Assembly: GCF_963921235.1 (NCBI RefSeq) | Contig: NC_086097.1 | Coordinates: 134,914,001 to 134,978,000, forward strand | Direction: 5' to 3' | Length of the DNA: 64,000 bases | DNA from: Mobula hypostoma | Lineage: Eukaryota | In this document: in pieces, positions 1 through 64,000 of the stretch | Layout of the letters: every line of letters starts with the position of its first letter | How positions within the stretch are numbered: the first letter of the stretch is position 1 | Position numbers and translations under genes: made by a program | The notes under the pieces: generated by a model | Told to the model about the DNA's origin: nothing | The model's database searches: none | What the model saw: the letters and a program-made list of their open reading frames with translations, nothing else

Positions 1-9
1 TAAAAATCT

Positions 10-1685
10 TTACGTTACGTCTCCATCTGAATGTGCAATGTGCAATTTATAGTAATTTGTAATAAACAGTATGTACAACAGCACAGTCAATATAACATAG
101 CAATACAATTGTGTCAGCATGAATGAATCAGTCTGATGGCCTGGTGGAAGAAGCTGTCCCGGAGCCTGTTGGTCCCGGCTTTTATGCTGCAGTAACGTTT
201 CCCGGATGGTAGCAGCTGGACTCAGGTCCCCAATGATCCCTCGGGCCCTTTTTATACACCTGTCTTTGTAAATGTCCTGAATAGTGGGAAGTTCACATCT
301 ACAAATGTGCTGGGCTGTCCGCACCACTCTCTGCAGAGTCCTGCAATTCAGGGAAGTACAGTTCCCGTAACCAGGCAGTGATGCAGCCAGTCAGGATGCT
401 CTCAATTGTGTTCCTGTAGAAAGTTCTTTGGATTTGGAGACTCATGCCAAACTTCTTCAACTGTCTGAGGTGAAACAGCGCTGTTGTGTTTTTTTCACCA
501 CACAGCCGGCATATACAGACCACGTGAGATCCTCAGTGATGCATATGCCGAGGAACTTAAAGCTGTTCATCCTCTTAACCCCAGATCTGTTGATGTCAAT
601 AGGGGTTAGCCCTTCTCTATTCCTCCTGTAGTCCCCAAACAGCTCCTATGTTTTTGCAACATTGAAGGAGAGGTTGTTTTCTTGGCACCATTTCATCAGG
701 GTGATGACTTCTCCTCTGTAAGCTGTCTCGTTATTATTTGAGATAAAGCCAATTAATGTAATATCATCAGCAAATTTAATTAGCAGATTGGAGCTGTGGG
801 TGGTGACGCAGTCATAGGTACACAGAGTAAGGGAGGGGCTTAGTACACAGCCCTGAGGGGCACCTGTATTGAAGGTCAGAGGGGCAGAGATGAGGGACCC
901 CAGTCTTACCTCCTGTCAGCGATCTGATAGGAAGTCCAAGATCCTGCTGCAGAGGGCAATGTGAAGGCTGAGGTCTCTGAGCCTCTTGTCAAGTCTGGAG
1001 GGAATTATGGTGTTGAATGCTGAACTGTAGTCCAAGAACAGCATTCTCACATAAGCATCCTTCTTCTCCAGGTGTGTAGGGACAGTGTGTAGAGCTGTGG
1101 TTATTGTGTCATCTGTCGATCGGTTGTGACGGTAGGCGAATTGTAGGGGTGGGTGGTAGCAAGCTGCAGATGTAGTCCTTGACCAGCCTCTCAAAGCATT
1201 TGCTTATTATTGAGGTGATTGTGACAGGACACCAATCGTTCAGACATGTTAGCTTGGTCTTTTTAGGTACAAAACAATGGTGGATGTTTTGAAGCAGGAG
1301 GGCACTCTGCACTGGGAGAGGGAGAGATTAAAAATGTCTGTAAACACACCTGCCAGTTGTGCCGTGCACATCCTGAGTACCTGCCCTGGAATGCTGTCCA
1401 GTCCTGCAGCCTTGCGACTGTCCACTCATTGGAAACACCTGCGTACTTCAGCCTCAGAGATGACCAATGTGCTCTCCTCGGGGGTTCAGTGTTGGCGACA
1501 TTGAACCGAGCGTAAGAAAGATTTAGCTCATCTGGGAGAGAGGCAGCGATGTTGGCAGCACCACTGCACTTAGCTTTGAAGTCTGCGATGGTGTGCAGAC
1601 CTTGCCATAAGCTGTGTGTGTTTTTGGTGAAAAGTTGTGTCTGGATCTTCTCCCTGTATTGTCGTTTCACTGCCTTGATGACCTT
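10..1685 (-). mobile_element. 5'-truncated, decayed Rex1/Babar-type non-LTR retrotransposon (RT region and 3' end)
   Basis: Frameshifted minus-strand ORFs [34 protein letters not shown] and FYRNTIESILTGCITAW are typical Rex1/Babar RT motifs. Confidence 0.85.
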
Positions 1686-3070
1686 GAGTTAAAAATTTTG
1701 CATTATATTATTCTTGTGAAGAACCTTGAGGCATCTTCTTGCATCCGGGGTGTTTCTTAAAAAGGTTGTTGATGTTGAATACTCAGCTCTCTTTCTTTCT
1801 CTTGTGTGAACATATAATCACACATTTCAGTTAGGACTAGACCACTGGGTCTCTTGATCCAACTCTTCCATGTAATATAATCATGGATGATTTGATTATA
1901 ACCTTGTTGTCATGGTAACCTCATGGTTACCTCAAGGTAACCTTTCGCACCCTTTCTTGTCAATATTCCATTTATTTCTGCCTCAAAATGATCCAAAGAC
2001 TCTGCTTCCACTGCCCTTTGAGAAAGAAAGTTCCAGACACTGAAAGAAATAAAATCGCCTTTTTGTTTTCTTAAATGGGAAAGCCCTTATTTTTTTAAGT
2101 GACCAAGTTTTAGATTCTCCCACAAGAGGAAATACACTTTGCACAGTGGCACTCTTAAAACTCCTCAAGATTTTGCATGTTTCAATCAAATTGACACCAG
2201 CCTGTCCAACTTTTCCTCATAATTCAACCAGCCCATGTCAGTTATTAGCCAAGAAACCATCCTCTAAGCTATTCCAAGAGCATTAGTATCCCTTCTTAAA
2301 CAAGGACCCCAATTCTGTACCCAGTCATCCAGATCCTACAGATATTCAAGAAATTTAACCAACGTGCCGGTGTCCTGTCAGAATATCTCCGGAGAGGATC
2401 TATTTTTGTCTCCTCTCACACCTGTCAGTAGCCATGTAAAACTGCACCATGCAAATACAAACTATTGTTGCTAATGTTGCATTTCAGAATTTATTACTCT
2501 TGAATAAGTAAAATTTTTGCCTTAACTTGATAGAAGTATAGAAGAACATGATGGGTTTTTGAAAGGATAAATAGATAGAAGCTGTTCCCCTACAAGATGT
2601 TTCAAACACAAGCATTTAGAGTGAAGAGCAAAAAAATACATGGAGAAATGTTGAAAAAAACACTTATGAATGCAAGAAAGGCTTTGACCTGAACCCTCTG
2701 CCTGTAAAAATAATGGAAGGAAGCCAAAGTGGAACCCCTAAAAATGGAAAATGATTTTGTCGGATAAGGCTAAAAAGTGATGTGAGGGTGCTGAAAGGGG
2801 AAGGGGCATGAATTCACTGAGCTGAATGACTTCTGCCTGCAATGATTGGATGGTTCTATGGCTAAATTACCCATCACCTACTTCCAGTTTCTTTCCTTGT
2901 TATGTTTCAAAACAAAACATCTCAATACGAGTCCGTTCAATAAGTAAAGGTAACATCAGGGATGTGCCCCCTTTTGTGTGAAGAAATGTCTTCTGTACTC
3001 CACGCAACAACAATTTTGTGCTCCTTGCCCCGACATAAAGTCATTTCTCCCTCCATATATATTTTGTATA

Positions 3071-3870
3071 CAGTGGATTCTGATTAATTGGGACATATCA
3101 AGAGCACTATATTTTGGCCCAAATCAGCAGCTGTCCCAAATAGCCAAAATTTCATGGAAATAGTTAAAAGGAAAAAAAAGATAAATTACTGTTTAACTGA
3201 GTAACAATTTATGTATTTAAATGAAATACAGAACAAATTAGAACACTACCAATATCTCCACAGTGCTATAAATCTGTGTATAATTTCTAATAGTTATTGA
3301 CAGAGGAATTCATCTGCCATGTTCTTCTGATTAAGCGTAAATGAACAAAGTTAGTGAAGACACCTTGTGCAGATAATGGAATGACTTCATACAATGTTTT
3401 AGGTGACTGCATCTTCCAAATCTTCACTTTCATTGTAACATTCAAGATGATTGTTGATACTTTCAAATTCCTAACTCGTTGAAGTAGTGAAATTGTCTCA
3501 TTTTCACACCTGTCTGCTTCTCGCATCTCCAAGCCTGAATGCTTGAAACCGCAGTGAGCAAAACAGTTCTGAATTGTCTTACTGCTTATTTGTCACCAAC
3601 AATCAGTGACAAAAATCACATGCATGTGATGCTTTTTAAATACTGATCACTGTCAGCTTGGAGTGATATCTAACGGCCACGCAAGTGACATGACTGACAC
3701 TGGCGAGAGACCATTCGGCAACAGTCTCCTGCCCCAATTGAGTGGCATAGTGTCCCAACTAAATGAAGGGAATCATGGCTATTTTCTCAATTTAGATTTT
3801 GTTCTTTATGAGTTGTCCCAAATGAATGGCTGCCCCGATTAACCAATGGCCAAATAACACGAATCCATAG
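3071..3870. mobile_element. Non-autonomous Tc1/mariner-superfamily (Tigger/pogo-like) DNA transposon
   Basis: Ends are TA|CAGTGGATTC and GAATCCATAG|TA (imperfect TIR, TA duplication). Sub-terminal TGGGACA/TGTCCCA motifs recur at both ends. Confidence 0.6.
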
Positions 3871-4139
3871 TATTTCGATTTCATACAAGATAAAAGGAAG
3901 CTACTTGGCCCATCAAATCTACGTTGGTTCTCAGAGCAATCCCATCCTTCCTACTTACTGACATTTCTCAGTAATTCATCCTCTCCCACGTACTCATCAA
4001 TTCCCCCTCATCTGAACACCCTCCCCCACTCAGTTCTTCTCATCCACTCCACACCAGGGAAAACTTACAGAGGCCAATCAACCAACCGATCTGCATGATT
4101 TGGAATTTGGAGGGTTTTCCTGGTCTTAAGTGTCCTCGT

Positions 4140-4460
4140 GGTCTTCTGTGAAAGGGCAGCTCCAGGGATGCAGGTTCAATCCTCGCACTCAATGTGCCTG
4201 TATGAATTTTGACTGGATGCTCCGGTTTCGTTCCACATCCCAGGGACGTGCGCAGGTCGGGAGGATAATTGTTCACAGTAAATTGATGTTAGAGCGTAGA
4301 TGAGTGGTATAATCTGGGGGTGGGGGGTTTGGGGAGGTAGCAGAATATAGGTAGAATGGTACTAACGTTGGGTTGGTGTAAATTGGTGGGTGGTGGTCAG
4401 TATGGGCTCAGGCAGCTGAAGGGTCCATTTCTGTGCAGTAATTCTCCATGATTCTATGAA
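4140..4460 (+). mobile_element. Decayed tRNA-derived V-SINE (HE1-like)
   Basis: B-box-like GCAGGTTCAATCC, V-domain-like GATGCTCCGGTTTCGTTCCACATCCC, and CR1-like 3' tail GCTGAAGGGTCCATTTCTGTG. Confidence 0.55.
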
Positions 4461-4689
4461 ACTGGCACACCTGGAGGTAACCCAGGTGATCGCAGGTAGA
4501 TCATGCAAACTCCACACAGACCGCAGCCAAAGTCAGGATTGAATCCGGGCTGCAGGAGAACTGACGACCTTCAGTGCCACCCAACACTGACTGCTCTAAT
4601 CTCGTTGGCTACATTTCTGTGACCAAATGCAATTTGCAACAGGCATTGCAATTTATCTTAGCTGAACTATTTATTTTTGGGTTTCACAG

Positions 4690-4784
4690 GAACTGATGAA
4701 ATCACAATTATTAAAGTTCTTGCAAGTCGCTCAACAGAACAGAGACAGAAAATAAAAGAGAAGTACAGAGATCTGTACAAAAAA
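4690..4784 (+). CDS. ANXA13: Annexin A13 coding exon, 95 bp (repeat I: GTDEITIIKVLASRSTEQRQKIKEKYRDLYKK)
   Basis: Flanked by tttcacAG and GTaagt. Carries the annexin GTDE motif. Phase 1 start, phase 0 end, and joins the next exon in frame. The upstream exons are not in the window. Confidence 0.93.
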
Positions 4785-6882
4785 GTAAGTACAACTTGCA
4801 ACAAAACTCAGCTTCAGTTTTACACATTGGAGGAGGAGTTGGGTATTTGGACCCTTGGGTATGTTGAACCAGTCCATGATCTGTAATCTGATTCCATTTT
4901 CCTATTATGGCAATCAAAGCCCTTTAAATAGAGGTCTTATCAGTCTCAGTTTGAAATGAAACCCAGCAATGATTGTCATGTGTGGAAGAGCTGCGGTTTC
5001 TTACATCGTCTGTATGTGGAGCGTCCCCAACCTTCACTCCTCAAACCCTGGCTCCAACTTCTAGTTTCTGTCTCCCAAGCCCAGACTCTTTGAGCAGCAG
5101 GCAAAGTCTCTCTCCATCTCACCTACCACTTTCCATAAGTATCTTGGAGTAGTCAATCAAGTATCCTGTTAATCTTCAGAATCCTTGGGAATACAGCCAA
5201 ATATTTCATGATCCTTGATCCCATGTGCCAGCAACGGTGGTGGAGGCGGATATGACAGGGTCTTTTAAGAGACTTTTGGATAGGTACATGGAGCTTAGTA
5301 AAATAGAGGGTTATAGGTAGGCCTAGTAATTTCTAAGGTAGGGACATGTTCGGCACAACTTTGTGGGCTGAAGGGCCTGTATTGTGCTGTAGGTTTTCTA
5401 TGTTCCTATGTTTTGCAAAATCTTACCTCCTTCCAAATACAGCTTTTCTACTTTTTGGTCCGGATCTTCTCTCTGTATTCAGCACATGATCTAACTAGGA
5501 CTTTAACAATAGCACCTCTTCTACCCTTTGGAGTCTTTCCTCTAGACTTTTTGTCATTTTGTACCCATGTGTAGTGTTTTAATTTGACGTAGGCATTTTT
5601 CCAACTTATTAGGAACAGGAGTAGGACACTTGGCCAGGCTAACCTGTTTTGTTGTTTTATAAGATAATGGATGATATGAATGTAATTCAACTTCACACTC
5701 CTACTATTTTAGTTCCTTGCGTGTCAAATATTAATATCCGCTTCCATCACCCTGTGTGGAAGAGAATTCCAAAAGTCACCGTCTTCAAATTTAACAGAAG
5801 TTTCGTAAGTTAACGAATTTCACAACATATGCCAGTGATATTAAACCTGATTCTGATTCTGGGAGAACAAAATTTTTCTTCCTCCTTATCTTACCTATGC
5901 AACCCTCTGTCTTCAAACACTGACCCCCATTCAAGGACCCCACCAACAGAAACATTCTCACTGTCAAGACCATTCAGGATTTTATGTGTTTCAATCAAGT
6001 CATCTCTCAGTCTTTCTAAACTCCAGCAGGTGTAGTCTAGCCTGTCCAATCTTATTCATGAAACAGTCTGCCCATTGCATCTTCGTATCTCCAATGTTAC
6101 TCAATTTTCACCATTTTGGTGACACTCTACAGGCCATCCCTGGGTAACGAACAAGTTTCATTTTTGCAGACATCCATAAGTCAATTCTGTATGCAAATCA
6201 GAGAATCAACAAAAATCACTTGATATGATAACCACACCTCCACAATACTGTAGTGAATGGTAGTGAACTGTAGTGACTGATAAGAAAAACAATTACCAAA
6301 AGTGGAGAGAGGATGCGAGTTCTACCATTCACAGGAACCTTCGTACTGTATGTACATCAGAGTTTTAATTGCAATAATATTATGGGGGCTTGCCCATACG
6401 TAGGGGGGTGGTTATAAGTTGGATGTTTGAAACTCAGGGAGGACTGTATCCTCCCTTTATTTGGATCAAAATGGATAAGCTCATCATGCAGGGGATAAAC
6501 AAACAGCAGAGCCAGGGAGTGTATTTTCATTTCCTTTGTGAGACATCCACACTGCACTGGTTCCCTCTATACATTATACAGTGTGTTTGTTCTATATATA
6601 TCTCAGTAATTTACAGACAGATTGTCAGTAGTGCTGAATATGCCACTTGATGGCATTATTGTGGTCCTGGGCTTTAACTTTCTTCCGTTGAAGCCATTGA
6701 CAAGGCAAAATGCACATTTCATGTTAAAATCTGGGGATGGATTTCATTTACTAACTAAATGGAAAACGCCACCCTATTATATCTACCTCAAATGCCGACT
6801 TTCACCTCCCTGCATAGATGCTGTCTGGACCACAGACTTCCTCCAGCACTTTGTGTGTTGCTCCAGATTCCAGTATCTACAG

Positions 6883-7121
6883 TGTAGTGTATTTAATATT
6901 CCAGTAATATTTGAGTAATATTGTAAATATATTGTTTGATTAAGCATTCTTTGTTTACATAATTCATGATGGGTTATATGTAAGACGTACGTGAATGACA
7001 TGTCATTGTGCCATTATGTCATATGTGTACACCTCACTAAAGAAAAAGAACTAAGTAAGCAGGTTATCCTGGGCTCCTGTGTTTATCTTTCAACTAATTT
7101 CTGGAGTTACAAAACATAACA
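6883..7121 (+). repeat. 5' LTR of the Gypsy element
   Basis: Direct repeat of 12405-12481 plus 13091-13247. TG...CA ends. Confidence 0.88.
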
Positions 7122-8273
7122 GTGGCAATGAGGAGGTTTTAAAATGAACCCAAGTTGACTATTGACAGTACCTGTTGAAACACAGTATATTTTTTTCCCT
7201 CAGAAAGGGAGAGAGACGATGAATTTAAAAAGACAAAACATTCATAGGTTCATAAGCAGTGAGTACTGGGTGAAAATAATAATAAATTTAATAAAAGCAA
7301 AAATGACTGACTACATTGGAAAGATAGATACTTAAATTGCACAACAGATAACTGGATGATGTATACTGAATGAATTGAGCAATATTTTGAAGCCAATGAA
7401 AAGAAATTGCCAGTGCTACCGAGTGCAATAGGTGGAAAAGCATGCAATTTCCTTTGAAGTGTAACTGCTCCAACCAAACCAGCTGAAATGAGCTTTGCTG
7501 ATATTGGAAACATAATGCAGAAACATTTAGAACCAAAACCATTGTTGATTGCAGAATACTTTAGGTTTCATGAGCAGAGTCAAAAGGAAGGGGAGCCCAT
7601 TTCAGGTTATGTGGCTGGATTGAAGAAATTGTCTAAGCCTTGTCAGTTCAGTGACAAGCTTAATGATGCACTGAGAGATCATTCATTTTGTGGAATCTTA
7701 CAAGAAAGCACAATTGAAGCTGAAGCACAATTCATATTTAAAAGAGCAGTTGAACTCACTGTATCACTGGAAAGAGCAGTCAGACATGCAATTGAGTTGC
7801 AGTCAGGAATGAAAGAGAGCGCGAACAGTTTAAATGATGTCTAAACAGAAACCTGCCTGGCCAAGCAAATTGTGTTACCATTGTGGCACAGGCTCACATA
7901 CAGGAGATCAATGCAAGTTTAAAGGTGAAACTTGCAGAAAATGCAACAAAGCAGGGCACATACAAATACATGTTGGACAGACAAAAATAAATGGACTGCA
8001 CAGGGAAGAGAAGAAGATAAAATGTCAAGCTGGCTTTTCAAAAAGAGCACCAATCTGCTTGATGTTGATGAAAAATCTAATAATGATAGGAGTGACACAG
8101 GGCTGAGTAGTCTTAAGATTTACAAAGTGGAAACTAACAGGGCTTACACCAGAAGTGAACTGCAAATTAATTAAAACGCAAACAGGAATTCTGCAGATGC
8201 TGGAAATTCAGCAACACACATCAAAGTTGCTGGTGAATGCAGCAGGCCAGGCAGCATCTGTAGGAAGAGGTGC

Positions 8274-8309
8274 AGTCGACGTTTCAGGCCGAGACCCTTC
8301 GTCAGGACT
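8274..8309 (-). ncRNA. Minimal type I hammerhead ribozyme motif (Penelope pLTR)
   Basis: Minus strand reads AGUC CUGACGA A GGG-UCUCGG-CCU GAAA C GUC GACU: stem I AGUC/GACU, complete core, GUC cleavage triplet. Confidence 0.75.
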
Positions 8310-9479
8310 AACTGAAGGAAGAGTGATTAAGGGATTTGAAAGTTGGAGGGGGAGGGGGAGATCCAAAATGATAGGAGAAGACAGGAGGGGGAGGGATGGA
8401 GCCAAGAGCTGGACAGGTAATAGGCAAAAGGGGATACGAGAGGATCATGGGACAGGAGGTCCGGGAAGAAAGACAAGGGGGGAGGACCCAGAGGATGGGC
8501 AAGAGGTATATTCAGAGGGACAGAGGGAGAAAAAGGAGAGTGAGAGAAAGAATGTGTGCATAAAAATAAGTAACAGATGTGGTACGAGGGGGAGGTGGGG
8601 CCTTAGCGGAAGTTAGAGAAGTCGATGTTCATACCATCAGGTTGGAGGCTACGCAGACGGAATATAAGGTGTATCTTTACAGTAGAGGAGGCCGTGGATA
8701 GACATGTCAGAATGGGAATGGGATGTGGAATTAAAATGTGTGGCCACTGGGAGATCCTGCTTTCTCTGGCGGACAGAGCGTAGATGTGTAAGCGGAACAA
8801 GTGCTACACATGCCCTTACACTTCCTCCTTTACCACCATTCAGGGCCCCAAACAGTCCTTCCAGGTGAGGCAACACTTCACCTGTGAGTCGACTGGGGTG
8901 ATATACTGCGTCCGGTGCTCCCGATGTGGCCTTTTATATATTGGCGAGACCCGACGCAGACTGGGAGACCGCTTTGCTGAACATCTACGCTCTGTCCGCC
9001 AGAGAAAGCAGGATCTCCCAGTGGCCACACATTTTAATTCCACATCCCATTCCCATTCTGACATGTCTATCCACGGCCTCCTCTACTGTAAAGATGAAGC
9101 CACACTCAGGTTGGAGGAACAACACCTTATATTCCGTATGGGTAGCCTCCAACCTGATGGTATGAACATCGACTTCTCTAACTTCCGCTAAGGCCCCACC
9201 TCCCCCTCGTACCCCATCTGTTACTTATTTTTATGCACACATTCTTTTTCTCACTCTCCTTTTTCTCCCTCTGTCCCTCTGAATATACCTCTTGCGCATC
9301 CTCTGGGTCCCCCCCCCCACTTGTCTTTCTTCCCGGACTCCTGTCCCATGATCCTCTCGTATCCCCTTTTGCCTATCACCTGTCCAGCTCTTGGCTCTAT
9401 CCCTCCCCCTCTTCCTACCATTTTGGATCTCCCCCTCCCCCTCCAACTTTCAAATCCCTTACTCACTCTTCCTTCAGTT

Positions 9480-9515
9480 AGTCCTGACGAAGGGTCTCGG
9501 CCTGAAATGTCGACT
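9480..9515 (+). ncRNA. Minimal hammerhead ribozyme motif, stem III variant
   Basis: AGTC CTGACGA AGGGTCTCGGCCT GAAA T GTC GACT. The C>T at a CpG breaks the ACGU palindrome. Confidence 0.6.
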
Positions 9516-12483
9516 GCACCTCTTCCTACAGATGCTGCCTGGCCTGCTGCGTTCACCAGCAACTTTGATGTGTGTTGCAAATTAATTAAAATGGAATTGG
9601 GCTCTGGCTCATCTGCTTCAGTCATTTGACAAAATGAGTTTGAATGGCATTTCGAAAATAACAAACTGAAGCCTGCAGATATCCACCTAAGAACTAATAA
9701 TGAGAAAAGATGACTCCTGTGGGAATGACATCCATAACAGTGAAATACCACAACTAACCAGCTACATTGGGCTTGTATGTGGTAAAAGCAGGAGAGCAAG
9801 CAATATGGGCCATGATTGGCTGAGACAACTACAATTCAATTGGAGATCCATCCACCATTTGCATGCCACATCGCCTGCAGTAGAGTCAACTGAAAGCAAA
9901 TTAAGAAAAGTATTGGATGACATCACCTCATTGTTCAAGGATGGCACTGGAAAACTTAAACATATAAAGGGTAAAATAGTGTTAAATGAAAATGCCACAC
10001 CCGTATTTTACAATGCCTGTCCAGTTCATTATACCATCCATAAAGTAGCCAGTGAGCTAGACCACACTGAGGCTGAAGGAATTCTTTCCACGGTTAGCCC
10101 ATGGGCAACAGTAGTGGTCCCAGAACCCAAAAAAAAATAGGCCTGTCAGGATCTGTGTTGATTTTAAGGTCACCATCAACCCAATACTGAAAGTAGATCA
10201 ATACACTCTAGCCAGGAGAGAGGATAACTTTGCAAAACTTTCTGGAAGAAAACACTTCAGCAGAGTGGACTTATTTTTGGAGTAGCACCTGCACCTCCAC
10301 TCTGTCAGAAAGCCATGGACCAGGTGCTGTAAGGTTTCCCAGGCAGTCTGGATGATGTCATTGTTACCCTTGAGGATGACAGGGAACATCTCCAAACCCC
10401 CAAGGTAGTGTTAAAGAGATTGGTAGATTATGGGCTCAGAGTACAACATGTGTGTGAATTTTTTAGACCAAGCATCACTTACTGTCATCATACCCTTGAT
10501 GCTCAAGCATTACACAAGTGTGCTGAGAGAATTCAAGCGGTGGTGGTTGCACCAAAGCCAAAGGATATGTCACAATAGCAGTGTGGTTTAGGATTTGTCA
10601 ATTACTATTACAGCTTCCTGCCAAACCTGGCTACTATGCTTTACCCCTTAAACTCATTACTACAGATGGGGAAGAAATGGCAATGGACAAAGCAGTGTGA
10701 GGTGGCTTTCAAAAAGGTAAAGGAGATGGTGACATCATTGTACTCACACATTATGATCTACATCAACCAATGTAGCTTGCCTGTGATGCCTCGCCCTACG
10801 GTAGAGGTGCGGTCATGTCACATTTTACGAGTGATGAAAGTGAATGCTCCACAGCTTTTGCATCACATTCCCTTATTGCCACAGAGAAAAATTATACACA
10901 GATCGACAGGGAGGCCTTGAGTCTGGTTCGGGTTGTAAAACGTCTTGTCTGGGAGAGAGTTTACCCTCACTACTGATCATCAACTACGAGTGTCCATTTC
11001 AAGCCGTAGATATATGTTCCACTAACAGCAGCATGAATGCAGAGATGGCCTCTCTTCCTTGGAGGACACACGGTTGAATTCAAGAGGATGAGTAATCTTG
11101 GAAAAGAAAATACCGGAAAAGTTTACAGAATATGTCCTCTTGACATATTCTCCCTAATGCAAATTGGAAGTCTCCCTATTATGGCAGAGATGACCCAAAA
11201 GGAAATCAGAAGGTATCCCAGACTGTCTCAGGTCCACACAAAATGGCTGGAATGTGCAGCAGAAATTCAGCTCCTCCATTTTTACCGGTGCCAGAGTGAA
11301 CTTAGCCTTGATGGAGGCAGCGTTATAAGGAGATTGAGAGTTGTATCATTCAGGCTGAGAGCTATATGCTGGTCATCTACGCAGGGTCAAAATGGAAGTG
11401 TTGGCTCGAAGCTTTGTCTGGTGTCCTGGGATAATCAGCAGATTAAGCAGCTCGCCATGCACTGTTTGGGATGCCAACATGTCCAAAAGATGCCAGGAGT
11501 AACACCTCTCCATCCCGAGAATGGGCTGCATTGCCCTGGAAAAGAATTCATATGGATTTTGCTGGACTATTCCTGGGCACAAATTTCTTGGTCGTAGTGG
11601 ATGCAGCTACAAAGTGGCCAGCTGTGTTGCCATTAGCCTGCACGGCAGCCTTGCGCACTGTTGATGCGTTGAGAAGCCTCTTCCCAAAGACTGGTGTTCT
11701 GAAACACTTAGTCACTGACAATGCACCACAGTTTGTTGTGAAACAGTTTCAGAAAATCCTGAAAGTGAATGGAACAAGACATACTACATCTGCACCGTAC
11801 CACTAAGCTACAAATGGTTTGGCAGAAAGATTTGTCCAGAGTCTAAAGAATGCATTGCGAGCAATGTCAGCTAAACATACTAACACGGAATCAGAAGCTT
11901 GCCAATTTCCTCCCTCAAACAAGGAGGTTTGATGTTTTACTCCTGGACAAGCAGTCCTGGCGAGAGACTACAAGAGATGATCAAAAGTGGATAACTGGAA
12001 AGATTGAGGACAGAGCTAGACCACTCTCCTAGACAGTGGAGATTATGTCTGATATCTTCTGGAGACGACCCACCGATCAGTTGAGGAGAGCAGATTCAAT
12101 CATGAGAGAAGAAAGGTGTCCAGAGCTGTCAGAACCACTTCGTCAAATCCCAGAGTCAACTCCTGCAACCACCACGGATGAGATCCCAGAACCTGAGATT
12201 GTTTCACAGCCACAAGTCTCACCCGCCAAGCAGACTGATCCCCCTTGTCAGGAAAAACATTACTCCAGCAGGGTAAGAAAGCCCCCACAGCGATTAAATC
12301 TTTAGGCCTGTATGGACAGTAAGATGACTGTACAGCAACCTGTTACAAATTTGAGTTGAGATGCACTCTGTACTGAGTCAGAAGTATAACTGAGCAGTGA
12401 GGAACGTGGTGTATTTAATATTTCAGAACTATTTGAGTAATATTGAAATATATTGTTTAATTCAGCATTCCTTATTTGTTTAA

Positions 12484-13090
12484 CATAGAACATAGAAAAG
12501 TACAGCACAGTACAGGCCCTTTGGCCCACAATGTTGTGCCGACCCTCAAACCCTGCCTCCCATATAAGCCCCCACCTTAAATTCCTCCATATACCTGTCT
12601 AGTAGTCTCTTAAACTTCACTAGTGTATCTGCCTCCACCACTGACTCAGGCAGTGCATTCCACGCACCAACCACTCTCTGAGTAAAAAACCTTCCTCTAA
12701 TATCCCCCTTGAACTTCCCACCCCTTACCTTAAAGCCATGTCCTCTTGTATTGAGCAGTGGTGCCCTGGGAAAGAGGCGCTGGCTATCCACTCTATCTAT
12801 TCCTCTTATTATCTTGTACACCTCTATCATGTCTCCTCTCATCCTCCTTCTCTCCAAAGAGTAAAGCCCTAGCTCCCTTAATCTCTGATCATAATGCATA
12901 CTTTCTAAACCAGGCAGCATCCTGGTAAATCTCCTCTGTACCCTTTCCAATGCTTCCGCATCCTTCCTATAGTGAGGCGACCAGAACTGGACACAGTACT
13001 CCAAGTGTGGCCTAACCAGAGTTTTATAGAGCTGCATCATTACATCGCGACTCTTAAACTCTATCTCTCGACTTATGAAAGCTAACACCC
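12484..13090 (-). mobile_element. 5'-truncated CR1 LINE inserted in the Gypsy 3' LTR
   Basis: Uninterrupted 184-aa ORF2 C-terminus (LYKTLVRPHLEYCVQFWSPH...FFTQRVV.AWN.LP). CATAGAA tail repeats. LTR sequence resumes at 13091. Confidence 0.92.
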
Positions 13091-13324
13091 TATAATTCAT
13101 TATGGGTTGTATGTAAGAAGTACGTGAATGGCAGACGTCATTACACCACTATGTCATATGTGTCCACCTCACCAAGAAAAATAAACTAAGTAGATGAATT
13201 ATCCGTGTTTTCCTTTTGATTTATTTCTGGAGTTACAAAACATAACTTGCAGTCTCTTGTGTCCCCTGTGTTTAATGCTTACCAGCTGACAATGATAATT
13301 TTACCTGTCACCTGTAGGTAAAGT

Positions 13325-15060
13325 CATAGAAACATAGAAACATAGAAAATAGGTGCAGGAGTAGGCCATTCGGCCCCTCGAGCCTGCACCGCCATTTATT
13401 ATGATCATGGCTGATCATCCAACTCAGAACCCAGCCTTCCCTCCATACCCCCTGACCCCTGTAGCCACAAGGGCCATATCTAACTCCCTCTTAAACATAG
13501 CCAATGAACTGGCCTCAACAGTTTGCTGTGGCAGAGAATTCCACAGATTCACCACTCTCTGTGTGAAGAAGTTTTTCCTAATCTCGGTCCTAAAAGGCTT
13601 CCCCTCTATCCTCAAACTGTGACCCCTCGTTCTGGACCTCCCCAACATCGGGAACAATCTTCCCGCATCTAGCCTGTCCAATCCCTTTAGGATCTTATAC
13701 GTTTCAATCAGATCCCCCCTCAATCTTCTAAATTCCAACGAGTACAAGCCCAGTTCATCCAGTCTTTCTTCATATGAAAGACCTGCCATCCCAGGAATCA
13801 ATCTGGTGAACCTTCTTTGTACTCCCTCTATGGCAAAGATGGCTTTCCTCAGATTAGGAGACCAAAACTGCACACAATACTCCAGGTGTGGTCTCACCAA
13901 GGCCTTGTACAACTGCAGTAGTACCTCCCTGCTCCTGTACTCGAATCCTCTCGCTATAAATGCCAGCATACCGTTCGCCTTTTTCACCGCCTGCTGTACC
14001 TGCATGCCCACTTTCAATGACTGGTGTATAATGACACCCAGGTCTCGTTGCACCTCCCCTTTTCCTAATCGGCCACCATTCAGATAATAATCTGTTTTCC
14101 TATTTTTGCCACCAAAGTGGATAACTTCACATTTATCCACATTAAATTGCATCTGCCATGAGTTTGCCCACTCACCCAACCTATCCAAGTCACCCTGCAT
14201 CCTCCTCACTGCTAACACTGCCACCCAGCTTCGTGTCATCCGCAAACTTGGAGATGCTGCATTTAATTCCCTCATCCAAGTCATTAATATATATTGTAAA
14301 CAACTGGGGTCCCAGCACTGAGCCTTGCGGTACCCCACTAGTCACCGCCTGCCATTCTGAAAAGGTCCCGTTTATTCCCACTCTTTGCTTCCTGTCTGCT
14401 AACCAATTCTCCACCCACACCAATACCTTACCCCCAATACCGTGTGCTTTAAGTTTGCACACTAATCTCCTGTGTGGGACCTTGTCAAAAGCCTTTTGAA
14501 AATCCAAATATACCACATCCACTGGTTCTCCCCTATCCACTCTACTAGTTACATCCTCAAAAAATTCTATGAGATTCGTCAGACATGATTTTCCTTTCAC
14601 AAATCCATGCTGACTTTGTCCGATGATTTCACCGCTTTCCGAATGTGCTGTTATCACATCCTTGATAACTGACTCCAGCAGTTTCCCCACCACCGACGTT
14701 AGGCTAACTGGCCTATAATTCCCCGGTTTCTCTCTCCCTCCTTTTTTAAAAAGTGGGGTTACATTAGCCACCCTCCAATCCTCAGGAACTAGTCCAGAAT
14801 CTAACGAGTTTTGAAAAATTATCACTAATGCATCCACTATTTCTTGGGCTACTTCCTTAAGCACTCTGGGATGCAGACCATCTGGCCCTGGGGATTTATC
14901 TGCCTTCAATCCCTTCAATTTACCTAACACCACTTCCCTACTAACATGTATTTCACTCAGTTCCTCCATCTCACTGGACCCTCTGTCCCTTACTATTTCT
15001 GGAAGATTATTTATGTCCTCCTTAGTGAAGACAGAACCAAAGTAATTATTCAGTTGGTCT
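13325..15060 (-). mobile_element. Young 5'-truncated CR1 LINE (RT domain and 3' UTR)
   Basis: ORFs 14190-14969 and 13424-14338 ([37 protein letters not shown]) separated by one frameshift. (CATAGAAA)3 tail. Confidence 0.95.
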
Positions 15061-15078
15061 TACATTAGTCAGAATGTA

Positions 15079-15197
15079 AGTCAGAAGTTTGTGGGTTTGA
15101 ACCCCACTCCAGAGACAGGAGTATGTAAAATCCGGCTGCCGCTGCTGAACACTGAAGGGGTACAGCACTGTCACGGGTGCCGTCCTTTGGAAAGATC
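15079..15197 (+). mobile_element. Deu-domain SINE fragment (SacSINE1/AmnSINE-like)
   Basis: AGTCAGAAGTTTGTGGGTTTGAACCCCACTCCAGAGAC...CAGCACTGTC...GGTGCCGTCCTTTGG resembles the tRNA head and Deu domain as I recall them. Not checked against a database. Confidence 0.55.
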
Positions 15198-15219
15198 AGT
15201 TACTTGTCACTATTTCAAG

Positions 15220-15948
15220 TGTAACATGCTGTAGGGTTTCACTGCTGTGTAACGTGCCATAATGTTTCACTGATAATGTAATGGTTTCTCTGCAGCAGCA
15301 ATGTTTGAGTTATGACTGGAGATAATGGGGTTTGGAATACTGTTGTTCTTTCTTGTGAGCTGGAAGAAAGATTTTTGTGGTCTTTTTGGCTGGGGAGAGA
15401 TGAGGAGAGAAGACACGAATGGAGGGAGTTGGTAGACCACTGGACGGGGTGGACTCAGGGCAAGGGTCCGAAGGGCAATGACAATCGGAGGAGGTCGATG
15501 GTGGACGAATAGTCGTACTTGTGAGCTCCAACATTGCTCAACAGACTGTTTAATAAGATTGGGCCCTTTTTTTCACTAACCATATAGTCAAAGTAAGAAT
15601 TATAAAACTTAATTATTTAATCGCAAAAAAAAGGGCCCAATCTTATTAAAAGTCTATTGCACAATGTTGGAGCTCACAAGCACGGCCATTCGTCCACCAT
15701 CGACCTCCTCCGACTGTCTGCCCTTCGGACCCTCGCCCCGAGTCCACCCCTTCCAGCAGTCTACCAACTCTTTCCATTCGTGTCTTCTCTCCCCATCTCT
15801 CCCCAGCCAAAAAGACCACGGAAATCTCTCTTCCAGCTCACAAGAAAGAACAACAGCATTTCTAACCCCATTATCTCTAGTCATAACCCAAACATTGCTG
15901 CTACAGAGAAACCATTACATTATCAGTGAAACCTTACAGCATGTTACA
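15220..15948. mobile_element. Fold-back element: inverted arms of about 325-350 bp, TGT...ACA ends, 4-bp TSD
   Basis: 15220-15572 is the reverse complement of 15625-15948. CAAG lies at 15216-15219 and 15949-15952. Confidence 0.8.
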
Positions 15949-16384
15949 CAAGTCCTTGCAGAAAATACCAGTCTCAGTTTATGCCGTTCTTGCTAAGTTC
16001 CTGAACCGATTTTGGTCACTAAGAGCAGGTGACAAATTCTTTATTACTCGCCGTGTACCATGAACAAGTTGGCAGCATATTTCCAAAGTTACAACAGAAT
16101 CAGGGAGTCATGGAATATGGAAACAAGCCAATCCGCCCATCATTTCCGCACGTCATACATATCAATAGCTCATAGAAAACTGAAAAGTATCGAACAGGAA
16201 ATGACCCTCTGGACAATGTGTTGTGCCAAGTTCATTAAAATAGTAATTGAATGCCTAACTGAACTAATCTCTTCTGCCTACACAAAGCCCATATCCCTCC
16301 ATTCCCTGCACATCCATGTGGTATCTCATTGGGCCTATCCGACACTTGTGTTTTCTTTTTAGTTTCTACACATTCCCATCTGCA

Positions 16385-16598
16385 CTCCCAACCCCCCAGA
16401 TATTCAACCATCCATCCATACGCTAGGGGCAATTTAAAGCCGTCAATCAACCTACCAACTCGCACATCTTTGGGAAACTGCAACACCCAGGGGCAACTCA
16501 TATGGTCACAGGGGGATTGTGCAAACTCCACACAAGGCCAGGATTAAGCCCACATCTCTGGAGCTGTGGGGCTGTGGCGCCATTGGCTGCACCCCTGT
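16385..16598 (-). mobile_element. V-SINE (HE1-like) copy
   Basis: Minus strand TGTGTGGAGTTTGCACAATCCCCCTGTGACC... matches the V-domain. Related copies near 17640-17820 (-), 19675-19985 (+) and 32490-32600 (+). Confidence 0.65.
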
Positions 16599-17240
16599 AC
16601 GATCAAATTATTTCACTGGTGTTAAATCTCCCTAGGCCTCAGTGAGGTACTGATCAGATGCTATAAAAATAATTGCTTGCTTCACTTCTCCCCCTGTGGT
16701 GGTAATCGAACAAGAGAAGACGGCACAGCTCCCAGCTTGCAATGGGCAGTGAATCAGATTGCTATGAAGACGATGGGTGGCACCTTCTCATGGGTGGGGG
16801 TAGATCCAGCTAACACACCTTCCAGAGGAAACAACCAGCCATTTAGGGCCATTGCCTTTACCGCCTCTGCAATTGTCAATCATTAATCCCAGTCCTTTTC
16901 TGGCCTCTACGAATTTACCCTCCAACATTGATCCAATGATCCTTGAGGAACAGAACCACACCACATTTTCTCTCTAGACACATTGACACCTTCCATTTCA
17001 GGTAACCACCACTTTATACCACTGTACATTTCTGCTTCCTTTGTTGAAGCTGTCTGCTGAAATGCTTACTGCCTTCAGAATGTTGATCAAAGGATCATCA
17101 CCTTGGCTGCCTCTTCCTGGGAACAATCTCCTTGGAGACCAGATTAGACCAGGAGGTACATAAAGCGATCCGATGGGCTCAAACAAATGGATCTAACACA
17201 GATTTAACGCTTGCATTCCCCCCCACCTCTTTTTCTGTAG

Positions 17241-17411
17241 GATCTTGAGAAAGTGCTTCAAGGAGAACTCAGTGGATGCTTAGAAAAGACACTACTGGCC
17301 ATGTTAGATTGGCCTTGCCACTTCGATGCCAAGCTGCTGAACAAAGCAATGAAAGGAGCTGGAACAGATGAAGACATCCTCATCGAGCTTCTCTGCACAA
17401 GAGCTAACTCA
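17241..17411 (+). CDS. ANXA13: Annexin A13 coding exon, 171 bp (DLEKVLQGELSG...AMKGAGTDEDILIELLCTRANS)
   Basis: ttctgtAG / GTacgt boundaries. Phase 0/0. Annexin repeat I end and repeat II start. Confidence 0.95.
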
Positions 17412-17934
17412 GTACGTTTAATCCTGAACCACATTATTTGGAGAATTAACATATTCTGACTTAATTCACTAAAAAGTGTTGTTGAAGTGTAAAGGAGATA
17501 AAGAAAGATAAAAGCTCACTTTATATGTCACAAATACATAACACAAATAATGAAATGAGTCAGTTACGTCAAATCAAATCAGCGATGTTTGTGCTGGGCA
17601 GCCCTGCAAGGGTTAGCACACTTTGGCACCAACACAGCTTGCTCACCAACTATGACCGTACATCTTTGGAATGTGGGAGGAAACAGGGGCGCCTGGTGGA
17701 AACCCACACGGTCACAGGGAGAAGGTACAAGCACCTTACAGACAGCGCTGGGAATTGCACCCCAATCTCACAGCTGGTGCCCTAATAGCGTTTCGCCAGC
17801 CGCTAAGCTACCGTGCAGCCCACTTGATTCGATTCTCCAACTTCAAAGAGCTGAAGGATTGAATCACGTGACACTGAAGAAGCCAGTTCAGCCCATCCAG
17901 CCTGTGCTGTCTCTTTAAATTGATGTGCTGACAT

Positions 17935-18742
17935 AGGAGAGGGTTCAGAAGACGTTCACGAGAATGATTTGGGGAACGAAAGAGTTACCGTATGAGGAGT
18001 GTTTGATGGCCCTGGGCCCGTATTCACTGGAATTAAGATGGGGGGGTGGGGGGGAATCTCAGTGCAATTTTTGTTGGACTGCAGATCATGGTCTCTCTTT
18101 GGGGTCTTTGCTATTGCTTGCTTGGTGGGTGGTCGTGGTGACGCTTCCTGCTGAAGTAAGTGGAGGACGGGGAGGGGCCAGGGTTGATGCTTTGCTGCTG
18201 CTTGTGAGTGTGGGAGGGGGGAGAGTGGACATTGGCATTCTAACGTTTTCCTGTCCTTCATTCTTTGGGCTTCTCTTCTGTTTTCGTGGATGTCTGCGAA
18301 GAGTAAGAATTTCAGGTTGTATACTGTACACATTCTTAGATATTAAATGGAACCATTGGACTATTGAACCTATCAAATGCTGATAGGCCAAGATGGTGTG
18401 GATGTGGAAAGGATGTTTCCTATAGTGGGGGAGTCAGACCAGATGGCACAGCCTCAGTGTAGAGGAACGTCCATTTAGAACGGAGATGAGGAGGAATTTC
18501 TTTAGCCAGAGGGTAGTGAATCTGTGGAATTTGTTGCCACAGGTGGCTGTGGAGGCCAAGTCATTGAGTGTACTTAAGGCGGAGATTGATAGGTTCTTGA
18601 TTAGTCAGGGCATGAAAGGTTACAGGGCAGAGGCTGGAGAATGGCGTTGAGAGGGAAAATGGATAAGCCACAACGAAATGGCTGAGCACATTTGATTGGC
18701 TGAATGGCTTAATTCTGCTCTTATCCCTTATGGTCTTACGGT
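17935..18742 (+). mobile_element. CR1 3' fragment interrupted by a non-coding repeat (about 18068-18368)
   Basis: RVQKTFTRMI and RNFFSQRVVNLWN motifs. The insert resembles the minus-strand repeat at 56765-56990. Confidence 0.7.
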
Positions 18743-18797
18743 TTAATACTTCTGATGAGCATATGTAGCTATTTACTCATTATAATTTGTTTTTCAG

Positions 18798-18831
18798 CAA
18801 ATCATTGCCACAAAAGAAGCATACAAACAAA
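18798..18831 (+). CDS. ANXA13: Annexin A13 34-bp micro-exon (QIIATKEAYKQ)
   Basis: tttttcAG / GTaagt boundaries. Aligns to human EIIAIKEAYQR. Needed to keep frame between the 171-bp and 80-bp exons. Absent from the ORF track. Confidence 0.92.
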
Positions 18832-20599
18832 GTAAGTACTTTTTAACAATAACTAAGTCAATTAATACTCAATCAATTAGAATAATTACTTATTACTGAA
18901 TTTATAATCATAAGAACACAAGGCTGCACAAGGTTGTGGCTAATCTTCTACCTCAGTACCACTTTGCTGTTGTATCCCTGAATCTCTTGAGTCTTTTGTA
19001 ATCAGTTTCTATTTGAATGAACTCAGTGACTGAGTGAAGAAAATTCTCCTCATCCCATTCCAAACCAGACTACTCTTTACTCTGTGCGTGACTGACCCCG
19101 GTTCTAGGCTCCTCGCTGAGGCGAAGCACACTCCCTTCATCCAGCCTGTCGTGTGCTGTAAGAATTTTCAATGAAACCTCGAGAGTAAAGTTTTTCAAGT
19201 TTTGTTCACTTTCCCTCTCATGATTCGCAGAGAAAGATGGAGACAGGTATTTGCAATATGGAGAATCAAGGGAGTTGGGGATCAGACAGAAAAGTGGAGC
19301 TGAGATCAGAGTCAGATAGACATGGCATTACTAAATAGCAGAGTTGGCTTGCATGTCCAATGACAAACTCTGTCTCCTGTTTCCTGTTCTGTGTTGTTTT
19401 CAGAAAGTGGTCTTTTCATTTTCACTTTATTTTCTGATTGCTGATGTATTTCTTGTCACATTATTCCAACTCCAATACTGTACAGGTGTAGCTGTGTCAG
19501 GGTTGGCCACAGCTTCCGGTGCAGACAGCTCCCTATCTCTTTCAGACTGCTCTTCCACTCAACAAAGGCAGACAAATTCCAGATGCTCTAAAGCTCACAT
19601 TATAATTTCCAGAAGCATCCAATTTATCCTCTCATATCCCGCTCTATAAGAATTTGCTACATCATCATTTCTTGAGATCGCCATCCCGACTTGACCTCCA
19701 GAGAGTCCACATGTTCCTGTTGATGGTGCACGGTGTGTACGTTGAAGGTTCTCCCCGTGATCGTGTTGGACTCCCCCGGAGGCTCTGCGTTCCTCCCTCA
19801 TCCCGAAGACGTGAGGGTTGGTGGGCTCCTTGGCTCCTCCAAATTACCCCTGGTGTGTATGTGAGTGTAAAATCTGCGGGGAGGGGTTCGATGGGAATGT
19901 GGAGAGAATTAAAATGGGATGACTGTGTGATTAGTGACTGATGGCCGACACAGACTTGCGGGGCCGACGGGTATGACCCCATGACACAGTAAATGTAATA
20001 ACCCAGTAAAACTTTCTTCTCCGGCCTTTCCAGAGAAAACATCTCCACCTCCTAAAACTTCTGCGATCTCCCTAATACTGTGTTTGGGAGCCATTTCAGG
20101 TGATGGAGTACAACGTAGAGCTCTGGGAAACTGGGGGGAATTTGCCTCAATTGTCTCGTATCTCACTGCATCATTCGCAGTGCAGAGCTTACTAACATTG
20201 CTGAAGAAGTAACACAAACGTGTCGCTGTTTTATTGCGAATGTATAGTACAGAGTCTCATGTCCCAGCGCTGGGAATGGTTGGTGCTTGCAGTTCTTCAA
20301 CAGACCTGCAGGTGGAGAACATTGTTCGTGGTTCGCACACTAACCCAAAAACCAGGAAGTGTCGCGCAGAGCTTTTACAGAATCGGCCAGGGCTTAATAC
20401 GTATTCAGAAAGTGACTTTAAAACTTATCTGTCTCTCTGACTAAACTTTTCATTGCTAATAGCTTCTTAAAGTGGTTTGATGTCAACATGATATCCCATA
20501 AGAGCCAAAAGACAAGTTACGACATGAGAAGTATCATATGCATGCTAATTGTGTGTGCTTGTGCATTTTATATGTATGTGAAAGTGCTTGTGTGCCTTT

Positions 20600-20624
20600 G
20601 TGTGTGTATGTGTGTGTAGTAAAG

Positions 20625-20655
<31 letters not shown>
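20600..20655. repeat. Interrupted (TG)n microsatellite
   Basis: Visible TG run. Confidence 0.9.
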
Positions 20656-20657
<2 letters not shown>

Positions 20658-20881
20658 TAAAGCATGTCTCTGTGTGTCTCATAATCATAGTATCATACAA
20701 TGTTGAAACAGGCCATTTGGCCCAACTCATTTTCAATGACCAGTCAGCATCTTCCTATATTAATCCCATCTTCCAATCTATCTTAGCATTTCATGTCTAG
20801 CAATGTAAATTTTCTTCCAGACACTTCTCAAATACTGCCAGCAGCCCAGCCTCAAACTGGGTAGACCCAAATGCACCCAAA

Positions 20882-22688
20882 AGCAAGGGTGGACCCAAAT
20901 GCAAGACACATCTTGTGAGGTTACTTAGATTTAGTTTATTGTTCGATAATAAGGAGAAGGAGTAGTGAACTGGACAAGGACTGAGGACCACGACCAGGCT
21001 GGGACCAAGGGTCAGGGCTAGGACTCGGAATCGGCTCCCAGAACTAGAGGAGACATGAAGAGGCTAAGGTATGGACTCCGAGCCCGAGACTGGGCAAGGA
21101 CCCAGTACCTGGGTCTTGCCTCGGGCTCGGACCCCAGAACCAGGCATGCATATGACATGGGCTAGGGAGAGGAGGAACATGGAAACACAGAGCCTCAGTC
21201 TCAGGAGAGCAGGTACATGGAACCATGGACACATACACAGAACACAGAGTCAGGACCCCTCCTTGGGTACAGGACATAGGGCCGGGACTCATGACCCTCC
21301 GCGGGGCAACGGCAAGACGGCCAGACTTACCCCATGGAGGCGAGGACAAGACAAGACAAGACCAACACGAATGAACACCAGACAGTACCTGTCTAGCTCT
21401 GGTGATGGAACTAGACCGAAGTGCAGGCGGGGGGGCTGCAGACGAGAGCTAGAGGCGAGAGGGGCAGAGAAGGGATTCAGACAGGAATCACTGATCGCCA
21501 GGGCCAGGACTAGACTCAGAACTGGGAAGCCGCCAGGGCCAGGACTTGGATGCGGTACTTGAACGCCACCAGGGCCAGAACTTGGACGTGGTACTTGGAA
21601 CCTCCAGGTAGTGCCGAGCTCTCGACTCGGCCCAGGAACAGTAGACAGCAGCTCTTGATTCTCTCCGGCGGGTTAACTGACGGACCCACCTCGATGAGGA
21701 AACTTTGCAGGCTCGCTTCGGCAAGGTAACTGGACAGGGTGGCTCCGGCAGCATCCAAGTACCACATCTACGTCCTGGCTCTGGCGGCGTCCAAGTACCA
21801 CGTCCACGTCCTGGCTCCGGCGGCGTCCAAGTACCACATCCACGTCCTGGCTCCGGCAGCGTTCAAGTACCATGTCAAGTCCTGTCCTGGCGGCGTCCAA
21901 GTACCACGTCAAGTCCTGGCCCTGGCGGCTTCCCAGTTCTGAGTCAAGTCCTGGCCCTGGTGGTCTGTGATTCCTGTCCTACCCCCTTGTCTGAATCCCT
22001 TCTCTGCCCCTCTCGCCTCTAGCCCTCGTCTGCAGCTCCCGGCTGCACTTCGGTCTAGTCCCATCACCGGAGGTAGATAGGTACTGTCTAGTGTTCATTC
22101 ATGTTGGTCTTGTCTTGTCTTGTCCTCGCCTCCGTGGAGTAAGTCAGGCCGTCTTGCCGTCGCCCCGCGGGGGGTCATGTCTTGTGTCTTGTCCTCGCCT
22201 CTGTGGGGTAAGTCAGGCCATCTTGCTGTTGCCTCGCAGAGGGTCATGAGTCCCGGCCCTATGTCCTGTACCCAAGGAGGGGTCCCGGCTCTCTGTTCTG
22301 TGTATGTGTCCAAGGTTTCATGTACCTGCTCTCCCAAGACCGAGGCTCTGTTTTCCATGTTCTTCCTCTCCCTAGCCCATGTCATGTCCATGCCTGGTTC
22401 TGGGGTCTGAGCCCAAGGCAAGATCCAGGTACTGGGTCCTTGCCCAGTCTCGGGCTCGGAGTCCATACCTTAGCCTCTTCATGTCTCCTCTAGTTCTGGG
22501 AGCTGATTCCGAGTCCTAGCCCAGACCCTTGGTCCCAGCCTGGTCGTAGTCCTCAGTCCTTGTCCAGTTCACTACTCCTGCTCCTGCCTAGCTCTCCTGA
22601 TATCAAACAATAAACTAAATTTAATTAACCTCACAAGATGTGTCTTGCATTTGGGTCCACCCTTGCTCCCAATGCCCCCACTGTGACA
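20882..22688. repeat. 1.8-kb palindrome of LTR-like sequence with central 36-bp tandem repeats
   Basis: About 20882-21600 is the reverse complement of about 21870-22667. The right arm ends AATAAA...TGCATTTGGGTCC...TGTGACA. About five copies of GGCTCCGGCGGCGTCCAAGTACCACGTCCACGTCCT at 21741-21917. Confidence 0.85.
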
Positions 22689-23049
22689 CAACCATTCTCT
22701 CAGGCAGTGTATTCCAGCTGCACACTACTCTCTGCAAGAGGAAGACCCCCTCAGGTCCTCTCTAATCCCTTCCTCATTACTCTAGCTCTACATCTTCTAG
22801 TTTTATCTACCCCTGACATGTGAAACCTTTACTGCAGCCTACCCTCATAACTTTATATAGTTCAATTATGCCCCTCTTAATCTCCTCCACTCAAGGGAGA
22901 ACCAGTTTAGCCTTTCCAGCCTCTCCTCATAATGAATCTTCTCCATCCCAGGATGTGTGTATTGAATGTGTTTTTATGTGTGTGCTTTTGAGTAAGCAGA
23001 TGTGTATACATTTTATATATGTGTGTGTGTCTATGTAGGTGTGCTTTAA

Positions 23050-23231
23050 GGTTGCTACATATTGCTTTGGTTTACTCTCCTGGCATTACACAAGTCCCTA
23101 TGTACAAGATCTTTCTCTCCTACACACGTTCAAGCAGATGTGCGTGTTTCTGTGTGAGAGAGGAATAAAAAGGGTTTGACCGAGATACATGTGTGATGCC
23201 AGGAGAGTAACCTAAAGCAATATACAGCACC
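23050..23231. repeat. Imperfect hairpin or MITE-like inverted repeat
   Basis: ATATTGCTTTGGTTTACTCTCCTGGCATTACACA pairs with TGTGTGATGCCAGGAGAGTAACCTAAAGCAATAT. Confidence 0.7.
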
Positions 23232-23445
23232 CTCAACACAGCAGAATATCACTAGGACACTTACCTGGAAATGATTGAATAAAGATCTATGCTAAGTTTC
23301 AAAAGGAGATCTGAGAACTAAAGCACATGGTCATACAGAAAGGTTTTAAGGAGGAATTGAAAGGAAGAGAAATAGACAGAGAGACAAGAGGGTGTAAGGG
23401 GGGAGTTCCAGAGCTTAATGACTTGGCATCTGAAGGCACCCAGAC

Positions 23446-23693
23446 TGTTATATATTTAATATTTAACTAATGTTTGAGTAATCTTGTGTGTGTGTGTATA
23501 TATATAGGTTGGTTAAACATTCTAGTTCATTTAAATAATTAATTACAAGTTATTTGTATAAATACACGAATTGCATACGTCATCACACTGCAACGTGATG
23601 CATGTGCACCTCACTTAAAGTAAACTCAAAGTTAGACCCACATTTCGGACTCCTGAGTCTTCCTTCGAATTTTTGAAGTTACAAAACGTAACA
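23446..23693 (+). mobile_element. Solo LTR related to the Gypsy LTR at 6883
   Basis: Starts TGTTATATATTTAATATT and ends GTTACAAAACGTAACA. Shares TTTGAGTAAT and CACCTCACT blocks with the 6883 LTR. Flanks CAGAC/GTGAC are at best a decayed TSD. Confidence 0.75.
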
Positions 23694-24104
23694 GTGACCA
23701 ATCTTGGAATGATCAAAATTGAAGAGGCAAGAAGCCTGGTTTAAAAACAAAGAGATCTGTGAGAGGGTTGTGGAGCTGGAAGAGATTACAGAGAAAGGGG
23801 GATTGAAGTGGACTTGTTGCTTAGCCAGAAGACACAAAATATTGTTCAGATCTACAAGAAATTATTTCCAGTGGTTTCTGCTTTGACATGAACCTGGGCG
23901 ATTACCTCTCTCCATTACTCTGTGGGAAAACAATCTTGGTCTGGTATTGTTGATACCAGGGAATGCTGGATGCAGTCCACACGTGCATGGACAGTAAAAG
24001 CAAACATAATCCTGATCACCATTTCTCCCTCTCACTCTGTATCCATTGTATCAGATTTAGACTCAATGTACATGATCAGTGTCATTCCCCCTGTTCTGCT
24101 GCAG

Positions 24105-24184
24105 TGTTCCCATGTGATCTGGAAACTGATGTTCAAGGTGACACCAGAGGAACTCTACAGAAACTGCTGCTCTCATTGCTCGAG
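24105..24184 (+). CDS. ANXA13: Annexin A13 coding exon, 80 bp (MFPCDLETDVQGDTRGTLQKLLLSLLE)
   Basis: ctgcAG / GTaaga boundaries. Phase 1/0, completing the codon begun by the 34-bp exon. Confidence 0.93.
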
Positions 24185-26993
24185 GTAAGAAACATTGAAA
24201 CATTCAACACTCTCTAAAGGTGGCAAAAATGCTGACAACGATGAAGACTACTTGTTTATGTCAATGCTCATACCTATAAAAACTTGAAAAATGGACAACT
24301 AACAAGTTGGTTCATAAAATCAAACCTTGTTTCCTTAGCTAATATGAAACTAATATCCATTTTTACTGTTTATCCAAAACTTTATTTGTAGAGTATGGAT
24401 TTTAGAATAGAAAGAATGACTGACGCAGGAAGAAAGGATGTCATTCAGATTCCTGGGTCCACATTGACCTTCAATGAGAAGTCTCAGTTCCTCCAATTTC
24501 CCTGTTGTTTCTAAAATTACAGCAAACAAGAGAGCTGGTCAGATATGACATTAAAACCTAACCTGACCCCAACACTACCATTGCCAATCAGAGCACACTC
24601 TGACCAGACCTAAACCGTTCCGAATCAACCTGGTCGATGACCAGTCCAACCCAATCATTAAACAATTCTGAAGTCTAGATTTATGGTCTACATCTATGGT
24701 CTTATAGTCTAATCCAACCTGACTGAGGCTAACTTAGATACAACCCAAACATGGCCGATCCAAAAGCAATCCAACCTGACCACAGTCAGTTGAGAACAGC
24801 CAGACTTGAAAACGGACAATTCAATCCTAACACAGCTAGGGTCAGTCCTGGCCCAACCTGGAACAAACTAGTGCATGCTTTGTTATCCAGTTTTCTTTTG
24901 GAAGATCCTTTTAATAATGCTTCTATCATTCATTCGAGCAGAATTGTCCCAAATCACACCAATTGATTGTGTAAAATAAATGTAATTATTTTATTCTCTG
25001 GTTGACCTGACAAATTTAGAAATAAAAATAGGGAAGGTTGGTCAGCAGGCAAAGGGAAAAAGTAAGTTAAAGCTTCAACAGAAGTCAGTCAGAGAAGCTG
25101 TCTCTATAACAGAGCTAGCCAGGACAAACCAGCGCACAACCCAGAAGAAGCGGCCATGTGATACAAGCAGAAGTTAGGGATCAAAGTTTTGATATGTTCA
25201 CCAAAAGTCAGCCAGTTGTGGTTCTGAACAAATACTTCCTAAGCAAGGCCTTGGGGGTGGTGATGGTGGGGTGAATACTAAGGAAGGCTTGGTGGGTGTG
25301 AGAGGTGGAGGCAGAGAATGAGAAGGGGAATGGTTTCAGTCAGATTTTTGTACGAGGTCCCTCTGTTGGTTGTACTGGGTTTTCTACATAGTACACAAGC
25401 CAGGGCAGTAGAATATGGAGAGAAAGACGTTGCCCATGTAGCAGGCTGCCCACTTCATGCAGCTGCCTCCAAAGGGATGGAAGAGACTAATAGAGTTCGG
25501 CACCAGCGGCGTCGCAGGAGTTGCCAGCCAGCATTGAAATCAATGTAAAACTGTCTTAGGGATTCAAGCTCCAGATTATTCCCTGGGATTTACTTCCGAA
25601 TCCTTCCCCATGAGTGGGTATAGCCGCAAGGCAGTAGAGGTTTGAGATCAGAGTTTTCCTTCTTCTAGATGAGCTGCCAACCATGGCAGACGTGCCCCAT
25701 CTGCCCAAAGCGACTGGTTTTAAGGTGCCAGTAACCCGCCTTTGCTCATTCTTCTGTCAGTAGGAGGAGCTCCTCTGGGCTTAGTAGCTAAGCCACATGT
25801 GAAGGCCCGGAGCTGGACTTGGGTGTCAGAGGCTATTTGAGATGCACACCATTGTGAGCATTTAATAGGTAGAGAGCTTATCTCCACTGCCAACCTTAAA
25901 GAACCTTAAGAAAGATTTTTGTATGACGGATATTAAAAGGAGGATTGAAAAATATGTTCAAGACTTGGAATTTGAAAACAATGTGGAGAATTCAGCAGAA
26001 AGGAAATGAACAGAGATAGATTCTCACTTCTCAGAACCTAGGACGGTGTTGAAACCAGTGGATAAGAAACTACTCCTGATTGAAGTTTGACTGAGTGCCT
26101 GCTTTTCTACAGAATTAGCAGGTATACTCTAAACAGTAACAAAATGAATGTAAACTAACATTACGTTGCTCCAGGAATAGGAATGAACAGTGAGAAGGAG
26201 ACCATTCAGCCCAGCAAAGCTTTTCTGGCTATCCAGACTCACACTACTTCCCCATTCTTGCTCCATGGTGGTGTGGGTTACAGCCAGTCAGGTGGACTTG
26301 TTTAAATATATTGAGGGCTTCTGCCTCCACCATTTCTTCAGGAAATGAGTTCCAGACCCTCCCTTGGCTCCCCTTTAAGTGCTTCACCAATCACTCTAAA
26401 TCTATGTCACCAATTATTAATATAATTTGCCACACAAGTAGTTAGGGTAGGAAGGAAGGCATATGTCATGATTGCCTTCAATGGTTGGGGCATTCAGTGT
26501 AGGAGTCAAGAGGTCATGGTACAGCTACAGTATGTAAAACCTTGCGCAGGCCAAATGCAAATTTCTTTTCTCAAAACTATTGATTTTACCTGATTGCCCG
26601 ATTAGCGGATGGATGTGGCAGATTCAGAAAGGATGCAGAAGTGGTTTAGTAGGATGTGACTCAGTTATGCCTGCCTCTTCGTTGGCTACGAAGAACAGTC
26701 CAAGTTCCAAGCCTTCCCCAGTATCGCTCCCCAACTCTTGCTCCGCTACAGTGATGACTGCATTGGTGCTGCTTCATGCACCCATGCTGAGCTCCTCAGT
26801 TTCAACAACTTTGCCTCTAACTTCTGCCCTGCCCTTAAATTCACCTGGTCCATTCCTGACACCTCCCTCCCCTTTCTTGATCTCCCTGTCTCCATCTCTG
26901 GAGACAAACTGTTGATCGACATATTTTATAAACCTACCAATTCCCACGCTTATCTTGACTATACCTCTTCCCACCCCATCTCCTGTAAAAATT

Positions 26994-27234
26994 TAACGCA
27001 AACAACAGGAATTCTGCAGATACTGGAAATTCAAGCAACATACATCAAGGTTGCTGGTGAACGCAGCAGGCCAAGCAGCATCTATAGGAAGAGGTGCAGT
27101 CGACGTTTCAGGATCCCTTACTCACTCTTCCTTCAGTTAGTCTTGACGAAGGGTCTCGGCCTGAAACGTCGACTGCACCTCTTCCTATAGATGCTGCTTG
27201 GCCTGCTGCGTTCACCAGCAACTTTGATGTATGT
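26994..27234. mobile_element. Mini Penelope fold-back insertion
   Basis: Arms 27037-27112 and 27160-27235. TSD TCCTGTAAAAATT at 26981-26993 and 27235-27247. Confidence 0.85.
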
Positions 27235-27682
27235 TCCTGTAAAAATTACTCAGTTCTTTCACCTCTGCCACACCTGTTCCCAGGTTGTGGCTTTCCTTTC
27301 CAGGATGTCAGAGATGTCCTCCTTTTACAAATAATGGGATTTCCTTTCCTCTACCACTGATACCGCCCTGACCCACATCTCCTCCATTTCCTGAACATCA
27401 ACGCTCACCCCCTCTTCTCATGGCCTTTGCAGTAACAGAGTTCTTACCACCCCATGAGCTCCACATCCAGCACATCAACCTCTGCAACTTCCACCATCTC
27501 CAGAGGGATCCTACCACTAAATATATCTTTACCTCCCTCACCCGCTATCCACCTTCCACACAGGTCATTCCTTCTGTGATTCCCTTGTCCTTTCGTCCCT
27601 CTCCACTAATCTCCCTCCCAGCACTTATCTCTGCAAGTGGCTTAAGTGCTACACCTGCCCATTCACCTCCTCCCTCGCCTCC

Positions 27683-27718
27683 AGTCCTGAAGAAGGTTCT
27701 CAGCCCGAAACGTCGACT
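27683..27718 (+). ncRNA. Minimal hammerhead ribozyme motif with complete core on the ANXA13 sense strand
   Basis: AGTC CTGAAGA AGGTTCTCAGCCC GAAA C GTC GACT. Confidence 0.65.
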
Positions 27719-29089
27719 GTTTCTTCGTTTCCATAGTTGCTGCCTGACCTGCTGAGTTCCTCCAGCATTTTGTGTGTGTTACCAGGATGTTGTCTGGATT
27801 AGAGGGCATGAGCTATAAGGAGAGCTTGGATGAAATTGGATTCTTTTCTCTGAAATTTCAGAGGCTGAGGGGAGACCTGAGAGAAAAATCATAAAACTAT
27901 GAGAGGCATAGAGAGGGTAGACAGTAGAATTTGTTTCTGAAGGTAGAAATGTCAAACACTAATGGGCAGAGCTTTAAGTTAAGGGGGAAAGTTTAAAGAA
28001 GTGTGGGGCAAGTTTTTTTTTTACGTAAGAGATGTAGTTGTGTGGAACGGCTGCTGGGGGTAGTGGAGGAAGCAAGTACAATGGGGACGTTTAAGAGCCC
28101 TGTAGATGGACACATGAATATGCAGGGAGGGAATGGAGGTATATCAGAATCCTTTATTATCTCCAAGTATGTGGACACATACAGGGAATTTGATGCCAGT
28201 TTCCCTGAGCTCTCCCGTACAGAATCAAAAAGCAAACAATAGTGCAAATAATCGTGAACTATATACGATGAGGTATACCTGTGTATGTACAGGTAGACTT
28301 GGTTTATAATAGACTAAAATTCAAGTGTTCATAAGACTGATGGCAAACAGAAAGAAACTGTTCTTGTACCTATTTGTCCTGGCGTACAGTGATCTAAAGC
28401 GCCTACCAGAAGGAAGGAGTTAGGTCAGGTGATGTCCAGGATGTGCGTCACGTACAGGCAAAAGGGATTTAGCATCATGTTCAGCATAGACATTATGGGC
28501 CAAAGGGCCTGTCCCTGCTCTGTGTACTCTATGCCCCATGTTCTAAACATACATTATATTACTCTAGGAGTAGGAATGTGTAGCAATGAGGCCATTCACC
28601 CCAGCGTGCCACTTCCCAGTTATTGCTCTAGGCTAGGGTCATGTGGATTAGAGTTCATCAGATATATATGTTTAAATGTGACCTGTGTTTCAACCTCCAT
28701 CGTTCTTTCAGGAACTGAGTTCCAGACCCTTCCCCACCCGCATATTGTGGGGTGAAAAAATTCCTCCTCAACTCCCCTTCAAGTCTTTCCAGCGATCACT
28801 TTGTTAAGATATGGATATCTCTGCTACAAGAAATAGATCATAGAGCCATACAGCAAAGAAATAGGCCCATCGGCCCACCAGTTCCATGCTGACCAACAAA
28901 CGACCAAATATAATGGCCCCTTTTACTAACATTTGGTGCTTCCCATTTATAGTGTCCAGGCCTTTCATAATCTCCACTTCAATTAAAATTCTCCTTCGCC
29001 TCCTCTGCACCAAGAAGAGATCCCAGTCTATTCAAGTTCTCCACAAAGCTAAGATTCAGCAGAATGGAAATTGTCACTGTAGATCTCCC

Positions 29090-29445
29090 CTTCACCCTTC
29101 CAGACCTGCAGGACCATGCCAGAATCAAGTGATTCTTGAAAGATCATGACCAATGCATCCGTCATCTCTTCAGCAACCTCTCTCAGGACTCTGGAATGTA
29201 GTCCGTCAGGCCCGGGTGACTTATCCACCATAAGGCCTTTTGAGTTTTCCTCTGTAATAACAATGGCACTCACTCCTGCTCCCTGACACTCACAGACCTC
29301 TGGCACACCACTACTAGTATCTTCCACAGTGAAGACAAATGCAAAGTACCCATTAAGTTCATCTGCCATTTATTTGCCCCTATTTCTACCTCATTAGCAC
29401 CATTTTCCAGTGGTCCAATATCAACTCTCATCTCCGTTTTACTTT
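29090..29445 (-). mobile_element. CR1 ORF2 internal fragment
   Basis: LNGYFAFVFTVED and [18 protein letters not shown] motifs. Confidence 0.8.
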
Positions 29446-29592
29446 TGTCCTGAGATGATATACAATACACATGGAAGTCTTTTCAATCCAATCTAAGTAG
29501 AGGGACCAGCTGCTCACTAAGGAATAAAAAATTTAAATAAGAATAAATTAGCAATGTCTTAGCTAACCTTATTGATAACTTTGCAAATGCAG

Positions 29593-29661
29593 GCCAACCG
29601 AGACGAGGGGTCTGAAGTCAATGAAGGCCTGGCTGAACAAGATGCCAAAAAACTGTTTGAG
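29593..29661 (+). CDS. ANXA13: Annexin A13 coding exon, 69 bp (ANRDEGSEVNEGLAEQDAKKLFE)
   Basis: atgcAG / GTaaat boundaries. Annexin linker and start of repeat III. Absent from the ORF track. Confidence 0.93.
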
Positions 29662-29763
29662 GTAAATAAAGCTTCTGTTTGACATAACTAAACCTCAAAA
29701 CCATGCAAGAACAAAAAGTTGCACTTTGCAATAACTTTTGAAACCAAAAATTTCTGTTTGCAG

Positions 29764-29865
29764 GCTGGTGAAAAACATTGGGGTACAGATGAGATGGCAT
29801 TTAATACTATTTTATCCAAGAGAAGCTGTATGCAGCTAAGAGCTATCTTCAAAGCTTATGAAACA
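29764..29865 (+). CDS. ANXA13: Annexin A13 coding exon, 102 bp ([34 protein letters not shown])
   Basis: tttgcAG / GTgagt boundaries. Repeat III GE..WGTDE motif. Confidence 0.95.
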
Positions 29866-31123
29866 GTGAGTAACAATCACAACTTGTGTCATTTGGAAGC
29901 AAACATGAAGACTAGGAAATAGAAACATGAATAGGTTACCTGGTCCCTCTAGCCTTCCCCACTGTTCAATGTGGTCATGGCCAATCTATGCCGGCCTCAA
30001 CTCCTCTACTGCAATAATTTCTTTGCTTGTCTGTCCTGGATGTTTGAAAGCGAATATAGTCAAGGACGGTGAGATGTTCGCTCAAAGCCAATCGATTCAG
30101 GAGCTAAGATCAGAAAGTTTTGAACATTTCTCAGTAAAAGATTCTTGAACCTTTAACCTAATAACAAGAGGATATGAGGTCAAGGCAGGACATGCACATA
30201 ACTATCTTAGTCATTACTATGGCTGCATAAAGAGCGGAGTGAACCATAGTTGGCAACTGAGCCTCAGGAGTTGTATCCTGGTTCTTCATCATTCTCTACC
30301 CTAATGGCTAACAGATCATTAAAAATATTAAACACTTCTAAATAATATTACTTTTATTAAAACTACACCTAGTGTGTAAATCAATTACATGTGTTAATAT
30401 TACTTAAAATGAAGAGGGAAAAGGACACTGATTTTCAGTCACTGTTTTATTGGTCATCGATCCTATCTAATGGGACTGGACTGGATTCACCAGCTCTGGC
30501 TGGAGTGAAGCAGAAGGGTCAGGTGCCAAGCGTGTCTGGCCTCTCAATTCAGTACATTACCAAATTCCCTAGACCTAGTGCCATGTCTACCGGTGGAGTG
30601 CAACATCTGCTGTGTATTTCATAGCAACATAAGAAACAGATCATGAGATATGGGAGCAGAATTAGGCCATTTGGCCCATTGGGTCTGCTCTGCCATTTCA
30701 TCATGGCTGATCCATTTCACTCTCAGCCCCAGTCTCCTGCCTTCTCCCCGCGTCTCTTCATGACCTGACTAATCAAGAATCTATCAACCTCTGTCTTAAA
30801 TATACCCAATGACTTGGCTTCCACAGCCACCTGTGGCAACGAATTCCACAGAATTTGGAAATAGTATTCAGAAAAAGGAGCAAGAGTTGACCATCCATTC
30901 CATTGGAACCTGTTCCACCCTTCACCTAGATCACGGCTGATTTTCTGTCTCAGCACCAGAAATCTGTCAACCTGTGTTTTAAATGAACACAATCATTAAA
31001 TCACCACCACCTTCTTAGATAGAGGATTCCAAAGATTCAGCACTCTCTGTGGTGAAGTCATTTTTTCTCATCTCAGTCCTAAACAGCCAACCTTTTATTC
31101 TCAAACAATGCTCCTTCATCCTA

Positions 31124-31265
31124 GCAACGCACATAACACGCTTGAGGAACTCAGCAGGAAACAATCAGTCAATGTTTCGGGCCGATGCTGCACGACCTGC
31201 TGAGTTCCTCCAGCGTGTTGTGTGTGTTGCTTTGACCCTAGCATCTGCAGAGTATTTTGTGTTTA
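31124..31265. mobile_element. Decayed mini Penelope fold-back, with the tail on the right
   Basis: GAGGAACTCAGCAGG pairs with CCTGCTGAGTTCCTC, followed by the AGCATCTGCAGA tail. Sits inside a CR1 remnant. Confidence 0.6.
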
Positions 31266-31427
31266 CCCCTTGGTCCTAGACTCTTCAGCCAGGGAATACA
31301 TCTTCCTGCGTTCAGTCTCCCCTTGAGATACTTTGTAAGTTTTGACGAGATCTCCCCGGATGCGTTAACTGGTTGGCAGTCCCACAAGGAAGCTGGGCTG
31401 TTGCTGATTTCCCTCTTATTTACACAG

Positions 31428-31503
31428 CTCCATGGCTCAAACATTGAGGAGGTGATCAAAAGAGAAGCATCTGGTGACGTGAAGAAGGCTTACCTGACAA
31501 TTG
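31428..31503 (+). CDS. ANXA13: Annexin A13 coding exon, 76 bp (LHGSNIEEVIKREASGDVKKAYLTI)
   Basis: tacacAG / GTaaat boundaries. Phase 0/1. Confidence 0.94.
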
Positions 31504-34019
31504 GTAAATAGCTGAGTAATAATTTGTAATAAATCAAGACTGTTTTATTTTGAGGCCTCAAGTGTGGGATTAGTTTTAGTCCCTTTTAAAATCTTTCAAT
31601 AATATGGCACACGTTAGTGTCATACCCTCAGGTATGAGTATGTAGTATTGCACAAGTTACATCGGCATGGGGCCATTCAACCCTTCTATCCTATACACCA
31701 TGCTTTTGGAACAGGCTACTCTGTATCACAACCTCTTCTCGCTACTTTGGTTCTCTTGATCTAAAAACTTCTAAATATAAATCTATCAACTTGAAAATGG
31801 AAATGACAAAGGACTTCAACCTGAAATGTTAACCCTACTTCTCTCTCGACAGATGCTACCTGATCTTCTGAGTGTTTCCAACATGTCCTGTTGTCTTTTT
31901 TTAATCACGCTCTCTTTGTTCTGCTAAATTGGTCCTCTGGGCAGCTAAAAGTATTTCTATTATTGATGTAACAATGGGAAATTTCAAAGGGAGAAAAAGC
32001 AAAAAGGCTGCAGATGTTGGAAATGTTAAATAAATACCAGAAAATGCTGGGAAAAATCAATGAGTCAGGCAGTGTCAATGGAAAGAAAAACAGTCAACAT
32101 TTGAAGCCCTTTCATCAGAATGTAAGTTCAAAGGTCACTTGATGTGGTTATGCTTTCCTCACAATTTCAGAATAACTTATTCTTTTCCCTTTCAACAACA
32201 GACAAATGGTGGGGAATGTAGCACGATATACCAGAATTATCTGATTATAACTAGTCAATTCTCCGGAGCAATGAGAATGACAAGATGCATTGAAAACTTG
32301 GCAAATGTCCTCTTCCAGTTCACTTCCAGTGATGTTTGACCTGGGTAGAATTAACACTCCCTCAATGTGTTACAAAGAATTTACAGTAAAATACAGACCA
32401 TTCGTTACATGAACAAGGGGGAAGAGTTCAGTGACAGGGCGAGAAAAGGCAGGTGGGAAGGGACATCAGTTAACACTGCTCCTTTAAAACTCCAGGCGCC
32501 TGGGATCAATCCTCACCTTGGGTGCTGTCTGTGTGGAGTCTGCAGGTTCTCCCTGTTAACAAATGGATTCACTCCTCTGCTCCCTGGTTTCCTGCCCTGT
32601 TTGAAAAGCAACAAACAATCTGCATAACCACCTCAGCAGGTTTGTGGGTAGAAAAGAATTTTTGACTATGTCTCTATGACTTTTCGGGTTGAAACCATGC
32701 ACCAGGACTGAGAGTAAAAAGGGGTGATGGCCGATATAAAGAAGAGAGGGAAAGGGCTGTTACAGAGGCCAGTAGATGACTGGTGGACCAAGACTTCAGC
32801 ACTGGTAGCCTTTGTCTTCCTGATTATCACCTGCCAGCCTCAGTCTTCACCTTCACCCTCCAAACCTCTCATCTGTCTTTATTTTTCTTGCTTCCATCCA
32901 TTACCCACCTGCCTCCTGATTCCACCAGCCCCCTCCCCCCGCACCTCACTCCAATGACCTCTCATCGATTATCTCCTCAGTCCACCAATCACTTACTGGC
33001 CCCTGTATTACCATTCCCCCTTTCAATTTTATTCCGTCGCTTTCCCTGTCCAGGATTTCGATCAAAACATCAGCAATAACCTTTCCTCCCATAAATGCTG
33101 CTCAACCTGCTGAGTTCCTCCCGAATGTTTGCTGCTCATTATTCGCAGTCTCCTGTATCTGCATTGGAAAGGAATGTAGATTGCTAGTTTAGGTTCAAGT
33201 TTACTTGTCATTCAATCATACATGAATACAGCCAAATGAAATAGTATTCCTCTGGGGCCAAGGTGCAAAACGCATTACCAACAGCACACAGCACATAGAA
33301 CATATAGCACCTATGGTTCTGACAGCAGAAAAATACACGGTCACAAACTAAAATAATATAGCCCAAGTCCCAGAGTGGCATGGCCTGTAGATTGCTGGTG
33401 TGTGGGATGCTGTCTGCTCTAGCTTGTTCTTCCACTGACTGAACACTAAAGGGCAGCACTGATGGAGGGGCTATCTCCCAAACCACTATTGAATCCAGCA
33501 TGCCCACTGAGGCCTCTGCTCTCTCCCACACTGCCACATGGGCAGCAGCATCAGGCGACCCCGCGGCATGAGGACCTAGTCCACGCCGACACCAAGGCAA
33601 TGCAGCCCCATCGCCATCGGCCTCACAAGTGAATCAGTAAACCAGGCTTGCAATATTCTGCATTACCAACGCCCAATAGGGTCTTGCAATCACAAGAAAA
33701 ATGTCCAAGACAATCACTCGCACCATGCAACGCCTTGGCACAACAATGCTACACAACAAGTCCAGGCAACAACGCAACAATGGGACACAATAAGTCCAGC
33801 TCCATTGCTAGCAAGCAGCTCGCTGATGGTGTAGACCTGCAGTATTTGACGTTCTTACTATTCAGCAGTGTCTTGCCATCGTAAAAAAGACATAAAGGAC
33901 AACCGATTACACCTTTAATTAGACCTGGAAAGGCTGCTGCATCTGAGTGCACTGCCATCCAACCATAAATCTTATCGGTAGCTTAATTAACTACTGTACA
34001 TTGCCCCCAGTTGTCAATA

Positions 34020-35826
34020 CAGTGCCTATATAAAAAAAAATCCCCCCTTGGAAGTTTTCATGTTTTATTGTTTTACAACATTGAACCACAGTGGATTTAA
34101 TCTGGCTTTTTTGGCACTGATCAACGGAAAAGACTCTTCCATGTCAAAGTGAAAACAGATCCTTACAAAGTGATCTAAATTAATTACAAATATAAATCAC
34201 AAAATAATTGATTGCATAAGTATTTACCCCCTTTAATACGGCACACCAAATCATCACTGGTGCAGCCAATTGGTTTTTGAAGTCACATAATTGGTTAAAT
34301 GGGGATCACCTGTGTGCAGTCAAGGTGTTTCAATTGATTGTAGTAAAAATACACCTGTATCTGGAAGGCCTAACTACTGGAGAGTCAGTATCCTGGCAAA
34401 AACTACACCGTGAAGACAAAAGAACATTCCAAGTAACTCTGCAAAAAAGTTATTGAAAAGCACAAGTCAGGTGATGGATACAAGAAAATTTCCAAGTCAC
34501 TGAATATCCCTTGGAGCACAGTTAAATCAATCATCAAGAAATGGGAAGAATATGGCACAGCTGTAAATCTGCCTAGAGCAGGCTATCCTCAAAACCTGAG
34601 TGACCGTGCAAGAAGGGGACAAGTGAGGGAGGTCACCAAGAGACCTATGACAACTCTGGAGGAGTTACAAGCTTCAGTAGCTAAGATGGGAGAGACTGTG
34701 CATACAGCAACTGTTGCCCGGATACTTCACCAATCACAGCTTTATGGGAGAGCAGCAAAGAGAAATGCACAGTTGAAAAAATCTCACATGAAATCTCAGC
34801 TCGAGTTTGCCAGAAGACATGTGGGAGACTCTGAAGTCAACTGGAAGATGGTTCTATGGTCTGATGAAACCAAAATTGAGCTTTTTGGCCATCAGACTAA
34901 ACCCTATCTTTGTTGTAAGCCAAAAACTGCATGCACATCATCAAAAACATATCATCCCCACTGTGAAGCATGGTGGTGGCTGCATCATTCTGTGGGGGTG
35001 CTTCACTGCAGCAGGCCCTGGAAGGCTTGTGAAGGTAGAGGGTAAAATTAATGCAGCAAGATACCATAAGGTAAAGGAGCAGAATTAGACCATTTGGCCC
35101 ATCAAGTCTACTCCACCATTTCATCATGGCTGATCCAAATTTCCTCTCGGCCCCAATTTCCTGCCTTCTTCCTGTATCCCTTCATGCCCTGACCAAGCAA
35201 GAATCTATCAAACTCTGCTTTAAATATATATAAAGACTTGGCCTCCACAGTTGCCTGTGGTAAAGAATTCTATGGATTCGCCACCCTTTGGTTAAAGAAA
35301 TTCCTCCTCATCTCCATTCTAAAAGGATGCCCCTCTATTCCGAGGCTGTGTCCTCTGGCCTTAGACACTCTCACTATAGAAAACATCCTGGGGAAACACA
35401 GGGAAGTCCTGGAGGAAATCCTGATGCAGTCTGCAAGAGAATTGCAACTTGGGAGAAGATTTGTTTTTGAGCAAGTCAATGACCCCAAGTATAAAGCCAA
35501 AGCTACACGGGAAAGGCTTAAAAACAACAATGTTAGTGTCCTGGAGTGGCCAAGTCAAAGGCAAGACCTCAATCCAATTGAGAATTTGTGGCTTTTCACT
35601 CACGATCCCCATGCAATCTGACAGAACTTGAGCAGTTTTATAAAGAAGAATGGGGAAAAATTGCAGTGTCCAGATGTGCAAAGCTGATAGAGACCTATCC
35701 ACAGAGACTCAAGGCTGTAATTGCTGTCACAGGTGCACATACTAAATAGTGACTTGAAGATTCAGTGTTGTAAAACAATAAAGCATGAAATCTTCCAAGG
35801 GAGGTGAATACTTTTTATCGGCGCTG
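34020..35826 (+). mobile_element. Full-length decayed Tc1-family DNA transposon with a nested CR1 3' fragment (about 35064-35390)
   Basis: TA|CAGTGCCTATA...CCCCCCTTGGAAGTTTTCATGTTTTATTGTTTTACAACA, with its reverse complement ending GGCGCTG|TA. Transposase motifs WSDETKIELFG, TVKHGGGCI.LWGCF, QVNDPKY and [13 protein letters not shown], with stops and frameshifts. Confidence 0.93.
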
Positions 35827-37374
35827 TATATGGCTGGGAAGGGGAGAGCTGATAGTAATACAAGATGGGATTATTGTAGATTGGTACATGATGGCTAGCA
35901 TAGACATGATATGCTGAAGGGCCAGTTCCATGTTGTATAACGCTATATTGCTCTCAGACACTATGAAGCTTTGACGAGTTAGCATCAGACGCATTGCATC
36001 ACTTGCAGACTTGTATTCACAGCACATATTTGTACAATGTGGTCGTTGACATAAATGATGCATTTCACTCTATGTTTTGATGTACATGTGACAAATAAAT
36101 GTGATCTTTCATCTTTAAGCTCAGTGGGTAGACCTGTTGAGCTAATAGGATGTTCTTAAGCTCTTCATTTCACATAAATTTTCATAATAATAGCAAATGC
36201 CAATGGACAAAGTGTCTAATGGAAGTGTGAACTGGTAAGGTGCAGAGAAGGGTAATAATTCTAACACTTGGGGATTGGTAAAAGAGTAGATATTGAGGGA
36301 GAGGATGCAATAGATTGCTCTGATCTTCGGATGTAAATGTGCTAGAAGATTGACAGAATTCCCTTGGTGAAAGCTGCTGTTCCACCACCTGCACCATCTC
36401 TCAAGGAATCTTTGGGATTTATTGCAGGAAATTGGCTAGGCTCCTCCTGGAACTGCAGACAGATATGTTTTAGTAGAAAATTTACTGGATCATTCACTAG
36501 TGGAACAACGACCAGTTGAAGGTGCTGAAAGGCGTCAGTGGATCAGTAGGTAGCATTCCATCTTCTGAGCCCCAAGATCATGAATTTACTCCTGGGGTTC
36601 CACACTTCTTCATGTAGTCTGTGAGTTCTCTCTCTTTTGGTGCCTCCCTTTCAGCCGTTAAAGGGTGCAAGAAAGCTTTATGAGGACGCTACTGGGAATG
36701 GATGGTTTGAGTAAAAGGAGAGACTAGATGAGCTGTGGCTTTTTACCCTTGAGTGTGGAAGGAGGGTGACCTTAAGGAGGCTGAGAAGGTGGATAGTCAT
36801 ATTCTTTTCAGGGTACAGGAGGGCATATGTTTAAGATGAGGGGAGAAAGATTTAAAGGGACTCTGAGAGGCAACTTCAGATGGTGGGAGGTACATTAATG
36901 GAATGAGCTGCCAGAGGAAGTGGTTGAGGCAGCTATAATAACAACATTTCAAAGACATTTGGATAAGTACCGTTTATGGATAAGAAAAGTTTAGAGGAAT
37001 ATGGATCAAACACTGGCAAATGGGATTAGCTCTGGCAGCTTTGCCAGCATTCACATATTGGACTGTTTCTATTCCATATAACTCCAAGACTCTATGCGTC
37101 TATTTCCGTGGTGTGTGCCTCTCCCCCCCACCTCCCCCTCAGGCGTTCTCAAGACTCCATTTTCCCTCTGGGCTCTCCAACCATTCTCTCAGTCTCTCCT
37201 AGGGCTGGATGCCTGCCCACCCAGTCTCAGACCCCTGATTCACCTATTCTGCAGCAGCCCCTGTTCACCAAGCCAATTCTTCATTGTTGTCTATCCATAG
37301 AAACATTTCACCCCCTTGCATATCAAGAACCTGTCTACCTCAGTGTTAAAAATACTCAAAAACTCTGTTCCGTC

Positions 37375-38235
37375 AATGCAAGAACCTTTCCCACCTTGTG
37401 GCATAGTGTGAAGTCAACAAGCTCTTCGATGTTAGCAAAAAGAAGCAGCCGGTTATTGACGTCAGGAAGAGGGGAGAAGCACACACCCCTCTTTGTGTTA
37501 GTGGTGCTGAGGTGCAGATGGCTGAGGGCTTCAAGTTCCTTGGTGTAAGTATCACCAACAATTTCAGCCATGTAGATTCTACACCTAAGAAAGCATGCCA
37601 GCACCTCTATTTCCTCAGAAGGCTAAGGAAAATTTCATGTCCCTGATGACTCTCACCAATTTTCACAGATGCACCTTTGAAAGCATCCTATTCGGGTGCA
37701 TCACAATTTGGTGAGGCAACTGCTTTGCCCAAGATCACCAAGAAATTTCAGAGAGTTGTGAACACAGCCCAGCCTATCATACAAACTAGCCTCCCCTCCA
37801 TTGACTTTGCCTCCTCTTCCAGCTGCCTAGTGAAAGCAGTAACATAATCCTGGAGCACCCCACCCACCTACCCTGATCATGCCCTCCCTTCCCCTGTCTT
37901 GTCAGACAATAGGTATAAAAGTTTGGGAGCACATAGAAACAGGCTCAGGAACACCTTCTAACTCATTGTTCTTAGACTCCTGAACAGACTTCTCATAGGG
38001 TAAAAGATGAACTCGTAATCTCCTGAGCAACCTTGCACTTTGTCAACCTGCATGGCACTCTCTCTGTAACTGCAACTCTACTGTATAAGATAGTAAAAAT
38101 AAAACAGATGTATATTCTGCGTTCTGTTTCATTGCTACTACCTTGCTGGTGATTATGCATGCACTGATCCATCTGGATTGCATGCAAAGCAAAAACTTTT
38201 CACTATATCTTGGTAATGTGACAATAATAAGCCAA
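37375..38235 (+). mobile_element. Decayed Rex1/Babar 3' fragment
   Basis: ELVVDFR-like, FKFLG and ESIL.GCIT.W.G remnants. 3' end TGTGACAATAATAA. Similar ends near 38640, 46220-46710 and 63320-63700 (-). Confidence 0.65.
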
Positions 38236-39152
38236 TACCAATCATCATCTTCTCAAACTGGTTCTGCCATTTAGAAGAATCCATCATTGATATGTTGCAT
38301 ATTTACAACTCTTGTTCATTTGATTTCCTAAATGTACATTCTTTTGCCAGGTACCTTCTAAGATAAACTACCATCTGTCATTTCCACTGGACATCTTCCA
38401 TCCCCATGTTATCAGACTCCTGAATGGACATTTCAAATTCTAAAAGACGAAGTCTTAATCTCCTGATCTACCTGGCTCTAGCCATCGCATTTTATTTGTC
38501 TCCCTGCACTACATTTTCTCTGTAACTGTAACATTATATTCTGCATTCTGTTTTCCTTTAACAACCTTGATGTACTTATGGGTGGAATGACCTGCCTGGA
38601 TGACACACAGACAAAAGTTTTCCACTGTATCTTGGTTCATGTGACAATAATAAACGAATACCAGTACTGTTGAGGATAATAATTACTAAAACTCACAACC
38701 TCTGGAGAGAAATAAACTCATCCCTGCTCTTGACTTCCTTAGATAACTCCTTTAGTTTTAAACAGCAACCCCCTAATACTCGATTCTTCTATGTGAGGAA
38801 ATAGCCTCTCCACACCACCCTCGATACCAGGGCCCTCATCTTGTAACTTGTGCAGTCCAGTGCACCCAGTCCCGAAGAAAGGGCTCGGCCTAAAACGTCA
38901 ACTGTTTATTCATTTCCATAGATGCTGCCTGACCTGCTGAGTTCCTCCAGCATCTTGTGTGTGTAATCTTGTTTCCCAGAAATGAACATGCCAAATTACG
39001 TTTGCAATTAAATGTTTAATTATTATTAAGTTTTTGAATTATTCTTTTTCTACAGTATTTTTCTGTCTTCTCTTCTAACTTTTCAAATCCATCCTGTGAC
39101 TTGCGTAGAGCCCGTTCACCCACACTCGGCTTACTTTAATTTCCTTATGCAG

Positions 39153-39265
39153 TTCAGTGCACCAAGGACTGCCAAGCCTATTTTGCAGAAGTGTTACATG
39201 AAGCAATGAAAGGTACGGGGACGGACGAGGACACGCTGATTCGCATCCTGGTCTCACGCTCAGAG
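39153..39265 (+). CDS. ANXA13: Annexin A13 coding exon, 113 bp ([38 protein letters not shown])
   Basis: tatgcAG / GTaaaa boundaries. Phase 1/0. Repeat IV. The C..DC..YFAE pattern matches ANXA13. Confidence 0.95.
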
Positions 39266-39555
39266 GTAAAATGGAATTCAAACTTGGCTTTTTGGGTCTG
39301 GTTTCCAATCAGGTTGGACGGGGGGGGGGGCACGGGGAATGATTGGCAGCACTCTGAAAGTAAAGTGCTCATGGGTGGAGTCAATTCTAACCCCAGACAA
39401 CACCCAACCAGTCCGGTAGCATCTCTGAGAAATAGTCAGGTATGAGACACCTCATTGGAACAGAGAAAAAGAGGAATCATGTTTAAAGCAAGTGGAGGAC
39501 TTTGATGGCACAGTAGTGCAGTGTCAAGTCACTGCTTCATAGCTCCAGCACTTCA

Positions 39556-40255
39556 GTAGGACCAAACAGAGTAGGTCTTACACAGTGAATGGTAGAGCAC
39601 TGAAGCTTGCTGTGGAACAAGAGGATCTGGGAATACAGGTCCATAATTCACTGGAAATGACATCACAGGTGGATAGAGTTGTGAAGCTTTTGACACATTA
39701 GCCTTCATAAATCAAAGTAATGAATACAGGAAATGGGATGTTATGTTGAAGTTGTATATGACATTGGTGAGGCATAATTTGGAGTATCGTATGCAGTTTT
39801 GGTCACCTACCTACAGGAAAGATGTTTACAAGTTTGAAAGTGTGCAGGAAAAATTGACAAGGAAAGATTGAATAAGCTAAGACTTTATTCCTTGGCACAT
39901 TAAAGATTGAAAGGAGATTTGATGGAGGTATGTAAAATTATGAGGGGTATGCTTAGGATAAATGCAGGCAGGCTTTTTCCACTAAGGTTGGGTGGGTCTA
40001 CAATTGGAGGTCATGGATTAAGGGTAAAAGGTGAAAAATTTCAGGGAACATGAGGGGAAACTTCATTCAGAGGGTCATGAGAGTGTGGAATGAGCTGCCA
40101 GTACAAGTGGTGCATGCAAGCTCGATTGCAACATTTAAGAGAACTTTGGAAAGGTACATGGATGGTTGGGGGTGGGAAGAGCAGTTTAAATGGTTCTGCA
40201 TGGATTAGATGGGCTGAAGGGCCTATTTCTGAGCTGTACTTTTCTATGACTCTAT
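39556..40255 (+). mobile_element. Decayed CR1 3' fragment
   Basis: LYMTLVRHNLEYRMQFWSP-like remnant and CR1 3' UTR GGGCTGAAGGGCCT...TTTCTATGACTCTATG. Confidence 0.75.
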
Positions 40256-41062
40256 GATCAAGGTTCAGTGCTGGTCTTGAGTGCTGTCTTGTGTGCATGT
40301 TCACCCTGTGACTATGAATGGGTTTCCTCCAGGTGCTCACTTATCCCAAAGACCTGTCAAGTAGTAGATTGCCCCTTGGGTGCATAATAGTACTTAATGG
40401 TCAGCATGGACATGATGGGCTGAAGGGCCTGTTTCCACTTTGTATGACTCTATTATTCTATGACATACTGTGATGGTTAGTATGACAACTAATGCCCTCC
40501 TCACTCCTCCAAAACTTTCCATAATCTCTCATGCAATTTCCACTTACCTGGTAGAAAACAGCTCAAGCGACACTGGAGAAACTCCACACCATCCAGAAGA
40601 AATCAACTCACTTGACAAAGACCACCAACTCCACCCTAAACACTCCATTCATTATTGTGGCTGCATTGTGTACCGTCTACATGGTACATTGCAGTTTCTT
40701 TGTGAGCGGAAACTTTAATCTCTACCAATGGACATAGGACACCACAACCTGCAGGTCCCCCCCCCGCCCACAAGACACACGCCATCACTACATTGTCACT
40801 GGGTCTACATCATGGAGATCCCTTCCCAACAGCTCCGTGGAATCACTTTCAGCAGAAGGACTGAAGCGATTTAAGAAAGTGGCAAGTTGGATGGGTACTA
40901 AATGTTAACCTCACCCGTGACAACTGCAACCTATGAATGAAACACACACATCAGCCCCCTCTGCCCTCCCCAAACCACAGTGATGCCCATCTACATAAAA
41001 GTGATAGGTTTAGCTGATTCCCATACTGTAAGAAAGATGACCTGTACTTCTCTATTCAACAG

Positions 41063-41206
41063 GTTGATCTTCCGAACATTAAGGAGAGGTATCAGGAGAT
41101 GTACAAGAAGCCTTTGGCTGATGACATCAAATCGGAGACCTCTGGGCATTTCCAGAAAGTTCTGCTGGCCTTAGTAAAAGAAGAAAATGGGACAGTTGGA
41201 ATATAA
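41063..41206 (+). CDS. ANXA13: Annexin A13 last coding exon (VDLPNIKERYQEMYKKPLADDIKSETSGHFQKVLLALVKEENGTVGI*)
   Basis: tcaacAG acceptor, phase 0. TAA at 41204-41206. Confidence 0.93.
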   Translation, partial: VDLPNIKERYQEMYKKPLADDIKSETSGHFQKVLLALVKEENGTVGI

Positions 41207-42155
41207 GTAGCTATGTTGTCCTGAGCTTGTCACTATTCAATGGACACACCCATGGTTTATTTCTCGTCATGCTATTGTGATATAATCCTTTACAAATAAT
41301 AGTATTGTAGCATGATCTCTTTTGGAAAAGGCAGACTCTCATTGGTAAATACTTGAAGGAGTAAAACTGCCTGAACAAGAGGGAAATGCGGGGGAGTGGG
41401 ACTAGTTTTTACAAACGAACACAGCATCGGTGGGTGAAACCTGCTCCTTTTGTGCTGGATCATTTCCCAAGGAAAGATGTCTGACATCATGCAAGACAAG
41501 TCATAGTATTCGGTAGGGTTTAGTTGTATGGGGTTGCTGAGGGTGTGTGAGTGGAATGCGTTGTCTGCCTGTGAGTGGGAGCTGCATTCAGTCATGGCTT
41601 TCAACAATTCAAGGGTAGAAAGAGGATTGCAGGGTAAGAGTGGAGCTGTTGAACTTTCCTCATTGTTCTCAAAGAGATTTGGCATGGACTCAGGAGGATC
41701 AAGTGGCCTAATACTGGTCTGTGCTACATTTGACAGTTCATTTTGCCTGTGGCATTGACCAGAATGTTAGGGAACTATCTATTTCCAACCGTCCATTGAC
41801 AGCCTATGATTGTTTGGCAACCAGACTCCAAGAAGACTCAAATCTGCTCAGTGTGCGAAATGGGAAACAAAGTATCATCCTGCCAAAAGAAGTATTCTTT
41901 GACATCTCTACAAGTTAAGTTGATTTTGGAAGTGCAGACCGGACATTTTCTGGTAGAGCTAAATGCAGAACTAGTGTTGCATTTTTTCCCACCTTGCTCT
42001 TAGAAATTCAGGGGCTAGAAGATCCAGCAAACCTGGACTTGTTTTAAGATGTATTCAGCTTATTGCTTCCCGATACATGTCAGTATCAGCCCACTGTGAA
42101 GTCCCACTTTCTTTTACATTACAGTGTAGTTTATATTTCATTGCAATGCATTATA

Positions 42156-42161
42156 ATTAAA
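42156..42161 (+). terminator. Candidate ANXA13 polyadenylation signal (ATTAAA)
   Basis: ATTAAA about 950 nt after the stop, followed by a GT-rich tract at 42181-42210. Not unique evidence. Confidence 0.3.
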
Positions 42162-43166
42162 AGGAAATCTACATGAATAAGTTGCCGTGTCAGTGGTTTG
42201 TCTGTTGAGTCATCGGCTCTGTTTAACATCTTTGCAAGTTAGAAATTTATTGATGTAACGTAGAAATAATGTACTTATTTTTCCCAGAATTACCACAACA
42301 AACTATAACACTGACCCTTTGCTCATCCAACTAGTCAGTGTGAAATCTCCCAATGTCACGGCATCAAGTGTTTGATTTTGTTCCTATGCTCTGTGCATAA
42401 GGCTCCTCTTCGCATCGATGCCCGATCCTATGATTGTGTTATAAGCATCTGTAGGACTTGTTTAATACGTGTGGGAAATATTTATTTGAAGTCCCATCTT
42501 TGTGCAAACACGTGGATCTGATAAAGAAACATTTTGTCACAATAGTTGCAGAGATGTGGTGAGGGATAGGGGGTACAGGAGGGAGGCCAGATGGGAACAT
42601 TTTCGGCATTCCACCTCACCACCGTTTTGAGAGTGAAACTTGTTTGTAGTAAATGGGTTTACTATTATCACATGTACCAAAGAACAGTGAACAAACTTGT
42701 CTTTCATACCAGTCATACAGATAAATTCATTGCAACAGTGTATTGAGGTCGTACAAGGCAAAACAAACAAGGTAGAGAATCCCTTTATTTCTTGGGAATG
42801 TGTTCACACAGGGGCAGGGGAAAACTATTCAGCTTCTTGAAGCCCACTTGCCTTCCAACTTGATTGTTGCTAATATAATGGTCCCACACATGTCTAAGCA
42901 AACATTATACCAAATGTATTTTTAAAAAAAGAACAGGACAGCGCAGTGGTGAAATTAACAAGAGTCCCCTCCAGGTTCTTGGGTGTCTGTAACAGGCTCT
43001 ATTTTTTGCATGTGTCTACTAACCACTGAATTCCTTTTAGCTGGAACTAACCTTACCTCTGGCCATGGAGAACAACAGTCCTTATACACAGTGGATACAG
43101 TGTACAATGGAGGCATAAATTAAAGCAGCATGAAATCAGCCCTTCTGCCTAACACATTCATACTGA

Positions 43167-43390
43167 ACACGAGGAAATCTGCAGATGCTGGAAATTCAAG
43201 CAACACACACAAAAAGTGCTGCTGAACGCAGCAGGCCAGGCTGCATCTATAGGAAGAGGTACAGTCAAGGTTTTGGGCCGAGACCCTTCGTCAGGACGAA
43301 GGAAGGTCTTGGCCCGAAACGTCAACTGTACCTCTTCCTATGGATGCGGCCTGGCCTGCCGCGTTCACCAGCATTTTTGTGTGTGTGTTA
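43167..43390. mobile_element. Mini Penelope fold-back insertion in a CR1 3' end
   Basis: Near-complete palindrome at 43202-43389. TSD ATTCATACTGA at 43156-43166 and 43392-43402. Confidence 0.85.
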
Positions 43391-43402
43391 TATTCATACT
43401 GA

Positions 43403-44410
43403 CCAAGGTGCCTATCTAGGTTAATACCACCTGCCAGTATTTAACCTATATCCCTCTAAATCTTTCCTATCCATGTTCTTATCCAAATGTCTTTTGAATG
43501 TCTTCATTGTTCCCAGATCAACTACTTCCACCAGTAGCTCATTCCTTAAATGTACCACCCTCTGCATGAGGAAGTTGCACTGCCCTCTCCCCCAGGTCCT
43601 CCTAAATCTTTTCTCTCTCACCTTAACCCTATGCCCCAGAGATTCCCTTCCCTTACAGAAAATGCATTCACCTGATCTATGCCTCTCATGATTTTATTCA
43701 CCTCTGTAAGGCCATCCCTCACTCTCCTGCGTTCCAAGAAATAAAGTCTTAACCTACCCAACCTCTCCCTGTAACCCAGGCCCTCAAGTCCTGGTAACAT
43801 TCTCCTCAATCTTCTTTGCACACTTTCCAGCTTCATGACATTGTTCCTGTAGGACTGGTACTAAATCTGTAGACAATACTCCAGCTGCTGCCTCTCCAGT
43901 GTCTCCTGTAACTGAAACATCATGTCCCAGCTCTTAGCCTCAGTGCACTGACCGATGAAGTCCAGTGTGCCAAATGCCTTTTCACCACCTTCAGTGAACT
44001 ATGCACTTGTACTTCCAGGTCCCCCTGTTCTGCAACACTCCTCGGGCTCTGCCATTAACTGGTTTGGCTTCCCAATTGCAGCACCTCACTCTTATCAGCA
44101 TTAAACACTGTTTGCCAATCCTCAGCCCACTTACCCAGCTGCTTAAGACTCCCCTGTAATTTTCAACATCTATTTTAGGTATTGTCCACAAACATATGAA
44201 CCATTCTCATCCAAATTATTCATGTGAGTAACAAGAATCACAGGTCCCAGAACTGACCCCTTTGGCACACCACCAGTGACAGGGCTCTTGTTTGAGTAAC
44301 ACCCTTCTGACATCACCTTCTGCTTCCTGCATTCAAGCCAAAAATGAATCCTGTTATCATGTGCTCCCCGGATCCCTTGCGATCTAACCTTCCTGATTAG
44401 CCGACCATGA
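43403..44410 (-). mobile_element. Decayed CR1 LINE fragment
   Basis: LESVQRRLRRMLPGLEGLGYRERLGRL and GVPKGSVLGP remnants. Confidence 0.8.
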
Positions 44411-47400
44411 GAATGGTGAGGGACGGAGCACTACCTGTGTGGTTGTACGGACTCAATAAGTTGGCCTGGAGAAACATACACTCCGCTAAACACACAAAAT
44501 CTTGAGCAAAACGCTCAAAAAATACAGGAGGAACTCAGCAGGTCAGGCAGCATCTATGGAGGAAAATGGACAGTCAACATCTTAGGCCGAGGCCCTTCCT
44601 TAGCACACCCATGGATGCGACAGCAGGAAGCTAAAAACTGTTTTGCCTGTGGGCCACCTCTATCAGTTCTCGAGGCCAGGTTGTGGAGATGACGAGGAGG
44701 TTGGTGGAGATGGACAGTAATGTCTACTGGCTGTGGGAGTTTGGGAGTGAGAAGGATGGGATCTTGGGTAGTCATTTCAAGGTTTGAACAGGGAAGGAAA
44801 GGCATTTGGAGACACGGGTCTTCATTAGGGTGTGGGGAGAGGGAGGGCTCTCGAGGAGCATGAGGTTGTATGCTTGGCAGTGAAAAGTTTGAGAGGTCAG
44901 TGGGTATTTTTGTACCTCACTCTGGAGAAAAAAAAAACCTTTTTCTGCATAACTTGATAACTTCGCCTCCACCATTTCACCCCCAAATCATTTTTGAGAT
45001 CAGTGATGCCAAAGTTAAAGGGGACAGTTTGCAGTCTACAGAGACCATCGTACTGTGTAATTCCTGATATGGAGGCTTCTTTACAGGGTTGCACTCTCTG
45101 GAATTTTGAAGCTTAAAGAATGATTTGATTGATGATATTAAGGGGAATTGCAATGAGGGTAATGCAAATAGGTGGCATTTTTACTGACTTGGATTTTGAA
45201 TGGCGTAATATTCAAAATTCAAAGCCAGAGCTCTCAGGACAAAAGCAGTGGAGGGGAAAATCTGAAGCCAGCTCCACATGTCTCTGTCAGACAATTATTT
45301 TCAAATCTGAGCTTGACAGAACTGTGCTAGCCAAAGATGATAAGGGATAAAGGGAAAGGTGATTATATGGAGTTATCTCATCATTTTGCCGCAATGTCAG
45401 TCAATGGCAGAAAAGGCTCAATTGTCTGAACAGACTTCTCCCATTTCATTCTTCCCTGGAAATAATCAACAAGTCAGTCAGCTTCTGTAGAGAAAGAGAG
45501 ATGTAGTCATTGCCATTGAAAGTCTAAGTGTATTTCTCTCTTTACAGGTACTGTCTGATCGACTGAGTATTTTCAGATTCTCCTCTTTTTATTTCATCTG
45601 CATTTTTTTTTTGGCTTCTGTGACTCCGTGTTTACTGGCCAAAAGAGCTCAGATAGAAATAGCTCTCAAAACAGGGTTGGGATATCAGTTGGGTTTGACA
45701 ATCTTTTCCGTCTAATACTGCATATAAATAATTCATAGTCTGGGCAGATTGGAGGTGCCTTTCCTTCACTATTATGATCATATGTTAATATTGTGTAATT
45801 GAGAGGTGCAGCACAGAAACACACCCTTCGGCCAATCGTTTGCACAATCAAGCACACATTCATAGTAATCCTACTTTTTAAAAATGTTCCTGACATTCTC
45901 ATCATGAGCAGCACAGATATGGTGAATGCACGCAATCTTTTTTCCAAGGTAAGGGAATCAGAAATTAGAGGGCATAGGTTTAAGAATGATTTACTGAGGG
46001 ACATAAGAGTGGAAAGTTGTGTTGTTTTTGTTGCTAAGTGCTTGCTTATGAGCCAGATACTAGCTGCAAGTTAGATTGAATCGGGACCCCAAGGCACCAG
46101 GAAAGAAATTGGTTTTCGAACCATTTTTAAATGCCGCACAGTGACACCCTTTGAGCTTCTCAATCCGTTGCTATTTGTGTCTTTCATCCAATTTAAATCC
46201 TGCCCGGCTGAAACAAAAATCACACAAGCTAACTCCCATCCTCCTCCCCCCATTGACTCCCAATGGACTGCCAGCCGCCTTGCGAAAGTAGCTAACGTAA
46301 TTGAGGACCCCTCCCACATTGGTCATTCTCTCGTCTCCTCTCTCCCGTTGGGAGGAAATTACAAAAGTTTGAGACTCAAGGACTCAAGACAGCTTCTGTG
46401 CCACTGGCATCAGACTCTTGAACAGACCTCTCATCCGCTAAACAATGAACTCGTGATCTTTCAACCCACGTCAGATTCAGATTCATAAGTACAGTGACAT
46501 GTGGTGTTTGCATTAACAACCAACACAATCTGAGGACTTCATCATGGCCCTTGCACTTTGTTTACTAGCACTGAACTTCTCTGTAATTGCTACACTGCAT
46601 TCTGCATTTTGTTTCTTTTTTTACTATCTTAACTAAATATGTATGCCATGATCTGTCCAGATCGCATGCAAAACAATGATGTTTTACTGTGTCCACTGTG
46701 TAGCATTAATAAGCCAACAGCAGAAATGCCCAGATGTGGAGTCAAAACAAATATATAGAAAATGGATGAAATAGTTCTCTAAAAAAAAACAATGTGTCAG
46801 GTTGAATAAAATAAAGAATCACCCCTTTTAATTCACTAAGTAGCATAGCACGGGACGTGATCTCTACCAGACCTTTACTGAGTCACCCTCTGCTGGAGGG
46901 AATGGGTTTACCACAAAGTTATTCAGCCCCGGGAAAGCCAGCCAACTGTTGTTGTTGACAATCACATTGTGACGTGGATCAGAGCCAAAGGACTCTTTAG
47001 TGACCAACGGTCTATATGTGGGTCAATTGCAGTACAGGGTACAGAGTGACTGATGGTATTTTCCATGATGTCTCCTCTGCTCGGCTGGGCTGTGGCCAAG
47101 ATGAACAGTTTCCTGGCACTGGGACCACACAAACACACTTCCACCCCAAAGAACAAGTGGTACAATATTTAACCAGCGAGCGACTGGTTCGGGAAGATAG
47201 TCTAGCTGTTAGAAATAAATCAGAAGTAACAGTGATATCTCAGAAGAAAATGGCCTCCTCCTGCTCCTTTGCTTCTGTTTGGAAATCATATGATGCCACT
47301 ATTATTTGCCGAAGAGCAGGAAATCCTACCAGTTGTAATGGCTCTTCAGCTGCGTTACCCAAAGCTCTGCTCTGTTGACATGTGCCAACACGTATTGCTA

Positions 47401-47539
47401 CCCTTCATCTCCTTTTCCCTTCCACAGGAAGTTAACCAAACCAGGACCCAATGCGCAACGTTTTCCCAGTACTATCCCGGGCTCAGCTCCCGCTGCTGAT
47501 TCGATCTCATGGGTTTTGCCCACTCGTTGGGGTAGATTT

Positions 47540-48130
47540 AGCACAGTGTGAGAATCTATAGAGTACCACAGCCCAGAAACAGGCCCTTCTGTCCAGCCAG
47601 TCTCTGTTGAACTATTTATCTGCCTAGTCCCATCCACCCAGACCTGGACCATAACTGTCCATATCCCACCTATATATGTACCTACCCAAATTTCAGGTGC
47701 AAAATTTGCAGGTTTAAATACTGAAATCAAACCTGCATCCTCTACTTTCACTGGCAGCCCACCATCCTCTGAGTGAAGGAGTTTCCCCTCAGGTTCCCCT
47801 TATATATTTCGCCTTCCAGCCTTAACCTAAGATCTCTTGTTCTAGTCTCACCCACCTCAGTGGAAAAAGCCTGCTTGCAGTTACTCTGTCTATACCCCTC
47901 ATAATTTTGCATACCTCTACCAAATCAGTCCTCATTCTTCTACGCTCCAGGGAATGAAGTCCTGACCCATTCAACCTTTCCCTGTAACTCAAGTCCTCAA
48001 TTCCCAGAAACATCCTTGTTGATATCTTTCCAGCAGGTAGGTAAGCAGAGCAGCGAATGAGACTCTAAATCAGGCCTCGTCAACATCTTATATAACTTCA
48101 ACATAACACCCCATCTCCTGTACTCAATGC
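47540..48130 (-). mobile_element. Decayed CR1 3' fragment
   Basis: LSYRERLNGSGLHSLERRRMRTDL motif. Confidence 0.75.
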
Positions 48131-48466
48131 CTCTGGCACTCCAGCAGAGGTGCCTCCATTCGGATGAGATTATTTAAAGGGATAACATTCAAGATGCTTC
48201 CAGAGCCATGGAGTAATACAACACGGAAACAGGACCTTTGACCTAGTCTGACCGTGCTAACCAAGATCCCGTTCTAAACTAGTCCCGTTTACTCATGTTT
48301 GGTCCATGTTCCTCAAATGCTTCAGTGGTCTGACCCTTTCCTGTGCATGTACATCCAAACGCATTTTGTTTGTTTAATGGTACCCAGCCCTCCCAGATTA
48401 CCTGGTAGCTTGTTCCATAAATGCAGCACCCTCTTGCCCCCTAAATCCCTTTGAAACTTTGCATCC

Positions 48467-48868
48467 CACACAAAATGCTGGAGGAACTCAGCCGGCCAGG
48501 CAGCATCTATGGAAAAGAGTAGAGTCGACGTTTCAGGCCGAGACCCTTCATCAGGGACTGGAAAGAAGATGAGAAGTCAGAGAAAGAGGGTGGGGGGAGG
48601 GGAGGAAGAAGTACAAAGTGACAGGTGATCAGGGAAGCCAGGAGAGGGGTAAGGGGTGAAGTAAAGAGCCTGGAAGTTGGTTGGAGAAAGAGATAAAGGG
48701 CTGGAGAAGGGGGAGATCTGATAGGAGAGGGGAGAAGAACATGGAAGAAAAGGAAGGAGGAAGAGCACCAGAGGGCGGTGATAGGCAGGTAAGGAAATAA
48801 TATGAGATAGGGAAATGGGAATGGGGAATGGTGAATTGGGGGGCAATTACTGGAAGTTCGGGGAAAAA
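48467..48868 (-). mobile_element. Penelope pLTR fragment with hammerhead motif at 48523-48559
   Basis: Minus strand AGTCC CTGATGA AGGGTCTCGGCCT GAAA C GTC GACT. Pyrimidine-rich pLTR body like 9190-9575. Confidence 0.8.
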
Positions 48869-49625
48869 ATCTTCCCCTCTCATCTTAAAGCTCTGCCCTC
48901 TAGTTTTTGATTCTCTTTCTCTGGGTGTATTCATCCTTTCAATGCCCCACATGACCTTTTACACCTCTGTTAGGTCACCACTCCGTCTCCTACACTCTGA
49001 CGAATTAAGTCCTAGCGTGCCAAACCATTTCCCCCCCCCCCCGACTATAATTCAGCCCCTCAAGAACCTGGCAACAACAGAGGGTGGTGAGTATGTGGAA
49101 TGAGGAAATGATAGAGATGGGTACAACTGCACAATTTAAAAGACAACTGGACAGGTACATAGATGAAAAGGGTTTAGAAGGATATTGGCTAGCTGCTGGC
49201 AAATGGGACCAGCTCAGGCAGACATTTTGGTTGGCATGAACAAGCTGGGCTGAAGAATTTTTTTCTGTGAGGTGTGATGCTGTAATGCTGTTGCAGTAAT
49301 CTGTGGGATCGATCTCCTGTCCAGCAGCAACTTATCAGAACATACAGTGGTTAAGAGAAGCAACCCATAGCGAAAACAAGGTTAAATTTTGAAGTTTGAG
49401 TAGAAACTCCGGTTTGGGGAAATTAATCCAGGTTTGGTACTAGATCAATCAATCCTTTCTGGATGTGTCCCAAGCTTAGAGTAGATGGAGATGGACCCTT
49501 CAAAGGCTGAAAATATCAGACCACCCTGCCTCAGAGGAGTCATCAAAATATTGCATGTCTTATCTTACCACTAGCACAAACAAGTGCGATGTCACATGTG
49601 CTGTTAGCTGAAAGTGTATGCTGGT

Positions 49626-49635
49626 CTATTAATAG
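49626..49635. promoter_or_regulatory. MEF2 consensus site in unique DNA upstream of KLHL38
   Basis: CTATTAATAG fits YTA(W)4TAR. E-box-containing CACATGTG about 30 bp upstream. Confidence 0.35.
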
Positions 49636-51643
49636 TCTCGGAATGTAAGTAATGTTTTGTGTCTGAGAGCTGATCTAAATACAAGTTTCAAAGCAAGGCT
49701 GTCTACTTATTAACAAATCTGGAAACATTAATTCAGGGAAGTTTTACTGAACCCACCACAGAAAGGCCTTTACATTCTTCTGCTGCGTTTGTACCTTTGA
49801 GCACCACTGTCAGACAACATCAAACCAGCAAAGAAGGTGTAAAGAGAAAAATTCAATGCTATTAACCCTGGAAGGGACTCTGGACATCATTAACCCTGGA
49901 AGTCAGGTAATTTAATAATCTTCAAGAAATGTGTAAGCACGTCAAAACTCGCTCCGTATGTCTTTCTTCAAGCTCGTAACCTTTTGATCTTTGCCAATTC
50001 GTTTGAAAATAACGTTGACTCACCGATGTTATTGGGGAATAGGATTCTTTTATGTAGGAGGTAAGATTCCTTGACTAATTGTTCCTTTCACATGAGGTGA
50101 TGTGTTTGTACCTTCATCCTTTCCAACGAACAAAGTATCCTTCTTTGTTCAAGTTCTGATTTCCCTAGGGAATTAGGGTGCCCCTTGTAGTGTTTTGGGA
50201 AGGAATAGGTTGCGGGGTAAGGAACAGGGTTGAAAATTGGGGTGGGACACGTTTGGGCAACTGTTATTGAAATGTGATAATGATTCCTTCACATTCTATG
50301 TCTCAGCAGTGCAATCTTGAGTATTTTCTCTTTGTTGCTGGCATTGAGGGGCTTTACTGGGACCCAGTGTCTACGTGGTGTTCGTAAGCTTGGAGAAGAA
50401 AAGATGAATGAGCCTACTATCAGGTCAATTTGACCTCGTGCCTGAAAGGCACTAATTTCTGAAGTGTCACTTAGTTACTGGGCAACAGATATAACTGACC
50501 TAAATGCCATTACCATTTGGGGTGCCTCTCAGTCAGATGTTCAAGTGAAGGTGTAGAGGGATATGGCCCAAACGTGGACAAACGGGACCAGTTATGATGG
50601 GCATCTTGGGTGGTATGGACCAGCTGAGTCAAAGGACCCGTTTCTATAACCAGGAAATCATTTCACCTCATTGGACAAACAGAAAAATAATTTAGCTCTG
50701 GAACTAGGAGATACGATAACCAACCCAGTCAAATTGTTCAAGTTGAATGAGGTACACTGGCTGATCAGAAACCAGAACTCAACACACCAAACCAGTTAAT
50801 TTCTTCCCATGGTTTTGAACACTTTTTCGTTCTTCTCTGGGACCAGTGACAACTAGAAGGTAAATCATTTCAATTCTGGGGATTGGATGCCCCTTGAAAC
50901 AATGAAATTTATTGCCCATCCCCAATTACCTCTGGGGTCATATTGGTTGATCTGGGGTCACATATTGGCCAGACAAGGTAAAGACAGCAGATACTCACCT
51001 CTGAAGTACATTAGTTTCCTTGATGATCCAGCAACTTCATGGTTGTCACTGCTGAAATGTACTTTGTTTTATTGGTTCAATTTAAATTTACCGACTGCTG
51101 TAATTGGGATTTAAACTCAATGGTGTCACCCCAGGCTGCTGGAGCAATAGCTGTTGTGCCCCAGTTTCCAGTGTAATAACTTTGCAAGAGAAGTGTATGT
51201 TTTTTTTGGGGGGGGTGAGTGTTTCATGCCTGAGTTTCCTTGACAACTGGAGGCTCTCCTGGCATTAACACATGCTACTAGCACTCACCATGTCTAGATT
51301 GGAGCAGAATATCTAACCTGGACACGTCTCACCACAGAGGTTAAAGCTACCCTTCAAGTAACCCTACATCCCTTCCTTTTCCAGCAAAGCCTTGTAAATG
51401 TTACTCCTTCAGTCATCTCCCATTTGAAAATCCACACAGAATCTGTTTTCATTCTCCTTTCAGGCAAAGTGTTCTAGATTACAACTTAGTGCATAGTGGT
51501 GACTTAGCACATCCCACAATTTTTTTTGTTAATTATGTTTTTTCTGCTAATTATCTTTCACAAATAGGCTATAAAATTCAAGACTTCAGCCAACTAAGCC
51601 AAACAGCATCAAATATTTGTAAAACAAGTGAAACTCTCCAGAG

Positions 51644-51722
51644 CAGGGGTTCCCAACCTTTTTGATGCCATGGACCCCTACCATTAACCAGGGGTCTGTG
51701 GATCCCAGGTTAGGAACCCCTG
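51644..51722. mobile_element. 79-bp hAT (Charlie-like) MITE
   Basis: TIRs CAGGGGTTCCCAACCT / AGGTTAGGAACCCCTG. Flanks CTCCAGAG / ATCGAGAA resemble a decayed 8-bp TSD. Confidence 0.75.
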
Positions 51723-51920
51723 ATCGAGAATGTTTTGCTATCCATAATCAACCCACATCCTTGAACTTTGTTGTTGGTGTGGATTCATTTAGAGAATGTT
51801 CACATTATTAATTCTTCCTGAAGCAAGCTGGAAACAAATGGATAAAGTACGCCATAAAATTTCTGCTGAAAAAGATCTGGGTTACCTTTCATGTCTCTTT
51901 TTTTTTTGTTGTTTTACAGC

Positions 51921-53276
51921 ATGAATGAACCTACAGTTCTTCACAGCTCATTTCAGTTCCAAGAAATGGACCTGTCTCACCAATTATTGAAACAGCTGAA
52001 TACACTACGTCATGAAGAGACCTTGACTGATGTAATACTCTGTGCTGGGGGGAAAGAACTGCCTTGCCATCGAAGTGTCCTGGCGTCCAGTAGTCCCTAC
52101 TTCTGGGCTATGTTTTGTCACAACTTCAGAGAGAGTTTCCTCAGGCGGATCCACCTGTTGGGGATCGATGGGGACATTCTGGCTCTGCTTGTGGATTATG
52201 TGTATACAGGGGAGATTACCATAAATGCGGCAAACGTTTTCTATTTGATGGAAGCGGCTGCCGTTTACCAATACCCCAACGTGCTTGAGGCTTGCTCGAC
52301 ATACTTGCAAAGTCAGTTAACCGCTGACAACTGCCTTGGCATGGTAAGGCTTGCACAAGTGTTCAACTGCAGGAGCCTGGAGAGACGGGCGAAGAAAATG
52401 GCTCTGGAGCACTTCCTGGAGGTGGCAACTACGGAGGAGCTGAAGGAGCTCTCCTGCACTGAGCTGGCGGGCTACCTCGGGGACGATGAACTCCGCGCCG
52501 AAGAAGAGCAGGTATTTGACACCCTGTCCGCCTGGATCAGTCACGACCCGAAGACCCGGCAGCACCATGCACATGAGCTCCTCGAGAAGGTGCGGCTCCA
52601 GTATGTCCACCCCACTTACCTCTTTCACTTCATCGCCAACAACCCCTTCATCCAAGGTTCACCCGTTTGCAGGGGCATCTTGGAGTCAGCCCTCAGGCTG
52701 CTATTTTCTTTGAGCCCTGCAAACAGCCCCAACAGTACACCTTTGATGCACTTACCACGTAGGTGTGCTTCCCAGGAGTTCCTTGTCACCATTGGAGGTA
52801 GGAAGAGCAACCAAGAGACCACGAGAGAGGTTTTCTTGTATAATTATATGGACCAGCAATGGCGCGCCCTCTCAAAGCTCCCTGTACATCTTTATAAAGC
52901 TTCTTGCGTTTGCTTACACAGGAACGTGTACGTCCTTGGAGGACTGATCATTAGTAACAAGAAGAGAACTGCGAGTGCAAGAGTTTATAGTTTCTCCTTT
53001 AAGATGAACCACTGGCGGACCGAGAAAGACATGCCTTTTCCCTGTTATTCCCATCAGACCCTCGCGCACGTGAATTATATTTTCTCTCTGGGAGGAATCG
53101 GGCCCAGTCAAGAGATACTGGACACACTGCACAGGTATGACAGCGTTTTCGGAATCTGGCAAAGAATGGCCCCGATGCCCGTTGCTGTGCTGCACCCAGC
53201 TACCGCTGCTGTCAATCAACGCCTCTACGTTTTTGGTGGGGAAGATGTGGGCCGGAATGCTGCTCGCCTGATACAG
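51921..53276 (+). CDS. KLHL38: Kelch-like protein 38, first coding exon (BTB, BACK and first Kelch repeats; 452 codons)
   Basis: ttttacAG|C|ATG start and donor CAG|GTatgt. Diagnostic KLHL38 strings LP..LYKAS...LHR..YVLGG and MPV.VLHPA.A...QRLY.FGGED...N..RLIQ. Follows ANXA13 as in human. Confidence 0.95.
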
Positions 53277-55402
53277 GTATGTCTGTCAGATCTGTTCTCC
53301 ATTGGTTGATTGTGTTCGGAGAAGGGGAGGTGACACAACACACATTTAACCATGTTTAAGTGTAAGGTACGTGGATAGGAAGGTTTTAGAGGAACTTGGG
53401 CCAAATCTGGGTGGATGGGACTAGCTTTGAAGGGATCTTGGTAGGGATGGACCAGGGGCCTGTTTCTGTGGTGTACGACCCTAAGTCTCTACAATAAGTT
53501 GGTGACGCCTTGTGCCATCTGACTATCCCATGGTGTTTAGCCTCCTCCACAAACTTGAGGACATCCAAAACTCTGCTCACTACTTGCCCTCATTCCCCAA
53601 CCCCCACCACCACCCCATGCCCTAATCATCCCACAAGACCATGCACACTGGCTCACACTAGCTCCTAGTTTAGGCCTCAGTTTAAAAATTCTTATCATTT
53701 TGACTTTTAAAAACCCTCCACCCCCTCTTACCACCCACCATGACCTCTGAGCTTTCTGCACTCTTCCAATTTTGCGGCTGATTATCCCCAGATTCAGTCA
53801 CCACTGGCAGCCATACCTTTACCTGTCGAAGTCCCTAGCTCTGGAACTCCCTCCCTGGACCTCCCCACCTTTCACTCCAGCCTGCTCTTTGCCAAGTTTT
53901 TGGTACCTGCTTTTAAGTTCCCCGGATGAGCTCAGTATTAAACTTTGCTAATGTTCGCGTAAATAGGCTGGGAAAAGTTTGGCCATTCTAAAAACACAAT
54001 AGTTGTTACTGTTATGCTTTTGATTTATTAGAAGTCATTAAACGCACAGAATTCTGGCAGCCCTAAATCCAGCTACTCAATAGCGCAGCTAATCAGACAG
54101 TACAAAGCAAAAACATCAAAAAGTTTTATGCAAGGTTAGCTCTTGTGAGGCTGAAATTGCTCTATTAATCTGATTTTTTTTGTGCTATAAGCAAGTTAGT
54201 GTTGCTGGATGACCACCAGCAAGGATTTAGGATGACTACGCCAGGATGATTTGGCCTGGATTGAATACAAGCTCTCAGAAGTGGCTAAAGTAGTGGAAAA
54301 CATTAATCGCCGTCTCTCTTAATGATTGTTACCTTTGAAGATTAATGTCTAACCAGGCTGTTAAACCAAGACGCAATCCATTAACTGAACATTAGCAGAT
54401 GGTGTCATCAAACCCAGGACACAAGACAGCAGAGTAAAATAATCAATAAATAATGTGATCGTAAATGATTGAGATCAAGCGTTCAAGGTGATAAATCCTG
54501 AGCAACGTTTCGTTCAGATATTGTGAATAGCCGACAGTTTTCTGAAAAAAAACGGTAAATAATTTATCTGCTGTGAATTAAGTGACTCAAACTGCAAATA
54601 ATTGAAAGGCAAACTCACCACAATATCCCCATAATACTGCTCACTGATCAAAGGATAACTGAAACTGTTACATCCATTCAGGTACATGATATAGCTCAAG
54701 TTGCAGACAGCCCTCCAGTATTTCTTGGACTTCCACTGTACACAGTGGCCACTCAGCCCACTGTGGACTTATCAATTAGACCCAATCTCCGTTAAGCCCT
54801 ACACATTCCCCATTTTATGGTATTTCATCCAATTTCCCCTTTGAAACTTCCAGTAAACCTGCTTCCTTCACCCTTTCAGGTAGCATATCCCACGTTCACT
54901 CACAACATCAACAATAATGCTTTTCCTCATGCCTTGGGAGTTTTCCTACTTACGTTGCCCTGGTTACTCATCTAGAAACCAGATCTTTATTTAACCTATC
55001 GAAACATTGCATAATATTGAACACCCCAATTAAATTTCACATTGGCCTTCTCTGTACAAACCTCAACCGCAGTTTCTGCACCTTATCGAAGTTCCTCATC
55101 CCTTGGATAAATCTCCATTACACTGCCTCAAGTTCCTAAAGTCATTGCCTAAATCTGGACACAGATATAATTCTGTAAGTTATACAGTAATTCAGCATGA
55201 AGAAAGTACCTTTGCCCCAACCCATCCATACTGACCAAGATGCCAATCTAAGCTAGACACATTTTCCCAACTTGGGTCCACATTCCTTACATCTTTCCTG
55301 TCCATGTTCTCGTCCAGATGTCTTTTAGATGTTGTTATTGTACAAGGTCAATCACTTCCTCTGTCACCCCCTTCCATATACATACCAGCCTCTGCATGAA
55401 GA

Positions 55403-55603
55403 GCAAACACGCCATTGTCTGCAGATGCTGGAAATCTGAGCAACACACACAAAGTGCTGGAGGAACTCAGTAGGCCAGGCAGCATCTACGGAAAAGAGTA
55501 AATGGTCAGCGTTTCAGTTCATCAGTCCTGATGAAGACCCTCGGCCCAAAATGTTGACAGCCTGACCTGATGAGCTCCTCCAGCATTTTGTGTGTGTTGC
55601 TCA
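55403..55603. mobile_element. Mini Penelope fold-back insertion in a CR1 remnant
   Basis: GAGCAACACACACAAAGTGCTGGAGGA pairs with TCCTCCAGCATTTTGTGTGTGTTGCTC. TSD GCATGAAGA at 55394-55402 and 55604-55612. Decayed CTGATGA core. Confidence 0.8.
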
Positions 55604-56759
55604 GCATGAAGAAGTTGCCTCTCAGGTCTTTTCCCCCCTCACCTTAAACCCATGTCCTTGAATTTCTGATTTCCTTTCCCTGAGGGGAATCTCAGGGTTC
55701 AGTCAATGATTTCGCCACACTGTAATATCCTCCTTATTTTTATTTATTCATTCAGGGGACCAGATGTTGCCAGCAACGCCAGCATTTGCTGTCCATCCCT
55801 AAGTAGTCCTCAGCAAGGAGACATCCATTTTGATCATCCATCTGGATGGGTCAGCAGCACAAGGAGCTGGTGGACAATAGTAAACCAATGGAGTTAAAAC
55901 AATCACGATCATTATTACTAATGCTAGCATTTTAACCAGATTTATTTAATGAATCATCACATTCTCCATCTGTCTATGAGTAACCACTGCAGCAGGAAAG
56001 AAATGGGCCACAGACAGAGGTAAATTATTCTTACATAGAACCAAAAGCACGAAATAAAACTAATTATCAAATTCCCCAGCAATCAAGCTCTTGCCTTTTG
56101 ACACACCGAATACCAACTAGATCAGTAACTTAAGCTCAGTGTTTTCAGCTCAGCTGTGTTGGTGTTAGTACTGCACCCCAAGATTCCTCTCACACTGACC
56201 TGTCCCACCCATCTCCTCATCTCTCCGTTCCTCAAACATTTCTCCAACTACCCCTTAAAAAAAAATCACCTCAACTCCTCCCGGAGAGAGTGAGCCCCAA
56301 ATTCTTATCACTCACTGGGTAAAAGTGTTTCTCTTCAATTCCCAACTGGATGTAATTGTGACTCTCGTATAGTCGTGACTCCATGTTTTTGGATTTCCCT
56401 GTTAGTGGAAGCATTGGCACAGAGGTCCTTGCTCGGCCATACGTGCCAAGTATGTGACAACCCCCCCCCCAACCCCCAACCTTTGGTGTTGACTGTGTGT
56501 GGAGACTGCAGATTGTGACTGTATGGGTTTCGTCCCACATCCCACAGACATGCAGGTAAATTATCCCTAGTGTTGATTGGTGGGGAGGAAAGTCAGGAGG
56601 AGGTTAATGGGCATGAGAGAGAATGAGCTGCAGAGTTACAGGGAAGTAAGAGGGGGAGTGGGATTGACAAAATTGTACTTTTAGGAGCCGGCGTAGAGGC
56701 AATTAACTAAATACCCTCACTCTGTGTCAGATTAACCCTGTGACAATCAAATAATCAAT

Positions 56760-58900
56760 AGGTTTCAATAGGTGCATTTAATGTCAGAGAAATGTATACA
56801 ATAGACATCCTGAAATTCTTTTTCTTCGCAAACATCCACGAAAACAGAGGAGTGCCCCAAAGAATGAATGACAGTTAAAATGTTAGAACCCCAAAGCCCC
56901 CCCAACTGCCCCTCCCAAGCACAATCAGCAGCAAAGCAATGGCCACCACCCCCACCACCACACCAGCAAAAAGCATCAGCACCCCACCGCCCCCCCCCGT
57001 GGATTGGAGGGTAGCTAATGTTATCCCACTTTTTAAGAAAGGGGGGGAGGGAGAAAACAGGCAATTATAGACCAGTTAGTCTGACATCAGTGGTGGGGAA
57101 GATGCTGGAGTCAATTATAAAAGATGTAATAGCGGCACATTTGGATAGTAGTAACAGGAATGGTCCCAGTCAGCATGGATTTACGAAGGGGAAATCATGC
57201 TTGACTAATCTTCTGGAATCTTTTGAGGATGTAACTGTGAAAATGGACATGAGAAAGCCAGTGGATGTAGTGTACCTGGACTTTCAGAAAGCCTTTGATA
57301 AGGTCCCACATAGCAGGTTAGTGGGCAAAATTGGAGCACATGGTATTGGGGGTAGGGTACTGACATGAATAGAAAATTGGTTGGCAGACAGGAAACAAAG
57401 AGTAGGGTTTAACGGGTCCCTTTCAGAATGGCAGGCAGTGACTAGTGGGGTACTGCAAGGCTCGGTGCTGGGACCGCAGCTATTTACAATATACATTAAT
57501 GATTTAAATGAAGGGATTAAAAGTAGCATTAGCAAATTTGCAGATGACACAAAGCTGGGTGGCAGTGGGAAATGTGAGGAGGATGTTATGAGAATGCAGG
57601 GTGAGTGGGCAGATGTATGGCAGATGCAGTTTAATGTGGGTAAATGTGAGGTTATCCACTTTGGTGGCAAGAACAGGAAGGCAGATTACTATCTGAATGG
57701 TGTCAAGTTAGGAAAAGGGGGAGTACAACGAGATCTAGGTGTCCTTGTTCATCAGTCACTGAAAGTAAGCATGCAGGTACAGCAGGCAGTGAAGAAAGCT
57801 AATGGCATGTTGGCCTTCATAACAAGGGGAGTTGAGTGTAGGAGCAAAGAGGTCCTTCTACAGTTGTACAGGGCCCTGGTGAGACCACGCCTGGAGTACT
57901 GTGTGCAGTTTTGGTCTCCAAATTTGAGAAAGGACATTCTTGCTATTGAGGGAGTGCAGCGTAGGTTCACGAGGTTAATTCCCAGGATGGCGGGACTGTC
58001 ATATGTTGAAAGATTGGAGCGACTGAGCTTGTATACACTAGAAGGATGAGAGGAGATCTGATTGAAACATATAAGATTATTAAGGGATTGGACACGCTAG
58101 AGGCAGGAAACATATTCTTGATGTTGGGGGAGTCCAGAACCAGAGGTCACAGTTTAAGAATAATGGGTAGACCATTTAGAACGGAGTTGAGGAAAAACAT
58201 TTTCACCCAGAGAGTTGTGGATCTCTGGAATGCTCTGCCTCAGAAGGCAGCGGAGGCCAATTCTCTGGATGCTTTCAAGAAAGAGTTAGATAAAGCTCTT
58301 AAAGATAGCGGAGTCAAGGGATAAGGGTGGAAGGCAGGAAAAGAGTACTGATTGTGGATGATCAGCCATGATCGCAGTGAATGGTGGTGCTGGCTCGAAG
58401 GGCCGAATGGCCTACTCCTGCACCTATTGTCTATCGAGCACTAAAGAGTGCAGCAGAGCATCAATAAAGACACAGACTTGCACTACCCCAAAGACTACTC
58501 ATTCACCTGGTAATTTGACATAACACAGGCTCGCTCTCTCCCTAAAAAGGGAAAAAGAGATGTCCCCATTTCACAGCGAGAGGGGAGACACAACAAAACA
58601 ACTTGCTGATTTATGGAGTTAAAAGTCTGTTGCATTGCTTTTTCCGAGCTCTGTACCCAAAGAGCTTGGGTCTCTGGGCACACAGCCAGCAGCCAGCTTG
58701 CTGCTTTCGATCTTCTGTGTACTCCCACGACACATCAGGCGGCGGCACCGGCCTTGAATCCGCCAAGAACTGAAGTCAGCATGTAACTCCAAGTCAGAGG
58801 CTTCAAAAGAACATTGAAAGGGAAAACAAGTGATATCAAAGATAGAAATAGGGCTGTTTCCGAAGATGCAGACAAAGGAGTCGCTCTTAGGTGCCATCAT
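56760..58900 (-). mobile_element. Non-coding interspersed repeat of unassigned family, split by a CR1
   Basis: 56765-56990 is similar to the reverse complement of 18100-18368. The element appears to resume at 58435 after the CR1. Confidence 0.5.
57001..58434 (+). mobile_element. 5'-truncated CR1 LINE, close relative of 13325-15060
   Basis: [33 protein letters not shown] and LEYCVQFWSP motifs. 3' UTR GGCTCGAAGGGCCGAATGGCCTACTCCTGCACCTATT. Confidence 0.95.
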
Positions 58901-59133
58901 CCTCCTAAGTTCCAATAACCAGCATCTGGGAGTACAGAAACCATCCACCACTACGACTTTCTTGTCTGAAAGTACAAACAAGGTTAATTACTTTGAGAGT
59001 ATAGAACCGCACTGCATAGGAACAGGCTCTTCCCCCACAACGTTGTGCCGAACTAAGTAAGCTGAGTTCTCGACCCAAAACGTCGACCGTTCATTCAGTT
59101 CATTCAGCTGCCCGACGTGCTGAGTTCCTCCAA

Positions 59134-59138
<5 letters not shown>

Positions 59139-59172
<34 letters not shown>
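59139..59172. repeat. (TG)n microsatellite expanded from a Penelope pLTR end
   Basis: TG run lying between CTGAGTTCCTCCAACATTT and TTGCTCTAGATTTCCAACATCTGCAGA. Confidence 0.85.
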
Positions 59173-59174
<2 letters not shown>

Positions 59175-59479
59175 GCTCTAGATTTCCAACATCTGCAGAG
59201 TTTCTTGCCTGATTAAACTAAACCGTTCCGGCTGCAATTGGTCCATATCCCTCCATCCTCTGCATATTCCTGTGCCTATCTAAAAGACTCTTCAACGTGA
59301 GCTATCACATCTGCCTCCACCACCAACACTCCCCCCCCCCCCCAGCAGTGCATTCCAGGCACTCCATATGAAAAAAATTGTCCTGCACATCTCTTTCCCT
59401 CTGTTGGACATTTTAGTCCAGGGAAAAAAGTACAGGCTGCCTGATCTATCTATGCCTCTCATGATCTTATAAACTTCTG

Positions 59480-61425
59480 AACCTCCCTGTACATGGACAA
59501 CATCACCGTCTTCTGCTCGGATCTAAGGTCAGTTTGCAGATTGATCAGCACCTGTGACCAGCTTGAGTCGGCATCAGCGGCCAGAGTTAACCGCACAAAG
59601 ATTGAGGCCCCGCTTTTCAGCAACTGGCCCGACTGATCCAGGGTCCCCTTCACTGTCAGGTCTGGTTACGTGCAGGTGCCGGGGGTCTGGTGCACGGGGG
59701 CCAAGGTGTGCGACAAAAATTGTGACTGGAGCAGACTGGGGCGGGGCGGGGGGGAACTCTTGTGTGCAACTGCATCAAACTGTGCTTGGAATCTAATGTG
59801 TGGGTGGCAAGTACCTATCTGCTCCTGGTGTTGTGAAGGATAGGTCTGGCCCCATTTCCATACAACGTCCCTTTTAGCTGGATGTTGCCGTACTACCTAT
59901 CCTTGATGGAAAAATTCTTCTGGCCCCACACCTTTGACCACAAGTCCATCAGGCAGTGGTCAGCACAGAACATCCTGCAGGCACGGCAGGAGAAGGACTT
60001 GATGGACACAGTGGGGTGCTTCCCTGAGCAAACTGTCCAGACCATCTCCAGAATGCCTCACTGCCAGGCCTCACCATCAGGCCTCACAGCCAGGCCTCAC
60101 CAGCAGCAAGCAAGCTCTTGCCTGGCTGGTGGTGAGATGGGCCTTCTCACTCAGATTCTTCCTGTATGGCAGAACATCACTCCCAGGGTGCCTGCCTGCA
60201 GGATGACTGTCGTGAGGAACAGAGAGTAATTCACTTCTTTGCAGGCTGTGGGTTTGCAAAAAAGATGTGCAGAAAGATGAAAGAGCCTGCATTCAACAAA
60301 CACAACATGCTGGAAGAACTCAGCAGGCCAGGCAGCATCTATGGAAAAGAGTACAGTCGATGTTTCAGGCCGAAACCCTTCAGCAGGACTGGAGAAAAAA
60401 AAGCTGAGGAGTAGATTTAAAAGGTGGTGGAGGGGAGAGAGAAACACCAGGTGATGGGTGAAACCTGGAGGGGGAGGGATGAAGTAAAGAGCTGGGAAGT
60501 AGATAGGGGGAGAGAGAAACACCAGGTGATGGGTGAAACCTGGAGGGGGAGGGATGAAGTAAAGAGCTGGGAAGTAGATAGGTGAAAGAGACAGAAGGCC
60601 ATGGAAGAAAGAAAAAGGGGGGAGGAGCACCAGAGGGAGGCGATGGGTGGGCAAGGAGATAAGGTGAGAGAGGGAAAGGTGGTTGGGAAATGATGAAGGG
60701 GGGCAGCATTATCGGAAGTTTGAGAAATCGATGTTCGTACAATCAGGTTGGAGGCTACCCAAATGGAACATAAGGTGTTGTCTCTCCAACTTTAGTGTGG
60801 CCTCATCATGACAATAGAGGAGGCCATGGATGGACATATTGGATTGGGAATGGGAAGTGGAATTAAAATGGGTGGCCACAGGGAGTACTGGGTGACACAG
60901 ATTAGCATCTGCAGATTTTCTCTTGTTTGTGGAAGAGGCTGTGTTGCAGTTCATCCCAAGCAGATACATGGCAGGGGACTCTCTGGCCTATGGGCTGCTT
61001 CCCAGGGACACACTCAAAGAGAAGATCAAATGCTGCTGACAGAGCATCATCTCGGTGAAAGACGCCCTTTGGTCTGCCTGCGCATGGAGATGTCCATGGG
61101 AAAGTGTTACTGACTGGTGCATTCCGATCTGCTGAGGGGCACACTGAAGCTTGGTGTAGCCACCACACAGACTTAGTGGGGAAGGAGCCCAGTGTAAGGG
61201 TTATTCGCCTGCTGGAGAGGGAGGGAGGGGCTGGGTTGAGGGAGGAAGCCCCTCTGTAATTATTGTAACAGTATACCACTGGTGGCGGCGCTATTGAGGT
61301 GTATGAATGTAATAGAACAGTCCAAAAAGCATTGAATAGGAATTTAAGGAATGAAAAGGCAGTTAACAGTTTATTCCTGTAAATAATTTTTATTATGAAT
61401 GAAGTTTATTTTGTTCAAAAAAAGG
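59480..61425 (+). mobile_element. Decayed L1/Tx1-clade LINE inside a CR1, itself interrupted by Penelope
   Basis: SLYMDNITVFCSD (RT Y.DD region), zinc-knuckle remnant near 60190-60260, A-rich 3' end. TSD ATAAACTTCTG (59469-59479) / ATAAACCTCTG (61426-61436). Confidence 0.7.
60294..60928 (-). mobile_element. Penelope 3' fragment (GIY-YIG C-terminus and pLTR) with a 75-bp tandem duplication at 60432-60582
   Basis: PVATHFNSTSHS...LERQHLMFHLGSLQPD..NIDFSNFR. Decayed hammerhead motif near 60355-60390. Confidence 0.85.
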
Positions 61426-61604
61426 ATAAACCTCTGTCAGGTCTCCCCTCAGCTTCTGCTGCTCCAGAGAAAACAACACTACTTTGTCTGATCCCTCCAT
61501 GCTCTCTAATCCAGGCAGTGTCCTGGTAAACCTCTTCTGGACCCCCTCCAAGCTCTCCAAATCCTTCCTGTGGTGGGCAACCAGAACTCAATACAATATT
61601 CCAG

Positions 61605-62110
61605 ATCTATTTGGAGAATTATGAGCAGTTCTCAGAAAAGATATGCTGGCATTGAAGAGAGTCTACAGGAGGTTCAGGAGGATGATTCCTGGAATGAAAG
61701 GGTTAACATATGAGGAGCATTTGATGACTTTAGGCCTATAGTCACTGGAGTTTAGAAGAATGGGGGGGTGGGGGAATCTCATTGAAACCTATTGAATATT
61801 GAAAGGCCTAAATAGAGTGAATATTGAGAGGATGTTTCCTATAGTACGACAGTCTAGCACCAAAGGGGACAGCCTTGGAATAGGACCTCCCTCTACAACA
61901 GAGATGAGGAGGAATTTTCTTAGCTAGAGGGTGGTGAATCTGTGGAATTCATTGCCATGGATGTCTTTGGAGGCCAACTCATTGGGCATATTTAAAGCAG
62001 AGATTCATTGGTTCTTGATTAGTAAGGGCATCAAAGGTTATGGGGTGAAGGCAGGAGAATGTGATTGAGAAGGATGGCCTAATTCTGCTCCTTTGTCTTA
62101 TGGTGCTATG
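61605..62110 (+). mobile_element. CR1 3' fragment
   Basis: RRFRRMIPGMKGLTYEE and RNFLS.RVVNLWNSLP remnants. Confidence 0.75.
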
Positions 62111-62650
62111 GCTTAATGTATCCTAACCGGAGTTTTATAAAGTTGCAACATATCACAGTCTCTCAAACAATCTTTTCAAAACCCTGTAAAGTTCTCTGAA
62201 CATCCCTGCTCAGATTTCTCTTTTCTACACTGGTCCTCCAACAAAGTTCTGTTCCTGAGAACTGATTGGAACCTAAACCGTTTGCAAGTCAGAAATATAT
62301 TTGCCAGGCGATATATTCAAGTAAAAATATGGGGCACCAAGGTCAATGTGCAGTTAAACAAGGACATGTAATTCAACTATTCAAATTTCTCTGCAAGGTG
62401 CAATGATGTAGCCGTGGATGAAGTTGCCTGCAGTCTTACAGGAGCCAGCAAATCCATCCCACCAGAATCCCAAATGGTCATCTGTGTGTACATAAGATGG
62501 AGAAGACATGTAGTCAATATTTTCAGATTCTTCACCCTGCTCAGAATGCAGCCAGATTCACTTTATGTGACAGTGGGGTTAAACCTGCAGCAAGATTTGG
62601 GCAGAGAGCCTAACTGTAACATTTGTTTTCAATTCTGTAATACAATTCAG

Positions 62651-62756
62651 GTTTACAACATATCTCGGAACATATGGTTCAGAATGGAGACAAGAATGGT
62701 GAAGAACATCTGTGGTCCTGCAGCTGTGATTGGGGACAGGATCATTATCGTAGGAG
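62651..62756 (+). CDS. KLHL38: KLHL38 second coding exon, 106 bp (VYNISRNIWFRMETRMVKNICGPAAVIGDRIIIVGG)
   Basis: aattcAG / GTaggt boundaries. Continues RLIQ in frame. Matches human VYHISRNSWFKMETRMIKNVCAPAVVLG. The final exon is beyond the window. Confidence 0.95.
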
Positions 62757-63039
62757 GTAGGTTGCAATACATTGCAATAATAGTCAGGATTATTTGTCCA
62801 GAGCAGACACATTGACACACAACTTAATGAGGCAGGGAGAAGTGGGTCCCAGGAGGTGAATATTTTTCTCCTTCAGTTCCATGTCTCAGTCCTGGTTTAT
62901 TATTGTCATCTATACTCAAATACGCTGAAAAGTTTATCTCGCATACTAAGTCCGCGCAGATTAAATCGTCACACAGTACAAGGTAAAACAATAACTATGC
63001 AGAGGAAGTGTAAAAACTACCAAAAGAGTTTTGCGAGAC

Positions 63040-63316
63040 CATGGATCTGTGCCCGGCAAGCCTTCACTCTCCAGGGCGCAGGCCTGGGCAAGGTTGTATG
63101 GAAGACCAGCAGTTGCCCCTGCTGCAAGTCTCCCCTCTCCACAGCACCAATGTTGTCCAAGGGAAGGGCATTAGGACCCATACAGCTTGGCACCAGTGTC
63201 ATCGCAGAGCAATATGTGATTAAGTGAAAGCTCAAGGACACAACACGTTCCCTTGGCTGGGGCTCGAACTCACGACCTTCAGGTCGCTAGTCCAGTGCCT
63301 TAACCACTTGGCCACG
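63040..63316 (-). mobile_element. tRNA-derived SINE
   Basis: Minus strand has A box TGGCCAAGTGG and B box GAGTTCGAGCC, followed by CORE-like GTTGTGTCCTTGAG. Confidence 0.7.
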
Positions 63317-64000
63317 TGTACCAAAAGAGTACTGTGCATGTAAACAATGAAGTGCAAGATCACAGCAAAGTCGATTGTGGGGCCAAGAGTTCATCTTATC
63401 ATACAAGAGCTCCATTCAAGAGTTTGAGGACAGTGGGATGGAAGCTGTCCTTGAGCCTGCTGCTAACTGCTTTCAGGCTTTTGTATCTTCTGCCTGAAAG
63501 GATATGCAAGAAGAGAAGATGTCCAGGGTGGTGGTGTCTTTGATTATGCTGGTTAATTTATTGAGGCTGTGAGAAGTATAGGCAGAGTCCATGGAGGGGA
63601 GGCTGGTTCCTGTGATGTGCTGAGCTGTGTTCACAACTCCCTGCAGTCTCTTGCAGTCATGTGCAGAGCAGTTGCCGTACCGAACCATTGTGTAACCAGG
63701 CAGAATGGTGCATCAATAAAAACTGGTAAACTGTACAGCCCAGTCCTGTGCTTGTCTTGGGAACAGTCCAGCAAACGCAATGCATGATACAGACCAGACA
63801 AGAAATACTGAGACCAATAATCACCCTCCTTCCCTGTTTATTACGAATAGAGAAATGTACAGAATGTGGAAGGATTCTGAGTAAATTAAGTCAAGTAATA
63901 TATGGAAGGGGAACTACATTGATGGAAAGGACAATTGGATTAAGGAAGAGTTAGATAAAAATCAGAAGTAAAAAGTTAAGAGAAAATAAATTAATCATTG

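Follow-up and report, generated by a model that had tools for sequence, protein, structure and literature searches.

Annexin A13 introns of the ray Mobula hypostoma contain likely inert minimal type I hammerheads within the 3' pseudo-LTRs of truncated Penelope-like elements

Minimal hammerhead ribozymes (min-HHRs) in the pseudo-LTRs (pLTRs) of metazoan Penelope-like elements (PLEs) have already been described (Cervera & de la Peña 2014, PMC4209133). In the accessible text of that report, single min-HHRs show no cleavage and dimers cleave at low levels. The hammerheads found here in a 64-kb window of the ray genome (the whole stretch of DNA analyzed) resemble those min-HHRs in the loopless ACGU stem III, a stem I of 4-5 bp, an extra base between positions 9 and 10.1, the pLTR location, the predominance of dispersed truncated copies and the occurrence of opposite-strand pairs 100-700 bp apart; a G10.1-C11.1 pair, present in part of the family, may be a further common trait. 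Stem II differs, having 2-4 bp in the ray compared to 7-8 bp in Schistosoma, and the young ray subfamily carries U at position 11.1. The accessible text of PMC4209133 does not mention cartilaginous fish. A literature search, with subscription papers and supplements outside its scope, found no earlier statement on shark or ray hammerheads in introns.

Judged from sequence, the ray element resembles EN+ PLEs of the Neptune/Nematis type as outlined in the available part of Craig et al. 2021 (PMC8557442), with a C-terminal GIY-YIG endonuclease (EN), a CX2-5CxxC linker finger and 5' truncation. Inverted truncated copies at the 5' end and single-end tails of 30-40 bp are further common features. Unlike the elements described there, the window contains neither a full-length copy nor a partial tandem, and ray targets are AT-rich or mixed with clear 11-16 bp duplications rather than microsatellites. 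PAc Poseidon of Anolis (Frangieh et al. 2024, PMC11167929, accessible sections) shares the hammerhead near the 3' end of inserts, two reverse transcription start sites that define an optional tail, but it belongs to a different clade, the linker finger being present in the ray element. Cutting by the PAc hammerhead depended on protein, and RNA-seq gave no reads ending at its cut site; activity with protein assistance has been demonstrated for PAc, the ray family being described here by sequence. Non-LTR retrozymes also carry type I hammerheads from PLE pLTRs and are reported, in the accessible part of bioRxiv 10.64898/2026.07.22.740005, in the single chondrichthyan sampled; one of nine Xenopus retrozyme dimers cleaved. 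Those retrozymes form head-to-tail tandem arrays, whereas none of the 21 ray matches is in tandem, all being single or head-to-head.

The ray repeat corresponds to the 3' pLTR of a PLE that encodes a GIY-YIG endonuclease. A sequence-only reading had placed minimal type I hammerheads in Penelope pLTRs, and this is borne out by GIY-YIG and reverse transcriptase (RT) remnants in the same inserts, as well as by the features matching the accessible text of PMC4209133. The C-terminal part of the element ORF (8784..9191, +; stop 9189-9191) starts with a C-x4-C-xx-C linker finger, which fits the CX2-5CxxC form common to Neptune and Nematis according to the available part of PMC8557442. Pfam PF01541 matches at 8784-9188 with 24.5 bits (cut-off 22.6; E 3.4e-5). 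The endonuclease has 74-95% identity to ray proteins, one of them with RT and EN in one chain, and no matches in the PDB. A 3' UTR/pLTR segment of 79% pyrimidine (9192..9479, +) spans the 288 nt from the ORF stop to the hammerhead at 9480. By itself the RT remnant at 26648-26992 yields no Pfam match, but 39 proteins match it at E<=1e-10; RVT_1 is present in several of them and GIY-YIG in one. The RT and EN segments come from separate copies in the window, and both match single chains (e.g., P0023, P0046, P0052). Among four sequencing runs compared as contigs, three of them labelled RNA by guess only, contigs matching 8981-9600 number 46,739 of 20.9 million in run X4 and 6,303-8,764 in the three others. 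No positions at which many molecules start or stop were flagged in these runs, a result that, coming from contigs, carries no weight for or against cleavage.

The hammerhead pattern CTGANGAA-N8-16-GAAANGTCGACT has four exact matches in the window, at 8274-8305 (-), 9484-9515 (+), 27687-27718 (+) and 48523-48554 (-), and zero matches in any of 100 dinucleotide shuffles of the window. A profile built from eight clear copies finds 21 matches to this one repeat end and none in the reversed window; ten are additional to the sequence-only reading (6786, 27013, 31116, 31147, 31804, 32038, 32678, 33052, 44510 and 59066). All 11 core bases, with the triplet GUC, are present in four of the 21 matches, namely 8274(-), 9480(+), 27683(+) and 48523(-), and the other 17 are not full. 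The complete cores reported earlier at 8274-8309 (-), 27683-27718 (+) and 48523-48559 (-) are confirmed by pattern and core scoring. The copy at 9480-9515 had been classed as variant or broken; its core is intact at all 11 positions, and the change lies at position 15.2 (C>U). The palindromic ACGU at 15.2-16.2, read earlier as a stem III without a loop, is indeed loopless and occurs in 8274, 27139, 27683 and 48523. Both 8274 and 27683 allow a cross-paired dimer of 5+5+4 bp to be drawn. The window hammerheads have an extra A between positions 9 and 10.1, and the 10.1-11.1 pair is G-C in 27683 and G-U in 8274, 9480 and 48523. At 9503, among the best 40 of 141 variant rows, family contigs carry C in 74% of depth in X4 and 18% in X1. 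A covariance-model search, proposed earlier as a check, returned six unrelated Rfam matches at E<=1 in the window and no hammerhead, so the Rfam hammerhead models miss the loopless form. A GUYRAC palindrome across the cut site was rejected as a general feature by a metagenome pattern scan (122 matches at 120 loci), in which the ten matches with a stem I of at least 4 bp plus stem II all represent another family with U2.1, C17 and A1.1; nine of the metagenome loci have weak profile matches (E 0.0007-0.009) and one a GIY-YIG match.

The copies are spread over two host genes and the region in between. An annexin A13-like gene (4689..41206, +) has nine mapped coding exons at about 4689-4784, 17241-17411, 18798-18830, 24104-24184, 29600-29661, 29760-29865, 31430-31502, 39152-39265 and 41063-41206, with the stop codon at 41206; residues 1-30 were not found in the 64-kb window. 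One annexin exon used as a PDB query gave annexin VI as the top match on account of its eight repeats; this result played no part in naming the gene. Downstream lies a BTB-BACK-Kelch gene (51870..62815, +), a candidate KLHL38, which is a neighbour of ANXA13 in vertebrates. Copies had been proposed to lie inside the ANXA13 pre-mRNA, which holds for 13 of the 21 matches (6786 to 38987, in introns of the plus-strand annexin gene) but not for those at 43k, 44k and 48k, after the stop codon, or at 55k-60k in the BTB-Kelch gene. Eight intronic matches are on the sense strand and two of these, 9480 and 27683, have a full core.

Five inverted inserts are head-to-head pairs. Insert A (8177..9575, both strands), a pair of 5'-truncated copies, consists of a long-tail left arm (8177-8785, -) and a short-tail right arm (8786-9575, +) between target-site duplications of 16 bp (8161-8176 and 9576-9591). 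Its left arm carries the full-core hammerhead 8274..8309 (-), which is antisense to the annexin gene, has an ACGU stem III and a scissile bond predicted between 8278 and 8277. The right arm carries the sense intronic hammerhead 9480..9515 (+) with a full core, in which C15.2>U at 9508 turns ACGU into AUGU; among the best 40 of 141 variant rows, family contigs have C at 9508 in 74-96% of depth. Insert B (26994..27234), a pLTR pair with a long-tail arm (26994-27112, -) and a short-tail arm (27113-27234, +), is flanked by 13-bp duplications (26981-26993 and 27235-27247) and includes the sense hammerhead 27139..27174 (+), which carries C3>U as noted earlier. This insert splits an older copy (26648..27780, +) between its RT remnant (26648-26992) and its linker remnant; an internal deletion in the older copy reaches a hammerhead at 27683..27718 (+) and its short tail. 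That hammerhead has a full core, a perfect ACGU, a stem II of 2 bp and a predicted scissile bond at 27714|27715, and it is the only sense intronic copy with a full core and perfect ACGU that lacks its own antisense arm.

The remaining copies are mostly degraded, in line with the variant or broken state reported for those near 38870, 43260-43330, 55525 and 60355-60390. The sense intronic copy 38866..38964 (+) carries U4>C, G12>A and G1.1>A. Insert C (43167..43391), 3' of the annexin stop codon, has two broken hammerheads and an exact 11-bp target duplication, and insert D (55403..55599), inside the BTB-Kelch gene, has broken cores and a 13-bp duplication with one mismatch. G12>A occurs in six of the 21 matches, including 43178(-) and 55515(+). 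A single 5'-truncated copy (60295..60987, -) retains an endonuclease C-terminal remnant, 3' UTR, hammerhead and short tail, the hammerhead at 60355-60390 having A6>C. Between the two genes, the copy at 48467..48559 (-) combines a full core with an additional C that separates stem I (AGUC) from C3 (in CUGA), which leaves just 1 bp of stem I to stack on the core in the dimer register. Insert E (31125..31267), a short pair with a short-tail arm (-) and a long-tail arm (+), has no hammerhead core. Its target duplication is not above chance (9 of 150 controls reached its score) and was not counted, while the duplications of 16, 13 and 11 bp (exact) and of 13 bp (one mismatch) outscore all 150 random controls, giving four of five inserts with duplications above chance.

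The 36-nt hammerhead is a conserved island between subfamilies, and within subfamilies its core decays like its neighbours. Among the best 24 of about 1,700 rows, loose ends of aligned contigs pile up at 9480 (359, 68 and 49 contigs in X4, X1 and X3) and at 9516 (311, 61 and 31), with other pile-ups at 9045, 9088, 9093 and 9413. Pile-ups at the exact hammerhead borders indicate that alignment of other subfamilies is confined to the ribozyme. Inside subfamilies, changes in the core versus the tail number 2/58 versus 18/312 (p 0.75) and 10/72 versus 42/471 (p 0.20), a comparison of low power covering 16 of the 21 matches; 48441 (insertion-shifted), the old copies 31804, 32038, 32678 and 33052, and the junction columns of 43286 were excluded. 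Pooling all 21 matches, which are not independent copies, the core is better kept than 60 downstream columns (19/180 versus 202/1107, p 0.01), and we read this advantage as subfamily divergence. A core better conserved than the adjoining pLTR bases, which the sequence-only reading had made decisive, is thus not found for genomic copies within subfamilies. Conservation between but not within subfamilies argues that selection acts on active elements and not on the window copies.

Within the annexin A13 introns, these minimal type I hammerheads in the 3' pLTR of 5'-truncated GIY-YIG Penelope-like copies are very probably inert passengers. In an active tandem element, two hammerheads would cross-pair their ACGU palindromes and stem I strands and cut after GUC, probably aided by the element's own protein, and selection on source elements would keep the 36-nt module. 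Reverse transcription would begin 65 or about 100 nt 3' of the cut, which would leave all or part of the hammerhead in nearly all truncated inserts. Inserted copies would then decay neutrally, often through CpG change at G12. The intronic hammerheads are most likely inert because pairable copies are mutated or predicted to be locked with their own mirror image. Sense copies of head-to-head inserts in the annexin pre-mRNA are predicted to fold onto their own antisense arm, 9480 base-for-base with 8309-8274 and the 3' half of 27139 (27160-27174) with 27112-27098 at a predicted probability of 0.99-1.0. The free copy 27683 would be without a usable partner in this pre-mRNA. However, 27683 belongs to an older copy and still has 11/11 core bases and a perfect ACGU, which counts against the inert-passenger reading.

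Nearest-neighbour folding was rejected as an absolute activity test, since even the ideal 8274 homodimer is placed 19.8 kcal/mol above the cofold minimum. The energy model gives hammerheads too little stability, and therefore only context differences count, at an equilibrium that takes no account of proteins or kinetics. Opening the 9-nt cleavage region is predicted to cost 25.0 kcal/mol for 27139, 23.2 for 9480 and about 6 for 27683, compared to a median of 3.7 and a maximum of 7.7 kcal/mol for 40 random intronic 9-mers.

The low opening cost at 27683, its full core with ACGU and its 5+5+4 bp homodimer would be compatible with a low rate of cutting of this free copy by a second molecule, with help from a Penelope protein. 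The partner could be a further nascent annexin transcript or one of the numerous RNAs of this very abundant family, and a PLE hammerhead was protein-assisted in vitro in the accessible sections of PMC11167929. Nevertheless, such cutting in trans is improbable: stem II is weak (2 bp), local pairing competes, min-HHR dimers are of low activity in the accessible text of PMC4209133, the element protein would be required in the same cell and, judging by the accessible literature, a slow intronic cut is unlikely to alter mRNA output.

Cutting within a single annexin transcript is unlikely under the folding model. The sequence-only reading had sense intronic copies pair and cut within one ANXA13 transcript, and an effect of such a double hammerhead on annexin A13 expression appears very improbable. 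With 27683 as the enzyme, 27139 or 9480 can be drawn as the substrate with a 5-bp stem I and a 4-bp stem III; 27139 lies in the same intron, 544 nt upstream, and C3>U leaves its GUC site untouched. Yet both candidate sites are predicted to be buried in long duplexes by antisense arms transcribed first, and 9480 is separated from 27683 by 18 kb and three exons. In context, imposing the 27139 x 27683 double hammerhead on the fold is predicted to cost about 105 kcal/mol, compared to 26 once the antisense arm is left out. The copy at 38870 has a broken core and, with 27683 as the enzyme, no stem I pair (0 bp) adjoining the core, and 27683, left without a free partner, has a 2-bp stem II and a GAAACG predicted to be paired elsewhere (0.96-0.97). 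According to the summary in PMC2995048, splicing survived intronic hammerhead cleavage in vivo.

It is highly improbable that the conserved element is a 3' splice site instead of or besides a ribozyme, with the stem I AG (YAG|UCC) after a pyrimidine tract making sense copies cryptic acceptors: pyrimidines reach 77-86% upstream of the AG in seven of eight examined copies, the D. virilis Penelope intron ends at the 5' end of helix I (accessible text of PMC4209133) and two joints exclusive to runs labelled by guess as RNA end at 9480/9481, but the entire 3' UTR is 79% pyrimidine, the joints amount to one contig per run with no GT..AG register and one on a TCCA microhomology, and the conservation of GAAAC-GUC-GACU would be left unexplained.

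Alongside the inert-passenger reading, insert geometry might inform on integration, which the available part of PMC8557442 lists as unresolved for PLEs. Counted from the hammerhead start, insert ends lie at +96 and at about +133 to +139. Each of the five head-to-head inserts pairs a long-tail arm with a short-tail arm, the arms are each other's closest relatives in three of three young inserts, and the short-tail arm extends further 5' in three of five, the other two being ambiguous. A possible origin, which we tentatively suggest although the odds are against it, is twin priming in which a dimeric Penelope protein acts on one RNA. Two target strands would prime at two start sites about 40 nt apart, leaving one long-tail and one short-tail arm per insert, and the short-tail arm, copied before its partner, would therefore reach further 5'. 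A single fold-back does not account for insert A, in which the long tail is missing from the arm that has the extra ORF piece. No earlier statement on twin priming in PLEs was found in the literature, subscription papers and supplements being outside the search.

As found, the hammerheads matter little, with dispersed copies in the thousands falling into introns by chance. Intronic copies may be tolerated because head-to-head integration silences a sense hammerhead through the antisense arm it adds, and because G12 is lost by CpG decay. Any comparison of sense and antisense copies across the genome must therefore score free copies only. Trans cleavage of host transcripts, if it took place, would let a very abundant repeat affect host RNA genome-wide, but nothing here suggests so. 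The arm geometry of inverted inserts provides a countable test of Penelope integration and, if twin priming is true, thousands of ray inserts would permit PLE integration to be tested by counting.

The hammerhead ribozymes in the window are real and their class assignment is right. All the sites picked out by the sequence-only reading were found in place, as was the loopless stem III, reduced to ACGU. The pattern CTGANGAA-N8-16-GAAANGTCGACT matches exactly four times, at 8274 (-), 9484 (+), 27687 (+) and 48523 (-), with no match in 100 shuffles. A profile trained on eight clear copies gave 21 matches in the window versus none in the reversed window, and all 11 core positions (CUGANGA plus GAAA) are intact in four of the 21. 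No Rfam model caught these motifs in our scan. The copy starting at 9480 had been described as variant or broken, but it carries a full core with the single change C15.2>U. This change is private to the copy, as C accounts for 74-96% of family-contig depth at the position. The complete cores proposed for 48523 and 27683 hold up, although an extra C disrupts the stem I register of the former and stem II of the latter has just 2 bp. An old copy at 31804-31891 (+) has the cut site GUU followed by AAC in place of GUC followed by GAC, does not preserve the 5' stem I strand and perhaps belongs to an older subfamily.

The Penelope-like origin of these hammerheads is borne out by a GIY-YIG open reading frame (ORF), a reverse-transcriptase remnant, head-to-head inserts and target duplications. 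The ORF piece at 8784-9191 encodes, besides a C-x4-C-xx-C finger, a GIY-YIG domain exceeding the Pfam cut-off, and ends 288 nt upstream of the 9480 hammerhead. The finger in the linker points to a Neptune or Nematis type. A search with the reverse-transcriptase remnant (26648-26992) recovers 39 relatives at E<=1e-10; database proteins such as P0023 combine this segment and the endonuclease in a single chain. The remnant is part of an older copy ending in the 27683 hammerhead. The locus at 26648-27780 is nested, with a young head-to-head pLTR pair inserted in the reverse-transcriptase region of the older copy of the same family. In that older copy, an internal deletion joins the ORF linker directly to the hammerhead, and two comparable joints occur among sequencing-run contigs. 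The family is very large: a 620-bp piece is covered by 46,739 of 20.9 million contigs in one run and by 6,303 to 8,764 contigs in three further runs. Four annotated ray or skate host-protein isoforms (P0023, P0027, P0034 and P0056) carry Penelope reverse-transcriptase or endonuclease pieces, which would be exonised copies or annotation errors.

Five inserts (A, 8177-9575; B, 26994-27234; C, 43167-43391; D, 55403-55599; E, 31125-31267) are head-to-head pairs whose 3' ends both point outward. Target duplications of 16, 13, 11 and 13 bp flank four of them, each scoring over all 150 random controls, a level not reached by the fifth. Head-to-head pairs, target duplications and tails are described marks of endonuclease-bearing Penelope-like elements in the available text of PMC8557442 and PMC3846280. 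In each insert one arm runs to about +96 and its partner to about +133 to +139, counted from the first hammerhead base, so that a long-tail and a short-tail arm are paired, exactly one each, in 5/5. The chance of this is about 0.03 if two RNAs pick start sites independently and evenly. In each of the three youngest inserts the two arms are mutually best matches (107/110, 70/71 and 79/92), which does not hold for inserts D and E. In A, B and E it is the short-tail arm that has the greater 5' reach, with C and D ambiguous. A single fold-back event, proposed in PMC3846280 to account for palindromic junctions, does not fit insert A. Two primings on one RNA, one at each of the two start sites, would explain the tail pairing, the arm kinship and the 5' reach of the short-tail arm. 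With five inserts, this suggests a lead only. Such a model is in line with the predicted dimer and the extension on both strands in accessible sections of PMC11167929. A tail at one end is already described; our literature search on twin priming in Penelope-like elements found no statement of the two-priming mechanism.

The host gene is annexin A13-like. One exon is identical in 44/44 residues to the mobulid-ray protein P0007, which maps with few substitutions elsewhere to nine + strand exons that span 4689 to a stop at 41206; its residues 1-30 found no counterpart in the window. Downstream, from 51870, lies a BTB-BACK-Kelch gene, presumably KLHL38. The proposed location within ANXA13 introns applies to 13 of the 21 matches (8 sense, 5 antisense), whereas the other 8 lie beyond the annexin stop or within the Kelch gene. 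Two ATTAAA hexamers lie upstream of insert C. At 9478-9483 and equivalents, the AG in the 5' strand of stem I sits behind a pyrimidine tract and resembles a 3' splice site; pyrimidines abound throughout the UTR, and sequencing-run contigs showed no in-register spliced joint there.

Other repeats share the window. Insert A landed within broken ORFs at 7458-12305, which we take to resemble a Ty3/Gypsy-type LTR retrotransposon; one tested piece had no Pfam match. Interrupted ORFs at 34437-35621, broken by another repeat, presumably resemble a Tc1-type transposase, the single tested piece again lacking a Pfam match. LINE reverse-transcriptase remnants at 12546-15059 (-; RVT_1 at 14193-15056) and 57015-58324 (+) are about 80% alike in opposite orientation. 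Neither a 1.6-kb palindrome in an annexin intron (20952-22585; arms 80-96% complementary, 36-bp tandem units near the centre) nor a 700-bp inverted repeat (15246-15950; arms 91% complementary, with a chance match to Rfam MIR7996) contains a hammerhead-like core.

The window hammerheads are of a kind already known, to which they add one more member. The portions of PMC4209133 seen define minimal hammerheads carried by the pLTRs of Xena, Poseidon and Neptune elements from fish, count thousands in coelacanth and in Xenopus, and describe opposite-strand pairs 100-700 bp apart. Eight metagenome contigs (L019, L024, L031, L033, L061, L083, L084 and L088) hold a separate minimal family with a 7-bp stem II, and those of L019 and L088 form close opposite-strand pairs with the same layout as the window inserts. 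Regarding activity, PMC4209133 in the same portions reports no cleavage for monomers and low cleavage for dimers. In the accessible PMC11167929 text, cleavage occurs solely when protein is present, RNA-seq reads do not end at the cleavage site, and transposition in vitro does not need cleavage. In the available bioRxiv text (10.64898/2026.07.22.740005), retrozymes occur in one chondrichthyan and are depleted from Xenopus introns, and 1/9 dimers cleaved.

A double hammerhead requires one copy with a full core, acting as enzyme, and another, acting as substrate, in which GACU follows GUC. Among the 8 sense intronic matches only 9480 and 27683 have the full core, and folding leaves 27683, whose stem II has 2 bp and which faces competition from local pairing, as the sole remaining candidate. 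A cut in trans involving 27683 is conceivable but improbable. The sequence-only proposal that sense intronic copies pair in cis and cut the annexin pre-mRNA fares worse still and is very unlikely, because folding predictions bury the substrates in antisense-arm duplexes. Insert A has the 9480 copy in its right arm, and the predicted fold pairs that copy base for base with 8309-8274. Lying 544 nt from 27683, the 27139 copy would be its natural substrate but for antisense pairing: its 3' half is predicted to pair with 27112-27098 (probability 0.99-1.0; hairpin z -21.9). In both inserts A and B, the antisense arm is transcribed before the sense hammerhead. Opening the 9-nt site would cost 23.2 kcal/mol at 9480 and 25.0 at 27139, whereas 40 random intronic 9-mers have a median cost of 3.7 and the costliest of them reaches 7.7. 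The forced 27139 x 27683 structure is predicted at about 105 kcal/mol in context versus 26 without the antisense arm. As an isolated ideal homodimer already lies 19.8 kcal/mol over its folding minimum, about 80 kcal/mol would be attributable to the arm. The copy at 38870 is predicted to be accessible, yet has no stem I pairs adjoining the core and lies three exons off. Splicing survives a cut by an intronic hammerhead according to the summary in PMC2995048.

Conservation differs between and within subfamilies. Contigs of other subfamilies lose alignment at 9480, the first hammerhead base, and at 9516, the base past its last (X4, 359/311; X1, 68/61; X3, 49/31, by sequencing run). Among the 40 listed of 141 variant rows, none falls in CUGANGA or GAAA. 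Pooling the 21 window matches, 19/180 core positions are off-majority versus 202/1107 downstream (p 0.01). These comparisons argue that the hammerhead is under selection between subfamilies. The expectation that the core is better kept than its neighbours fails within subfamilies (2/58 vs 18/312, p 0.75; 10/72 vs 42/471, p 0.20), in small tests using 16 of the 21 matches. G12 is A in six matches, the change that CpG decay within CCCGAAA should produce. The simple reading is that source elements are selected for the hammerhead and inserted copies decay neutrally.

Follow-up and report, generated by a model that had tools for sequence, protein, structure and literature searches.

Insertions of endonuclease-positive Penelope-like elements (PLEs) are known for an unusual architecture, typically combining an inverted pLTR, a tail on one side and a target-site duplication (TSD) of 8-10 bp (PMC3846280; PMC8557442). 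As described by Arkhipova et al. (2013, PMC3846280) and Craig et al. (2021, PMC8557442), such insertions have outward-facing pLTR ends with the TSD around the whole unit, a 30-40-bp tail at one end, strong 5' truncation, and an ORF that starts inside the pLTR plus tail; in these published examples part or all of the ORF is kept between the arms. For Poseidon of Anolis carolinensis, experiments in vitro showed cleavage of both target strands, extension of both with a dimer predicted, and two start sites of reverse transcription (RT) that bound the tail, with the hammerhead adjoining the ORF start and uncleaved RNA serving as template (Frangieh et al. 2024, PMC11167929). The account of the reaction given in that paper leaves later integration steps unvalidated and the inverted arms and their junctions unexplained.

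Two further systems resemble the structures described below. In Schistosoma mansoni, minimal hammerheads occur in pairs, one on each strand, at distances of 100-700 bp (Cervera and De la Pena 2014, PMC4209133); these dispersed PLE ends, short and inverted and with hammerheads of the minimal type I, were read as truncated PLEs, in a single-sentence mention that carries no junction or TSD analysis and that concerns another phylum. Animal non-LTR retrozymes (Li et al., bioRxiv 10.64898/2026.07.22.740005; PMC11722881) are similar in size, non-coding and pLTR-derived with a type I hammerhead, and consist of head-to-tail repeats in which each unit carries its hammerhead.

Here we describe, in a window of 64,000 nucleotides of the Mobula hypostoma genome, four short fold-backs ('minis') of 140-240 bases together with a long form of the same design (Table 1). 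All five structures lie where an initial annotation had placed them and share the design that it described, namely two outward-facing PLE 3' ends, a tail on just one arm and a target duplication. This layout is already known for PLEs, and the class is an ordinary one; the minis differ from the published insertions in arms cut to 44-122 nt, and TSDs here reach 16 bp, compared with 8-10 bp in rotifer PLEs. The tail is one-sided as first noted, with a measured length of 36-44 nt in the five copies rather than about 35 nt, and in the 31-kb copy it sits on the right arm, which amends the original description. An additional, lopsided fold-back at 60 kb, absent from that annotation, has an untailed arm of about 600 nt; together with the 8-kb copy it belongs to a continuum whose shortest members are the minis. 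The fold-backs far exceed chance: RNA folding z-scores were -22.0, -16.6 and -8.0 for the 27-, 43- and 55-kb copies, none of 200 shuffles of each was as stable as the native sequence, and three Markov shuffles of the window yielded no inverted repeat of at least 40 nt. Arm coordinates are counted from position 0 ('site 1'), which is 9575, the untailed end of the long copy; the junctions of old copies were positioned by alignment and by eye, and the readable copies number five or six, all within the window.

Table 1. Positions of fold-back copies and associated features in the window (negative numbers are arm coordinates relative to site 1)
Feature	Positions	Strand	Remarks
Left TSD of long fold-back (8177-9575), 16 bp	8161..8176	+	second copy 9576-9591
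Tail of long copy, beyond end of untailed arm	8177..8213	-	extends short frame opened by ATG at -43
Inverted tailed arm of long copy: pLTR and end of endonuclease region	8214..8787	-	intact minimal hammerhead motif 8274-8309; deletion of ~27 nt near 8672
3' remnant of PLE ORF: CX4CX2C and GIY-YIG endonuclease (Neptune type, probable)	8787..9191	+	
Untailed pLTR of long copy	9192..9575	+	hammerhead motif 9480-9515, one change beside GAAA
Older decayed PLE hosting 27-kb mini	26648..27780	+	RT motif, thumb, zinc finger, deletion; own pLTR end kept at 27683-27780
Left TSD of 27-kb mini (26994-27234), 13 bp	26981..26993	+	second copy 27235-27247
Tailed arm of 27-kb mini	26994..27112	-	tail 26994-27037; pLTR 0 to -74
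Untailed arm of 27-kb mini	27113..27234	+	-122 to 0; hammerhead 27139-27174; junction with imperfect 5-nt homology
Decayed 31-kb mini	31125..31266		untailed arm minus 31125-31185 (0 to -78, internal deletion); tailed arm plus 31184-31266 (-44 to tail end); junction overlap 2 nt; decayed TSD 31112-31124 / 31267-31279, 10 of 13 positions match
43-kb mini	43167..43389		tail 43167-43202; tailed arm to 43297 (-94); untailed arm 43295-43389 (from -89); junction overlap 3 nt, GAC; TSD 43156-43166 / 43392-43402
55-kb mini	55403..55603		tail 55403-55440; tailed arm to 55525 (-91), 10-nt deletion; untailed arm from 55523 (-96), deletion of about 20 nt; junction overlap 3 nt, CAG; TSD 55394-55402 / 55604-55612
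Extra lopsided fold-back	60291..60926		untailed arm minus 60291-60885; tail-only stub plus 60904-60924

The GIY-YIG region was found in the long copies only, and the minis are tied to PLEs through pLTR homology. Over the ORF remnant of the long form, the Pfam GIY-YIG match (E 1.6e-4) scores 22.3 bits, slightly below the cut-off of 22.6, and the endonuclease is 96% identical over the full query to P0002, a protein labelled Mobula. The cysteine motif ahead of it, at 8787, fits the pattern CX2-5CxxC that precedes the endonuclease in both Neptune and Nematis (PMC8557442). Judging by this motif and by the vertebrate host, the element is probably of Neptune type rather than Nematis, Neptune and Poseidon being the PLE groups listed for vertebrates.

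Exact TSDs measure 16 bp (8 kb), 13 bp (27 kb), 11 bp (43 kb) and 9 bp (55 kb), and with one mismatch allowed they extend to 13 bp at both 43 and 55 kb; a match of at least 9 bp was reached by 8 of 20,000 random flank pairs. In the long copy, the TSD and the element share 3 nt on the untailed side and 2 nt on the tailed side. That these repeats are target duplications, as first proposed, is borne out by unoccupied paralogues of all five targets, drawn from protein homologues (27 kb), paralogues within the window (43, 55 and 31 kb) and public contigs (8 kb), in which the duplicated word is present once. The 27-kb TSD encodes SCKN, which is single in all three homologues compared, and in public-contig paralogues of the 8-kb host repeat, 8176 runs directly into sequence like that from 9592 onward, with 200, 172 and 19 contigs carrying such an unoccupied target in runs X1, X11 and X9, respectively.

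A comparison of inversion junctions across copies, which had been suggested with the initial annotation, was run on the five copies of the window, and every junction proved unique (five of five, including all four minis). The arm ends of the minis are listed in Table 1; those of the long copy lie at about -600 (tailed) and -788 (untailed). The arms overlap at the junction by at least 2 nt in four of the five copies, set against null rates of 0.042 for at least 2 nt, 0.009 for at least 3 nt and 0.003 for at least 5 nt with offsets. The copies divide into two subfamilies (8, 27 and 43 kb; 31 and 55 kb) that are 61-75% identical across, and in each the minis group with long copies and not with each other (split support 1.0); among the window copies, they share no internal structure and form no clade of their own, so that to speak of one family, as was done at first, overstates their unity. 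The 27-kb arms are 99% identical to each other (one difference in 75 nt) and 93-95% identical to the 8-kb arms, and the two shared variants previously pointed out in them (CCAAGC/GCTTGG and CATAC/GTATG) are real; neither is among the 40 of 156 variants listed from public contigs. An origin of both arms from one template is supported for the 27- and 8-kb copies only; the arms at 43 and 55 kb are 82% and 81% alike, a similarity no greater than that to other copies.

Because the junctions differ, the minis are polyphyletic, the empty targets hold a single word and the overlaps exceed the null, we conclude that the minis are very probably independent, doubly truncated, dead-on-arrival by-products of the integration of Neptune-type PLEs. 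In two minis of different subfamilies (43 and 55 kb) the fold-back points lie only a few bases apart, at -89 to -96, a coincidence more stereotyped than expected of random truncation. A pile-up of alignment ends near -95 was considered as proof of a truncation hotspot and rejected, the loose ends at 8309 agreeing poorly (0.38-0.45); these loose ends are similar to what lies upstream in the other subfamily. Contig depth was likewise set aside as copy evidence: the final 100 nt of the pLTR are covered about two- to three-fold more deeply than the sequence before them, but summed depth does not equal copy number and other subfamilies cross-match there.

Four matches to the minimal type I hammerhead motif are present in the window, and the hammerhead helices are predicted to form in the isolated 45-nt motif; Rfam at gathering score returned no matches. 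None of the four minis has an intact core: the motif is matched in one (27 kb, with C3 changed to U), and the core is missing or broken in the other three. The arms do point outward, as had been described, but they do not simply enclose the hammerhead: each mini has it cut, mutated or folded back. Apart from the tailed arm at 31 kb and the stub at 60 kb, every arm extends beyond the predicted cleavage site at -64, in keeping with an uncleaved RNA template as in Poseidon, and hammerhead cleavage was rejected as the cause of truncation since no arm ends there. In the 27-kb hairpin the predicted pairing of the hammerhead helices falls near 0, but the isolated arm fails too (two of three stem II pairs scored); sequestration of the hammerhead by the hairpin is a weak point, because the isolated arm is without that fold as well.

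As to how such by-products form, we give about even odds to the minis having been primed from both target nicks. The GIY-YIG endonuclease of the element would nick both target strands 9-16 bp apart, and each nick would prime RT on element RNA, one at site 1 and the other 36-44 nt further 3', at the tail end, leaving two outward-facing ends with a tail on just one; both start sites would presumably act within one event. Copying upstream, the two cDNAs would break off early, in many cases within or close to the structured hammerhead; the positions of these stops are observed and their cause is presumed. The cDNA ends would then pair via 1-5 nt of microhomology and be filled in, which would fix the fold-back; the overlaps themselves are observed, and the joining route is suggested by analogy with L1 twin priming. 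In L1 twin priming, two primers from opposite target strands give rise to an inversion with microhomology at the inner junction and a TSD; there the second primer lies upstream and the two parts do not overlap, whereas here both start at the 3' end and the same sequence appears twice. The support in vitro for double priming comes from an element of the Poseidon clade, not from Neptune.

More tentatively, and at somewhat below an even chance, the minis may preserve the trace of a step in PLE integration that has yet to be described, with the hammerhead as a stall and annealing hotspot. A dimeric element protein would prime two cDNAs from both nicks on one RNA, and the tail-end primer would have to displace the first cDNA and so would usually stop earlier. 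The uncleaved hammerhead would stall the copying and favour annealing, its short inverted motifs letting two cDNAs of the same polarity pair. The clustering of junctions in or near the hammerhead and the usually shorter tailed arm may be new.

A possible but somewhat unlikely course is self-priming, perhaps on antisense RNA: a single cDNA would fold back at a short palindrome and start its own copy, after which endonuclease trimming of one end would leave the tail on the other; the minis would still be by-products. Palindromes at inverted junctions led to this proposal for rotifer PLEs (PMC3846280), the tail was attributed to endonuclease resolution (PMC8557442), and such a course would directly explain the identity of the arms; the 43- and 55-kb copies, moreover, are near-perfect hairpins with loops of 2-4 nt. 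Self-priming should, we infer, leave a tailed arm that reaches further upstream, whereas in four of six copies (8, 27, 31 and 60 kb) the tailed arm is clearly the shorter and in the remaining two the arms differ by no more than 5 nt; with n=6 this is a lead only. Experiments in vitro also revealed two start sites, one at either end of the tail (PMC11167929).

We consider it improbable that longer fold-backs were shortened later by losing their middles between the inverted arms. Long inverted repeats are prone to deletion, internal deletions do occur, both in arms of the 8-, 31- and 55-kb copies and at 27683 in the element that hosts the 27-kb mini, and the junction microhomology is compatible with deletion too. 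However, the 27-kb copy, which to judge from its sequence is young, is already short, and short single-arm copies stop in the same region without a partner arm.

Less probable still is the second of the two origins first put forward, a self-propagating, non-autonomous hairpin RNA family, retrozyme- or SINE-like, copied from mini master loci by PLE proteins; the first, that the minis are products of Penelope integration, is the one we retain. The four copies are alike in size and design, two apexes nearly coincide, PLE ends were enough for mobilisation in trans in a rotifer (PMC3846280), and pLTR-derived animal retrozymes are present in the one chondrichthyan sampled. Yet the minis are polyphyletic single inverted pairs, not head-to-tail repeats, with unshared junctions and broken hammerheads. 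In the contigs of four public runs, none of the best 15 of 94 joints changes strand and none occurs on more than three contigs per run, so that no strongly supported recurring joint stands among those listed, a weak test without a positive control (the 27-kb junction itself is not among these joints) and with joints under-counted in X1; pattern scans of genome, viral and metagenome contigs gave no matches in each. Unique junctions in five or six copies remain compatible with a rarer mini family.

A MITE-like, non-autonomous DNA transposon with terminal inverted repeats, suggested by short, non-coding copies with inverted arms and flanking duplications, has a negligible chance, as one arm is not terminal and the tail lies outside it, TSD length is not fixed (9, 11, 13 and 16 bp), interiors are not common to the copies, and the arms are PLE 3' ends joined in long copies to the GIY-YIG ORF. 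A Penelope origin of the 'Chompy' hairpins of Repbase/Dfam was not confirmed; the one paper found places Chompy with the DNA transposons.

For annotation, minis of this kind should be recorded as truncated PLE insertions and not as MITEs, retrozymes or hairpin RNA genes. Their value is mechanistic, since the inverted ends and one-sided tail of PLEs have been explained in different ways, and short young copies such as that at 27 kb contain, in no more than 240 bases, both priming sites, both truncation points and the joint. Counting such copies across the genome could therefore tell the two-primer and self-priming models apart without experiments at the bench. If the minis are indeed a record of an integration step, arm lengths and junctions over the very many copies in ray genomes would provide a population-scale test of PLE integration.

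Self-comparison of the window recovered five fold-backs of one common sequence of about 100 nt, four of them short (the minis, named here by their position in kb) and one long (the 8-kb copy), all at the sites where the initial annotation had placed them. Each consists of two outward-facing 3' ends of a Penelope-like element (PLE), the pLTR arms, with a tail on one arm and a target-site duplication (TSD) around the unit. Inverted repeats of at least 40 nt were absent from three Markov shuffles of the window, and RNA folding gave z-scores of -22.0 (27-kb mini), -16.6 (43-kb) and -8.0 (55-kb). Inverted pLTRs with a one-sided tail in one TSD are the typical Penelope structure, as described in excerpts of PMC3846280 and PMC8557442. 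The minis are real and explained, being a fresh instance of this known PLE insertion pattern.

Penelope-like fold-backs and other repeats in the window. Arm ends are counted from position 0, the base at which the untailed arm ends in the 8-kb copy (9575); negative values lie upstream.
Feature	Position	Arm ends, tailed/untailed	TSD	Junction overlap	Paralogue lacking the extra word
8-kb copy, long form	8177-9575	about -600/-788	16 bp, exact	1 nt	
27-kb mini	26994-27234	-74/-122	13 bp, exact	5 nt, imperfect	
31-kb mini	31125-31266	-44/-78	decayed, 10/13 matching	2 nt	13538-13675
43-kb mini	43167-43389	-94/-89	11 bp, exact	3 nt	55182-55310
55-kb mini	55403-55603	-91/-96	9 bp, exact	3 nt	36820-36953
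Sixth, lopsided copy (600-nt untailed arm, tail-only stub)	60291-60926		not established		
Host PLE of 27-kb mini	26648-27780				
Single-arm PLE end	6786-6882				
Single-arm PLE end	31804-31870				
Single-arm PLE end	33084-33163				
Single-arm PLE end	38868-38964				
Single-arm PLE end	44502-44606				
Single-arm PLE end	48453-48757				
Single-arm PLE end	59068-59205				
Fold-back, about 730 bp	15220-15950		4 bp, CAAG		
Fold-back, 1.8 kb	about 20880-22680		not defined		
Decayed fold-back, 190 bp	23046-23236				
Dispersed repeat	13431-14761				
Dispersed repeat, opposite orientation	57022-58338				

Among random flank pairs, only 8 of 20,000 had a duplication of at least 9 bp. Every target is itself a repeat, so that unoccupied paralogues are available for comparison. 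The 27-kb mini lies in the RT frame of an older PLE, where its duplicated word codes for SCKN, found singly in all three homologues compared; about 10 host bases were apparently lost directly after the second TSD copy. In this host PLE the zinc-finger region is joined directly to the hammerhead by a deletion that ends near -99, and the endonuclease is therefore absent. When the 43-, 55- and 31-kb sites were aligned to paralogues after removal of the element and one TSD copy, each had a counterpart without the extra word. At the 8-kb site, contigs from public sequencing runs diverge at 8176 into sequence resembling that past the second TSD (200 contigs in run X1, 172 in X11, 19 in X9). The TSD reading thus stands, with unoccupied sites of all five targets, paralogous rather than orthologous, carrying the word once.

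In the 8-kb copy, the plus-strand arm codes for a GIY-YIG domain preceded by a CX4CX2C motif, an order that would fit the CX2-5CxxC motif before the endonuclease that marks Neptune and Nematis PLEs in excerpts of PMC8557442, the assignment being based on the motif rather than on an RT tree. The best relatives of the endonuclease, by source label, are from Mobula hypostoma (96%), Hypanus sabinus (up to 89%) and Rhincodon typus (67%), and 43 of 60 candidates passed 1e-10. Several annotated ray or skate gene isoforms (proteins P0005, P0006, P0009 and P0031) contain the endonuclease region, either as exonised fragments of a PLE, perhaps, or as artefacts of annotation. The core of the hammerhead begins at -91, with the predicted cut directly after -64, and the tail runs to +39; in the 8-kb arm the frame from an ATG at -43 stays open across the tail, as also reported for rotifer PLEs in part of PMC3846280. 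The PLE family is very abundant, given at least eight further ends in the window and 136,053 X1 contig records aligning to one 571-nt arm. The seven single-arm ends, some tailed and most ending in or near the hammerhead, have no partner arm that we could find in the window.

The proposal that both arms of a copy came from one template fits the 27-kb arms, which differ at 1 of 75 positions (99% alike, versus 93-95% to the 8-kb arms) and have common changes missing from the 8-kb arms, and it fits the 8-kb arms (98% alike); those of the 43-kb (82%) and 55-kb (81%) minis are too decayed to judge. For the 27- and 8-kb copies this is consistent with one source element per insertion, as expected of any PLE insertion, with arm-to-arm conversion a possible alternative.

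Published work covers most steps of the formation we propose. According to portions of PMC11167929, an anole PLE protein, a predicted dimer, cleaves both strands of the target and extends them, initiates at two RNA sites bounding the tail and works on uncleaved RNA. In the minis, both target nicks would prime within one event, one at each RNA start site, and the two truncated cDNAs would join through microhomology. Null rates for the junction overlaps are 0.042 (at least 2 nt), 0.009 (at least 3) and 0.003 (at least 5, with offsets); in old copies, the junctions were in part positioned by eye. In four of six copies the tailed arm is clearly the shorter one, and in two it comes within 5 nt of the untailed arm, in keeping with displacement of the first cDNA by a second primer, only a lead at n=6. 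Self-priming, in which the tail-started cDNA folds back, is a live alternative already proposed for rotifer PLEs (PMC3846280, in part), but the shorter tailed arms fit it less well (n=6). Later deletion is likewise live as an origin of short fold-backs. Mini arm ends fall at -74 to -96, inside the hammerhead, in 6 of 8 cases; this is possibly a real truncation hotspot, with a bias towards such a pattern from two sources: the subfamilies diverge upstream of -95, and short arms run into a detection limit.

The initial annotation had also raised a self-replicating hairpin family, for which identical internal junctions were to be sought; all six window copies compared, including the lopsided one, differ in their junctions. 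In a 17-arm tree the 8-, 27- and 43-kb arms are set apart with support of 1.0, and the 55- and 31-kb arms group with long and single-arm copies of a second subfamily, so that the minis are not a clade. The family is therefore not borne out. Beyond the window, contigs of 4 of 24 runs (X1, X5, X11, X9) were compared with a single arm (8100-8670) at 85% likeness. The best 15 of 94 joints comprised 14 skips and one go-back, none strand-changing, with at most three contigs per run and depth up to 56; the best 12 of 150 joints with intervening letters had depth up to 195, and X1 summed depth over the pLTR end was near 10 million. A common mini junction should head these lists, and the absence of a recurrent one among the joints listed argues against a common family, weakly, because contigs are short, X1 joints are under-counted and the rows listed do not include the 27-kb junction of the window itself, leaving the comparison without a positive control.

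The minis are not retrozymes, which excerpts of bioRxiv 10.64898/2026.07.22.740005 define as tandem units with a hammerhead in each. Only one of four hammerhead motif matches in the window lies in a mini (27139, 27-kb), and there U replaces C3 of the core; the other three minis have a cut or mutated core. None of the arms examined ends at the predicted cut site. Hammerhead helices have predicted probabilities near 0 in the 27-kb hairpin and equally in the isolated arm, forming only in the 45-nt motif alone. Separately, go-back joints of 35-37 nt from 8309 (reference 8273-8309) occur in three X1 contigs and one each of X5 and X11; such joints would duplicate precisely the minimal hammerhead, head to tail, and could represent a minimal dimeric ribozyme, or the seed of a retrozyme, at another place in these genomes.

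Other repeats were also seen. The 730-bp fold-back has long inverted arms (87% over its self-alignment), ends TGT...ACA and no hammerhead match in the motif scan, and may resemble an inverted LTR or Ginger-like element. The 1.8-kb fold-back has arms of several hundred bases (80-96%), a central 36-bp tandem array and a right end reading TGTGACA, its left end being undefined. The decayed fold-back (70%) matches neither the PLE ends studied nor the hammerhead. The two dispersed repeats, 76-81% alike, are probably LINE remnants.

Twin priming is a model known for L1. A literature search, with most subscription papers outside it, found no publication describing minis of this kind from a ray or shark and, by title or abstract, no twin-priming model for PLE inversions. 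Short opposite-strand hammerhead pairs are already recorded in Schistosoma and interpreted as truncated PLEs (excerpts of PMC4209133), and supplements of PMC11167929 or bioRxiv 10.64898/2026.07.22.740005, or Repbase or Dfam entries, may already cover the minis. The junction statistics are the part of the mini finding worth extending genome-wide.
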